Part shown: positions 1 to 59,460 of the stretch, in pieces
Numbering within the stretch: the first letter of the stretch is position 1
Layout: each line of letters starts with the position of its first letter
Source of the DNA: an uncultured Planctomycetota bacterium
GTDB taxonomy: Bacteria; Planctomycetota; J058
Reading direction: 5' to 3'
DNA length: 59,460 nt
Assembly: GCA_964569055.1 (NCBI GenBank)
Contig: CAZMSZ010000001.1
Coordinates: 1-59,460 of the forward strand
Notes under the pieces: generated by a model
The model's input: only the letters and a program-made list of their open reading frames with translations
What the model was told of the DNA's origin: nothing
Database searches by the model: none
Program-made: the position numbers and the translations under genes

Positions 1-13
1 GGCGCAGCCGCCG

Positions 14-1084
14 TCAGAACGGCTCGAGCCCGTGGATCGCGTCGACGCGCTGGCGGGCGCGCTGGCGGAGGGCCCGCGCGAGGGGCGCCTCGCCGCGGTC
101 GGCGAGGTAGCGGTCGAGCGCCGCGAGCGCGCCCTGCGCGTCCTCCGAGCCGAGGCGCATGTAGCCGAGCAGCAGGTCGAGCTCGGGGTCGTCGGCGGCG
201 GCGGTGGCCAGCCCCTCGAGCCGCGCGCTGAAGTCGGCCGCGGCCGCGCCGTACAGGTCGCGCAGGTCGAGGCCCGACTCGATCCAGCGCGGGTTGGCGG
301 CGTAGCCCTCCTCGAGCGCGACCTGCGCCGAGCGGAACGAACCCTGGCTGAACAGCGCCTGCGCGAGCAGGTAGCGCGCGAAGGGGGCGCGCGGGTCGCG
401 CTCGAGCGTGGCGGCGAACGCCTTGGCCGCGCCCTCGTAGGCGCCGTGGCGCAGGCGCACCACGCCGAGGCGGTCGAACGCGTCGGCCTCGGGCAGCGCG
501 CTCGCCTCGCGGGCGTCGAGGTCGGAGGAGACCTCGCCGGTCTCGCCGCTGCCGGCCTTGCGCTCGGCCGGGCGCGGCGCGGGGGCGCTGCCCTCGGGCT
601 GGGTCGGCTTGGGGCGCAGCGGCTCCTTCGCCTCCCAGGCGCCGCCGCTCAGGGCCGCGCGGATCTCGTTGTTGAGCCGGACCTCGAGCCCGGGGTCGCT
701 GGCGACCGTCTTCCAGCTGTAGAGCGGGTTGAACTGGTCGGGGAACGTGGCGGGCTCGCTGTCCTCCACCTTGTAGAGCACGCGGCACTGCACGTCGTAG
801 TAGTCGCCGTGCGACACGATCCGCGCCTCGATCTCCTGGCGCGTCTTCTCGAACAGGCTGGTGTCCTCCTTCACGAGCGCGGTGATCACGCCCGAGCGGT
901 AGGACGAGCTCTGGATCGCGGCGTAGCGGTTGACGATGTGGTACGTGGTGTTGAACACGCGCCGGTAGTCGCCCATCGCCACCTCGTGGGTGACGTTGAC
1001 GGGGCGCTCCACGCGCTGCGCCGGATGGTTGGCGGCGCAGCCCCAGAGCAGGGCGATCGACGGCACGAGCAGGAGCTTTCGCAC
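14..1084 (-). CDS. Lipoprotein with C-terminal TPR-like repeats
   Basis: Lies inside ORF 14..1546(-). An in-frame GTG at 1084 behind a GGAGGG-like RBS gives the N-terminus VRKLLLVPSIALLWGC (signal peptide plus lipobox Cys). The C-terminal helical repeats (AYEGAAKAFAATLERDP, ARYLLAQALFSQG) look TPR-like. The upstream 154 codons of the ORF are Arg/Pro/Ala-rich filler. Confidence 0.6.
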   Translation of the reverse strand: MRKLLLVPSIALLWGCAANHPAQRVERPVNVTHEVAMGDYRRVFNTTYHIVNRYAAIQSSSYRSGVITALVKEDTSLFEKTRQEIEARIVSHGDYYDVQCRVLYKVEDSEPATFPDQFNPLYSWKTVASDPGLEVRLNNEIRAALSGGAWEAKEPLRPKPTQPEGSAPAPRPAERKAGSGETGEVSSDLDAREASALPEADAFDRLGVVRLRHGAYEGAAKAFAATLERDPRAPFARYLLAQALFSQGSFRSAQVALEEGYAANPRWIESGLDLRDLYGAAAADFSARLEGLATAAADDPELDLLLGYMRLGSEDAQGALAALDRYLADRGEAPLARALRQRARQRVDAIHGLEPF

Positions 1085-1343
1085 GGAACCCTCCGCGGGT
1101 CGGTCGAGGAGTCGAGGTTGAGGGTTGCGCGCCACCCTTGGTCGTACTCTAGACCTGCCGTGACGCTCGTTCAAGGAGGCCGCCCGCTGGAACCGCCTGC
1201 CGGCGCGCGGCGTGTACGCCCCGGGCGCGGCACGTCGCCGTGGAGCCGCACGACTTGGGGCGACCTCGACGGCGCCGGCCGCGCGGTCTATACCTGCCCT
1301 GGGAGCACGCCCGCGTGAGCGCCTCGAGAACGACGGAGAGCCC

Positions 1344-2834
1344 GTGAACCTGTCCCCAGCCCGGACGTCCGCGCAGGCCTCGGCGCGGCCGCGGCGAGAC
1401 GCCTCGCTCGGTCGCGCGGCGTACGAGGCGGAGGCGCTGCGCGCCGCCTGCCTGCTGGACGGGATCGAGCTCGGCGAGCCGCTCGGGACGGGCGGGAGCG
1501 CCACCGTGTGGGCGGCGCGCTGGCGCGGGCGCGAGGCGGCGCTCAAGGTGTTCGCGCGCGCGGACGCCGCGCCCCCGACGCCGCCGGGGCACCCGGCGAT
1601 CGCGGCGGTGCTCGGGCGCGGGCGAGCGCTGGGACGCCCTTACCTCCTGCTCGAGCGCTTCCCGACCGACCTCCGCCGGCTGCTCGGGGGCCGCCCGCTG
1701 CGGGCCGACCTGCTTCGCCCGATCGTGGTGCCGCTGCTCGATGCGGTGGAGTTCGCGCACCGGCGCGGGATCGTCCACGGCGATCTCAAGCCGGGCAACG
1801 TGCTCGTCGACCCCGACGCGCGCCCGGTGCGGGTCGGGCTCACCGACTTCGGCCACGGCGGGGGCGAGGCGCTCGAGCTGGTGGCCTCGCTCGCCAGCGG
1901 CGACCGGCGCGAGCGCGAGGAGGGGCTGGCGACCCTGCCGTACCTCGCGCCGGAGCGGCGGGCGGGCGCGGGCCCGAGCGCGGCCAGCGACGCGTTCGCG
2001 CTGGGCGTGCTGCTGTTCGAGCTGCTGACCGGCCGCCAGCCCGTCGGGCTCGAGCTGCCGAGCGAGCTGGTCCCCGCGCTGGGCCCGCGCTTCGACGAGC
2101 CGGTGAAGCGCGCGCTCGCGAGCGACCCCGGCCGGCGGCTCGACGTGCTCGGCCTGCGCGCCGAGCTGCTGCGCCTGCTGGGCGGCCCCGCGCAGGCGCG
2201 GGCCCCAGAGCCCGACGCCATGGTCGCGATCCCGGGCGGGTTCGTGGTGGTCGGCGACCGCGACGACCCGAGCGCGCTCCCCATGAACGAGGTGCGGCTG
2301 GCGCCGTTCTGGCTGGACCGCACGCCGGTCACCAACCGCGACTACCTGCGGTTCGTGCTGGCGACCGGCGCGCCGCGCCCGGCGCCCTGGCCCGCGCGCG
2401 GGCGGCTCCCGGCTCGGCTCCTCGACCTGCCCGTGAGCGGGGTGAGCTGGGAGGAGGCCGCGGCGTTCGCCGCCTGGGCCGGCAAGCGGCTCCCGCGCGA
2501 GGAGGAGTGGGAGCGCGCGGCCCAAGGTCCCGAGCACCGCAGCTACCCCTATGGCGAGGCGCTCGACCGGGCGCGGCTCCCCGCGCCCGGGCAGCTCGCG
2601 CCGGTCGGCGCGCACCCGGCGGGGGCGAGCAGCGAGGGGATCCACGACCTGACCGGCAACGGCTGGGAGTGGACCGGCTCGGACTTCGCGCTGCCCGGCG
2701 GGGGGCGGGCCAAGGTGATCCGCGGCGGGTTCGACCCCGCGCGGCCGCGGTCGGGGAGTGCGCACCATCGGGCCGCCCTGCGGCCGGACGCGCGCGACGC
2801 GGGCGTCACCTTCCGCTGCGCCCGCGACGCTTGA
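1344..2834 (+). CDS. Ser/Thr protein kinase fused to an FGE/SUMF1-type (formylglycine-generating-enzyme-like) domain
   Basis: ORF 1212..2834, with an in-frame GTG at 1344 behind GGAGAG. Kinase motifs: GTGGSATVW...ALKVF, HGDLKPGNVLV, DFG, YLAPE. FGE-type motifs in the C-terminal half: PVTNRDYLRFV, GVSWEEAAAFAAWAGKRLPREEEWERAA, GNGWEWT. The exact start is uncertain. Confidence 0.8.
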   Translation: MNLSPARTSAQASARPRRDASLGRAAYEAEALRAACLLDGIELGEPLGTGGSATVWAARWRGREAALKVFARADAAPPTPPGHPAIAAVLGRGRALGRPYLLLERFPTDLRRLLGGRPLRADLLRPIVVPLLDAVEFAHRRGIVHGDLKPGNVLVDPDARPVRVGLTDFGHGGGEALELVASLASGDRREREEGLATLPYLAPERRAGAGPSAASDAFALGVLLFELLTGRQPVGLELPSELVPALGPRFDEPVKRALASDPGRRLDVLGLRAELLRLLGGPAQARAPEPDAMVAIPGGFVVVGDRDDPSALPMNEVRLAPFWLDRTPVTNRDYLRFVLATGAPRPAPWPARGRLPARLLDLPVSGVSWEEAAAFAAWAGKRLPREEEWERAAQGPEHRSYPYGEALDRARLPAPGQLAPVGAHPAGASSEGIHDLTGNGWEWTGSDFALPGGGRAKVIRGGFDPARPRSGSAHHRAALRPDARDAGVTFRCARDA

Positions 2835-2879
2835 TCGCGGTTACACTGGCGCCCCTTCCGCCGAGGAGGAGGCGTAGTC

Positions 2880-3317
2880 ATGGCCGAGCAGCGCAAGGAC
2901 TACATGGTGAGCCGTCCGGTCCACCTGCTCTACGTCCTGACCTGGATCAGCTCGCTGGCGCTGGTGGCGTCGCTCGTCGGCATGGCCAGCAGCCTGCGCG
3001 ACGTGAGCCGGGCCCTGCCCGAAGGCGGGCAGAAGGAGTTCATCATCGTCGGCGTGCTGGCGTTCGTGATCGTGTGCACCGCGCTGGTGCTGGGGCTGTA
3101 CACGATCATTCACACCCACCGGCTGATGGGCGCCGCCTACCGGATCGGGGTGGTGCTCAAGGAGATGAACGCCGGCCAGCCGACCCGGATCAACCTGCGG
3201 AAGGGGGACTTCTTCGGTGAAATCGCCCAGGAGATCAACGCGCTCGCCGACCGGGCCCAGCAGGTGAAGGCGTCCCCTCAGGGAAACCCCGAGGCGCCCT
3301 CGACCCCCGAGGCCTGA
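2880..3317 (+). CDS. Small membrane protein with HAMP-like helix
   Basis: ATG at 2880 behind GAGGAGGAGG. Two hydrophobic helices (LLYVLTWISSLALVASLVGM, FIIVGVLAFVIVCTALVLGLYTII) are followed by an amphipathic segment, GDFFGEIAQEINALADRAQQ. Confidence 0.6.
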   Translation: MAEQRKDYMVSRPVHLLYVLTWISSLALVASLVGMASSLRDVSRALPEGGQKEFIIVGVLAFVIVCTALVLGLYTIIHTHRLMGAAYRIGVVLKEMNAGQPTRINLRKGDFFGEIAQEINALADRAQQVKASPQGNPEAPSTPEA

Positions 3318-3325
3318 GCCGAAGG

Positions 3326-3353
3326 CTTCGTTTCAGTCTCCCGAAACATGAAG
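3326..3353 (+). terminator. Possible terminator hairpin after the 2880..3317 gene
   Basis: Imperfect hairpin CTTC-GTTTC / GAAAC-at-GAAG that starts 9 nt after the stop codon, in a locally less GC-rich spacer. There is no clear U-tract. Confidence 0.25.
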
Positions 3354-3439
3354 CGTTCCGTAACCGAACGGCGCCGGCTTCGAACCGCACACGACCGAGT
3401 ACACAGCAGTTAGGTGCAACGGCAGGTGTCAACTCGTGT

Positions 3440-3455
3440 TGGCACCGACGTTGCA
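3440..3455 (+). promoter_or_regulatory. Sigma-54 (-24/-12) promoter
   Basis: TGGCAC-cgacg-TTGCA matches the TGGCAC-N5-TTGCW consensus exactly. It sits 27 nt upstream of the ATG at 3483, with a purine-rich RBS (GGGAGAGAGAGGGG) in between. Confidence 0.6.
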
Positions 3456-3482
3456 ACGCCCGAGCCGGGAGAGAGAGGGGCC

Positions 3483-4094
3483 ATGCGTCCACAGCACTCG
3501 CATCCGCGCGCTCCGGGAGTCCGCCGTTCGTTTCGAGCGCTGCTGGTGATCGCGGCGCTCACGACCCTCGCGGCCCCGGCGGCCGCCTCCACCGTGCTGC
3601 GGTTCGACCTCGACGACCTCGTCGATCGGGCGGCCGTGATCGTGCACGGCAAGGTGCTCGAGAAGCACTCACGCCGCGGCGAGGACGGGTCGATCGTGAC
3701 CGACCTGCGGGTCGAGGTGACCGACGGGCTCAAGGGCGTCCGCGGCGAGGCCTTCAACTTCACCGTGTTCGGCGGGGTGCTCGGCACGCGCGGCAGCGCG
3801 GTCGCGGGGGCGGCCACCTTCGAGACCGGCGAGGAGATCCTGGTGTTCCTCGGCCGCCCGAACAAGCGCGGCGTGCGGGGCACGATCGGGCTCTCCCAGG
3901 GCAAGTACACCATTCGCGAGGTCGACGGCGAGCGCCTCGCCTTCCGCGACCTCGAGGGGCTCCGGCTGATGGACCGCAGCTCGGGTGAGGTCGAGGAGGC
4001 CAAGACCGAGCAGGGCGTGCCGTTCGACGAGCTGCTCGAGCGCGTGCAGGCCCGGCTGGCCGAGACGCAGCCCGACGCCGAGTCGGGGCGGTAG
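3483..4094 (+). CDS. Secreted hypothetical protein
   Basis: Internal ATG of ORF 3414..4094, placed just after the sigma-54 promoter and RBS. The N-terminus MRPQHSHPRAPGVRRSFRALLVIAALTTLAAPAAAS looks like a signal peptide. The stop is 8 nt before the next gene. Confidence 0.6.
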   Translation: MRPQHSHPRAPGVRRSFRALLVIAALTTLAAPAAASTVLRFDLDDLVDRAAVIVHGKVLEKHSRRGEDGSIVTDLRVEVTDGLKGVRGEAFNFTVFGGVLGTRGSAVAGAATFETGEEILVFLGRPNKRGVRGTIGLSQGKYTIREVDGERLAFRDLEGLRLMDRSSGEVEEAKTEQGVPFDELLERVQARLAETQPDAESGR

Positions 4095-4102
4095 GGGGGG
4101 CC

Positions 4103-5947
4103 ATGGCCGGCACGATCGAGGTCGGGAACTGCCCCGCGCGGCTCGTCTCCCGCAAGTTCATCCACCGCGCGCCGATCATCGCGGTGCTGTTCTGCATGTT
4201 CGGCCTGTCCTACTCCAGCTACGCCTGGGTGAGCCTGCAGGCCGGGTCGAAGGCGTTCTACTGGCGCAACCCCACCGTGGCGTTCGCGATCCACGAGGAG
4301 TGCCACCCCGGGATCGACGACGGCAGCGACATCACCGCGGTCCGGCTCGCCTTCCAGGAGTGGGAGAAGGTGCCCGGCAGCCGGGTCGCGTTCTGGGAGG
4401 ACACCTCGGCGAGCGCGCGCTCGCGCACCGACTGGCGCTCGGACGACGTCAGCCTGGTCCTGTGGGACACGACCAACGAGAGCGGCTTCTTCACGCCCGG
4501 CACGGGCCTGGTCGCGATCACCCCGGTCGACTTCGACACCCGGACCGGCGAGATCCTCGACGCGGACATCCTGTTCAACGGCAGCAAGCCGTTCTCGACC
4601 GACGGCGACGCGGGGTCGTTCGACATCCAGAACATCGCCACCCACGAGGTCGGCCACTTCGTCGGGCTCGACCACTCGGCCGTGGTGGGCGCGACCATGA
4701 ACCCGTTCGCCTACACGCGCGACACGCGGCTGCGCTCGCTCGCGACCGACGACAAGGCGGCCGCCACCACGATCTACCCGGCCGCCGGCGAGCCCGCCTC
4801 GCTGCAGGGCTTCGTGAAGCTCAACGGGACCGCGATCAGCGGCGCCCACGTGGTCGCGGAGGATGAGCAGGGGCGGCCGGCCTCGGCCACGCTGTCGGAC
4901 GGCAACGGCTTCTTCCACATCCGTGGGCTGGAGCCCGGGACCTACGCGGTCTACGCCGAGCCGCTCGACGGCCCGGTCAGCAACGCCAACTTCTCGCTCC
5001 ACACCAGCAACCTGCGGATCGACACCGGGTTCGGCACCACGTTCTGGGGCGCGACCAACGGGCGCAGCCACCCGGCCGAGCCCAGCCGCGTGCAGGTCGG
5101 CTTCGGCCAGCGCGTGGACGTCGGCGAGCTGTCGCTGCTCCCGCAGACCTCGATCAACGTGACCTCCGTCTCGCCCAACGCGCTCACCCCGGGCGCCGAG
5201 CTCGAGCTCGCCGTGGGCGGGGTCGACGTCGGGCGCGGGGCCGACACCAAGTCGGTCGTGATCCCCTCGGCGCTCGGCGACGTGCAGATCCTCGACGCGC
5301 GCTTCCCCAGCGCCAGCCAGGCGCGCGTGCAGGTCTACGTGGCCCCGGCGGCGCGGCCGCAGCTCTGCAGCGTCCGCGTGTTCGACACCCAGACCTGGGC
5401 CTGCTCGGTCTACACCGGCGGGTTCGAGGTGCGCGACCCCGGCCCCGTCGCCGAGGGGCTGTCGACGTCGACCGGCACGCCGGGCAGCTCGGTCTCGGTG
5501 CTGGGTGACCGGTTCCAGTCGGGCGCGCGCGCCCTGCTCGGCCCGGTGGTGGTCTCGGCCACGGTCTCCGGCACCGAGGTCCGGTTCTCTGTGCCCTCGA
5601 CCCTCCCCAACGGGACCTACGACGTGACCGTCGAGAACCCCGACGGCCAGTTCGCCAAGCTGCAGGAAGCCTTCACCGTCAGCGGCTCGACCGCCACGCT
5701 CGCCACCGGCAGCGGCGGGATCGGCTCGCCGCCTCCGCCCCCGCCCACCGCCGGCTCGGCGACCGCGGCGGCGCGCCCCCCCTCGCGGGCGGCCTCGGGC
5801 AGCGACGGCGGCGGCGGTGGCGGCGGCGGCTGCGCCCTCAGCCCCGTCCCGACCGGCAACGGCGGCGCGGACCCGAGCGCGCTGCTGGCGCTGGCCCTCC
5901 TCGGGGCGCTGTTCGCGCGCCGCGGCCGGGTGCAGCCCAGGCGGTGA
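4103..5947 (+). CDS. Matrixin/metzincin zinc metalloprotease with Ig-like (TIG-like) repeats and a MYXO-CTERM-like sorting tail
   Basis: HEVGHFVGLDHS matches the HExxHxxGxxH zinc site. The N-terminus has a hydrophobic anchor. The C-terminus has a poly-Pro/Gly linker followed by GGGGGGGGCALSP...LLALALLGALFARRGR (Gly-Cys, hydrophobic stretch, basic tail). Confidence 0.85.
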   Translation: MAGTIEVGNCPARLVSRKFIHRAPIIAVLFCMFGLSYSSYAWVSLQAGSKAFYWRNPTVAFAIHEECHPGIDDGSDITAVRLAFQEWEKVPGSRVAFWEDTSASARSRTDWRSDDVSLVLWDTTNESGFFTPGTGLVAITPVDFDTRTGEILDADILFNGSKPFSTDGDAGSFDIQNIATHEVGHFVGLDHSAVVGATMNPFAYTRDTRLRSLATDDKAAATTIYPAAGEPASLQGFVKLNGTAISGAHVVAEDEQGRPASATLSDGNGFFHIRGLEPGTYAVYAEPLDGPVSNANFSLHTSNLRIDTGFGTTFWGATNGRSHPAEPSRVQVGFGQRVDVGELSLLPQTSINVTSVSPNALTPGAELELAVGGVDVGRGADTKSVVIPSALGDVQILDARFPSASQARVQVYVAPAARPQLCSVRVFDTQTWACSVYTGGFEVRDPGPVAEGLSTSTGTPGSSVSVLGDRFQSGARALLGPVVVSATVSGTEVRFSVPSTLPNGTYDVTVENPDGQFAKLQEAFTVSGSTATLATGSGGIGSPPPPPPTAGSATAAARPPSRAASGSDGGGGGGGGCALSPVPTGNGGADPSALLALALLGALFARRGRVQPRR

Positions 5948-6669
5948 GCTCGCCCCGCGAGGCGCTGCAGGAGCGCCTGGGGCACCGCTTCGCCGACCCC
6001 GCGCTGCTCGAGCAGGCGCTCACCCACGCCTCTGCGAGCGAGCCCGGGCGCCCGTCCTTCGAGCGGCTCGAGTTCCTCGGCGACGCCGTGCTCGGGTTCG
6101 TGATCGGGCACACCCTGTTCGAGGATCAGCCCGACCTCGCCGAGGGCGACCTCACGAGCATGCGGGCCGCCGTGGTCTCGACCCGCTCCCTCGGCGACGT
6201 GGGCGAGCGCCTCGGCCTGCGCGAGGCGCTCCACCTCGGCAAGGGCCTCCGCCGCGAGTCGCTCTCGGGCGCCGTCCTGGCCGACGCCTTCGAGGCGCTC
6301 CTCGGCGCGGTGTTCCTGGACGGCGGCCTGGACGCCGCGCGCGCCGTGGCCCTGCGCGCCCTCGACGAGCGCCTCGCCGACGCCCTCGCCCGCCGCGGCG
6401 CGCGCAACTGGAAGTCGCTGCTCCAGGAGCACACGCAGGAGCTCCGCCGGGTCACGCCCAGCTACCACCTCGTCGGCGAGAGCGGCCCCGACCACGCCAA
6501 GGTGTTCGAGGTGGCCGCCCTGATCGAGGGCGCCGAGAAGGGCCGCGGCCGCGGCGCCTCCAAGAAGCTCGCCGAGCAGTCGGCTGCCAGAGCGGCGCTG
6601 CGAACGCTGGAGCTGGAGGGCTGGGGCAAGCGGGAGGCCCTGGGGGACGAGGGGCCGGTCCCGGCGTAG
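5944..6669 (+). CDS. rnc: Ribonuclease III
   Basis: Carries the RNase III signature ERLEFLGDAVLG and a C-terminal dsRNA-binding-like segment (PDHAKVFEV...GRGRGASKKLAEQSAA). The GTG start overlaps the upstream stop as GTGA. Confidence 0.9.
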   Translation: MSSPREALQERLGHRFADPALLEQALTHASASEPGRPSFERLEFLGDAVLGFVIGHTLFEDQPDLAEGDLTSMRAAVVSTRSLGDVGERLGLREALHLGKGLRRESLSGAVLADAFEALLGAVFLDGGLDAARAVALRALDERLADALARRGARNWKSLLQEHTQELRRVTPSYHLVGESGPDHAKVFEVAALIEGAEKGRGRGASKKLAEQSAARAALRTLELEGWGKREALGDEGPVPA

Positions 6670-6946
6670 CGGCGAGACGACGAGAGCAACGGCAATGGCG
6701 CCCCAAATGCCAGAGACGTTGTCGCTCGCCCTCGGCTCCTCGGGCGGATCTTGCACGAGCTCACCGACACTTCCGGTTGAGGTGCGCCTTCATCGAGAAC
6801 GAGGGCGGGTCCTCGTATCAGCGAATTCCTGAAACCGCCCACCGAGCCGCCCCAACCAACCTCCACAACTCGCGCTCGGCGAGCGGCTCCAAGGCACGGC
6901 TTCAGAGCATCTGCACTCAAGTATGTCGCGCGCCAGGAGCGCGCTC

Positions 6947-6976
6947 TTGCTTTTCCGGTGCAGGGTGGGCTATTTT
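6947..6976 (+). promoter_or_regulatory. Candidate sigma-70-type promoter for the CIS operon
   Basis: TTGCTT-N18-TATTTT lies in the less GC-rich 350-nt spacer, about 45 nt upstream of the sheath ATG. A GCGCGCC-agga-GCGCGC palindrome (6927-6945) sits directly 5' of it. The match to consensus is weak. Confidence 0.3.
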
Positions 6977-7019
6977 GCGCGCGCTCGAGCCCGGCGGTCC
7001 TTCCTCCCGAGAGAGCTCA

Positions 7020-9797
7020 ATGCCAAATCTCATCACGCCCCAGGTCAGCTATCCCGGTGTCTACGTCGTGGAACTGCCCGAAGGGCCGCCCGCTGCCACG
7101 GGCGTCCCGACCTCCATCACGGCGTTCCTGGGCCGGACGCTGATCGGGCGGGTGAACACCCCCACGCTGCTGACCAGTTTCGGGCAGTTCGAGAGCCTGT
7201 TCGGAGGCCTCGTCAAGGATTACCCGCTCTCTTATTCCGTGCGAGACTTCTTCGCCAACGGCGGTACGCAGGCCATCGTCGTCCGCCTGTACCACACCGA
7301 TCCGTTGCCGCCAATCGACCCCTGGAAGGCGGCGGGCGGGGCAGCGGCGCTCGGCTGGCTCGTGGCCCAGATCAAGGGTGGCGCCGAGACTGGGACCGCC
7401 ATCGCAAAGACGATCACGGATCCGCACTTCCTCACCAAGACCCTCGGGATCACCCCGCCTAGCACGGCGCAAGCCAGCATGAGCTCCGGTGCGACCGCCG
7501 TGGCGAGCGCCGTGAACAAGGCGATCGGCAAGTCGTCGGCGACCGGGACGGCGCTCGACGGTGCATATCAGCCGGCGACTCAGGCCTTCCTCAACGCGAT
7601 GCTCGGGTTGTCGGGTTCGAGCGCGCTCAGCGGCACCCTCTCGACCCAGACCCTAGTGTCCCTGCTCGACGACGCGCTGTTGGTGTACGAGGCGCTCGAG
7701 GCCTCGCCGCAGCCGACCGCGCCCCCGCCCTTGGTGGGAGAACCGAGCTTCGGGATCGACGTGGCGACCGCTGCCGCGGAGCTCGCCGGCGGCGCGGCGG
7801 GCGTGTCACTCTACGGCGTGCCACCGGGCCTCGGCGCCGAGGCGGTCGCCGACCTGCCGCGGGTCCAGGGGGCCGCTCAGACCTTGGCCGCGATGTGGGC
7901 GCTCACCACCAACCCCCTCTCGAACCCCACCCCGGCGCAGCTCGCCAGCGCCGCAGCCGCCGCCGCCCAGCAGGTGGTCGGCGGCACGCAGCGCTACGGC
8001 GCGGCGCTGATCTCCGCGTCGGCGGCAGCAGCCGCGGGGAGCGCGGCGGCGACCGCAGCCAGCGTGCTGAACGCGGTGCTGACGACCTTTGCCACGGACC
8101 CACAACTGCTCGGCAAGGGCGGTTCGAGCAAGACCGGAGGTGCCGCGGCCGGGGCGGGGGGCGAGGGGAGCGCTGGCTCGGGTGGAGCGGGGAACGCCAA
8201 GTCTGGCGCCCCCCCCTTCCCCAACCTCGCGGCGCTGTACCTCGGCATGGCGGGGGTGAACGGACTCGGCAGTGGAGCCAGCGGCAGCGCCGGAGTCGTG
8301 CTCCTCACTGGCGTGGGCGACTCGCCAGGGCTGGGTCAGGCGCTGGCCAAGGCGATCGATGCCGCGCAGCCGGGGACGGGGAGCGACAAGACCCCGGCCA
8401 CCAGCGCCATGACCGAGGTCATGGGCGCGGTCGCTGGCTTCCAGACCGCCCAGGACGTCCTGGACTTCTTGCTCGGCACCGTGATGGCGCAGGCTCCCTT
8501 GGTTCAACTGGTCGCGAGTGGACCCGGTACCTGGGGGAACGACCTCACCGTCTCGGTCAGCCCGAGCTCGGCCAACGCCGCCACGCTCAAGAGCATGGGC
8601 TTCAAGCTGCAGAAGGGAGACCTGTTCGACGTCACGATCACCTACCAGCCACCCGGGCGTGGGCCGACCACGGAGGTCTTCAACAACCTGACGCTGATGC
8701 CGGGCACGCCGTACACGATCGACACCGTGCTCAACGCGCAATCGTTGTACGTGCAGGTGAAGAACGTGGTGACGTGGGAGGGTGGGACGCGCCCGCCCGA
8801 CCGCGCGTTCGTGGCGCCCGACACCTCCTCGTCGGCGTACTTCCTGAACGGGCTCGACGGCGGCAACCTCACGGTGAGCGACTACCTCGGCGACCCGACT
8901 CAGAAGACGGGGATCTACGCGCTCACCGACGTCGACATCTTCAACTTGCTCTGCATCCCGCCCGACGTGCGGATCGACCTCAACAATTACGTCGCGGCGA
9001 TGGACACCAGCGTGCAGGTCTACCAGGCGGCGCTGGCCTACTGTGCTGCTCGGCGCGCGATCTTGCTGCTCGACCCGCCGTGCCTCTGGTACAAGCAGCT
9101 CAAGATGGGTTCGCTCGGCGACGCGGTCGCGGAGTACATCACCCAGATCGGCGGCGGCGACGAGGCGCGCAACGCGGCGATCTACTTCCCTCACATCAAG
9201 GTCGCCGATCAGCTCCAACAGTCGATGGTCCTCCCGTTCGCCCCCAGCGGCGCGGTGGCGGGCGTCATCGCGCGGACCGACGCCACACGCGGGGTGTGGA
9301 AGGCGCCGGCCGGGACCGAGGCCACCATCGACCAGATCGCTGGGCTGCAGGTAAACCTGACCGACGCCGACAACGGCGAGGTCAACCTGCTGGGGCTCAA
9401 CTGCCTGCGGACGTTCTCGCTCTACGGGCCCGTCGTGTGGGGCGACCGCACGCTCCGCGGCGAGGCGCAACTGGCCGACGAGTACTGCTACCTCTCGGTC
9501 CGGCGGCTGGCGCTCTACATCGAGGAGAGCCTCAAGCGCAGCACCCTGTGGGCGACCTTCGAGCCCAACGCGGAGCCGCTGTGGACCGCGCTGAAGGGTG
9601 AGATCACCGCGTTCATGAACACCCTCAAGAGCGAGGGGGCGTTCTACGCGTTCAGCGTGCAGTGCGACGCGACCACGACCACCCAGGCCGAGATCGACCA
9701 GGGCGTCGTGAAGGTGCTGATCACCTTCGCCCCGGTCAAGCCCGCGGAGTTCGTGGTGCTCTACTTCCAGCAGACGGCCGGACAGACGACGTCGTAG
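7020..9797 (+). CDS. Contractile tail sheath protein (eCIS sheath, unusually long at 925 aa)
   Basis: ATG at 7020 within ORF 5817..9797. The N-terminus is MPNLITPQVSYPGVYVVE...TSITAFLG. C-terminal blocks KTGIYALTDVDIFNLLCIPP, AAIYFPHIKV, APSGAVAGVIARTDATRGVWKAPAG, NCLRTF..GPVVWGDRTL and YLSVRRLALYIEESL are canonical sheath signatures. Confidence 0.9.
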   Translation: MPNLITPQVSYPGVYVVELPEGPPAATGVPTSITAFLGRTLIGRVNTPTLLTSFGQFESLFGGLVKDYPLSYSVRDFFANGGTQAIVVRLYHTDPLPPIDPWKAAGGAAALGWLVAQIKGGAETGTAIAKTITDPHFLTKTLGITPPSTAQASMSSGATAVASAVNKAIGKSSATGTALDGAYQPATQAFLNAMLGLSGSSALSGTLSTQTLVSLLDDALLVYEALEASPQPTAPPPLVGEPSFGIDVATAAAELAGGAAGVSLYGVPPGLGAEAVADLPRVQGAAQTLAAMWALTTNPLSNPTPAQLASAAAAAAQQVVGGTQRYGAALISASAAAAAGSAAATAASVLNAVLTTFATDPQLLGKGGSSKTGGAAAGAGGEGSAGSGGAGNAKSGAPPFPNLAALYLGMAGVNGLGSGASGSAGVVLLTGVGDSPGLGQALAKAIDAAQPGTGSDKTPATSAMTEVMGAVAGFQTAQDVLDFLLGTVMAQAPLVQLVASGPGTWGNDLTVSVSPSSANAATLKSMGFKLQKGDLFDVTITYQPPGRGPTTEVFNNLTLMPGTPYTIDTVLNAQSLYVQVKNVVTWEGGTRPPDRAFVAPDTSSSAYFLNGLDGGNLTVSDYLGDPTQKTGIYALTDVDIFNLLCIPPDVRIDLNNYVAAMDTSVQVYQAALAYCAARRAILLLDPPCLWYKQLKMGSLGDAVAEYITQIGGGDEARNAAIYFPHIKVADQLQQSMVLPFAPSGAVAGVIARTDATRGVWKAPAGTEATIDQIAGLQVNLTDADNGEVNLLGLNCLRTFSLYGPVVWGDRTLRGEAQLADEYCYLSVRRLALYIEESLKRSTLWATFEPNAEPLWTALKGEITAFMNTLKSEGAFYAFSVQCDATTTTQAEIDQGVVKVLITFAPVKPAEFVVLYFQQTAGQTTS

Positions 9798-9815
9798 ACG
9801 ACGAGGAGCCCAGAC

Positions 9816-10337
9816 ATGCCAGCAGTGGGGGGAACGAACACGCCCAGCGATCCGTACCGGAACTTCCTGTTCCGGATCCAGGTCTCGGGAGTGGGCGGTG
9901 GCTATGTGGCCGGCGTCAACGCGGTGTCAGGGCTCACGCGGACCGTGAACACGGTCCCGTACCGCACGGGCGGTGACCCCAACACACACGTGGCGCCGGG
10001 CTCGGTGGTCTGGCCGCCGATCACGCTGAGCCGGGGCCTGACCAACGACAAGGCTTTCCAGACATGGGCGAATACATGCTGGTCCTACGCCAACGTAAAG
10101 GGATTGGTGGGCCAGAATGCGAAGCCCGTTTCGCTCAAGGACTTCCGCCAGACCCTCATCATCGAGGTGTATGACGTCTCCGGGGCGAAGGTCCTGACCT
10201 ACACCGTATACAACTGCTGGGTCTCGGAGTGGAACGCGCTCCCCGAGCTCAACGCAGGTGGCAACGCGCTCGCGATCGAGTCGATGGTCATCCAGAACGA
10301 AGGCTGGGAGCTCGAGTTCGCCGCCAGCTCCTCATGA
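9816..10337 (+). CDS. Tail tube protein (T4 gp19-like / eCIS tube)
   Basis: 173 aa with a GAGGAG RBS. The N-terminal DPYRNFLFRIQVSG... is typical of the conserved phage-tail-region tube family, and the gene follows the sheath gene directly. Confidence 0.85.
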   Translation: MPAVGGTNTPSDPYRNFLFRIQVSGVGGGYVAGVNAVSGLTRTVNTVPYRTGGDPNTHVAPGSVVWPPITLSRGLTNDKAFQTWANTCWSYANVKGLVGQNAKPVSLKDFRQTLIIEVYDVSGAKVLTYTVYNCWVSEWNALPELNAGGNALAIESMVIQNEGWELEFAASSS

Positions 10338-11068
10338 CCGCGCACCTCTCGACCCACACGGCGCTGGCTGCGAGCGACGTGGTGGCGCTGTGGGAGTGGG
10401 GACAACGGCGGTCCTCGGCGGACCGCGCGCTCGCCATGCTGCAGGCGGCGCACCCGGAGCGCGCCTGGGACGACCTGGCGCGCCTGAGCATCGGGCAGCG
10501 GGATGCGCTGCTGGTCGAGCTCCACTCGGGGACGTTCGGACCCACGCTGCAGGCCCAGGTGAGCTGTCCTGACTGCGGAGCGCCCTCGGACTTCCAGGTC
10601 GAATGTCGCCGCCTGCTGCTGAGCGCGCCCTCCTTCGAGCCGGATGAGCGACCGCGCGAAGTCGAGCTCGCGGGGCGTGTCTTCCGCTTCCGCCTGCCCA
10701 ACAGCCACGACCTCGCCCGCATCGCGGGGGAGGGTGATCCGGAGGTGGCGCGCCGCGCGCTCGTGTCGGGGTGTGTGCTCGGTGACGAGCCCCTCGACGA
10801 GGGGCTGAGCGCGCGCATCGGCGCCGCAATGCTCGAGGCGGACCCGCAGTCGCATCTGCAACTGGAGATGCGCTGTCCCAGCTGCGAATGTGCCTGGCTG
10901 GCCGACCTGCACGCGGAGGACTTCCTCTGGCGGATGGTGGAACGGCTGGCGCGTCGCTATCTGCGCGAGGTCCAGCAGCTCGCGCGGGCGTACGGCTGGC
11001 AGGAGGCCGAGATCCTCGCCATGAGCGCGGAGCGGCGTGGCTTCTACCTCGAGGCGCTCGAATCGTGA
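10334..11068 (+). CDS. eCIS-associated hypothetical protein with a two-CxxC zinc ribbon (tail-assembly-chaperone position)
   Basis: ATG at 10334 overlaps the tube stop (ATGA). Contains CPDC (QVSCPDCGAP) and CPSC (MRCPSCECAW). It sits directly upstream of the tape-measure-like ORF and is coupled to it by a GTGA overlap. Confidence 0.6.
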   Translation: MTAHLSTHTALAASDVVALWEWGQRRSSADRALAMLQAAHPERAWDDLARLSIGQRDALLVELHSGTFGPTLQAQVSCPDCGAPSDFQVECRRLLLSAPSFEPDERPREVELAGRVFRFRLPNSHDLARIAGEGDPEVARRALVSGCVLGDEPLDEGLSARIGAAMLEADPQSHLQLEMRCPSCECAWLADLHAEDFLWRMVERLARRYLREVQQLARAYGWQEAEILAMSAERRGFYLEALES

Positions 11069-13860
11069 GCGAGCTGGGCCGGCGGCTCGCGGTGTGGGCG
11101 CTCGGCGCGCCGGGAGGCCTGCTCCCGGCCGGCGTCTCGCTGTTCGGTCGCGGAGCGGTCCTCGCGAGCGATTCGCCGCCCCGGTTCCAGCCAGCACAGC
11201 GTGCGGTCCGCAGGGCTCGGCGCTCGGCGCCGGCCTTCCGTGCGTTGCTGCCGAGTGGTGCCCGAACCTGGCGAGTCTCCGAGCTTCTGGCGGACCCCGG
11301 CGCGGCGAGGCTCGCGCCGCCCGAGCCGACGGGGACCCTCGCCTCCGAGCCCGAGGCGGAGCGCGGCCCGAACCCTGTGCACGACGCGGCGCGCCCGGCT
11401 CCGCACCGTTTCGGGCGACTCGGGACCGACCTCGACCCCCCGTCTTCGGCGACAGGGGCCTCGACGGACGGTGCGGTGAGAACGGGGCCGGGGCATGCTG
11501 CGCGCGTCGCGCCGGAGCTCGCGCCAGGTCGATCCGAGCCGGTGCGTCCTCCCGGCGCGGGCGATCCGGGACCCCGCGACGCGCGCCGTGCGGCGTCGGA
11601 CGCGCTCGGTGCGGCCCCCACGCTCGCCAACGAGGCACCGCACGGCGGGGACGCAGCCGGATCGCGCGCGAGCGCCGTCCCCGGGGGCGGCGAGGAGGAG
11701 CCGCCCGGCGGGCCGCAGCACGATCGGCCCTCGCCTGCCCCGCTCGGCGCTCTGACGCCTCGCGCGAGTGACGTGACCCACGCGTCGCCGGTCGGACCCG
11801 GCTCGGAACGAGTGGGGCGGTCACCGAGCACGGACGAGCCCCCCGCCATGGGCTGGAGCGAGCTCGCCGCGCGGTCTCCGTCGGTCCCGCCCGGTGGGGT
11901 GCCGACTCCACCGAGCGGCGACGACGCGCCTCCGGCCGTGCAGGAGCGACACGGCGCGATCGTCGCGGATCCGCCCGCCGAGCCCCAGCCGGCTACGACT
12001 CCGGGCGACGAGCCAACCGACGCTGCGCATGCGGCTCCCTCCCCGGCGCAGCACCCAAGCGCTCCGGGCTCCCTCTCGACGGCGCGAAGCCCTCGCGGCT
12101 CGCTCGTGCGCGCCCGGACGGACGCTCCAGCACCAGCACCCTCGGAGGCCGATCCTCGATCTCCGGCGCGGCCGAAGCGACCGACCGGCACGACGGCGCC
12201 GGTGGAGTCGGTCGAACTCGGCGCGCGTCCGCCAGCGCCGCACCAGGCCGTGGCGGGTCAGGCCGCCACGTCGCATGACGCGCCCCAGGTCGCCGATCGC
12301 CGGCTCACGGAGGCCGCGGCGACGCGCCCCGCATCGCTCCCGACCCCTTCGCGTCGGGCTGAGACGCCCGAGGTCGCCTCGGCCCAGGCTTCGGCGCAGG
12401 TCGCGGCGGCCCGTTCCGACTTGCCCCCGGCCGCGGCGCCACGGACTGCCTCGCCACGGAGCGACTCGCCCGAGGACGCTGCCCGGTCCCCGGCCATCTC
12501 GCCGTGGGCCTCGCAGGTCGCGCCCGCGCGGCACACCGCTGCAGGGCAGTCACGAAGCGGCGGCTCCGAGCGCGGGCGGCGGCAGAGCGCCGGCGCGCCC
12601 GGCGAGCCCGCCGCGCCGGCACACCGCGCCGAGCCGACGAACGCGAGCGAGCCTCGCGTCGAGGGGCGCGCGACGGTAACCGGTGGTGGCGCTCCTGGGC
12701 GAGGCGAGTCGGCCGTGGGCGCACGTCCCGTCGCCGCGCCGTCGGCCGCGCACCGTGGGTCTCCGGGGACATCCGAGGCCGGGAGCTCGCGACGCGCGGG
12801 ACGAGCACCCGTCGTGGCTCCCGAGCCCGGCGTGGTCGGAACGCCGCGCGCGGCCGGGAGGGCCCTCGTCGTGGCTGCCGAGCACGGCGTGGTCGGAGCG
12901 CCGCGCGCCGTGGCTGACGAGCCCGAGGTCGCGGGAGCGCCGCGCGCGGTCGGGCGGGGGACCGTCATCGCTGACGGGTCCGGCCTGGCCGGAGCGCCAC
13001 GCGTGGTCGGGCGGGCGCCCGTCGTCGCTGACAGGCCCGGCGTCGTGGGAGGACCGCGCGCTGCGGGACGTGCACCCGTCGCGGCTGACGGGCCCGGCGT
13101 CGCGGGAGGGCCGCGCGCGGGCGTGCTCTCTCCCGCGGGCCGCCCAGTGGCCGACGTCGGCGCGCGGACGGAGGCGAGCGGACACGCCTCCGCGGAGCGC
13201 CGGCGGCTAGAAGCTACGGCCGTCGTGGCGCGCTCGAGGGGCGCCCCTGGGGCAGCATGGGCGTCGGTCGAGACTACTCCGCACGACTCTGCGGCATCGG
13301 GCAGTCCTCATGTCGCCAAGGCCGAGCGCCAGCCGAGGGGAGACGCGTGGTCCGGCCCGCTCGAGCATGCCTCCCAGTCGCGACCGAGCGCGCGCCCGGC
13401 GTCGGCGGACGGGACGCCGCCTCAGCGCGGTGTCAGCTCGCCGGGGGCATCGCGGGCAGCCGAGGCCCGCGCGCCCGCCGCGAGCTCCTCGCGTGGCTTC
13501 CCAGGCGCCGAGCATGGCGCGGAGCCAGGACGCGCGGCATCGGCCCAGGCCACACGCCCGGCGCGCGCTCTCGAGGTGGGGTCGGACCATGCCAGGGCGC
13601 CCCAGGGCAGCGCGCCGCGGCTCGCCCCCGTTGGGGCAGGTGCGCAGCGAGGGCCTCTCCTCCCGTCAGCGGACGGTCTCGAGCCCGCGGTCCGCGCTCG
13701 TCCGGCCCCAGAGCCCGTGCGGTCGCTTCGGGGCGTCGTGATCACGATCGGCCGCGTGGAGGTTCATCCCGAGGAGCCCCTGGCGCCCGTGCGCCGCGAC
13801 GTGCACCGTCCGGGCCGCTCGCTCGACGACTATCTGCGGGCCCGCGGGAGGCGCCGGTGA
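11065..13860 (+). CDS. Tape-measure-like tail length determinant (Afp14-position), low-complexity Ala/Pro/Arg/Gly-rich
   Basis: GTG at 11065 and the stop at 13860 both form GTGA overlaps with their neighbours. The short structured ends (VSELGRRLAVWALGAPGGLLP...; ...VVITIGRVEVHPEEP...LDDYLRARGRRR) flank about 900 low-complexity codons. The frame was chosen from the coupling, since other frames and the other strand are also open here. Confidence 0.55.
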   Translation: MSELGRRLAVWALGAPGGLLPAGVSLFGRGAVLASDSPPRFQPAQRAVRRARRSAPAFRALLPSGARTWRVSELLADPGAARLAPPEPTGTLASEPEAERGPNPVHDAARPAPHRFGRLGTDLDPPSSATGASTDGAVRTGPGHAARVAPELAPGRSEPVRPPGAGDPGPRDARRAASDALGAAPTLANEAPHGGDAAGSRASAVPGGGEEEPPGGPQHDRPSPAPLGALTPRASDVTHASPVGPGSERVGRSPSTDEPPAMGWSELAARSPSVPPGGVPTPPSGDDAPPAVQERHGAIVADPPAEPQPATTPGDEPTDAAHAAPSPAQHPSAPGSLSTARSPRGSLVRARTDAPAPAPSEADPRSPARPKRPTGTTAPVESVELGARPPAPHQAVAGQAATSHDAPQVADRRLTEAAATRPASLPTPSRRAETPEVASAQASAQVAAARSDLPPAAAPRTASPRSDSPEDAARSPAISPWASQVAPARHTAAGQSRSGGSERGRRQSAGAPGEPAAPAHRAEPTNASEPRVEGRATVTGGGAPGRGESAVGARPVAAPSAAHRGSPGTSEAGSSRRAGRAPVVAPEPGVVGTPRAAGRALVVAAEHGVVGAPRAVADEPEVAGAPRAVGRGTVIADGSGLAGAPRVVGRAPVVADRPGVVGGPRAAGRAPVAADGPGVAGGPRAGVLSPAGRPVADVGARTEASGHASAERRRLEATAVVARSRGAPGAAWASVETTPHDSAASGSPHVAKAERQPRGDAWSGPLEHASQSRPSARPASADGTPPQRGVSSPGASRAAEARAPAASSSRGFPGAEHGAEPGRAASAQATRPARALEVGSDHARAPQGSAPRLAPVGAGAQRGPLLPSADGLEPAVRARPAPEPVRSLRGVVITIGRVEVHPEEPLAPVRRDVHRPGRSLDDYLRARGRRR
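12799..13125 (+). repeat. Tandem 57-nt (19-aa) repeat inside the tape-measure-like ORF
   Basis: Units GRAPVVAPEPGVVGTPRAA / GRALVVAAEHGVVGAPRAV / (13-aa partial) / GRGTVIADGSGLAGAPRVV / GRAPVVADRPGVVGGPRAA / GRAPVAADGPGVAGGPRAG. Equivalent positions fall at 12808, 12865, 12961, 13018 and 13075. Confidence 0.75.
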
Positions 13861-15053
13861 GTAACGCCCTCGCCGTGGCCACGGTCACCGCCGCCCTGCA
13901 GGTGCTCCTCGACCGGGCCGCGCGCAGCGTGGTGGCCGGTGCGGGCGCGACGACGCTCAGCCCGACGGCATTGCCGGAGCGAATCCAGCCGGCGGCCGGG
14001 GTCAACGTGTGGTTGTTCCTGGTCCGGCCGAACGTGGCGCTGAGCAACGCCGACCTGCCGCGAGTGTCGGGGGGGCGGCTCACCCGACGGCCGCAGGTCG
14101 CCCTCGACCTCGACTACTTGCTGACGTTCTTCGGCAAGGACGAACACCTCGAGCCGCAGCGCATCCTCGGCGCGGTCGTGTCGACGCTCCACGCCGAGCC
14201 GCTGCTCTCGGTCGAGCGGACGCGCAGCCTCGCCGAGGACCCGCCGCCGGGGAGGCGGTTCCTGGCGGGGTCCGACCTGCACACTCAAGACCCCGTGCGC
14301 CTGGAGCGCATCGTGATCGAGACCGACGAGATGCATCGACTGTGGGCGCTGTTCGGGAACACTCCCTACCAGCTCTCGCTGGTCTATCGCGCGAGCGTCG
14401 TGCTGATCGACGCGGAGGTGGAGCTCGCGAGCCAGTTGCCCGCCCTCGGCGTCGACCCGGGGGTGACGCCGTTGGGGGTGCCTTGGATCAACGCGGCCTC
14501 GGCCGTTGCGCGCGCCGGCGAGGCCCTGGAGCTGCGCGGGCTGTTCCCGACGGCGCCCAGCGCCGTCGTGCTGAACGGGCGGGTCGTCCCCGCGGGGAGC
14601 TGGCTCACGAGCGCCCCGGGGTGCGTCGACGTGACCCTCGTCCCCGAGCTCATCGCGACCGCGCGGCTGAGCCCGGGCCCCGTCCAGGTGGCCCTGCGCT
14701 TCGCGACCGACGCGGGCGAGCTCACGAGCGCTCCCGCCGAGACCAGGTTCCTCCCCGCGGTCGCGAGCGCGCGCGCGAGCGGTGCCTCGCTCGAGGTCAC
14801 GCTCGTGCATCCGGTCGACCCCGCGCGCACGGTGCGAGCCATGCTCGACCCGGTGCCGCCGGCCCGTGGCAAGAGCGCGGCGCTCGACGGCCCACCGCGG
14901 AGCGGCTGGAGCACGACCCTCACGTTCTCGGTCCCTCCGTGGCTCCCCCCCGGGGCATATCTGCTGCGGGTCGAGGTCGCCGGCGCGCAGAGCGAGCTCG
15001 AGCTGCGACGCGGGCGCTTCGCCGGGCCGGTCGTGGAGGTGCAGGGTGCCTGA
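13857..15053 (+). CDS. DUF4255 (Pvc16/Afp16-like) tail terminator/cap protein with C-terminal extension
   Basis: GTG at 13857 (GTGA overlap). The N-terminus VSNALAVATVTAALQVLLDRAA is the characteristic DUF4255 opening. At 398 aa it is roughly twice the length of a bare DUF4255 domain. Confidence 0.8.
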   Translation: MSNALAVATVTAALQVLLDRAARSVVAGAGATTLSPTALPERIQPAAGVNVWLFLVRPNVALSNADLPRVSGGRLTRRPQVALDLDYLLTFFGKDEHLEPQRILGAVVSTLHAEPLLSVERTRSLAEDPPPGRRFLAGSDLHTQDPVRLERIVIETDEMHRLWALFGNTPYQLSLVYRASVVLIDAEVELASQLPALGVDPGVTPLGVPWINAASAVARAGEALELRGLFPTAPSAVVLNGRVVPAGSWLTSAPGCVDVTLVPELIATARLSPGPVQVALRFATDAGELTSAPAETRFLPAVASARASGASLEVTLVHPVDPARTVRAMLDPVPPARGKSAALDGPPRSGWSTTLTFSVPPWLPPGAYLLRVEVAGAQSELELRRGRFAGPVVEVQGA

Positions 15054-15357
15054 GGGGCGCGACCAAGCAGGATCGTCGAGTGAGGCACATCGGCTCGAGC
15101 GGCTGCACCTCGAGCAGCTCGTGCTGCATGGCTTCAGCGCGGGCCAGGCCGGGTGGGTCGAGGCGGCCGTGATGTCCCGGCTACACCGGCTCGCCGCGGG
15201 GAGAGGGTTCGCACCGAACGCCGGCGACGCGCTCCACGTGCCGCACCTCGAGGTGGCAGTCGGGCGTGGGGCCTCGGTCGAGGCGGTCGCCGATCGGGTG
15301 GTAGCGGCGATCCAAGCGGCCGTGAACCACCCCGCGCCGAGGGGGAGGCCCCAATGA
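15046..15357 (+). CDS. Small hypothetical protein (eCIS cluster)
   Basis: In-frame GTG at 15046 overlaps the DUF4255 stop, and its own stop overlaps the next start (ATGA). GC3 is poor in the first ~15 codons, so the true start may be further downstream. Confidence 0.35.
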   Translation: MPEGRDQAGSSSEAHRLERLHLEQLVLHGFSAGQAGWVEAAVMSRLHRLAAGRGFAPNAGDALHVPHLEVAVGRGASVEAVADRVVAAIQAAVNHPAPRGRPQ

Positions 15358-15983
15358 CGCTCAGCGGGTTGCAGCCTGCTCACCACCAGGGCGCTCTGGT
15401 CGTCGCGAGCTCGACCGGCGCTACCCAAACCGTCCGGTTCCAATACAACCCCGAGACATTGCGGCGCCAGCTCCAGCCTCAGCTCCGCGGCGGCAACGTG
15501 GACGAGCACTCGGACGAGACCCACTACGTTGGCGCGCCGATCGAGCAGATCGCCGTCGAGGTCCTGCTCGACGCGACGACGGCGCTCGGCCGAGGCGACC
15601 GGACGGCTCAGGAGCACGGTATCCTCCCGCAGTTGGCCCTCCTCGAGACGATCTTCTATCCCAGCTCGCGAGACGTGACCCAAGCCCAGGCCACCGTCCA
15701 GAGGGGCTACCTCGAGGTCACCCCGTTCGTCGTGCCGCTGGTGCTCTTCGTGTGGGGCAAGCGGGCGGTGCCCGTGCAGCTCACCTCGTACGCGGTGACC
15801 GAGGAGCTGTTCGACGCCAAGCTCGACCCGATCCGCGCCCACGTCCAACTGACCATGCGGGTGCTCACGTACTCCGACGTCTCGATGTCCAACCCGGCGA
15901 ACGCGCTCTACCTCGCCCATCAGAAGCAGATGGAGAGCATCGCCGCCAAGGCGAACCCCGGCGCAGGGTTCTCGATCCCCTGA
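15354..15983 (+). CDS. Tube-like / tube-initiator protein (CIS tube N-domain, Afp7 N-terminal-like)
   Basis: ATG at 15354 (ATGA overlap). TQTVRFQYNPETLRRQL is the F-x-Y/F-NPE-x-L motif of CIS tube-fold baseplate-proximal proteins. 209 aa. Confidence 0.7.
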   Translation: MTLSGLQPAHHQGALVVASSTGATQTVRFQYNPETLRRQLQPQLRGGNVDEHSDETHYVGAPIEQIAVEVLLDATTALGRGDRTAQEHGILPQLALLETIFYPSSRDVTQAQATVQRGYLEVTPFVVPLVLFVWGKRAVPVQLTSYAVTEELFDAKLDPIRAHVQLTMRVLTYSDVSMSNPANALYLAHQKQMESIAAKANPGAGFSIP

Positions 15984-15991
15984 GGCAGCCA

Positions 15992-16294
15992 GTGTTCGAT
16001 CGCTCCAGCCGCTACGCGGGGCTCCCCCGCCTCCGCTTCGAGAACGCCGAGGGCCAGCAGATCGCCTACGTCGGACGGCGCCTGCTCCCCATCCCGCGGC
16101 GCAGCGACATCGCCTCGGTGGTGACCGTGGAGCCGGGGGAGCGCCTGGACGCGGTGGCGAGTCGCTCGCTCGGGGTCGCGACCCTCGCCTGGCGGCTCGC
16201 CGACTACAACCCCACGCTGGATCCGCTGGCGCTGTGCACCCCAGGGGAGAAGCTCGACGTGCCGACACCCTTCGCGGGCGGGAACGCGCCGTGA
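15992..16294 (+). CDS. LysM-like small protein (Afp7 C-terminal-like)
   Basis: GTG at 15992, 100 aa. The segment VTVEPGERLDAVASRSLGVATLAWRLADYNP resembles a LysM fold. It is a separate ORF from the tube-initiator-like gene. Confidence 0.5.
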   Translation: MFDRSSRYAGLPRLRFENAEGQQIAYVGRRLLPIPRRSDIASVVTVEPGERLDAVASRSLGVATLAWRLADYNPTLDPLALCTPGEKLDVPTPFAGGNAP

Positions 16295-17520
16295 AGGCGC
16301 AGATCGAGGTCCTGCTGGGGCGCGTGGTCCCGACGCCGATCTCGGCGGCGATGGTGCAGGCCATCGAGAGCATCGAGGTGCGGCAGGTCCTCGAGGGGCG
16401 CGCCACGTTCCAGCTCGTGTTTCGCGTGGAGCGCGCCGCCGGCGCGGCGGACTTCGACGTGCTGTCCGGGATCCAGGGCCGCGTCATGCCCTCGGTCCGC
16501 ACGATCATCAGCGCGGCGATCGGCGGGAGCAAGGACGTCCTCATGGACGGCTACATCACCAGCGTCGAGGTCACTCCCTCCGACGGCGCGCGGCCCGCGC
16601 TGGTGACCGCCACCGGGGAGGACGTCAGCGTGCGCATGGACCTCGTCGAGCACTCGACCGAGTGGCCGTGCATGACCGACTACGTGATCGCGAACGCGAT
16701 CATCCTGAGCAACGCCGACCTGGCGCTGATCCCGCTGGTCGTCCCCGCGCCGGGCGGCACGCTCGTCCCGCCCAACCCTATCCAGAGCACGCCCTTCCAG
16801 CAGGGAACGGACTATCAGTACCTGCTCTACCTCGCCCAGAAGTACGGCTACACCTTCCGCGTCTACCCGGGCCCGGTGGCGGGCACCAACTACGCCTACT
16901 GGGGCCCGATCGTGCAGACCAGCCCGGTCCGTCAAACGCCGCTCACCGTCGGGACCGGGGTCGAGGCGAACGTGCAAGGGATGGTGTTCAGCTACGATGG
17001 GCTGCAGCCGCACCTCGTGATCGGCGAGGTCTACGACGACCTCCTGGGCGGGCTGCCCCTCGTCACCGTGCCCTCGCCGATCGACCCCTGCTTCTACGCG
17101 GAGCGCCCGCCGATCGTCGTTCAACCGCTCTTCTTTCGCACGACGTACCGGACGTATCCGGCGGGTGGGAGCTACCTCAAGGCGCTGGCGTACGGGATGG
17201 GCGAGGTGCTCGCCTCCCAGATGTCGGTGGCCACGGCCTCCGGGCGACTGGATGTGTTCCGCTACGGCGGGCTGCTCAGGCCGTACGAGGCAGTCGGCGT
17301 CCGCGGGGCGGGCGCCTCGTTCGATGGCTACTACTTCGTGACCGACGTCACGCACCACATCCGGCAAGGGGTGTTCACTCAGGAGTTCCGCCTGGCGCGC
17401 GGGGGCCTGGGCTCGCTCTACTCCAGCGTCGGCCCCGTGTCGGGGCCGGCGGAGGTCCCCGCCTCGGTGTCGAGCGCCATCACAGAGGCCGAGACCGTCG
17501 TGTCCGGCCTCGACTATTGA
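16291..17520 (+). CDS. Baseplate hub protein, phage late-control gpD / gp27 (VgrG N-domain)-like
   Basis: GTG at 16291 (GTGA overlap). The C-terminal YYFVTDVTHHIRQGVFTQEFRLARGG resembles the conserved end of the gpD/VgrG core. It sits directly 5' of the gp5-like spike gene. Confidence 0.65.
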   Translation: MKAQIEVLLGRVVPTPISAAMVQAIESIEVRQVLEGRATFQLVFRVERAAGAADFDVLSGIQGRVMPSVRTIISAAIGGSKDVLMDGYITSVEVTPSDGARPALVTATGEDVSVRMDLVEHSTEWPCMTDYVIANAIILSNADLALIPLVVPAPGGTLVPPNPIQSTPFQQGTDYQYLLYLAQKYGYTFRVYPGPVAGTNYAYWGPIVQTSPVRQTPLTVGTGVEANVQGMVFSYDGLQPHLVIGEVYDDLLGGLPLVTVPSPIDPCFYAERPPIVVQPLFFRTTYRTYPAGGSYLKALAYGMGEVLASQMSVATASGRLDVFRYGGLLRPYEAVGVRGAGASFDGYYFVTDVTHHIRQGVFTQEFRLARGGLGSLYSSVGPVSGPAEVPASVSSAITEAETVVSGLDY

Positions 17521-17531
17521 AGGGAGGGTGC

Positions 17532-18419
17532 GTGGCGACGCAGCAGGGTCCGGCGGGAGGGAGCAGCGGAGGCCCCTACTACGGCAAGTTCCGTGGGCGC
17601 GTGCTCAACAACATCGACCCGCTCGGACTCGGTCGGCTCCAGGTGACGACGGACAGGTTCCCGGGGATGATGCTGAACTGGGCGCAGCCCTGCTTCCCGT
17701 ATGCCGGGCCGTTCGTAGGGTTCTATGCGGTCCCGCCGATCGGGGCCATGGTGTGGGTCGAGTTCGAGGGGGGGGACCTCAACTACCCCATCTGGGTCGG
17801 TTGTTTCTGGGAGCCGGGGCGAGGCCTGCTCGCCGTGATGGCCGCCCCCGAGCTCGCGCCCGACAAGCAGATCATCCACGGGCCCGACGTGAGCCTGACC
17901 CTCGACAGCACGCCGGGGGTGGGCGGGGCGACGCTCCAGGTCGGGCTCGCGACCACCAACCGGCCGCAGTCGATCACGATCAACGTGGCCGGCATGACGC
18001 TCGAGAGCCCGCCAGCCTCGGTCAAGCTCAGCCCCGAGGGGATCGTGGCCGCGGTGGAACCGGGCGGGACGATGCTGATCTCCGAGGCTGAGGTCTCGAC
18101 GAACATCGGCGCAGCGAAGACCACGCTCACGCCCGCCGCGATCCTTCACTCGGTGCCCGAGTGCAAGGTCACGGTCACGGGCGCGGGGATCGGGGCGAGC
18201 GCCCCACCCAATAGCTGGACGCTCACGCCGGAGCTCGCGCAGATGGCCACGCCCGCCACCAGCGTCGGGCTGACCGCCGCGTCGGTGGAGCTCGTCGCGG
18301 AGGACTCCACCGCCAGCATCACGCCAGCCCTGATCGAGTTCGAGCAGGCAGCCGCGTCGGTGAGCCTGGCGGGGGCGGTCGTCAACATCAACGAGGGACT
18401 CGAGGTCCTGCCGGGCTGA
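17532..18419 (+). CDS. Spike protein, gp5 / baseplate-V OB-fold type
   Basis: GTG at 17532 behind GAAGGGAGGG. YYGKFRGRVLNNIDPLGLGRLQV...WAQPCFPYAGP..GFYAVPPIGAMVWVEFEGGDLNYPIWVGCFW is the gp5/gpV OB-fold signature. The C-terminal half is repetitive and beta-rich. Confidence 0.75.
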   Translation: MATQQGPAGGSSGGPYYGKFRGRVLNNIDPLGLGRLQVTTDRFPGMMLNWAQPCFPYAGPFVGFYAVPPIGAMVWVEFEGGDLNYPIWVGCFWEPGRGLLAVMAAPELAPDKQIIHGPDVSLTLDSTPGVGGATLQVGLATTNRPQSITINVAGMTLESPPASVKLSPEGIVAAVEPGGTMLISEAEVSTNIGAAKTTLTPAAILHSVPECKVTVTGAGIGASAPPNSWTLTPELAQMATPATSVGLTAASVELVAEDSTASITPALIEFEQAAASVSLAGAVVNINEGLEVLPG

Positions 18420-18441
18420 TGCGAGCCCCAGCGGAGGAGCG

Positions 18442-18765
18442 ATGGCCGGCGCGATTCTGAGCGAGGACAGCTTCGTCACCTGCGTCCACGGCGGCGTAGC
18501 CGAGCCGGTGGTTCCCGACCCGATGGTGCTCGTGGGCGGGGCCCCGCTGATCGCCCAGGACTCGCCGTACATCGTCTCGGGCTGCTGCTTCCCGCCGCCT
18601 GTCCTGGCGAACGGGCCGTGCGTGTGCGGCGAGTGGGTGCTGGGCGACGTGACGGTCCTGGCGGGCGGGATCCCGGTCCTCGTGCAGGCTGGCGTCGCGG
18701 TGTGCGAGCTGACGGGGACGGGTCTCCTCCCCGAGGTCTGCGACGAGTTGATCCAGACCGAATGA
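18442..18765 (+). CDS. PAAR-like (DUF4280-like) spike tip protein
   Basis: ATG behind GGAGGAG, 107 aa. Conserved Cys and Gly spacing (FVTCVHGG...VSGCCFPPP...GPCVCGEW...AGVAVCE) is typical of PAAR-like cone proteins. It follows the spike gene directly. Confidence 0.6.
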   Translation: MAGAILSEDSFVTCVHGGVAEPVVPDPMVLVGGAPLIAQDSPYIVSGCCFPPPVLANGPCVCGEWVLGDVTVLAGGIPVLVQAGVAVCELTGTGLLPEVCDELIQTE

Positions 18766-19148
18766 CCGAGCGAGGCCGGACCATGAGTGACGGCGGGCTC
18801 CAGCTCGCGTTTCCCTTCCAGCTCGACCCGCAGGGACGAGTGGCGAGCACCGACTACGCGCAGCACGTGGAGCAGTTGATCCTCCAGCTCCTGTTCACCT
18901 CGCCAGGCGAGCGGGTGAACCGGCCCTCGTTCGGGTGTGGGTTGCTGGCGCGCGTGTTCCAGCCCGACGACTCGGCCGTCGCCTCGGCCGTTCAGGTCCA
19001 GATCGTCGCGGCCCTGCATACGTGGCTGAGCGATGTGCTCGAGCCCCGGGCCGTGGAGGTCACGCTCGACGACGCGCGCCTGACGATCGACATCGTGTAC
19101 GTGATCCTGCGTGACGAGAAGACCTATCGGACGCGGGTGGAGCGCTGA
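18762..19148 (+). CDS. Baseplate wedge protein gp25/GPW-like
   Basis: ATG at 18762 overlaps the previous stop (ATGA); an alternative ATG lies at 18783. VEQLILQLLFTSPGERVNRPSFGCGL is the GPW/gp25 motif. Confidence 0.8.
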   Translation: MTERGRTMSDGGLQLAFPFQLDPQGRVASTDYAQHVEQLILQLLFTSPGERVNRPSFGCGLLARVFQPDDSAVASAVQVQIVAALHTWLSDVLEPRAVEVTLDDARLTIDIVYVILRDEKTYRTRVER

Positions 19149-19155
19149 GCCCGCC

Positions 19156-21573
19156 GTGAGCATCACCGAGCGCGCCCAGCCGCCCCACAGCGAGCTCCCG
19201 GCTCGAGCTGAGCGACGCGCGCTGGTCGCCGCCAGCCCCTCGCTCACCGGTTTGGACTACGTCAGCGTCACGCGCGAGGCGACCCGCTGGAAGGTCACGC
19301 TGCACTTCATCCCGCCGGCGCCCTCGGTGGCGGAGAAGGCAGCAGTGCCCTCGGGATTCGGCCCCCGCTCGCTTCAGCTCCGCCCTCGCGGTGGAGGGCG
19401 GACGGGGCTCGTGGTCGAGGAGCTGACACCGCGCGCGCGGGACGGGCGGGTCGAGCTGCGGGTCGCGCCGGCCCAGCGGGATGCGGCCGCGCTCGTCGAG
19501 CGTGAGACGTACGTCGTCTCGCTCGAAGGCGTACCGGGCGTGGACCCTTGGTTCGCGAGCGCCGAGTTCCGCCTAGACGAGCGCGCGCTCACGCCGGCAG
19601 CCCCCGAGGCCGAGCTCCTGCCGCCCTGGTCGCCTGCCGGGCACTACCTGGCCAAGGACTACGACAGCTTCAGGACGCTGCTGCTCGACCAACTGGCCGC
19701 GACCCTGCCCTCGTGGGCGGAGCGCAACCCGTGTGACATCGGAGTGATGCTGGTCGAGGTCCTCGCGTACCTCGGTGACGCGCTCAGCTACCGGCAGGAC
19801 GCGGTGGCGACCGAAGCCTACCTCGCCACCGCGCGGCTCCGGCCCTCGCTCCGGCGGCATGCCCGTCTCCTGGACTACGTCCTGCATGAGGGGTGCAACG
19901 CCCGGACGTGGATCCATTTGGTCCTCGCCGAGGGCGCCAGCGGCCCCGTGAAGGTCCCGGTGGGGACCGAGCTCGTGGCGGGCTCCAGGGCCGCCGCCAG
20001 CCGTGCGTTCCAGCAGGACGGCGCGGGCAGCGGTCCGCCCGTGTTCGCCACGCTGGAGGACGTCGTCCTCCAGCCCGATCAGCGCCTGATGCAGCTCTAC
20101 ACCTGGGGCGAGCAGGTGTTCTCGCTGCCAGCCGGGGCGACGCGCGCGGCGCTGCGGGGGCGACCGAGCGGGCTGCGCGCCGGTGCCGTCGTCTATCTGC
20201 ACTGCAGCGACGCGAGCGCAGCCGGGAGGGGCCAGTTGGTCCGGCTCGTGGCCGACGCCGAGCCCGACGTCGACCCGTTGCTCGAGCAGCCGATCACCTG
20301 GATCCGCTGGTCCAGCGAGGACGCGCTGGGCGCGGCGCTTCCGGTGAGCCAGCGCGTCGACGGCCGCGTGGTCTCCGACCTGACGGTGGTGCGGGGGAAC
20401 AACGTGCTCGTGGACGCCGGGCGCCGTCGACGCGCGGTAGCCACGCTGGGAGACACGACCGGCGAGCTGACCCTGCCGATCAGCGGGCTCGCCTGGGCGC
20501 AGCCATGGCGCGCGGCGCAGCCTGGGGAGTCGCCGGCCGGGAGCCTCGTGCAGGACCCGCGCCGAGCGCTCCCCCAGATCTGGCTGACGGAGGTGCCGCC
20601 CGAGCCTGCGCCTCATCGAGGCGACCTCCGGCCGCTCCCCGCTCGCTGGGTGCCTCGACTGGACCTGCTGGAGAGTGACCGGGAGGCGCGCCACTTCGTG
20701 GCTGAGCGCGAGGGGACGGCTCAGGTGCGGCTGCGCTTCGGTGACGGCGTCTTCGGGCGCCGGCCGGCCCCGGGGACGCGTTTCGAGGTGACCTATCGCA
20801 CCGTCTCCGGGGAGACGGAGCGCGTGGGCGCCGGCCTGGCCCTCAGCCTCCTCGATCCCGTGGCTGCCGGCCTGGAGGTCGGTGCGGTCGCGCTGGCGAT
20901 GACGTTGGTGCCGAGCTCCGCGGCGGCGGCGCCCGAGGACGAGGAGGAAGGACGCCGCTACCCCCCGGCGATGACGCGGGTGCAGCGACGGTGCGTGACA
21001 GCCGCCGATTGGGCTGCGGCCGCGGAGGAGGTGGACGGGGTCCTCCAAGCGCGGGCCGAGCTGCGCTGGACCGGTGCCTGGTCGACCGCGTTCGTCACGG
21101 TCCTGCGGCAGGGGGGGGCCGAGCTGGACGAACCGCTGCGCCGGCGCCTCGCGGCGACGCTGGCCCCTCGCGCCTTGATGGGCGTCGCGTTCACCTTGCG
21201 CGACGCCGAGGTGGTCCCCGTGGAGATCGAGCTCGAGGTCGACGTACGAGCGGAGGACTGGACGCGTGTCCAGGTGGCCCTCCACGCCGCCTTCTCCTCG
21301 GGTGCCCTCCCCACCGGGCTGCCAGCCTTCTTCGCACCCGACGCGTTCGGCTTCGGGCGCCCCCTCTACCTCAGCCAGGTGATCGCCCGCGCCATGGAGG
21401 TGCCCGGAGTCGCCGACGCCCGTGCCATCACGTTCGCTCCGATCGGCGAGTCCTCGGCTCCCTACCTGCAAGCTGGCAAGATCCCGGCTGGCCCGCTCCA
21501 GGTGATCCGGGTGCTCGGCACACCGGGAGCCCCCGAGGACGGCTTCATCACCTTCCGGCGGAGCTCCGCGTGA
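19156..21573 (+). CDS. Baseplate J-like assembly protein (gp6/Afp11-like)
   Basis: GTG at 19156. DYDSFRTLLLDQLAATLPSWAERNPCDIGVMLVEVLAYLGDALSYRQDAVATEAYLATARLRPSLRRHARLLDY matches the baseplate-J-family N-terminal block. Confidence 0.8.
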   Translation: MSITERAQPPHSELPARAERRALVAASPSLTGLDYVSVTREATRWKVTLHFIPPAPSVAEKAAVPSGFGPRSLQLRPRGGGRTGLVVEELTPRARDGRVELRVAPAQRDAAALVERETYVVSLEGVPGVDPWFASAEFRLDERALTPAAPEAELLPPWSPAGHYLAKDYDSFRTLLLDQLAATLPSWAERNPCDIGVMLVEVLAYLGDALSYRQDAVATEAYLATARLRPSLRRHARLLDYVLHEGCNARTWIHLVLAEGASGPVKVPVGTELVAGSRAAASRAFQQDGAGSGPPVFATLEDVVLQPDQRLMQLYTWGEQVFSLPAGATRAALRGRPSGLRAGAVVYLHCSDASAAGRGQLVRLVADAEPDVDPLLEQPITWIRWSSEDALGAALPVSQRVDGRVVSDLTVVRGNNVLVDAGRRRRAVATLGDTTGELTLPISGLAWAQPWRAAQPGESPAGSLVQDPRRALPQIWLTEVPPEPAPHRGDLRPLPARWVPRLDLLESDREARHFVAEREGTAQVRLRFGDGVFGRRPAPGTRFEVTYRTVSGETERVGAGLALSLLDPVAAGLEVGAVALAMTLVPSSAAAAPEDEEEGRRYPPAMTRVQRRCVTAADWAAAAEEVDGVLQARAELRWTGAWSTAFVTVLRQGGAELDEPLRRRLAATLAPRALMGVAFTLRDAEVVPVEIELEVDVRAEDWTRVQVALHAAFSSGALPTGLPAFFAPDAFGFGRPLYLSQVIARAMEVPGVADARAITFAPIGESSAPYLQAGKIPAGPLQVIRVLGTPGAPEDGFITFRRSSA

Positions 21574-24500
21574 GCGCCGATCAGCCCACCCCCTCGTTCC
21601 CGCCGGGGCAGCCCGCCTTGAGGCATTCGCTCGGCAACTACGAGAGCTTCTTGGCCGAGCTGCTGACCGCGACGCCGCTCGCTCAGTTGCCCGACGGCCC
21701 ATTCGCCGGCACGCGCCCGCTGGCGAGCATGGACCTCAGCGCGGGCGCCGGCTTCGGGCGGGCCTACCTCGAAGCCTGGGCCCGCGTGAGTGACGTGCTG
21801 TCCTTCTATCAAGAGCGCCTGATGAACGAGGGCTACCTGCGGACGGCCGTCCAGGCGTCCTCCGTCCGGCTGTTGCTCGCGTCGCTCGACTACGCGCCCT
21901 TCCCTGCGGTCTCGTCCGAGGTGCTCCTGGCGTTCACCGTCGTCGATCCGAGCGACGGCTCGCCCGTGACGATCCCGCCAGGAACCGCCGTGCAGAGCGT
22001 CCCCAGCGGGGCAGCGGGCCTGCCGCTCACGTTCGAGACCAGCGAGCCCGTCCGGGCGCGGGCCGCGTGGAACGCGCTCGCGGCCTACGTCCCGCCGCCC
22101 GGCCAGCCGCCCTACGTCCCCGTGCCGCCTCCTCCCGCGCCGTCCGGGCCAGCGGGACAGGTCGTGCTGCAGGGCGTGAACCTCGGCCTCAAGCGGGGAG
22201 ACCGGCTGCTGATCCGCAGCGGGGCACTCCCCGACGCGTGGTTCCTGGCCCAGATCGCGGCCGTCGACGCGCGGCCCAAACAATCGCTCACCAGGTTGAC
22301 CTGGACGGTGGAGGCGGGCTCGGTCGGCCCCGGCGAGAAGCTGTCCCAGCCGGAGGCCTACGCGCTCCGCGCTACGACCGGCCTGTTCGGGGCGACGGCG
22401 ACCGACTGGACCCGCCTGTCGCTGGACGCCAAGCTGCAGGCGGGGGCCACGCCCAAGGGCGGTGCCAGGCGGGCGACCGCCGGCGTCGGCGAGATCCCAT
22501 GGCGACCGCGCAAGCCGGACGAGGACTGGACCTCGGCCCAGCGAGGGCTGTCGACCAACGCGTGCTTCGCCTGCGGTGTCGGCGCCGCCGTGTTCGTCGG
22601 CAGTCTCGACCGCGGCCTGTTCGTGTCCCGAGACGGCGCGCGCACCTGGAGCAGCGCTGGGGTGGGGATCGGCAACAAGCCCGTCCTGTGTCTGGCGCAC
22701 CATCCCGAGGTGGGGCTGGTCGTCGGGTCCACGGCTGGCGGTGTGTTCCGCTCCACGGACGGCGCGAGCACTTGGCAGCGCATCAGCGGAGGCAGCGTCC
22801 AGCTCAAGGAGATCCCCGGCCGAGCCACCAAGGCGCCTCCCGGGAGCGCGACCGGCGCCCCCTCGTCCTCTCCGACACCCTCCTATCGGGCCCAGATCAC
22901 CCGCCTTCCCCTGAGCGCCGTGCGCTCGCTCGCGATCGTCGACACCCCGCTCGACCCGAATGGGGGCCGGGTCCCGACGCTGTGGGCGGGCACGGACGCG
23001 GGGGTCTACGTCAGCGAGGACCTCGGCGCCACCTGGGCCCCCATGAGCGACGGGCTCCCGACGGCCGGCAGCGGCGGGTCTTCGCCGACCGACGACACGC
23101 GGACCGCGAGCGTCAGCGTGAAGGCGTTCGCGCTGCAGCCGGTGGAGTTGGGCGGGCTCCGGCTGTTCGCGGGCACCTCGGGCGGGCTCTACTCGTGCGC
23201 GGTGCCAAACCTGCACGCGCGGCCGCAGTGGGCGCCCGCCGGTCCGCCGGGCCTCGCCGTGAACGCGCTGCTGTGCACCGGCGACGGCACGGTCCTGGCG
23301 GGGACGAGCGGCGGGATCTGGGTCTATCCGCCGACGGCCGACGCGCCGACCGGGACCCCCCGGCTGGTCGGCCGCGCGGTGCGGGCGCTCGCTTCGATCG
23401 ACATCGCCCAGGACGGCGAGGACGAGGCGTCGCCGCGGATCGAGCGGGTGTTCGCCGCCACCGATGTCGGGCTCTACTACTCCGACGAGCTCGATCGTGA
23501 CCCGTGGCATGCGATCCCGGTGCCTCACACCACGGAGCTCGTGGCGGTCGCGACCGCCAGCCCCGACGTCCTGCTGTGCGCGGGGCCGCTGGAAGGTGTG
23601 ATCGAGTCGGAGTGGCCGGGGTTCCACATCCCCGAGCCCGTGTCCGGGCAGGCGACGATCGACCTCGACCGCGTGGTCACCACGGTCCAGCCGTACGGCT
23701 GGGCCGTGCTGTTGCCCGGTACGCCGCCCCCGCCTCCGGGGATCACCGCGACCGTGCCACCGCGGCCCGCGCCCAAGCTCGTGACGCCCCCGTCCGCGAA
23801 CTCGTACTCCGTCGCGCAGACGACGACCGCCGCTCCGATGCGGTTCGGACTGCTCGGGAGCGTCACGCGCCTGACGGTCACCGGCTCGACAGACGCGCTG
23901 GGTGATCTGCACCTCTACGACCTGCGCTCGACGCTGGCGCTGGTGGCGAGCGAACGGCTGTCGCTGAGCTCGACCACGCTCGCCTTGTCCGCCGCGTCCG
24001 CGAGCAGAGCCGGGCCGACGTCGCCGTTCTGCGCGACATTCGGGGCGTCGGCGCTGGTGTTCGGTGACACGCTCGACCTCGTGGCGGGGGCCGCTGGGCT
24101 CGAGGCGGGCCGGACCCTGCTGGTCGGCGGTCGGCCCATCCGGCTCCTGGTAGACGGGTCTTGGGCGAACGTGACCGGCGCGCGCGTGCTCGCCTCGGGG
24201 GTGACGGTGGTGGTGTGCGAGGGCGACGGAGGTCGACTCACCTCCCAGCGAGACGTCGAGCCGGACGCTGTCTTCGCGGCCCAGGACCCGTCCGGCCCGC
24301 TGACGTACGAGGCCGTGAGCGTGGCTGGGCTCGAGTTGCTGGCCGACCGCGTCCGCGTGAGGCTCGCGCCGCCGGGGCTGATGGGGGTCTACGATGCGGC
24401 GAGCGTGGTGGCCTACGGGAACGTGGCGCTGGCGAGCGAGGGTCAGACGCACCCCACGTCGAACGCTGGCAACCAGCTTCCGGGCTCGGGGGAGGTGCTC

Positions 24501-25541
24501 GGAAGCGGCGACCGCTCCAAGCGGTTCCAGCAGTTCGCGCCCGCCTTCCAGCCCCTCAGCTACGTGCGCGACCCCGTGACGGGTGAGATCGGCCCCGCGC
24601 TCCGCGTCCGCGTGGACGACGTGGAGTGGTCCGAGACGCCGGCCTTGCCGCTGGCGGGACCGGACGACCGGGTCTATGCGGTGCGCCCGGGTGCGTCGAG
24701 CATCACGATCGAGTTCGGGGACGGGCGACACGGCGCGCGCCTCCCGAGCGGAGTGAACAACGTCACCGCCACCTACCGCGCCGGTTCGGGCGCGGCCGGG
24801 AACGCGCCTGCTGGTGCGATCAAGATCCTGCCCGGCGCGGGGGTCACGCTCTCGCAGGTCGTCAACCCGCTCCCAGCCCAAGGCGGCGTCGACCCGCAGC
24901 CTCTCGCCGTCGCCCGCTCCGCAGGCCCGATTCGTTCGCGCCCGCTCGGGCGCGTGGTCTCGATCGCCGACCTGGTCGACTTCGTGCAGACCTACCCGGG
25001 GGTGGGGAAGGCCGCGACCTTCGAGGTCGCGACGCCCCGCGGCAAGCTGCGCGTGCTGACCATCGCCGGCGACGACCAGCGCCCCCTCCCGCCAGGCGCG
25101 CCGCTTCGCGAGCTGATGACCCGGGCGATCGCCGCGGCCAGCGCTCCCGACTCGGACCTGGCGCAGGGCGTCCAGCTCGCCACCTACACGCCGCGCACGT
25201 TCGTGGTCGGCGCGCGGCTGACCCTCGCGCCGGGCGCGGCCGAGCAGCCCACGCTCGCCTCCGCCGCCCAGGCGCTGCGAGCGCGCTTCTCGTTCGAGCG
25301 GCGCCAGTTCGCCCAGCCGGTGACGGCCGCCGAGGTCGTGACGGCCCTGCAGGAGGTGCGGGGCGTGGTGGCCGTGCGGCTGACCGCGCTGGCCCTCACC
25401 CGGGTCCTCTCGGGGGAGCAGCCGGCCTCGGTCCTGCCGGCGGCAGCCCCGAGCTGGACGGAGGGCGCGCTCAGGTCGGCGGAGCTCCTGCTGCTCGGAC
25501 CGGACGAGGCGAGCGTGCGGCTCGTGGCAGGTGCGGTGTGA
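21570..25541 (+). CDS. Large baseplate protein (baseplate-J-like, gp7/Afp12 position) with an inserted Asp-box/BNR-like beta-propeller
   Basis: GTG at 21570 (GTGA overlap). The N-terminal block is NYESFLAELL...YLEAWARVSDVLSFYQERLMNEGYLRTA. The C-terminal block is GNVALASEGQT...LGSGDRSKRFQQF...VRVDDVEWSE...DRVYAV...FGDGRHGARLPSG..NVTATYRAGSGAAGN. The middle carries repeats such as FVSRDGARTW, FRSTDGASTW and YVSEDLGATW. Confidence 0.8.
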   Translation: MSADQPTPSFPPGQPALRHSLGNYESFLAELLTATPLAQLPDGPFAGTRPLASMDLSAGAGFGRAYLEAWARVSDVLSFYQERLMNEGYLRTAVQASSVRLLLASLDYAPFPAVSSEVLLAFTVVDPSDGSPVTIPPGTAVQSVPSGAAGLPLTFETSEPVRARAAWNALAAYVPPPGQPPYVPVPPPPAPSGPAGQVVLQGVNLGLKRGDRLLIRSGALPDAWFLAQIAAVDARPKQSLTRLTWTVEAGSVGPGEKLSQPEAYALRATTGLFGATATDWTRLSLDAKLQAGATPKGGARRATAGVGEIPWRPRKPDEDWTSAQRGLSTNACFACGVGAAVFVGSLDRGLFVSRDGARTWSSAGVGIGNKPVLCLAHHPEVGLVVGSTAGGVFRSTDGASTWQRISGGSVQLKEIPGRATKAPPGSATGAPSSSPTPSYRAQITRLPLSAVRSLAIVDTPLDPNGGRVPTLWAGTDAGVYVSEDLGATWAPMSDGLPTAGSGGSSPTDDTRTASVSVKAFALQPVELGGLRLFAGTSGGLYSCAVPNLHARPQWAPAGPPGLAVNALLCTGDGTVLAGTSGGIWVYPPTADAPTGTPRLVGRAVRALASIDIAQDGEDEASPRIERVFAATDVGLYYSDELDRDPWHAIPVPHTTELVAVATASPDVLLCAGPLEGVIESEWPGFHIPEPVSGQATIDLDRVVTTVQPYGWAVLLPGTPPPPPGITATVPPRPAPKLVTPPSANSYSVAQTTTAAPMRFGLLGSVTRLTVTGSTDALGDLHLYDLRSTLALVASERLSLSSTTLALSAASASRAGPTSPFCATFGASALVFGDTLDLVAGAAGLEAGRTLLVGGRPIRLLVDGSWANVTGARVLASGVTVVVCEGDGGRLTSQRDVEPDAVFAAQDPSGPLTYEAVSVAGLELLADRVRVRLAPPGLMGVYDAASVVAYGNVALASEGQTHPTSNAGNQLPGSGEVLGSGDRSKRFQQFAPAFQPLSYVRDPVTGEIGPALRVRVDDVEWSETPALPLAGPDDRVYAVRPGASSITIEFGDGRHGARLPSGVNNVTATYRAGSGAAGNAPAGAIKILPGAGVTLSQVVNPLPAQGGVDPQPLAVARSAGPIRSRPLGRVVSIADLVDFVQTYPGVGKAATFEVATPRGKLRVLTIAGDDQRPLPPGAPLRELMTRAIAAASAPDSDLAQGVQLATYTPRTFVVGARLTLAPGAAEQPTLASAAQALRARFSFERRQFAQPVTAAEVVTALQEVRGVVAVRLTALALTRVLSGEQPASVLPAAAPSWTEGALRSAELLLLGPDEASVRLVAGAV

Positions 25542-42900: not shown

Positions 42901-43500
42901 GAGCTCGAGCACGACCTCGAGCTCGAGGCGAGCGAGGTCAACGTGGTGCTCGACGTCCCGGCCTACATCCCCGGGGCCTACGTGGCCGACGCCGCGCTCA
43001 AGATCGAGTGCTACCGGCGCCTGGCCGAGGCGGAGCGCGAGCAGGACCTCGAGGAGCTGCGCGACGAGCTGCGCGACCGGTTCGGGCCGCCGCCCCACGT
43101 GCTCGACAACCTGTTCGCGCTGCGGCGGCTGCGGCTGCGGGCCGCCGCCCACGGGGTGGTCAAGGTCAGCCGCCAGGACCGGGTGCTCCAGCTCCGCTGC
43201 AAGGAGCGGGCGCGCCTCGAGGCGGCGATCCGCGGCTACCGCGAGGGGCTGCGCCCGATCGACGAGCACATGCTCTACGTGCGCATGCGCGACGCCGGCG
43301 CCTCGGACGAGCACCAGCTCTACTTCCTGCTCGACCTCCTGCGCCCCGCCGACGAGGCCGCGCCCACCGGGGCCGCGCGCCCGCTCGACCCCGAGGCGCT
43401 CCAGCGCGAGCGCCAGCGCCGCCTGCGCGCCAAGGAGGCGCGCAGCGCCCGCCGCCGCCAGGGCGGCCGCCGGCGCGGCGGCCGCGCATCTTCGCGCTGA
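39928..43500 (+). CDS. mfd: Transcription-repair coupling factor
   Basis: 1190 aa with a GTG start. Matching blocks: the CarD-like region EGTYVVHVSYGIAQFQG, the helicase motif I region DRVVCGDVGYGKTEIA, DEEQRFGV, the motif VI block QLRGRVGRS, and a TRCF C-terminal domain. Confidence 0.95.
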   Translation: MARKTAAPRPPAPAAPALSLAGELRELVRGLPAAGEVAAALRAGEAVAARGLPEGARAALIAGLARERPLLVIAPDQDGVRALAGDLEELGGDERPVIKNPPLDLFEEGGPSELEPGAAVGARLRVLRALAAAPAPVVLTSVSALLQRLPGPEAVGAGALVLAPGGELDPADLARRLVDRGYRRVALVEAPGEFAVRGGIFDLFPLGAERPVRVELFGDTIDSLRAFEPESQRSLGELPRLALSLLAVADYRRLARERGASLLDHLPADAALVLLEATRCRERLAQAAERFAGHEAELLSAAAIEAAWSARARLCVGASGEPATDGREVAFPCAPAALGALARGPEAVTDELARQVARGERLTVSCVNEAELERLAELCRDSGLAVDVGSALRRSPAPAGLTLVISSLPSGLRLPEHGVWLLPSSELFTRHVRSETTSPHRRAGRAAKSTAVESFADLEEGTYVVHVSYGIAQFQGIVRRERDGQPRDFLELLFDGGTLFIPTDRIGLVRRYVGPTSSPPKLSKLGGQGWRNKTKRAAEAVRDLAAELLEVQAERMVRPGFAFPPDGRAQRLFEESFEYTDTPDQSRVTGEVRADMVAPRAMDRVVCGDVGYGKTEIAIRAAFKCVSAGRQVAVLAPTTVLAHQHHRTFSERFAPYPYRVEVLSRFRTKAEQREVLKAAKAGGVDVVIGTHRLLSGDVEFRDLGLVVVDEEQRFGVADKERLKALRRTVDLLTLTATPIPRTLHMALSGARDISVLQTPPPGRSPVESKVVPFSEGLIRRAVERELARDGQVFLVHDRVRTIKRLADKVKELVPTARIGIVHGQLAEHEIEEVMLRFFQHELDVLVATSLIENGLDVRRANTLIVDRADRFGLAELHQLRGRVGRSSVHAYAYFLFDPHKLPSDVSRRRLRAIEEFSELGSGFQIAMRDLEIRGAGNVLGAQQSGHIVNVGYDLYCRLLRRAVAELTGELGQGGPRKPRKKKASGDLLAELELEHDLELEASEVNVVLDVPAYIPGAYVADAALKIECYRRLAEAEREQDLEELRDELRDRFGPPPHVLDNLFALRRLRLRAAAHGVVKVSRQDRVLQLRCKERARLEAAIRGYREGLRPIDEHMLYVRMRDAGASDEHQLYFLLDLLRPADEAAPTGAARPLDPEALQRERQRRLRAKEARSARRRQGGRRRGGRASSR

Positions 43501-43823
43501 GCGGGGGTCGGATCTCGCGGCGCAGGCGCCAAGGCTCCGCGCGCGGCGCCGCGGCTCCGCGCGGTTCACCCCACCCGGCCCGCGGTTCTTCGCGGTCGCG
43601 CGCCAGCGCGCGTCGAGCGAATTCGGGCGGGTCCACGCACCCCCGAGCAGGTTCCCCCGCCGACGGGCCGCGCGCGACTCGACCGCGGCGCCATCTGCCA
43701 GGGAGCGGGCAGCGCGCGGCGCCGCGGGCGGGTCAGAACGCGCGCGACGAGGCGCGGGACGCACCCGGCACGGCGCCTGCTCTCCCGTGGGGTTGCATCG
43801 CCTCGTGCCCGGTCAGGAGACCC

Positions 43824-44255
43824 ATGATCTACGTCCTCCACGAGACCCCCCTGGTCCGAGACGCGATCCGCGCCGCGCTCCAGGAGCTCGGCCCGGTGCG
43901 CGCCACCGGCCTGTGGAGCGAGATCGCCGGCGACCTGATCAGCGGCTCGAGCCGCGATGACGTGCTCGTGACCGACCTCAAGCTGCGCGCGATCTCGGGC
44001 ACCCAGCTCGTCGAGATCCTCCGCCGCTACAACCCCGCCCTCCGCATCGTCCTCTGCACCCCCCGCCCCGACGATGCCCCCCCCGGGATCGCCGACGTGA
44101 TCGTGCGCGAGCAGCGCGGCTACGAACGCCTCAAGGCCGAGGTCCGCAAGCTGGCCCCCTCGCTGATCAAGGCCAAGAGCTCGGGTCGCCTGCGCGTGGT
44201 GGAGCTCCTGCGCGACGACGGCAAGGCGAGCGACAGCAAGGTGCTCTCGACGTGA
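43824..44255 (+). CDS. Stand-alone receiver-like domain protein (atypical)
   Basis: ATG at 43824 in ORF 40869..44255. Shows a receiver-like pattern (VLVTDLKL...GTQLVEILRR...RIVLCTP), but HET replaces the usual N-terminal acidic pair. Confidence 0.55.
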   Translation: MIYVLHETPLVRDAIRAALQELGPVRATGLWSEIAGDLISGSSRDDVLVTDLKLRAISGTQLVEILRRYNPALRIVLCTPRPDDAPPGIADVIVREQRGYERLKAEVRKLAPSLIKAKSSGRLRVVELLRDDGKASDSKVLST

Positions 44256-44387
44256 TCCTGCGGCCGTAGGGGCCAGACGCGTGGAGGCGTCGTGGGGTCG
44301 ACTCCCTGGAGTCGCTCGTCCCAGGCCGCCTGCATCGCCTCGGCGCGCCAGCGCTGCTCTTGATCGATCCCGCCCCGACCGGGCGAG

Positions 44388-45002
44388 CTACCCGATCAGG
44401 CCGCCATACAACCGTAGGAACAGGTCGAAGAGCGGAGCGATCGTCCTCTCCCGGAAGAACGTGTTGAGGGCCTCGTTGTACTCCTCTTTGACCGCCTCGA
44501 TCGGGATCGGCTGGAGACCCGCTTTGACCAGCAGCACCCCGAGCAACGCCCGGCTGGTCCGTCCGTTGCCGTCCTCGAATGGGTGGATCTGGATCACGCG
44601 TGCGTGAGCCCACACGCTGATATGGATCGCGCTCGCGTCGTAGTCGGGATCGTCCTGGTTGGCCTCGAGCGAGCGCATCGAAGCAGCCAAGTCCCTGAAC
44701 AGCGCCTCGAGGAGCGCCTCGACCTCGCCGCGAGAGGCCGACCGGTTTGGACCGAAGGACAGGCGCTCGCTACCGAAGATCGCGCTCCGGTGCCTGCCAG
44801 CGTGCTCACGCACGCCTTCGAAGAGGCGGCGGTGCAGATCGCAGAGCAGGCTCCTCGAGGGCTCGCGAGCGGAGAGCTCGCCAGCATGGATCGACGCGAT
44901 CAGCTTCGCAAGGTTATCGGTGAGACGACGATTCTCCGCCTCCGTGTACGTGCGGAGGGGATCGTCGTCAGGAAACGAGATCCTCGGCTCGCCTACAGCC
45001 AA
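44388..45002 (-). CDS. fic: Fic family protein (AMPylase-type toxin)
   Basis: Canonical Fic motif HPFEDGNGRTSRALL (HxFx[D/E]GNGRxxR). The TTG start overlaps the upstream gene by 10 nt. GC3 is lower than in neighbouring genes. Confidence 0.9.
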   Translation of the reverse strand: MAVGEPRISFPDDDPLRTYTEAENRRLTDNLAKLIASIHAGELSAREPSRSLLCDLHRRLFEGVREHAGRHRSAIFGSERLSFGPNRSASRGEVEALLEALFRDLAASMRSLEANQDDPDYDASAIHISVWAHARVIQIHPFEDGNGRTSRALLGVLLVKAGLQPIPIEAVKEEYNEALNTFFRERTIAPLFDLFLRLYGGLIG

Positions 45003-45856
45003 GGCCGGGCGTCGACGCCTTCTATCCGCTGGCTCGCGATCACGTCACGTCTTGCCAGCTCGGGCGAGGGCGCAGGCTGGCCGCCACGCCGGCGTCGATC
45101 AGCGCGTATGCGCCTCAAGATGGCGGTCCGCTCCTCGTCAGCGAGTTTCACGACGGCCGGCGTGCGCCGGTACCCGTGCTCCTCGAGGAACGCTACGCAG
45201 TCGGGTACCGATAGCCCGAGAGCAGCGGCGGCTTCGCCCAGGGTCGCGTCACCGGTCGTATAGGCGCGTCCCACGATCTTCTCGAGGGCTCGGAGCTTCG
45301 AATCGTGACGGCGGAGGAAGGCGATCAGAGCGTCGAACGCGACCCGGCACCGGTGGGCGAGCTCGTCCCGGCCCGAGGCACGCGCGAGCATGACGATCGC
45401 GTCGATCGGACAAACTCGCACGGTCGAGTCCACGCTGCGCAGCATGACCGGGAGGAGCTGCTCGAAGGCCTCGCAGGCACCCTCATGACTGATGTGCCCC
45501 GAGTGGGCAACGCCACTCACGGCGCGCCAGCTCTCGGCGAGCAGGGCGAGCGGATCCCAGCCCGTCACCTCGTGGGCTTTGGCTGCGATCTCCTTCACTC
45601 GACGCGCGATCTCGTCTCCGCGCAAGATTCCAAGCTCTGCGGCGGCCTCAGCGAACACACAAAGCGCGAGGTTCAGCTCGAGGATCTGCGCGGACACGAG
45701 CGGGAGATCGAACGGAGCTCGCCTCGTGCGCCGTGTGGGTAGCGAGATCCTCACGTACTCGGCTCGGAGCCGTCCCTCCGACTCCGCCAGCGCCTCGAGC
45801 GTCTGCCTCGGCTCGAGCAGGAACCTAGCCAGATCGGGCACGTCTCGCTCCCTCAC
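44993..45856 (-). CDS. Composite Fic antitoxin: unknown N-domain, UPF0175-like HTH and VbhA-like inhibitory helix
   Basis: The C-terminal IASQRIEGV fits the [S/T]xxxE[G/N] alpha-inh motif of class I Fic antitoxins. TLGEAAAALGLSVPDCVAFLEEHGY resembles UPF0175. The ORF extends to 45961 (TTG), but GC3 only becomes coding-like from the GTG at 45856. Confidence 0.6.
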   Translation of the reverse strand: MRERDVPDLARFLLEPRQTLEALAESEGRLRAEYVRISLPTRRTRRAPFDLPLVSAQILELNLALCVFAEAAAELGILRGDEIARRVKEIAAKAHEVTGWDPLALLAESWRAVSGVAHSGHISHEGACEAFEQLLPVMLRSVDSTVRVCPIDAIVMLARASGRDELAHRCRVAFDALIAFLRRHDSKLRALEKIVGRAYTTGDATLGEAAAALGLSVPDCVAFLEEHGYRRTPAVVKLADEERTAILRRIRADRRRRGGQPAPSPELARRDVIASQRIEGVDARPWL

Positions 45857-46250
45857 GCCGCCATCGTCGCCTCGGGAGGTTATCAGGACAGCGTGAGGAC
45901 GGCCAGCAGAACGTGCTGTGCGCCAAGCGCTTAGCCACTGCGTAACACGATGCGATCGCAAGGGTTGCGCATCGAAGCGGGCGACGATCGAGACCGGTTT
46001 GCGGCGAGCCGTCCTGCTCGTCGCGCTCGCTCAGAAGCGGCGCAGCCGGTCGACCGCCTCTCGGCTCGGCCGAGGAGGCGCTGAACCCGTCCTCTGTGGC
46101 GCGGCGGCGCCGGCCGGCGCCTCCGGTGCGACTGCTGCTAGGCGCGCCTCGAGCCCGAGGCCTACGCCAGGGAGGCCCGGTTGCACCGCGCCGCGTGAGG
46201 CGGTACAAGGGCGAGCGCCGCGGCGAGGGCGCCGCCGCAAGGGGACCGCC

Positions 46251-46769
46251 GTGCTGAACTGCCCGAAGTGCCAGAACATCCTGACCACGATCGACTACGA
46301 GGGGATCGAGGTCGAGACCTGCACCGAGTGCAAGGGCGAGTGGCTCGACGCGAAGGAGCTCGGCCACGTGGTCAAGGTCCGCGAGGAGCGCTTCGACGAG
46401 CAGGCCCGGCGCGCGATCGCGGAGTCGACCACGGTCCAGGGCGTCAAGCTGGCCGGGGTCGATCGCGGCCTGAAGTGCCCCAAGTGCGGCGGCACGACCG
46501 AGGCGATCAACTACGGCGGCGACACCGGCATCATCATCGACCGCTGCGCGGGCTGCGGCGGCTTCTGGCTCGACGACACCGAGCTCGAGAAGGTCCAGAT
46601 GCTCGTGGAGGGCTGGAACGATCAGCTCCCCGCCGATCTCGCCAAGTACGGGCCGCAGCTCAAGGACCTCGACCACGGGCCGATCGAGATCGTGAAGTTC
46701 AAGCGCATGCCCGGAATGGGCCGCTTCCTCAACGCGCTCGTCAACGGGATCATCGACCTGAAGGTCTGA
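46251..46769 (+). CDS. Twin TFIIB-type zinc-ribbon protein
   Basis: GTG at 46251 in ORF 45918..46769. Two modules are present: CPKCQN...CTECKGEWLDAKEL and CPKCGG...CAGCGGFWLDDTELEKV. Confidence 0.7.
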   Translation: MLNCPKCQNILTTIDYEGIEVETCTECKGEWLDAKELGHVVKVREERFDEQARRAIAESTTVQGVKLAGVDRGLKCPKCGGTTEAINYGGDTGIIIDRCAGCGGFWLDDTELEKVQMLVEGWNDQLPADLAKYGPQLKDLDHGPIEIVKFKRMPGMGRFLNALVNGIIDLKV

Positions 46770-46886
46770 GAACGCCGGCTCCCGGCGCGCGCCGCGCCAG
46801 GAGGGGTCGGCGCCGGGGGCTCGGTCTTGCCCGCGTTCCGTGGAACGACCGTCGCGCTCGGATCACGATCGGGCGCGAGGGTGGCC

Positions 46887-47438
46887 ATGGAACCTGGTGG
46901 CGAGGGCGCGCGCGATCGGCGCGCAGCGCGCCAGCGATGGGCGGGACGGATCGTGCTCGCGGCGTTCGTGAGCGCGGTGACGTTCCTCAGCGTGCCGAGC
47001 CTGATCGACGCGCGCTGGCACGACCCCAGCCCGGTCGGGATCGGGCTGCTGAGGACGCTGCACACCGCGCAGCAGCGGGCCAGCGAGGGGGACGTCGATC
47101 GGAACGGCGAGCTCGACTTCGTCTCGTTGGCGGCGCTGGGCAGGGCTGGCTTGGTGGACGAGCGCTTCGCGAGCGGGCTCACGCAGGGCATGCGCCTCGA
47201 CGTGTGGATCAGCGAGGACGGCCTGCGGTGGTTCGGCGCCGCGACCGCCGTCGAGCCTCACGTCTATCCCTGGCCCTGGCGGCTGTGGTGGGACGAGGAG
47301 CACGGCGGGATCTACGACTACCTGGGGATCGACGGGAAGGGGCGGGTCTACTACCGGGTGGACCGCCCCTTCACCCGCGAGGAGCTGAGCGCCGAGTGGG
47401 GCCCGCCTGCGGACGCGCGGCCGCTCGCGTCGCGCTGA
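46887..47438 (+). CDS. Hypothetical membrane-anchored protein
   Basis: ATG at 46887 in ORF 46827..47438. Has a single N-terminal hydrophobic helix (RIVLAAFVSAVTFLSVPSLI). No recognisable domain. Confidence 0.45.
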   Translation: MEPGGEGARDRRAARQRWAGRIVLAAFVSAVTFLSVPSLIDARWHDPSPVGIGLLRTLHTAQQRASEGDVDRNGELDFVSLAALGRAGLVDERFASGLTQGMRLDVWISEDGLRWFGAATAVEPHVYPWPWRLWWDEEHGGIYDYLGIDGKGRVYYRVDRPFTREELSAEWGPPADARPLASR

Positions 47439-47480
47439 GCCCGCGGGACTCGTGGGATCAGCGATCGGTGAGGTCGGGAG

Positions 47481-47666
47481 CTACTCGCGCCCGCGCTCCT
47501 GCCAGGCCTGGCGCAGCCGGTCGATCAGGCCGCGCAGTCGCGCGACGAAACGTTGGGTGACGCGCTCGGGAGCGGTCAGCCCGCCCGCGCGGACCGACTC
47601 GCCGAGGGGGCTGCCTTCGCGGACGGCGTGCTCGGCCTTGAGGACGGCCTGCTCGGGGCCGAGCAT
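47481..47666 (-). CDS. Small hypothetical protein (61 aa)
   Basis: ATG start with very high GC3 throughout (CTC GGC CCC GAG CAG GCC GTC ...), which fits real coding sequence. No known motif. Confidence 0.4.
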   Translation of the reverse strand: MLGPEQAVLKAEHAVREGSPLGESVRAGGLTAPERVTQRFVARLRGLIDRLRQAWQERGRE

Positions 47667-47722
47667 GGGGGACCCGCGCGCCGGCGCGACCCGGCGGGTG
47701 CGGGGCGGCGGGCGGAGACCTC

Positions 47723-49273
47723 ATGCGGACGAGCCTCGGGCTGTTGCTGCTGCTGAGCGTGACGGGCTGTCCGGGCAGCGGGTCCGGTTCGGCGGGCGCC
47801 GCCGCGGTGCCCTCGGCCGAGGCCTGGACCGCCGAGCACTCGGGGCGGGTCGCCGCGGCCTGCGCGCGCTGCCACGTGCCCCCGCCCCCCGACGCCCTGC
47901 CCCGCGCGCGCTGGGCGGCCGAGGTCGCGAAGATGGCCGCCATGCCGGGGCCCAAGGGCGCGACGCCGCTCACCGCCGAGGAGCTGGCCCTCGCGACGGC
48001 CTACTACGTGCGGCGCGCGCCCGAGGCGCTCCCCACCACGCCCGCGGCGCCGCCCGAGACCCGGCTGAAGCTCCGGGTGGAGGGGTTCACGCCCAAGAGC
48101 CAGGCCTTCGCCGGGCGGGCGCCCGCCACCGCCAACGTGGCCTTCGTGCACCTCTCCGACCGGCGCCGCGCCGACCTGCTCGTGGCGGAGCTGCGCTCGA
48201 GCGCGCTGTTCCTCCTCCCCGCCTGGGCGCCGCCCGAGCAGCGCGCCATGCGCCACCTCGCCAAGGACCTGACCCAGCCCGCGCACGTCGAGCTGGGCGA
48301 CGTCGACGGCGACGGGCTCCCCGACCTTTTGATCGCCGCGCTCGGCGCCATGAACCCGGGCAACGAGCCCACCGGCGCGGTCCACCTGCTGCGCCAGCAG
48401 CGCTCGCGGCGGTTCGCGCCGGCGCGTCTGCTGACCGGGGTCGGGCGCGCCTCGGACGCGCGCGCCGCCGACCTCGACGGCGACGGCGACCGGGACGTGG
48501 TGGTCGCCGCCTTCGGCTGGCGCGGGCCCGGCGGGCTGCACCTGCTGGAGCGGACCGGGGCGGGCGAGCCGCTCGCGTTCCGCCGGCGCGACCTCGACGA
48601 CCGCGACGGGTTCTTGCACGTGGAGCCGGTCGACCTCGACGGCGACGGCCGGCTCGACCTCGTGGCGCTCCTCGCGCAGGAGCACGAGCAGGTGCTCGCG
48701 TTCATGAACCGCGGCGAGCTGCGGTTCGAGCCGCGCGTGCTGTTCCAGGCGCCGCACCCGGCCTGGGGCGCGTCGGGGCTCGAGGTGACCGACCTCGACG
48801 GCGACGGCGACCCCGACGTGCTCCTCTCCAACGGCGACACGCTCGACGACGACCTGCTCAAGCCATACCACGGCGTCTCGTGGCTCGAGAACCAGGGCGA
48901 GCTGAGCTTCGCGCACCGCCCGATCGGGCCGCTCCACGGCTGCGAGCGCGCGGTCGCGGGCGACCTCGACGGCGACGGCGACCTCGACGTGGTGGCGGTC
49001 GCGTTCCTCCCCCAGGTCCCGCCCGAGACCTGGCGCGAGCGCGACCTCGACTCGGTGGTCTGGTTCGAGCGCACCGCCGACGGCTGGGAGCGCCGCTCCC
49101 TCGAGCGCCACCGCTGCATTCACCCCACCGTCGCGGTCGCCGACTACGACGCCGACGGCGACCTCGACGTGGCGGTCGGCAACTTCGTGTGGATGGTCGA
49201 GGACGGCCGGCCCTCGGTGCAGGCCGACCTCGTCACGCTGTTCACGCAGGAGCGCGCGCCTGCGGGCGACTGA
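47723..49273 (+). CDS. FG-GAP/VCBS-repeat lipoprotein with an N-terminal CxxCH motif
   Basis: MRTSLGLLLLLSVTGC gives a lipobox. CARCH is present near the N-terminus. Six or more DxDGDGxxD(L/V)(V/L) repeats occur (DVDGDGLPDLLIAA, DLDGDGDRDVVVAAFG, and others). Confidence 0.8.
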   Translation: MRTSLGLLLLLSVTGCPGSGSGSAGAAAVPSAEAWTAEHSGRVAAACARCHVPPPPDALPRARWAAEVAKMAAMPGPKGATPLTAEELALATAYYVRRAPEALPTTPAAPPETRLKLRVEGFTPKSQAFAGRAPATANVAFVHLSDRRRADLLVAELRSSALFLLPAWAPPEQRAMRHLAKDLTQPAHVELGDVDGDGLPDLLIAALGAMNPGNEPTGAVHLLRQQRSRRFAPARLLTGVGRASDARAADLDGDGDRDVVVAAFGWRGPGGLHLLERTGAGEPLAFRRRDLDDRDGFLHVEPVDLDGDGRLDLVALLAQEHEQVLAFMNRGELRFEPRVLFQAPHPAWGASGLEVTDLDGDGDPDVLLSNGDTLDDDLLKPYHGVSWLENQGELSFAHRPIGPLHGCERAVAGDLDGDGDLDVVAVAFLPQVPPETWRERDLDSVVWFERTADGWERRSLERHRCIHPTVAVADYDADGDLDVAVGNFVWMVEDGRPSVQADLVTLFTQERAPAGD

Positions 49274-49431
49274 GCCGCAGCCTGACGGCGCCAATGACGC
49301 AGCGCGCAGCGCCTGCGAGTCACGCCACGCGTGACACTCCGTGACCGACGTTTGACGCCAGGGACTTGGCTTGTGACGGGTTAGACCGTCCGCGCGAGGC
49401 CAGACTGGTCCCTGTTCGGAGGGACTGCCCA

Positions 49432-50379
<948 letters not shown>

Positions 50380-50385
50380 GCGCGC

Positions 50386-51003
50386 TCACCCCTGGGTCAT
50401 GGCCTGGAGCAACGCCGCCCGGGCGAACACGGCGAGCACCCCCAGCGCGCTCAAGGCGGCGCCGCCCAGCAGCCCGTGAGTGCGGCGGCGCGAGCGGTCC
50501 GCCAGCAGCTCGGGCGGGACGGTCCGCTCCCAGGCGCGCCGACAGCCGAGGCACTTGAACTCCAGGAACAGCGCGTTCATGACCATGCCGATCCCGCTGA
50601 CGGCCGCGGCGAACGCGAGCGCGCCCAGGCACCCGGCCAGCACGCCGGCCACGACCACCAGCCCGCCGCTCAGCAACCCCGCCGCCCCGCGCTGTCCCTC
50701 GAGCGGCTCGTAGACCATGGCCTCGGTCCCGCCGCACCGGGGGCAGGCGTCGGAATCGAGGCGCCCGCTCCCCACGCCCAGCCGAGCGGTGGTCCGCCGC
50801 GGGGGCTCGTCCTCCCGAGCAGGTGCGGGCGTCGCGCCCTCGTCCGGCGCCCGCCGTGAGATCAGCCGCCCCGAGGCCGGGCGCGCCTCGGGGCTCGCGA
50901 CCGCGCCCGCGAGGGAGGTCCCGCAGGAGAGGCAGCGTCCCTGGCGCGGCGCGACCGGGTAGGTCCGTGCGCACTCGGGACAGTCGATCGGCCCTTCGCT
51001 CAT
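50386..51003 (-). CDS. Zinc-ribbon membrane protein
   Basis: MSEGPIDCPECA...CLSCG and CPRCGG...CLGCRR give two CxxC pairs each. Two hydrophobic helices are also present. Confidence 0.5.
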   Translation of the reverse strand: MSEGPIDCPECARTYPVAPRQGRCLSCGTSLAGAVASPEARPASGRLISRRAPDEGATPAPAREDEPPRRTTARLGVGSGRLDSDACPRCGGTEAMVYEPLEGQRGAAGLLSGGLVVVAGVLAGCLGALAFAAAVSGIGMVMNALFLEFKCLGCRRAWERTVPPELLADRSRRRTHGLLGGAALSALGVLAVFARAALLQAMTQG

Positions 51004-51373
51004 GGCGCCCACCCCCGCTCGTGCTCACCATGGCGCGTCGACCGCCCGTGTGCAACGCGAGGCAAGTTGGTGTCGCGAGGATCCGATCGCCGCGCTGAGG
51101 AGGCGCCCCCCTCGTCCTGCCCTGAGGCTGCCGGATGGCGGGTCGTGCGCGAGCAGCGGCGGTGCCCGCGGTCGCGCCGGGCATCGCGCCGGCGGCGCTG
51201 GCCGGCACCAAGGAGCGCGCGCGCCTCCGTTCGACCGCTCGAGGTCGACAGCGCGCCGGCGTTTTGCGACCCTCCACCCGTCCTACGACCGAGGGTGCGG
51301 CGCGCGACGCGCCGCAGGAACGAGGGGTGGTCGGGCCGCCTCCCTGGCCGGCGTAGAGCCGGCAGGAGAGCGC

Positions 51374-52744
51374 ATGTCGACTGCCCAGCTGCCGGACGCC
51401 GGCCCGAGCCTCCCGAACACGCCGCCCGAGGCCTGGGATCCGTTGCTGCGCCTCGTGCGGAATGTGGGCGCGCCGCTCGAGCGCTTCTTGCGCCTGGAGG
51501 CCGCCAGCGGCCTGTTGCTGCTCCTCGCTGCGGCCGCGGCGATCGTATGGGCCAACTCGCCCTGGGCCGAGAGCTACGCGGGCCTGTGGCACACCCCCCT
51601 GGGCGTCCGCGTGGGCGGGTTCGCCTTCGAGCGCACGCTCGAGTGGCTGGTGAACGACGTCTTGATGGTGATCTTCTTCTTCCTCGTCGGGCTGGAGATC
51701 CGCCGGGAGCTCCACGACGGCGAGCTGTGCGAGTGGCGCCGGGCGGCGCTCCCCACGGCCGCGGCCCTGGGCGGCATGATCGCCCCGGCGGCGCTCTACC
51801 TCCTCTTGGCCGGCGCGCCCGAGACTCGGGCGGGCTGGGGCATCCCCATGGCCACCGACATCGCCTTCGCCCTGGGGGTCCTCACGCTGCTCGGCCCGCG
51901 CGTCCCCGCCGCGCTGCGCGTCCTGCTGCTCGCGCTCGCGGTGATCGACGACCTCGGCGCGATCGCGGTGATCGCCCTGTTCTACGGCTCGGGCCTCGAG
52001 CCCTCGGGGTTCTTGGTCGCGGCGCTCGGGCTCGGCGGGGTGTTCCTGTGGCAGCGCCTGGGCGTCCGCGCCAAGCTCGCCTACGTGATCCCGGGGGCCG
52101 CCGTGTGGGCGGGCGTCTCCGCGGCCGGGGTGCATCCCTCCATCGCGGGCGTGGTGATCGGCCTGGCGACCCCGGTCCGCGCTTGGTTTGGGCCCGACGG
52201 GTTCGTGGTCGGCGTCCGGGTCGAGCTGGAGCGGCTGGCCCGGGCCGGCGCGCCCCCCTCGCACGAGCTGGCCGCGTCGCTGCGGCACGTCGAGCTCGCC
52301 CGACGCGAGGCGAGATCGCCCGCCGAGGGCCTGATCGAGCGCCTCCACCCCTGGGTCGCCTTCGGGATCATGCCGCTGTTCGCGCTCGCGAACGCCGGCG
52401 TCTCGACCTCGGGCGGCGGGCTGGAGGGCGGGTCGTGGGTCGTCGCGACCTCGGTCGCGGCGGCGCTGCTCGTGGGGAAGGCGCTCGGCGTCGTCCTCGC
52501 GAGCTGGCTCGTCCTGCGCCTGGGCCTGGGCGCCCTCCCACCGGGGGTGACCTCCCGTCAGCTCGTGGTGCTCGGCGCGGTGGCGGGCGTGGGTTTCACC
52601 ATGTCGCTGTTCATGGCGCAGCTCGCGTTCGGCGACGCGCGGCTGCTCGCGGCGGCGAAGCTTGGCGTCCTGGCCGGCAGCGCCAGCGCGGCCGCGCTCG
52701 CGCTCGTGCTCGGGCGGCTGCTGCTCGCGCCGACCGCGGAGTGA
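51374..52744 (+). CDS. nhaA: Na+/H+ antiporter NhaA
   Basis: ATG at 51374 in ORF 51002..52744. NhaA blocks: LERFLRLEAASGLLLL, WVNDVLMVIFFFLVGLEIRRE, GWGIPMATDIAFALGVL, LLALAVIDDLGAI. Confidence 0.9.
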   Translation: MSTAQLPDAGPSLPNTPPEAWDPLLRLVRNVGAPLERFLRLEAASGLLLLLAAAAAIVWANSPWAESYAGLWHTPLGVRVGGFAFERTLEWLVNDVLMVIFFFLVGLEIRRELHDGELCEWRRAALPTAAALGGMIAPAALYLLLAGAPETRAGWGIPMATDIAFALGVLTLLGPRVPAALRVLLLALAVIDDLGAIAVIALFYGSGLEPSGFLVAALGLGGVFLWQRLGVRAKLAYVIPGAAVWAGVSAAGVHPSIAGVVIGLATPVRAWFGPDGFVVGVRVELERLARAGAPPSHELAASLRHVELARREARSPAEGLIERLHPWVAFGIMPLFALANAGVSTSGGGLEGGSWVVATSVAAALLVGKALGVVLASWLVLRLGLGALPPGVTSRQLVVLGAVAGVGFTMSLFMAQLAFGDARLLAAAKLGVLAGSASAAALALVLGRLLLAPTAE

Positions 52745-52786
52745 CGCGCTCGGCGCGGGATGGGCGCGCGAGCCCGCGCTCGCGCC

Positions 52787-59460: not shown

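Follow-up and report, generated by a model that had tools for sequence, protein, structure and literature searches.

Analysis of the 59,460-nucleotide stretch of DNA studied here (hereafter the window) revealed what is almost certainly a complete chromosomal operon for a contractile injection system (CIS), comprising 21 co-directional genes between positions 7020 and 36278 of the forward strand. Judged by its sequence, the system belongs to the non-Afp/PVC ('lineage II') kind of CIS. This kind is already known and widespread, and only a few details of the present example are unusual: an oversized sheath, a very long ruler-like protein, and two orphan toxin candidates. The best explanation of the locus as a whole is probably a lineage II CIS that is released, fibre-targeted and payload-bearing.

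The gene block described in the original prediction is real and tightly packed, opening with the start of the sheath gene at 7020 and reaching the ATPase stop at 34023. Within it we count 19 genes (including a 103-aa gene at 15046-15357) rather than the proposed twenty, with junctions that overlap or span less than 110 nt. The 3' limit was, furthermore, drawn too early, leaving out two additional co-directional genes (g19 and g20); junctions stay tight or overlapping until a convergent gene is reached beyond 36278. The operon is flanked by housekeeping genes, and no tRNA was found anywhere in the window. No transmembrane (TM) helix or signal peptide was predicted in any operon protein, and no DUF4157 protein is encoded within the operon. 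The features are listed below, where HMM support for the parts refers to scores above or near curated cut-offs.

7020..9797, forward: g01, sheath (Cis2-type), 925 aa; Phage_sheath_1C 9e-15, PDB sequence matches
9816..10337, forward: g02, inner tube (Cis1/gp19-type), 173 aa; Phage_T4_gp19 1.2e-32, TIGR02241 1.3e-29 (over cut-off)
10334..11068, forward: g03, T4 gp26-like ('baseplate hub'), 244 aa; PF12322 T4_baseplate 5e-9
11065..13860, forward: g04, ruler-like (tape-measure slot), 931 aa; position and architecture, ORF independently called
13857..15053, forward: g05, tail terminator/cap (Cis16/Afp16-type), 398 aa; Pvc16_N (DUF4255) 4.4e-33
15046..15357, forward: g05b, small conserved protein, 103 aa; called independently in locus L001
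15354..15983, forward: g06, tube initiator/adaptor (CIS_tube; tube part of Cis5/Cis7), 209 aa; PF19266 CIS_tube 1e-9
15992..16294, forward: g07, LysM-like, 100 aa, the LysM part of Cis7 as a separate gene; LysM-type pattern (alignment A5)
16291..17520, forward: g08, gp27/gpD-like hub, 409 aa; ortholog profile against VgrG/Cis8 chains
17532..18419, forward: g09, gp5-type OB-fold spike, 295 aa; Phage_base_V 1.5e-19
18442..18765, forward: g10, PAAR-like (DUF4280) spike tip, 107 aa; DUF4280 E=0.02, sub-threshold
18783..19148, forward: g11, gp25-type baseplate wedge/sheath initiator (Cis9), 121 aa; GPW_gp25 4.9e-15
19156..21573, forward: g12, Cis11/Afp11-type baseplate protein, first copy, 805 aa; TIGR02243 4.6e-51
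21570..25541, forward: g13, second Baseplate-J/Cis11-like protein, 1323 aa; TIGR02243 4.7e-44, NF045728 1.3e-13
25538..27604, forward: g14, tentative Cis12/P2 gpI-like wedge protein, 688 aa; position 3' of the J-like genes
27618..31085, forward: g15, tail fibre, 1155 aa; DUF6519 1.4e-29, Kelch_1 2e-19, Laminin_G_3 3e-8
31191..31544, forward: g16, small protein, 117 aa from an ATG with a GGAGG RBS; g17 paralogue
31638..32015, forward: g17, small protein, 125 aa; g16 paralogue
32053..34023, forward: g18, CIS-associated AAA+ ATPase (Cis15-type), 656 aa; AAA 2.2e-22, WHD 2e-13
34027..34752, forward: g19, payload candidate, 241 aa; starts 3 nt 3' of the ATPase stop
34815..36278, forward: g20, payload candidate, 487 aa, last operon gene; EEP residues and fold matches

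The HMM matches bear out the sheath, tube, DUF4255 terminator and AAA+ ATPase originally predicted; with Phage_sheath_1, g01 scored 29.6 bits, slightly short of the 31.4 cut-off. At 925 aa, g01 is longer than any of 78 single-ORF relatives (508-785 aa), and a variable site in its surface domain carries an insertion of ~400 aa (residues ~91-490, nt ~7290-8490; alignment A1). In the AF2 model (pLDDT 75 overall, above 90 in the core), this insert is predicted to be mostly helical, with ~14 helices, a disordered stretch (365-436) and then three helices. The best Foldseek matches are 9ezm (1.3e-23) and the Streptomyces coelicolor system CIS-Sc, and no top match spans the insert. The g03 protein, for which no solved relative was found, possesses four invariant cysteines (CxxC...CxxC; alignment A3) and also matches phrog_150 baseplate hub (1.6e-7). 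Its homologue lies 3' of the tube gene in 73 related loci, a slot corresponding to the tape-measure chaperone position in phages. Orthologs of the cap occur in 55 related loci. The small g05b, without a Pfam or PHROG match, is always located directly upstream of the CIS_tube gene, and its motif 'I..LVLHGF...IG..IA..IH' is kept in at least eight relatives.

The proposal of a tape-measure-like protein fits the slot and architecture of g04, but no tape-measure HMM matched it and no homology to Afp14 or to phage tape-measure proteins (TMPs) was shown. Papers on related systems call the tape measure "absent". The protein is rich in Ala, Pro, Gly and Arg and includes a 19-aa tandem repeat (nt 12799-13120; a 57-nt unit repeated ~5-6 times). 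The slot is present in 55 of 55 related loci, and the family ranges from 223 to 2076 aa (median 305). It is doubtful that g04 is instead a lumen-packed cargo or effector, or a disordered assembly scaffold, in the manner of Tme (S. davawensis) and Sle1 (S. lividans). These two proteins are, like g04, large, partly disordered and tied to the tube lumen/tape-measure idea; TMP-like proteins are documented as CIS effectors, and the variable middle of g04 could serve as a linker (compare the >1000-aa linkers of DUF4157 toxins). However, both differ from g04 in position and architecture: Tme has DUF4157 at its N-terminus, an endonuclease at its C-terminus and TM helices as well, none of which occurs in g04, while Sle1 is a coiled-coil protein encoded 5' of the sheath, and g04 is neither. 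Also against a cargo role, g04 and the six relatives tested lack any Pfam, DUF4157 or enzymatic domain, and g04 lacks a TM helix; in most loci the ruler and cap genes show translational coupling; and the family varies only in its middle, with both termini conserved in a way of their own, unlike Tme and Sle1 (N-terminal MSD[FY]L..LA.R.L; C-terminal V.IGRIEVRA...SL[DE]DYL).

Of the predicted baseplate components, the CIS tube-N initiator (with g06 orthologs in 18 loci), the gp5 OB-fold spike and gp25 were all recovered by HMM, as were two related baseplate-J-like proteins, g12 scoring 174 bits with TIGR02243 (cut-off 155.8) and g13 slightly under the cut-off at 151 bits. The latter also matches CIS-Sc Cis11 (9gtp_1K, 2.6e-7) and Baseplate_J (0.024), and is enlarged by sizeable additional domains, in which one segment (residues 347-409) is BNR/glycosidase-like. 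For the gpD hub, support is indirect: the g08 ortholog profile (alignment A2) matches the N-terminal ~340 residues of VgrG/Cis8 chains (9rce_F 1.9e-10, 7aef_q 9e-8, 7b5h_AJ 5e-5, 9gtr_q 0.012), and g08 itself matches NCBIfam VgrG_rel (3e-4). It thereby corresponds to a VgrG-type spike's N-terminal half, here a gene of its own. The PAAR-like tip, sub-threshold by itself, is 41% identical to an ortholog in Pendulispora (locus L007) which also matches DUF4280 weakly. The LysM assignment is favored by sequence pattern and by weak profile matches to LysM regions (Kbp 0.005, tCIS All3321 0.11, CIS-Sc 9gtp_P 0.84), but no Pfam LysM match was obtained. The sole match of the P2 gpI-like candidate g14, which lacks Pfam and PHROG matches, is a marginal one to the diffocin baseplate protein TRI-1 (0.04); its N-terminal 'R..VGNT.R.RR.KGTP' is conserved, and its orthologs in loci L035 and L080 adjoin g13/g15 homologues. 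The fibre g15 combines a baseplate-attachment domain, DUF6519 (listed among the eCIS fibre anchors as eBAP5; PMC12923769), with an inserted LamG domain and a C-terminal Kelch beta-propeller. Finally, g16 and g17 are paralogues (BLASTP E about 1e-8) without a family match in HMM, Pfam and PHROG searches, and g16 is possibly a fibre chaperone or adaptor.

The gene order had been called non-canonical on account of the ruler and cap lying 3' of the tube, yet sheath-tube-g03-ruler-cap is the rule: 55 of 55 related loci show this order, representing many phyla and taken from a set of at least 593 sheath relatives that likewise spans phyla. For lineage II, conserved arrangements specific to subtypes have already been reported (Chen et al. 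2019). The gene order is normal for this CIS lineage, and the deviation is the ATPase, moved to an Afp-like 3' position: g18 orthologs are immediately 3' of the cap in 53 of the 55 loci, whereas g18 is at the operon 3' end. It comprises a WHD and one classic-clade AAA domain, CDC48/VCP-like and not Clp-like.

The Afp/PVC class label does not hold, because the operon has only one sheath gene and lacks an Afp14 homologue, and g01 is much nearer to the haloarchaeal (9ezm, 1.2e-50) and Streptomyces (8bky, 1e-49) sheaths than to Pvc2 (4e-32) and Afp2 (1.5e-26); AlgoCIS/Anabaena tCIS sheaths match at 6e-27 (7b5h) and 1e-23 (7adz). Afp/PVC systems (lineage I eCIS) share an eight-part core (tube, sheath, Afp7, Afp8, Afp9, Afp11, Afp15, Afp16), an ATPase near the 3' end, downstream payload genes and a fibre, but their sheath is encoded by three paralogues, their tape measure is Afp14, and TMP, ATPase and cap stand together at the 3' end, whereas the present ruler and cap directly follow the tube. 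A Pendulispora albinea (Myxococcota) locus (CP089984.1) matches ortholog by ortholog at 28-49% identity and in the order sheath, tube, g03, cap, CIS_tube, LysM-like, hub, spike, PAAR-like, gp25. Its ATPase has the same WHD+AAA architecture (41% identity over 604 aa) but lies 3' of the cap, as in the at least 593 reference-genome loci syntenic for sheath-tube-g03-ruler-cap-ATPase. Its sheath and ruler measure 604 and 384 aa, against 925 and 931 aa here, and neither this locus nor the syntenic loci share g19 and g20.

Among solved systems, CIS-Sc (type IId; Casu 2023, Vladimirov 2023) has one of the two sheaths nearest to g01. It likewise has a single sheath gene, a Cis5/7/8/9/11 baseplate set, a further gene (Sco4251) after the tube and no Afp14 homologue. 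Unlike in the present operon, its Cis15 and Cis16 are in a separate unit, and its Cis8 and Cis7 are each fused where hub/spike and tube-initiator/LysM are split here. The Halogeometricum borinquense CIS ('archaeal T6SS'), the best match to g01, also has two cis11 genes, and is plasmid-borne in an archaeal host with toxin-immunity pairs. AlgoCIS and Anabaena tCIS resemble our system in that the sheath bears extra outward domains, Cis11/Cis12 are enlarged and the cargo logic is of the DUF4157 type, but differ in their bipartite cap (Cis16A/B) and crown (Cis19) and, for tCIS, a TM-anchored fibre.

The published criteria for effectors are 3'-end location and DUF4157 association. We consider g20 a fairly likely EEP-type payload: a ~130-aa disordered leader precedes an EEP (DNase I/CdtB-like endonuclease/exonuclease/phosphatase) domain with invariant E167, N259, H337, D376, N407 and D418-H419 (alignment A6). 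The Pfam EEP model gave no score and the AF2 model is weak (pLDDT 46), while the top ~40 Foldseek matches are all EEP enzymes. Only two homologues were found, one of which (P0061) is a DUF4157/eCIS_core protein with no CIS cluster within 10 kb. For g19, a payload role is tentative. A ~60-aa disordered Ser/Thr/Pro-rich leader is followed by a small domain that contains a 'DG.HR' motif and may adopt a ParB/Srx fold, a call resting on weak matches to PFIN (0.03) and SbnI (0.012). The protein is an orphan in the word-indexed search, with 11 distant relatives retaining invariant PHY, H134 and DG.HR; the ORF was also called in five of six independent contigs among the matches listed.

As the original prediction cautioned, the mode of action cannot be fixed from sequence alone. 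A released, fibre-targeted particle is somewhat favored, because a fibre is present and membrane proteins are absent. A cytoplasmic or membrane-anchored CIS, which would fire within the producer or, on contact, outward from it, is a less likely reading, for which CIS-Sc (stress-induced cell death, development), Anabaena tCIS and the haloarchaeal T6SS-like CIS provide models. The solved sheaths to which g01 is closest, both in sequence and in fold (9ezm; 8bky/9gtp), belong to non-released systems, and the window contains no lysis or release genes; a long ruler would mean a long particle (compare CIS-Sc, 233-268 nm), and the large extra domains of g13 and g14 are reminiscent of tCIS, in which extensions of Cis11/Cis12 contact the membrane. 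Yet CIS-Sc is fibre-less and needs the TM adaptor CisA (CisA paper 2025), and the Halogeometricum CIS is membrane-bound via the 6-TM Hbor_38620, whereas this operon encodes a 1155-aa eBAP5/Kelch/LamG fibre and no counterpart of CisA, the Cis13 TM domain or Hbor_38620. An anchoring adaptor could still lie elsewhere in the genome.

That the block is a defective prophage tail module or an R-type tailocin (bacteriocin) is highly improbable. Every structural part has a phage-tail homologue, and the order sheath-tube-chaperone-like-TMP-terminator-hub-spike-gp25-J-I-fibre resembles the P2 tail module. Against this, HMM and PHROG searches across the window detected no capsid, portal, terminase, integrase, lysis (holin/endolysin) or T6SS genes, in agreement with the earlier view that set the block apart from both prophage tails and T6SS; syntenic head-less relatives number hundreds, and two leader-bearing enzyme candidates are located at the 3' end. 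The operon also carries the Pvc16_N cap and dedicated AAA ATPase, the published discriminator between eCIS and phage tails, and the hallmark that the original prediction had also named.

For the released, fibre-targeted CIS, we propose that the baseplate would form around the hub and spike, with the conserved C-terminus of the ruler docking into the hub, and that tube and sheath would polymerise along the ruler until the cap binds. The ATPase may assist loading of the leader-bearing payloads (g20, perhaps g19) into the tube. Once the producer has released the particle, the Kelch/LamG fibre would bind the target, and sheath contraction would push spike, tube and cargo into the target cell, where g20 may act as an EEP-type nuclease/phosphatase-like enzyme. 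The ~400-aa helical insertion in the sheath predicts a decorated outer particle surface, and from a Pro/Ala-rich ruler of 931 aa the particle is predicted to be unusually long.

The operon encodes one more complete, fibre-bearing lineage II contractile injection system (CIS), of a known and very widespread kind. The eCIS/CIS superfamily is defined by an eight-component core (Chen et al. 2019), and here tube and sheath, cap and ATPase, and baseplate proteins of the Afp7, Afp8, Afp9 and Afp11 types are all present, the LysM part being weak. As originally predicted, family-HMM searches support the sheath (g01; Phage_sheath_1C, 9e-15), the tube (g02; Phage_T4_gp19, 1e-32, and TIGR02241, 1e-29), the tube initiator (g06; CIS_tube, 1e-9), the OB domain of the gp5-type spike (g09; Phage_base_V, 1.5e-19) and gp25 (g11; 5e-15). 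In addition, two baseplate proteins carry TIGR02243, g12 above the cut-off (4.6e-51) and g13 just below it (4.7e-44). The pairing of DUF4255 with a dedicated AAA+ ATPase, proposed as the hallmark of an eCIS, was likewise confirmed: the Afp16-type cap (g05) matches Pvc16_N/DUF4255 at 4e-33, and the Afp15-type ATPase (g18) matches AAA at 2e-22 together with a WHD. This ATPase is CDC48/VCP-like, not Clp-like, and the CIS-linked ATPases of 53 related loci are its orthologs.

Pfam gave no match (E ≤ 5) to LysM, Phage_GPD, Tail_P2_I or Exo_endo_phos for g07, g08, g14 and g20, and the structural parts that it did not recover (g07, g08, g10 and g14) were sought with ortholog profiles built from the related loci. 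For g08, the profile retrieves VgrG/Cis8 chains of four solved CIS structures through their gp27-like N-terminal half (best 1.9e-10); this lends the predicted gpD-type hub indirect support, and hub and spike are thus encoded by separate genes here. The LysM protein and the PAAR-like tip, neither of which Pfam alone recovers, are retrieved weakly: the sequence of g07 follows a LysM-type pattern and weakly matches the LysM regions of Kbp and of Cis7 from tCIS and CIS-Sc (Streptomyces coelicolor CIS), and g10 has a sub-threshold match to DUF4280 (E = 0.02) and is 41% identical to a Pendulispora protein bearing a weak DUF4280 match. The predicted P2 gpI-like protein g14, a tentative wedge candidate, is all but unassigned: Tail_P2_I (Pfam, E ≤ 5) and PHROGs gave no match and its ortholog profile has a marginal match to diffocin TRI-1 (0.04) as its sole one. 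PHROGs also returned no match for g05b, g16, g17 and g19, and PDB sequence searches with g12, with g08 as a single sequence and with the g03 profile were negative.

Two genes were absent from the original prediction. The first, g03, encodes a CxxC...CxxC protein that matches T4_baseplate and PHROG 150 ('baseplate hub'), with 36-44% identity between phyla. The second, g05b (15046-15357), encodes a 103 aa protein and is kept just upstream of CIS_tube. Members of its family (~90-115 aa, 'I..LVLHGF...IG..IA..IH', no known domain) immediately precede CIS_tube in at least 8 of the 12 relatives examined. Within the baseplate protein g13 (21570-25541), residues 347-409 match a glycosylhydrolase family, F510_1955 (1.3e-13), and give a weak match of Sortilin-Vps10/BNR-like type; this segment may be a carbohydrate-binding insertion within the baseplate.

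Genes were called using third-position GC and start context, the G+C content being ~73% across the window. The main features outside and including the operon are as follows:

1212-2834, a fusion of a Ser/Thr protein kinase with an FGE-sulfatase domain
7020-36278, the CIS operon, 21 co-directional genes with overlapping or short (≤ ~105 nt) junctions
36571-38700, minus strand, the next gene, convergent with the operon end, encoding 709 aa with GNAT acetyltransferase, SET methyltransferase and Rubisco-LSMT substrate-binding domains
45918-46769, a 283 aa protein with two TFIIB-type zinc ribbons (7.6e-24)

Logan contigs from the same organism, with genes called independently, yielded the same 5'-end ORFs of 925, 173, 244, 931, 398, 103 and 209 aa, and those of 241 and 487 aa at the 3' end. 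RNase III is encoded directly upstream of the operon and Mfd downstream, and the remaining sizeable ORFs of the window are of a housekeeping or regulatory nature (kinases, a two-component system, acetyl-CoA synthetase, a Na+/H+ antiporter). Pfam and PHROGs searches of all flank ORFs revealed no phage head or packaging genes, T6SS membrane complex or ClpV in the 59-kb window, in agreement with the original prediction; capsid and terminase genes adjoining the operon, which would have refuted that prediction, are absent from the same 59 kb. Flank ORFs without an assignment have no PHROG match either, and the window holds no tRNA.

The operon had been placed in the Afp/PVC class. Members of that class (lineage I) possess multiple sheath paralogues, the Afp14 tape measure, and a tape measure-ATPase-terminator order at the 3' end, whereas the present operon has a single sheath gene, with the ruler-like gene (g04) and the cap directly after the tube, and none of its proteins matches an Afp14-like tape measure. 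In a PDB sequence search, the closest solved sheaths are 9ezm (Halogeometricum borinquense CIS, 1.2e-50) and CIS-Sc (8bky/9gtp, 1.1e-49), with Pvc2 (4e-32) and Afp2 (1.5e-26) far behind. Foldseek with an AF2 model of the sheath similarly ranks 9ezm top, phage sheaths and CIS-Sc next, and then Afp/PVC. Because of the single sheath gene, the absence of an Afp14 homologue and these nearest sheaths, the Afp/PVC assignment is withdrawn; judged from its sequence, the operon is a member, at branch level, of the other major branch, lineage II of Chen et al. (2019).

A sheath alignment, used to scan a single genome for each species, detected at least 593 relatives, of which 80 loci were kept and searched by tblastn with the proteins of the block; a reference-genome scan with the cap protein alone returned no matches, so that the sheath alignment was needed. 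The order sheath-tube-g03-cap occurs in all 55 loci having all four genes (among the 80 kept of at least 593 relatives), and the gene between g03 and cap occupies the ruler slot, giving sheath-tube-g03-ruler-cap as the order of the lineage in 55/55 loci. The ATPase follows the cap directly in 53 of these 55, and is itself followed by CIS_tube, LysM-like, hub, spike, PAAR-like, gp25 and J. Syntenic loci derive from Streptomyces, Cyanobacteria, Acidobacteriota, Chloroflexota, Planctomycetota, Proteobacteria and Bathyarchaeota, and the locus of Pendulispora albinea shows gene-for-gene orthology with the operon. A myxobacterial-type host, as originally suggested, is conjectured from the 73% G+C and the kinase-rich flanks, and the best sheath relatives are spread over many phyla. 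Hence, since 55/55 loci share it, the gene order originally described as non-canonical is the canonical one for the lineage, and Chen et al. (2019) had already noted conserved, subtype-specific gene arrangements. The real peculiarity of the window is the ATPase, which has moved from the post-cap slot to a position after the fibre, 17 kb downstream of the cap, and is followed by two extra genes (g19 and g20).

The fibre protein (g15) combines DUF6519, LamG and a Kelch propeller and occupies the post-baseplate slot. DUF6519 is catalogued as 'eBAP5', a domain that attaches eCIS fibres to the baseplate and has another domain inserted in it (PMC12923769). Non-released relatives depend on membrane features, namely CisA, the Cis13 TM domain with a Cis12 extension, and Hbor_38620. 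The cytoplasmic CIS-Sc (type IId) has the bitopic membrane adaptor CisA after its baseplate genes and no tail fibre, whereas the operon described here has no CisA-like TM protein and a fibre in that very slot; the CIS-Sc-type arrangement is thus not found at the operon, though an adaptor may be encoded elsewhere in the genome. An intracellular or anchored mode of action would agree with the nearest sheath relatives and with the lack of a lysis cassette, but is the less likely one given that no operon protein (the operon alone being covered) has a TM helix or signal peptide and that a fibre is present, whereas CIS-Sc has none. As non-released relatives use anchors and CIS-Sc is without fibres, the presence of a fibre and the absence of membrane features tip the balance towards a released particle, and gene content makes it somewhat probable that the particle is released and targeted by its fibre. 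The two genes after the fibre, g16 and g17, are paralogues, and their position suggests that they may encode chaperones or adaptors.

The ruler-like protein g04 (931 aa; 21% Ala, 15% Pro, 12% Gly, 12% Arg) has no Pfam domain and no detected homology to known tape measure proteins. Members of the family in this slot range from 223 to 2076 aa (median 305) and share a conserved N-terminus of ~35 aa (MSD[FY]L..LA.R.L...V[QR]PR.PS.FE) and a conserved C-terminus of ~45 aa (V.IGRIEVRA, a ~20-aa Pro-rich linker, and SL[DE]DYL..R), on either side of a low-complexity, Pro/Ala-rich middle of ~140 to ~2000 aa. Both terminal motifs are present in g04, and in most loci the gene overlaps the cap gene by 4 nt and is translationally coupled to it. 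The upper extreme of length is a 2076-aa member in a Longimicrobium MAG (L032:15164-21394), whose C-terminal motif is degenerate. A tandem repeat of 57 nt (19 aa) occurs ~5-6 times in the middle of g04 (12799-13120), which suggests length change through internal duplication. Of a tape measure protein one expects a gene placed between tube or chaperone and terminator, a length in proportion to that of the tail, and a C-terminus that docks in the hub; the position of g04 agrees. Conserved ends, a variable spacer and the classical tape-measure position are what a length ruler would look like, and we tentatively propose, as a possibility somewhat short of even, that in this large CIS lineage the family is the tape measure, hitherto overlooked. 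A Tme-like DUF4157 effector was considered and rejected, there being no DUF4157 in g04 or in six relatives; the known TMP-related effectors Tme and Sle1 differ from g04 in position and architecture.

A proline content of 15% precludes a long helix for g04. As an extended, non-helical chain it would span ~0.3 nm per residue, and on this basis the median of 305 aa would correspond to ~100 nm, and the 931 aa of g04 would predict particles of ~250-300 nm. CIS-Sc particles are uniform in length (233-268 nm), and CIS-Sc is arranged differently, with Cis15/16 in a separate unit. Papers on lineage II, CIS-Sc and haloarchaeal clusters state that a tape measure is absent.

The sheath protein, at 925 aa, is the longest in comparison with 78 single-ORF relatives (508-785 aa) and 57 database matches; among the latter, only P0002 (882 aa) is collinear with it and has the insertion at full length. 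The ~400 extra residues lie at one site, after the N-terminal strand, where P0041 and P0019 have smaller inserts. In the AF2 model (pLDDT 75 overall, core >90), the insert is predicted to form ~14 helices followed, after a disordered Gly/Ser/Ala stretch of ~70 aa, by three more, and no solved sheath aligns over it in Foldseek. The extra sheath domains of AlgoCIS point outwards, and by this analogy the insertion is probably a surface decoration. Five loci that appeared to hold even longer sheaths (L032, L035, L074, L085 and L086) were rejected as such, the matches being tandem sheath genes, with at least two per locus, in Longimicrobium, Hormoscilla, Nannocystaceae, Bacteroidota and Gammaproteobacteria relatives. 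Among the loci of P0002 (L004, L005 and L006), L004 has a 534-aa eCIS_core (DUF4157) plus PARP protein directly upstream of the sheath gene; in contrast, RNase III holds that place in the window, with no DUF4157 gene.

Of the payload candidates, g19 starts 3 nt past the ATPase stop and g20 starts 62 nt past the end of g19; both carry long, disordered N-terminal leaders. Criteria for eCIS effectors include a 3'-terminal location, an enzymatic toxin domain and DUF4157 association. The g20 gene is 3'-terminal, and its EEP catalytic positions (E167, N259, H337, D376, N407 and D418-H419) are invariant. The fold is taken from a weak model (pLDDT 46), whose top ~40 Foldseek matches are all EEP enzymes, including CNOT6L, DNase I, nocturnin, TDP2, nSMase2, CdtB and ExoIII. 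DUF4157, absent from the window, is seen in P0061 (736 aa, eCIS_core), one of only two g20 homologues. The gene for this DUF4157 plus g20-like EEP protein, in a Fulvivirgaceae bacterium (L088:10001-12211), is an orphan surrounded by genes of respiration and metabolism; a 186-aa ORF after it is convergent, and there are no CIS genes within 10 kb. An orphan in a word-indexed search, g19 shares invariant PHY, H and DG.HR motifs with 11 distant relatives and weakly matches PFIN and SbnI. We take these two families to share a ParB/Srx-type fold, and the same fold is a low-confidence guess for g19.

As a further lineage II CIS, from a soil-type bacterium of high G+C, the operon is useful but expected. 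The ruler-like family, with its conserved ends and hypervariable length, would provide a direct, testable handle on how particle length is set, and may fill a gap stated in the literature, as structural papers on related systems leave length control open. If g04 is indeed a ruler, a ~250-300-nm particle would have its sheath covered with the ~400-aa helical insertion. This insertion may throw light on the decoration or shielding of CIS surfaces. Finally, two orphan, leader-bearing candidate enzymes enlarge the list of possible cargo and loading signals for eCIS.

Follow-up and report, generated by a model that had tools for sequence, protein, structure and literature searches.

A predicted BNR/Asp-box beta-propeller inserted into a baseplate-J-type wedge protein of a chromosomal contractile injection system

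Wedge proteins and their grafts in described systems

Receptor-related modules of phage T4 are carried by separate proteins (gp7, gp10, gp11 and gp12), and the "evolved" Dit and Tal baseplate proteins of Gram-positive siphophages contain inserted carbohydrate-binding modules, which supplement a dedicated receptor-binding protein. T4 gp6, P2 gpJ and T6SS TssF belong to the baseplate-J superfamily, to which the cores of the protein described below are related; they possess no propeller. The only solved structure matched by the sequence of that protein is Cis11 of Streptomyces coelicolor (PDB 9GTP chain 1K; PMC12237407). The wedge of this system, CIS-Sc, is composed of two Cis11 and one Cis12, Cis11 being peripheral and surface-exposed (PMC12237407), and the matched entity 9gtp_1K is present as 12 chains. 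Extra domains have been found in Cis11 and Cis12 of Anabaena tCIS and as a cage formed by Cis11 of AlgoCIS (PMC8894136; PMC12237407), and baseplate components were termed hotspots of evolutionary re-engineering by the authors of the tCIS study (PMC8894136). These extensions serve as a thylakoid anchor or a cage, and no BNR propeller, PA14 domain or lectin is described among them. Beta-propeller lectin domains are known from eCIS fibres (eBAP3 group; PMC12923769). The respective receptor-binding catalogue covers fibre genes only, and its text contains neither BNR domains nor inserts in Baseplate_J proteins (PMC12923769).

The protein analyzed here (P0001, hereafter Cis11b) is encoded in a window of 59,460 nucleotides, which is the whole analyzed stretch of contig CAZMSZ010000001.1 from an uncultured Planctomycetota bacterium. 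Like S. coelicolor Cis11 it has a baseplate-J C-terminal core, its gene comes after gp25 in the operon, and it is part of a presumed wedge of two J-type positions and one third protein. However, S. coelicolor Cis11 has 652 aa, no inserted domain and fills both J positions with two identical copies, and CIS-Sc is cytoplasmic and fibreless, while the locus of Cis11b includes a fibre-position gene. With tCIS and AlgoCIS it has no detectable relationship in sequence but shares a lineage-specific graft on a wedge protein, presumably reaching beyond the core particle, and with the eBAP3 group it shares a propeller as presumed binding module in a Tail_P2_I-type system, but eBAP3 propellers reside on the fibre gene 3' of the baseplate genes and that of Cis11b in a wedge protein. 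The logic is common with "evolved" Dit and Tal, while the protein family, the fold and the machine differ, the Dit/Tal tail being non-contractile. Grafted domains on CIS baseplate proteins are already known; literature searches yielded no description of such a protein with a PA14 domain or a propeller.

The locus and its two baseplate-J-type paralogues

The injection-system locus is complete and spans about 6.9–36 kb of the window. It encodes sheath, tube, Pvc16_N cap, CIS_tube, a VgrG OB-fold protein, gp25 and an AAA ATPase together with two TIGR02243 proteins, a gpI-like protein and a DUF6519/Kelch protein. The gene of the gp25-like baseplate wedge/sheath initiator (plus strand, 18762, a provisional start, to 19148; Pfam GPW_gp25, E 1.3e-14) lies directly 5' of both J-like genes. 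The first of them (19111–21573, plus strand) encodes an 820-aa baseplate-J/gp6-type paralogue, Cis11a, which matches TIGR02243 above the cut-off (E 5.6e-51); homologous genes of approximately 800 aa occupy the same position in related loci L013 and L014. Its similarity to Cis11b is weak and confined to the region of FYQER. The open reading frame of Cis11b (21570–25541, plus strand, 1323 aa) is supported by the GC3 frame plot and by coupling to both neighbours: the stop of the upstream gene and the GTG start share the GTGA at 21570, while the gene that follows begins within the GTGA at 25538. Thus, in this contractile-tail cluster Cis11b is placed after gp25 and before the gpI-like and fibre genes.

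The next gene (25538–27604, plus strand) encodes a P2 gpI-like third wedge protein of 688 aa, likely the component of the Cis12/gp7 position. It can be aligned end to end (29% identity, E 6e-66) with a protein of locus L014 bearing Pfam Tail_P2_I, and in nearly every one of 80 related loci the J-like gene is followed immediately by a gpI-like gene. Sequence searches of the PDB with the two wedge proteins neighbouring Cis11b gave no match. The fibre-position protein (27618–31085, plus strand, 1155 aa) combines a LamG-like domain, DUF6519 and a Kelch propeller (Pfam: Laminin_G_3 E 3e-8, DUF6519 E 1.4e-29, Kelch_1 E 2.2e-19), and synteny of its DUF6519 core extends to most of the related loci, L014 being an example of a locus that lacks a fibre-position gene. 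No transmembrane segment occurs in any scanned structural gene of the CIS, and no CisA-like gene was identified; a single hydrophobic segment was registered in a 226-aa open reading frame at 3414–4094, outside the structural block.

The N- and C-terminal blocks of Cis11b match TIGR02243, "putative baseplate assembly protein" (E 4.7e-44, 151.0 bits), with a score just below the equivalog cut-off of 155.8, because the insert splits the match. The N-terminal conserved core (residues 1–280; 21570–22409, plus strand) aligns to residues ~12–300 of insert-less homologues, holds the invariant LSFYQERL (77–84) and ends in LFGATATDW. Return into the core is marked by EWPGFH (681–686) and IDLDRVV (697–703; together 23610–23678, plus strand), which are kept in homologues with and without the insert and correspond to WPxF...VDLD in the consensus of family profile A3. 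The C-terminal baseplate-J core (residues ~945–1323; 24402–25538, plus strand) accounts for the match of TIGR02243 positions 352–656 to residues 974–1272 and for that of 9gtp_1K residues 318–479 to residues 1003–1154 (E 2.6e-7 in the sequence search of the PDB). With profile A3 the same Streptomyces chain, annotated as "Baseplate protein J-like", was detected at 4.9e-15, followed by T4 gp6 (2.7e-4) and the Baseplate J "triplex" (3.5e-3); around FYQER the profile matches gp6 residues 75–156, while its C-core part matches gp6 and other Baseplate_J chains. Pfam gave nothing for the whole protein at E<=0.01, thus neither Baseplate_J nor Tail_P2_I, and Baseplate_J matches the aligned C-core in homologues P0005, P0008, P0016, P0028 and P0114.

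Judged by these homologies, Cis11b is a second gp6/Cis11-type paralogue, and the two gp6-type wedge positions appear to be filled in this lineage by two specialised paralogues rather than by two copies of one protein. The gp7/Afp12-type label used in the original prediction does not suit Cis11b, as it has no Tail_P2_I match and the gpI-like protein is the product of the next gene.

The insert at site A and its predicted fold

The two cores are separated at "site A" by approximately 400 residues (281–680; 22410–23609, plus strand), which lie between LFGATATDW (272–280) and EWPGFH and consist of a linker of ~40 residues and the propeller. The borders were obtained by block-anchored mapping with three short anchor-block HMMs, according to which the gap at site A is 401 aa in Cis11b compared with a family median of 35 aa, while region B is unremarkable in size (180 aa; median 148). 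Alignment to the profile of the insert-less family by hmmalign was discarded, since it put the whole 474-aa insertion at a wrong state (446), long insertions costing less at positions where the training sequences themselves vary in length. In minimal homologues (P0003, P0014, P0016 and P0027) both cores are joined directly; the linker of insert-less homologues such as P0003 measures roughly 25–35 residues. The originally suggested interval 22540–23600 corresponds to residues 324–677; its location proved to be right, but the insert is ~400 rather than ~350 residues long.

At least six repeats of the S-x-D-x-G-x-T-W type had been noted. The literal motif is present in three blades only: the canonical Asp-boxes of Cis11b are exactly SRDGARTW (353–360; 22626–22649, in the hairpin between strands 3 and 4 of blade 1), STDGASTW (395–402; 22752–22775, blade 2) and SEDLGATW (482–489; 23013–23036, blade 3), all on the plus strand. 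In 20,000 shuffles the mean number of matches was 0.036, and the probability of at least three was 5e-5. The three degenerate blades quoted in the original prediction do exist (538–545, 581–588 and 634–646), and a seventh blade was found at ~659–677. The first two boxes are conserved in homologues, and D, G and W of the third are invariant in the subfamily. The BNR family F510_1955 of NCBIfam (NF045728) matches residues 347–409 (E 1.3e-13), and in a whole-library phmmer search with the excised domain the number of representative proteins retrieved was 19,727 at E<=1e-3 and 5,127 at E<=1e-10, in most cases through repeat matches over several stretches. Pfam produced for the excised domain only a sub-threshold Sortilin hit (PF15902), the repeats being too diverged, and homologues of Cis11b match Pfam BNR, BNR_6, Sortilin-Vps10 and PSII_BNR.

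Based on the AlphaFold2 model m9febe9deef32 (pLDDT 75.5, pTM 0.78), the insert is predicted to be a single seven-bladed propeller of BNR/Asp-box type. The model was built from an alignment of 10 sequences including the closest homologue P0114 and replaced an earlier one, obtained with six sequences (pLDDT 61, blades 5–7 below 50). DSSP assigns seven blades of four strands to residues ~330–677 (22557–23600, plus strand), with lower confidence for blades 5–7, and the modelled Asp-boxes separate strand 3 from strand 4 in blades 1–3. Between blades 2 and 3 the model has a beta-hairpin arm (22788–22904, plus strand; model strands 90–98 and 121–128) with a Pro/Ser/Ala-rich loop of low confidence (residues 416–437). 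The arm ends near the conserved TRLP, and in its RLP part L and P do not vary among 10 homologues. Foldseek returned 771 matches in the PDB at E<=1e-3, and the best 50 of 771 are all propellers, with glycan-sensor propellers BT4663/BT4673, GH74 enzymes, the BNR protein Reut_B4987 (3b7f) and WD40 proteins at the top; Ycf48 (5ojp) was among the top fold matches of the first model. Phage proteins of the same fold include ones with tailspike-type chaperone domains. Motifs, core matches and the predicted fold thus all bear out the idea of a BNR/Asp-box-type propeller inserted in a baseplate-J-type protein.

The class of this propeller had been described as of sialidase, sortilin or Ycf48 type, which is correct as far as the BNR/Asp-box fold is concerned; it belongs neither to the sialidases nor to the GH74 enzymes or the ten-bladed sortilin domains. 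Sialidases (GH33) have six blades rather than seven, an N-terminal (F)RIP motif, an Arg triad and a Tyr/Glu nucleophile pair; the RIP/FRIP motif is absent from the whole of Cis11b, and the propeller alignment of 10 homologues, whose invariant columns contain only G, L, W, P, D, T and A, has no invariant R, E or Y. In GH74 xyloglucanases the catalytic cleft, with two Asp residues, is formed by two tandem seven-bladed propellers, while only one is present at site A and region B is of usual size. Sortilin/Vps10 domains have ten blades, and the match to PF15902, limited to profile positions 3–61, reaches 14.6 bits where the cut-off is 33. Ycf48/HCF136 was rejected since PF14870 does not match Cis11b, the similarity is confined to the fold and the genomic context is that of CIS, not of photosystem II assembly. 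With periplasmic glycan sensors BT4663/BT4673 (4A2M, 3OTT), Ycf48 (5OJP), Reut_B4987 (3B7F) and the halves of GH74 (7KN8) the insert shares the fold and the Asp-box hairpins at Foldseek probability 1.00, query-normalised TM-score of ~0.5 and identity of 12–17%. However, those propellers are free-standing or tandem, while that of Cis11b is single, placed within a loop of a structural protein and, according to the 10 homologues, devoid of conserved catalytic residues.

Close orthologues of Cis11b were not found in 40 related genomes, where only a different J-type gene of ~1030–1050 aa was registered (E ~1e-13), and conservation was therefore judged on distant homologues. In P0114 (37% identity) and other homologues the same blades keep their Asp-boxes. 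Identity between Cis11b and P0114 is 37–40% in the N-core and the propeller and 34% in the C-core. In a tree built from the cores only, the distribution of 26 propeller-bearing homologues (Myxococcota, Acidobacteriota, Cyanobacteria) requires 1–2 gains or losses compared with 24.3 for shuffled labels, and Cis11b falls within a 15-member all-propeller clade with 98% support; the counts of propeller bearers are inflated, as part of the homologues had been picked up through their resemblance to the propeller. Conservation of the repeats, on which the original prediction had been staked, was thus observed within the orthologous clade. Identity of the family with "Cis12" of Anabaena tCIS was rejected, because the Anabaena azotica homologue does not match the tCIS entry.

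Site A is an insertion hotspot of the whole family. It holds at least 100 aa in 59 of 145 members, and clustering distinguished 27 BNR propellers and 11 PA14 inserts. A looser tally of everything between the cores (site A and region B) also gave matches to Reg_prop, DUF346/fucose-lectin-like and WD40 domains, and a RicinB lectin was found in homologue P0033. PA14, RicinB and fucose-lectin-like modules are typical extracellular (carbohydrate-)binding modules, and their presence speaks indirectly for the idea of a binding module carried by the baseplate.

Possible role of the propeller

Taking these data together, we suggest that the propeller is a non-catalytic, surface-exposed ligand-binding module on the wedge of a chromosomal CIS, and assign to this reading a probability of about 0.55. 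Cis11b, its first paralogue and the gpI-like protein presumably form a heterotrimeric wedge, six of which would surround the VgrG spike. The loop at site A, displaying foreign modules across the family, here leaves the core after residue ~280, carries one predicted propeller and comes back at EWPGFH. The propeller may be exposed in six copies per particle and bind a glycan or a protein on the attacked surface. As Cis11b is a wedge protein by homology, the binding module would lie outside the fibre, and it might supplement the LamG/Kelch fibre-position protein in avidity and orientation and help to pass a "bound" signal to the wedge, triggering contraction. Probably, then, the baseplate itself, and not the fibre alone, helps the injector to grip its target.

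The ligand may, however, belong to the producer, in which case the propeller would anchor or position the injector at its own membrane in a manner resembling tCIS or CIS-Sc with CisA. Several precedents point in this direction: the extra domain of an Anabaena tCIS wedge protein connects to the thylakoid membrane (PMC8894136), peripheral Cis11 of S. coelicolor is predicted to pair with the membrane protein CisA (PMC12237407), CIS-Sc, the only solved relative of Cis11b, acts inside the cytoplasm, and haloarchaeal Cis11, encoded there by two cis11 genes, contacts the membrane. BNR propellers of Ycf48 type, met among the fold matches of the first model, are assembly factors that bind proteins, not sugars. 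We regard such docking as a real alternative, though a rather unlikely one, because typical extracellular carbohydrate binders share the variable stretch (PA14 at the very same site, RicinB and fucose-lectin-like propellers), the scanned structural genes lack transmembrane segments and a CisA-like partner was not identified, the LamG/Kelch fibre-position protein and the cap/ATPase set are typical of released eCIS, and the A. azotica homologue has no sequence match to the tCIS structure. A purely architectural part, such as a cage, an inter-wedge brace or a fibre-docking platform for the baseplate or the DUF6519/Kelch protein, requires no external ligand at all. It is consistent with the extensions of AlgoCIS and tCIS Cis11, which cage the spike or stabilise Cis12 contacts, with vertical inheritance of the propeller at a divergence about that of the cores and with the fact that the fibre-position protein also has a Kelch C-terminus in the closest propeller-bearing loci (L013, L015, L017–L019). 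This co-occurrence may reflect relatedness alone, though, and a brace is not expected to be replaceable by PA14 or an unrelated insert, nor to be missing from minimal homologues (gap of ~35 aa) of unchanged synteny, which makes this role improbable.

Enzymatic clearing of surface polysaccharide ahead of the spike, similar to that performed by phage depolymerases, would demand a glycoside hydrolase of sialidase, GH74 or F510_1955-like type. The name of the best NCBIfam match ("F510_1955 family glycosylhydrolase") and fold neighbours, including GH74 xyloglucanases, the "putative glycosyl hydrolase with BNR repeats" (3b7f) and a phage "beta-1,4-xyloglucan hydrolase" among the BFVD matches, hint at such activity, but the NCBIfam match extends over no more than two Asp-box blades and has 50.8 bits against a cut-off of 175. 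Since, besides the missing FRIP/RIP, the blade number unlike that of sialidases and the lack of a GH74-like tandem pair, no invariant Asp, Glu, Arg or Tyr exists outside the Asp-boxes in 10 homologues, an enzyme is very hard to believe in.

Returning to the propeller as a ligand-binding module, one can extend this reading to the family, though only tentatively and at somewhat less than even odds: the second J paralogue of this widespread Tail_P2_I-type CIS lineage may be a dedicated "adaptor-display" subunit, in which one loop after the N-core accepts interchangeable receptor-binding modules (BNR propeller, PA14, other inserts and multi-propeller arrays of up to ~860 residues), so that the baseplate would set or co-set target surfaces independently of the fibre-position protein. 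If so, adaptor-display modules, with exact domain boundaries now available for one of them (residues ~281–680), would be receptor-binding domains of a class that current eCIS catalogues do not contain, which bears on target choice by fibre-poor or unconventional CIS. A conserved wedge propeller and PA14 at the same splice site indicate a second, overlooked place where recognition or docking may be encoded.

Asp-box repeats and predicted fold of the inserted domain

P0001 (21570–25541, + strand; 1323 aa) starts from a GTG codon overlapping the stop of the preceding gene (GTGA), and the next gene begins inside another GTGA, at 25538. An Asp-box propeller was originally predicted in this baseplate-J-like protein at 22540–23600, which corresponds to residues 324–677, with at least six Asp-box repeats. 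The repeats do exist and only their number had to be corrected: three canonical Asp-boxes (residues 353–360, 395–402 and 482–489) are combined with four degenerate blades (GGLYSCAV, GGIWVYPP, GLYYSDELDRDPW and VLLCAGPLEGV), which lost the Asp-box and kept the strand pattern “xxAGTxxG-hydrophobic”, so that there are seven blades. In 20,000 shuffled versions of P0001 the mean number of Asp-box matches was 0.036, and at least three were found at a frequency of 5e-5. The BNR family F510_1955 of NCBIfam matched residues 347–409 (E 1.3e-13), while phmmer comparison of the excised 410-residue domain with 1.84 billion representatives gave 19,727 matches at E ≤ 1e-3, most of them covering the repeats in several stretches.

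In the alignment of 10 domain sequences the closest homologue, P0114 (37% identity), has Asp-boxes on matching blades; D, G and W of blade 3 are invariant and one tryptophan recurs per blade. The AlphaFold2 model obtained with this alignment (pLDDT 75.5, pTM 0.78) contains seven groups of four strands with Asp-boxes at the strand 3–4 hairpins, as in known BNR propellers, and a conserved beta-hairpin arm with a disordered Pro/Ser-rich loop between blades 2 and 3. Foldseek registered 771 matches in PDB at E ≤ 1e-3, and the best 50 of these 771 were all propellers, including heparin/glycan-sensing periplasmic domains of BT4663/BT4673, GH74 halves, the BNR protein Reut_B4987 and WD40 proteins. Ycf48 was among the top fold matches of the first domain model, and fold neighbours in BFVD include “BNR repeat” proteins and phage proteins with tailspike-type intramolecular-chaperone domains. 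Thus, the model agrees with a BNR-type propeller inserted in a baseplate-J protein, as had been proposed. The Pro/Ser/Ala/Gly-rich loop at the tip of the arm (PGRATKAPPGSATGAPSSSPTPS, residues 416–437, window 22815–22880) varies strongly in length across homologues and could be either a flexible contact loop or merely a high-GC low-complexity expansion.

Place of the propeller in the baseplate protein and in the CIS locus

Alignments show that the propeller segment is an insertion between two baseplate-J cores: the minimal homologues P0003, P0014, P0016 and P0027 (840–930 aa) align to P0001 residues ~12–288 and resume at ~680–740. Three anchor-block HMMs, for the N-core end (…LFGxNAxxW), the “WPxF…(V/I)DLD” block and the C-core start, measured the gap at the insertion site (site A) as 401 aa in P0001 (residues 279–680) and 35 aa as the family median. 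They replaced hmmalign, which placed the insertion wrongly.

P0001 is not of the gp7/Afp12 type, with which comparison was initially suggested. Its sequence matches the “Baseplate protein J-like” chain, present in 12 copies, of PDB 9GTP, the baseplate of the Streptomyces coelicolor CIS (CIS-Sc); a profile of homologues without the insert matches this chain as well as T4 gp6. The CIS-Sc wedge consists of two Cis11 and one Cis12, and Cis11 is peripheral and surface-exposed (PMC12237407). We infer that the 12-copy chain is Cis11, because twelve chains fit this composition. Upstream of P0001 lies a very diverged second TIGR02243 paralogue of 820 aa; the 688-aa protein downstream is 29% identical over its full length to a protein with Pfam Tail_P2_I. 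Most likely, therefore, the wedge would comprise two J-type paralogues, the second one bearing the propeller, and a gpI-like protein, as a putative heterotrimeric version of (gp6)2-gp7, (TssF)2-TssG and (Cis11)2-Cis12. The gene order J-like, gpI-like, DUF6519 is kept in nearly all of 80 related loci and in two loci from metagenomes whose homologues bear a propeller.

The protein in the fibre position (27618–31085, +; 1155 aa) consists of Laminin_G_3, DUF6519 and, at the C-terminus, a Kelch propeller. Most of the 80 loci keep its DUF6519 core (residues ~574–767) in synteny, and the Kelch end is common only to the closest propeller-bearing ones (L013, L015, L017–L019). DUF6519 may serve to attach the “fibre” of this lineage to the baseplate.

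All these genes belong to a complete contractile-injection-system (CIS) locus at ~6.9–36 kb on the + strand, the frames of which are backed by the GC3 plot (G+C of the window is 74%; the assembly has 7.76 Mb in 625 contigs). It also encodes the sheath and gp19-type tube, a T4_baseplate-like protein, a long low-complexity ORF, the Pvc16_N cap protein, a CIS_tube protein, the VgrG OB-fold spike, gp25, two small ORFs and an AAA+ ATPase. The locus is chromosomal, as it has RNase III, Mfd and a Ser/Thr kinase on its flanks. Directly downstream (36571–38700, −) is a 709-aa protein with domains of the GNAT acetyltransferase, SET methyltransferase and Rubisco-LSMT substrate-binding types; this architecture is unusual, eukaryote-like and chromatin/protein-lysine-modifying, and the protein could be a candidate effector. 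Upstream of the sheath gene, 3414–5947 (+) encodes a protein of 226 aa, in which residues 40–62 form one hydrophobic segment, and a matrixin (Peptidase_M10) of 614 aa, which has a CarboxypepD_reg domain and whose N-terminus is signal-like; their tie to the CIS is uncertain, because RNase III separates them from the sheath gene.

Distribution of inserts in the family

In 40 genomes that share its genus, family, order, class or phylum, P0001 has no close orthologue, and the locus is therefore sporadic. The same genome encodes a second, different J-type gene (contig C180:6606–7079, −; open frame 1095 aa). Since family-level relatives (G002–G010) have this type (~1030–1050 aa) and not the CIS locus of the window, the latter looks horizontally acquired or sporadically retained. 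Distant homologues are spread widely, through Myxococcota, Acidobacteriota, Cyanobacteria, Chloroflexota, Verrucomicrobiota, Proteobacteria and some archaea.

Site A holds at least 100 aa in 59 of 145 anchored members. Besides singletons, its inserts form clusters of 27 BNR-type propellers (301–857 aa), 11 PA14 domains (138–179 aa), seven members including Streptomyces proteins, and three members of ~510 aa; the propeller proportion is biased upwards by partial retrieval via propeller similarity, and about six homologues among those retrieved with whole-length words have a propeller there. A looser Pfam tally of 64 segments between the cores, region B before the C-core included, gave PA14 and Sortilin-Vps10 (nine each), Reg_prop (eight), BNR (seven), DUF346 (three), fungal fucose lectin and WD40 (two each). 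PA14 of P0028 (354–483) lies precisely between the cores, and P0033 has a RicinB lectin at 215–290. One of the 64 segments (loci L015–L094) matched Pfam Ntox33 (bacterial toxin 33; E 2.1e-8), which would mean a toxin domain embedded within a wedge protein. Region B is a second variable region across the family (for example, in P0098, P0161 and L080:5962–10674 of Anabaena azotica). It extends from the WPxF/IDLD block to the C-core, is usually ~150 aa and reaches 350–1420 aa in 17 of 145 members; in L080 it has extra propeller blades after a conserved “G(R/K)xLxVSGxxxR” motif. Some family proteins are as long as 2500–2950 aa.

On the FastTree phylogeny of core columns 26 propeller-bearers require two changes, or one when enforcement is limited to well-supported branches (24.3 on average with shuffled labels); PA14 requires 4–6. 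P0114 and a protein of a Polyangiaceae MAG form a group with P0001 (support 100) within a clade of 15 members, all with propellers (support 98), so the propeller is conserved in orthologues. By these counts it is old and has been kept vertically within one subfamily, and site A itself was re-used on several occasions.

Possible role of the inserted domain

The propeller is best read as a putative displayed ligand-binding module, because it shares its site with PA14, because other homologues have lectin-type modules (RicinB, fucose-lectin-like propellers) in their variable stretch, and because the adjacent N- and C-termini of a propeller are convenient for insertion into a loop. An enzymatic role is less likely: the alignment has no conserved catalytic signature, its invariant columns being only G, L, W, P, D (Asp-box), T and A; P0001 has no (F)RIP motif, and its single seven-bladed propeller differs from paired GH74 propellers and six-bladed sialidases. 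A purely architectural role is also less likely. The main rival, by analogy, is that the propeller might dock the injector at the membrane of its producer cell or onto an adaptor, as precedented by tCIS of Anabaena (PMC8894136), CIS-Sc with CisA (PMC12237407) and a haloarchaeal system with two cis11 genes; that the CIS structural genes of this locus encode no transmembrane adaptor argues weakly against it.

Grafted domains on wedge proteins are already known in tCIS (PMC8894136) and AlgoCIS (PMC12237407), and baseplate components were termed hotspots of re-engineering by the authors of the tCIS structure (PMC8894136). The catalogue of receptor-binding domains of eCIS published in 2026 covers fibre genes only, mentioning neither BNR domains nor Baseplate_J inserts (PMC12923769), and full-text searches found no published description of CIS baseplate-J proteins with PA14 or propeller domains. 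What is new is, therefore, that a second, specialised paralogue of the gp6 type has a defined splice site, which holds a conserved BNR-type propeller in P0001 and PA14 or other modules in relatives. As a ligand-binding module the propeller would be present in six copies per particle, would act together with the LamG/Kelch protein in the fibre position and could feed into triggering.
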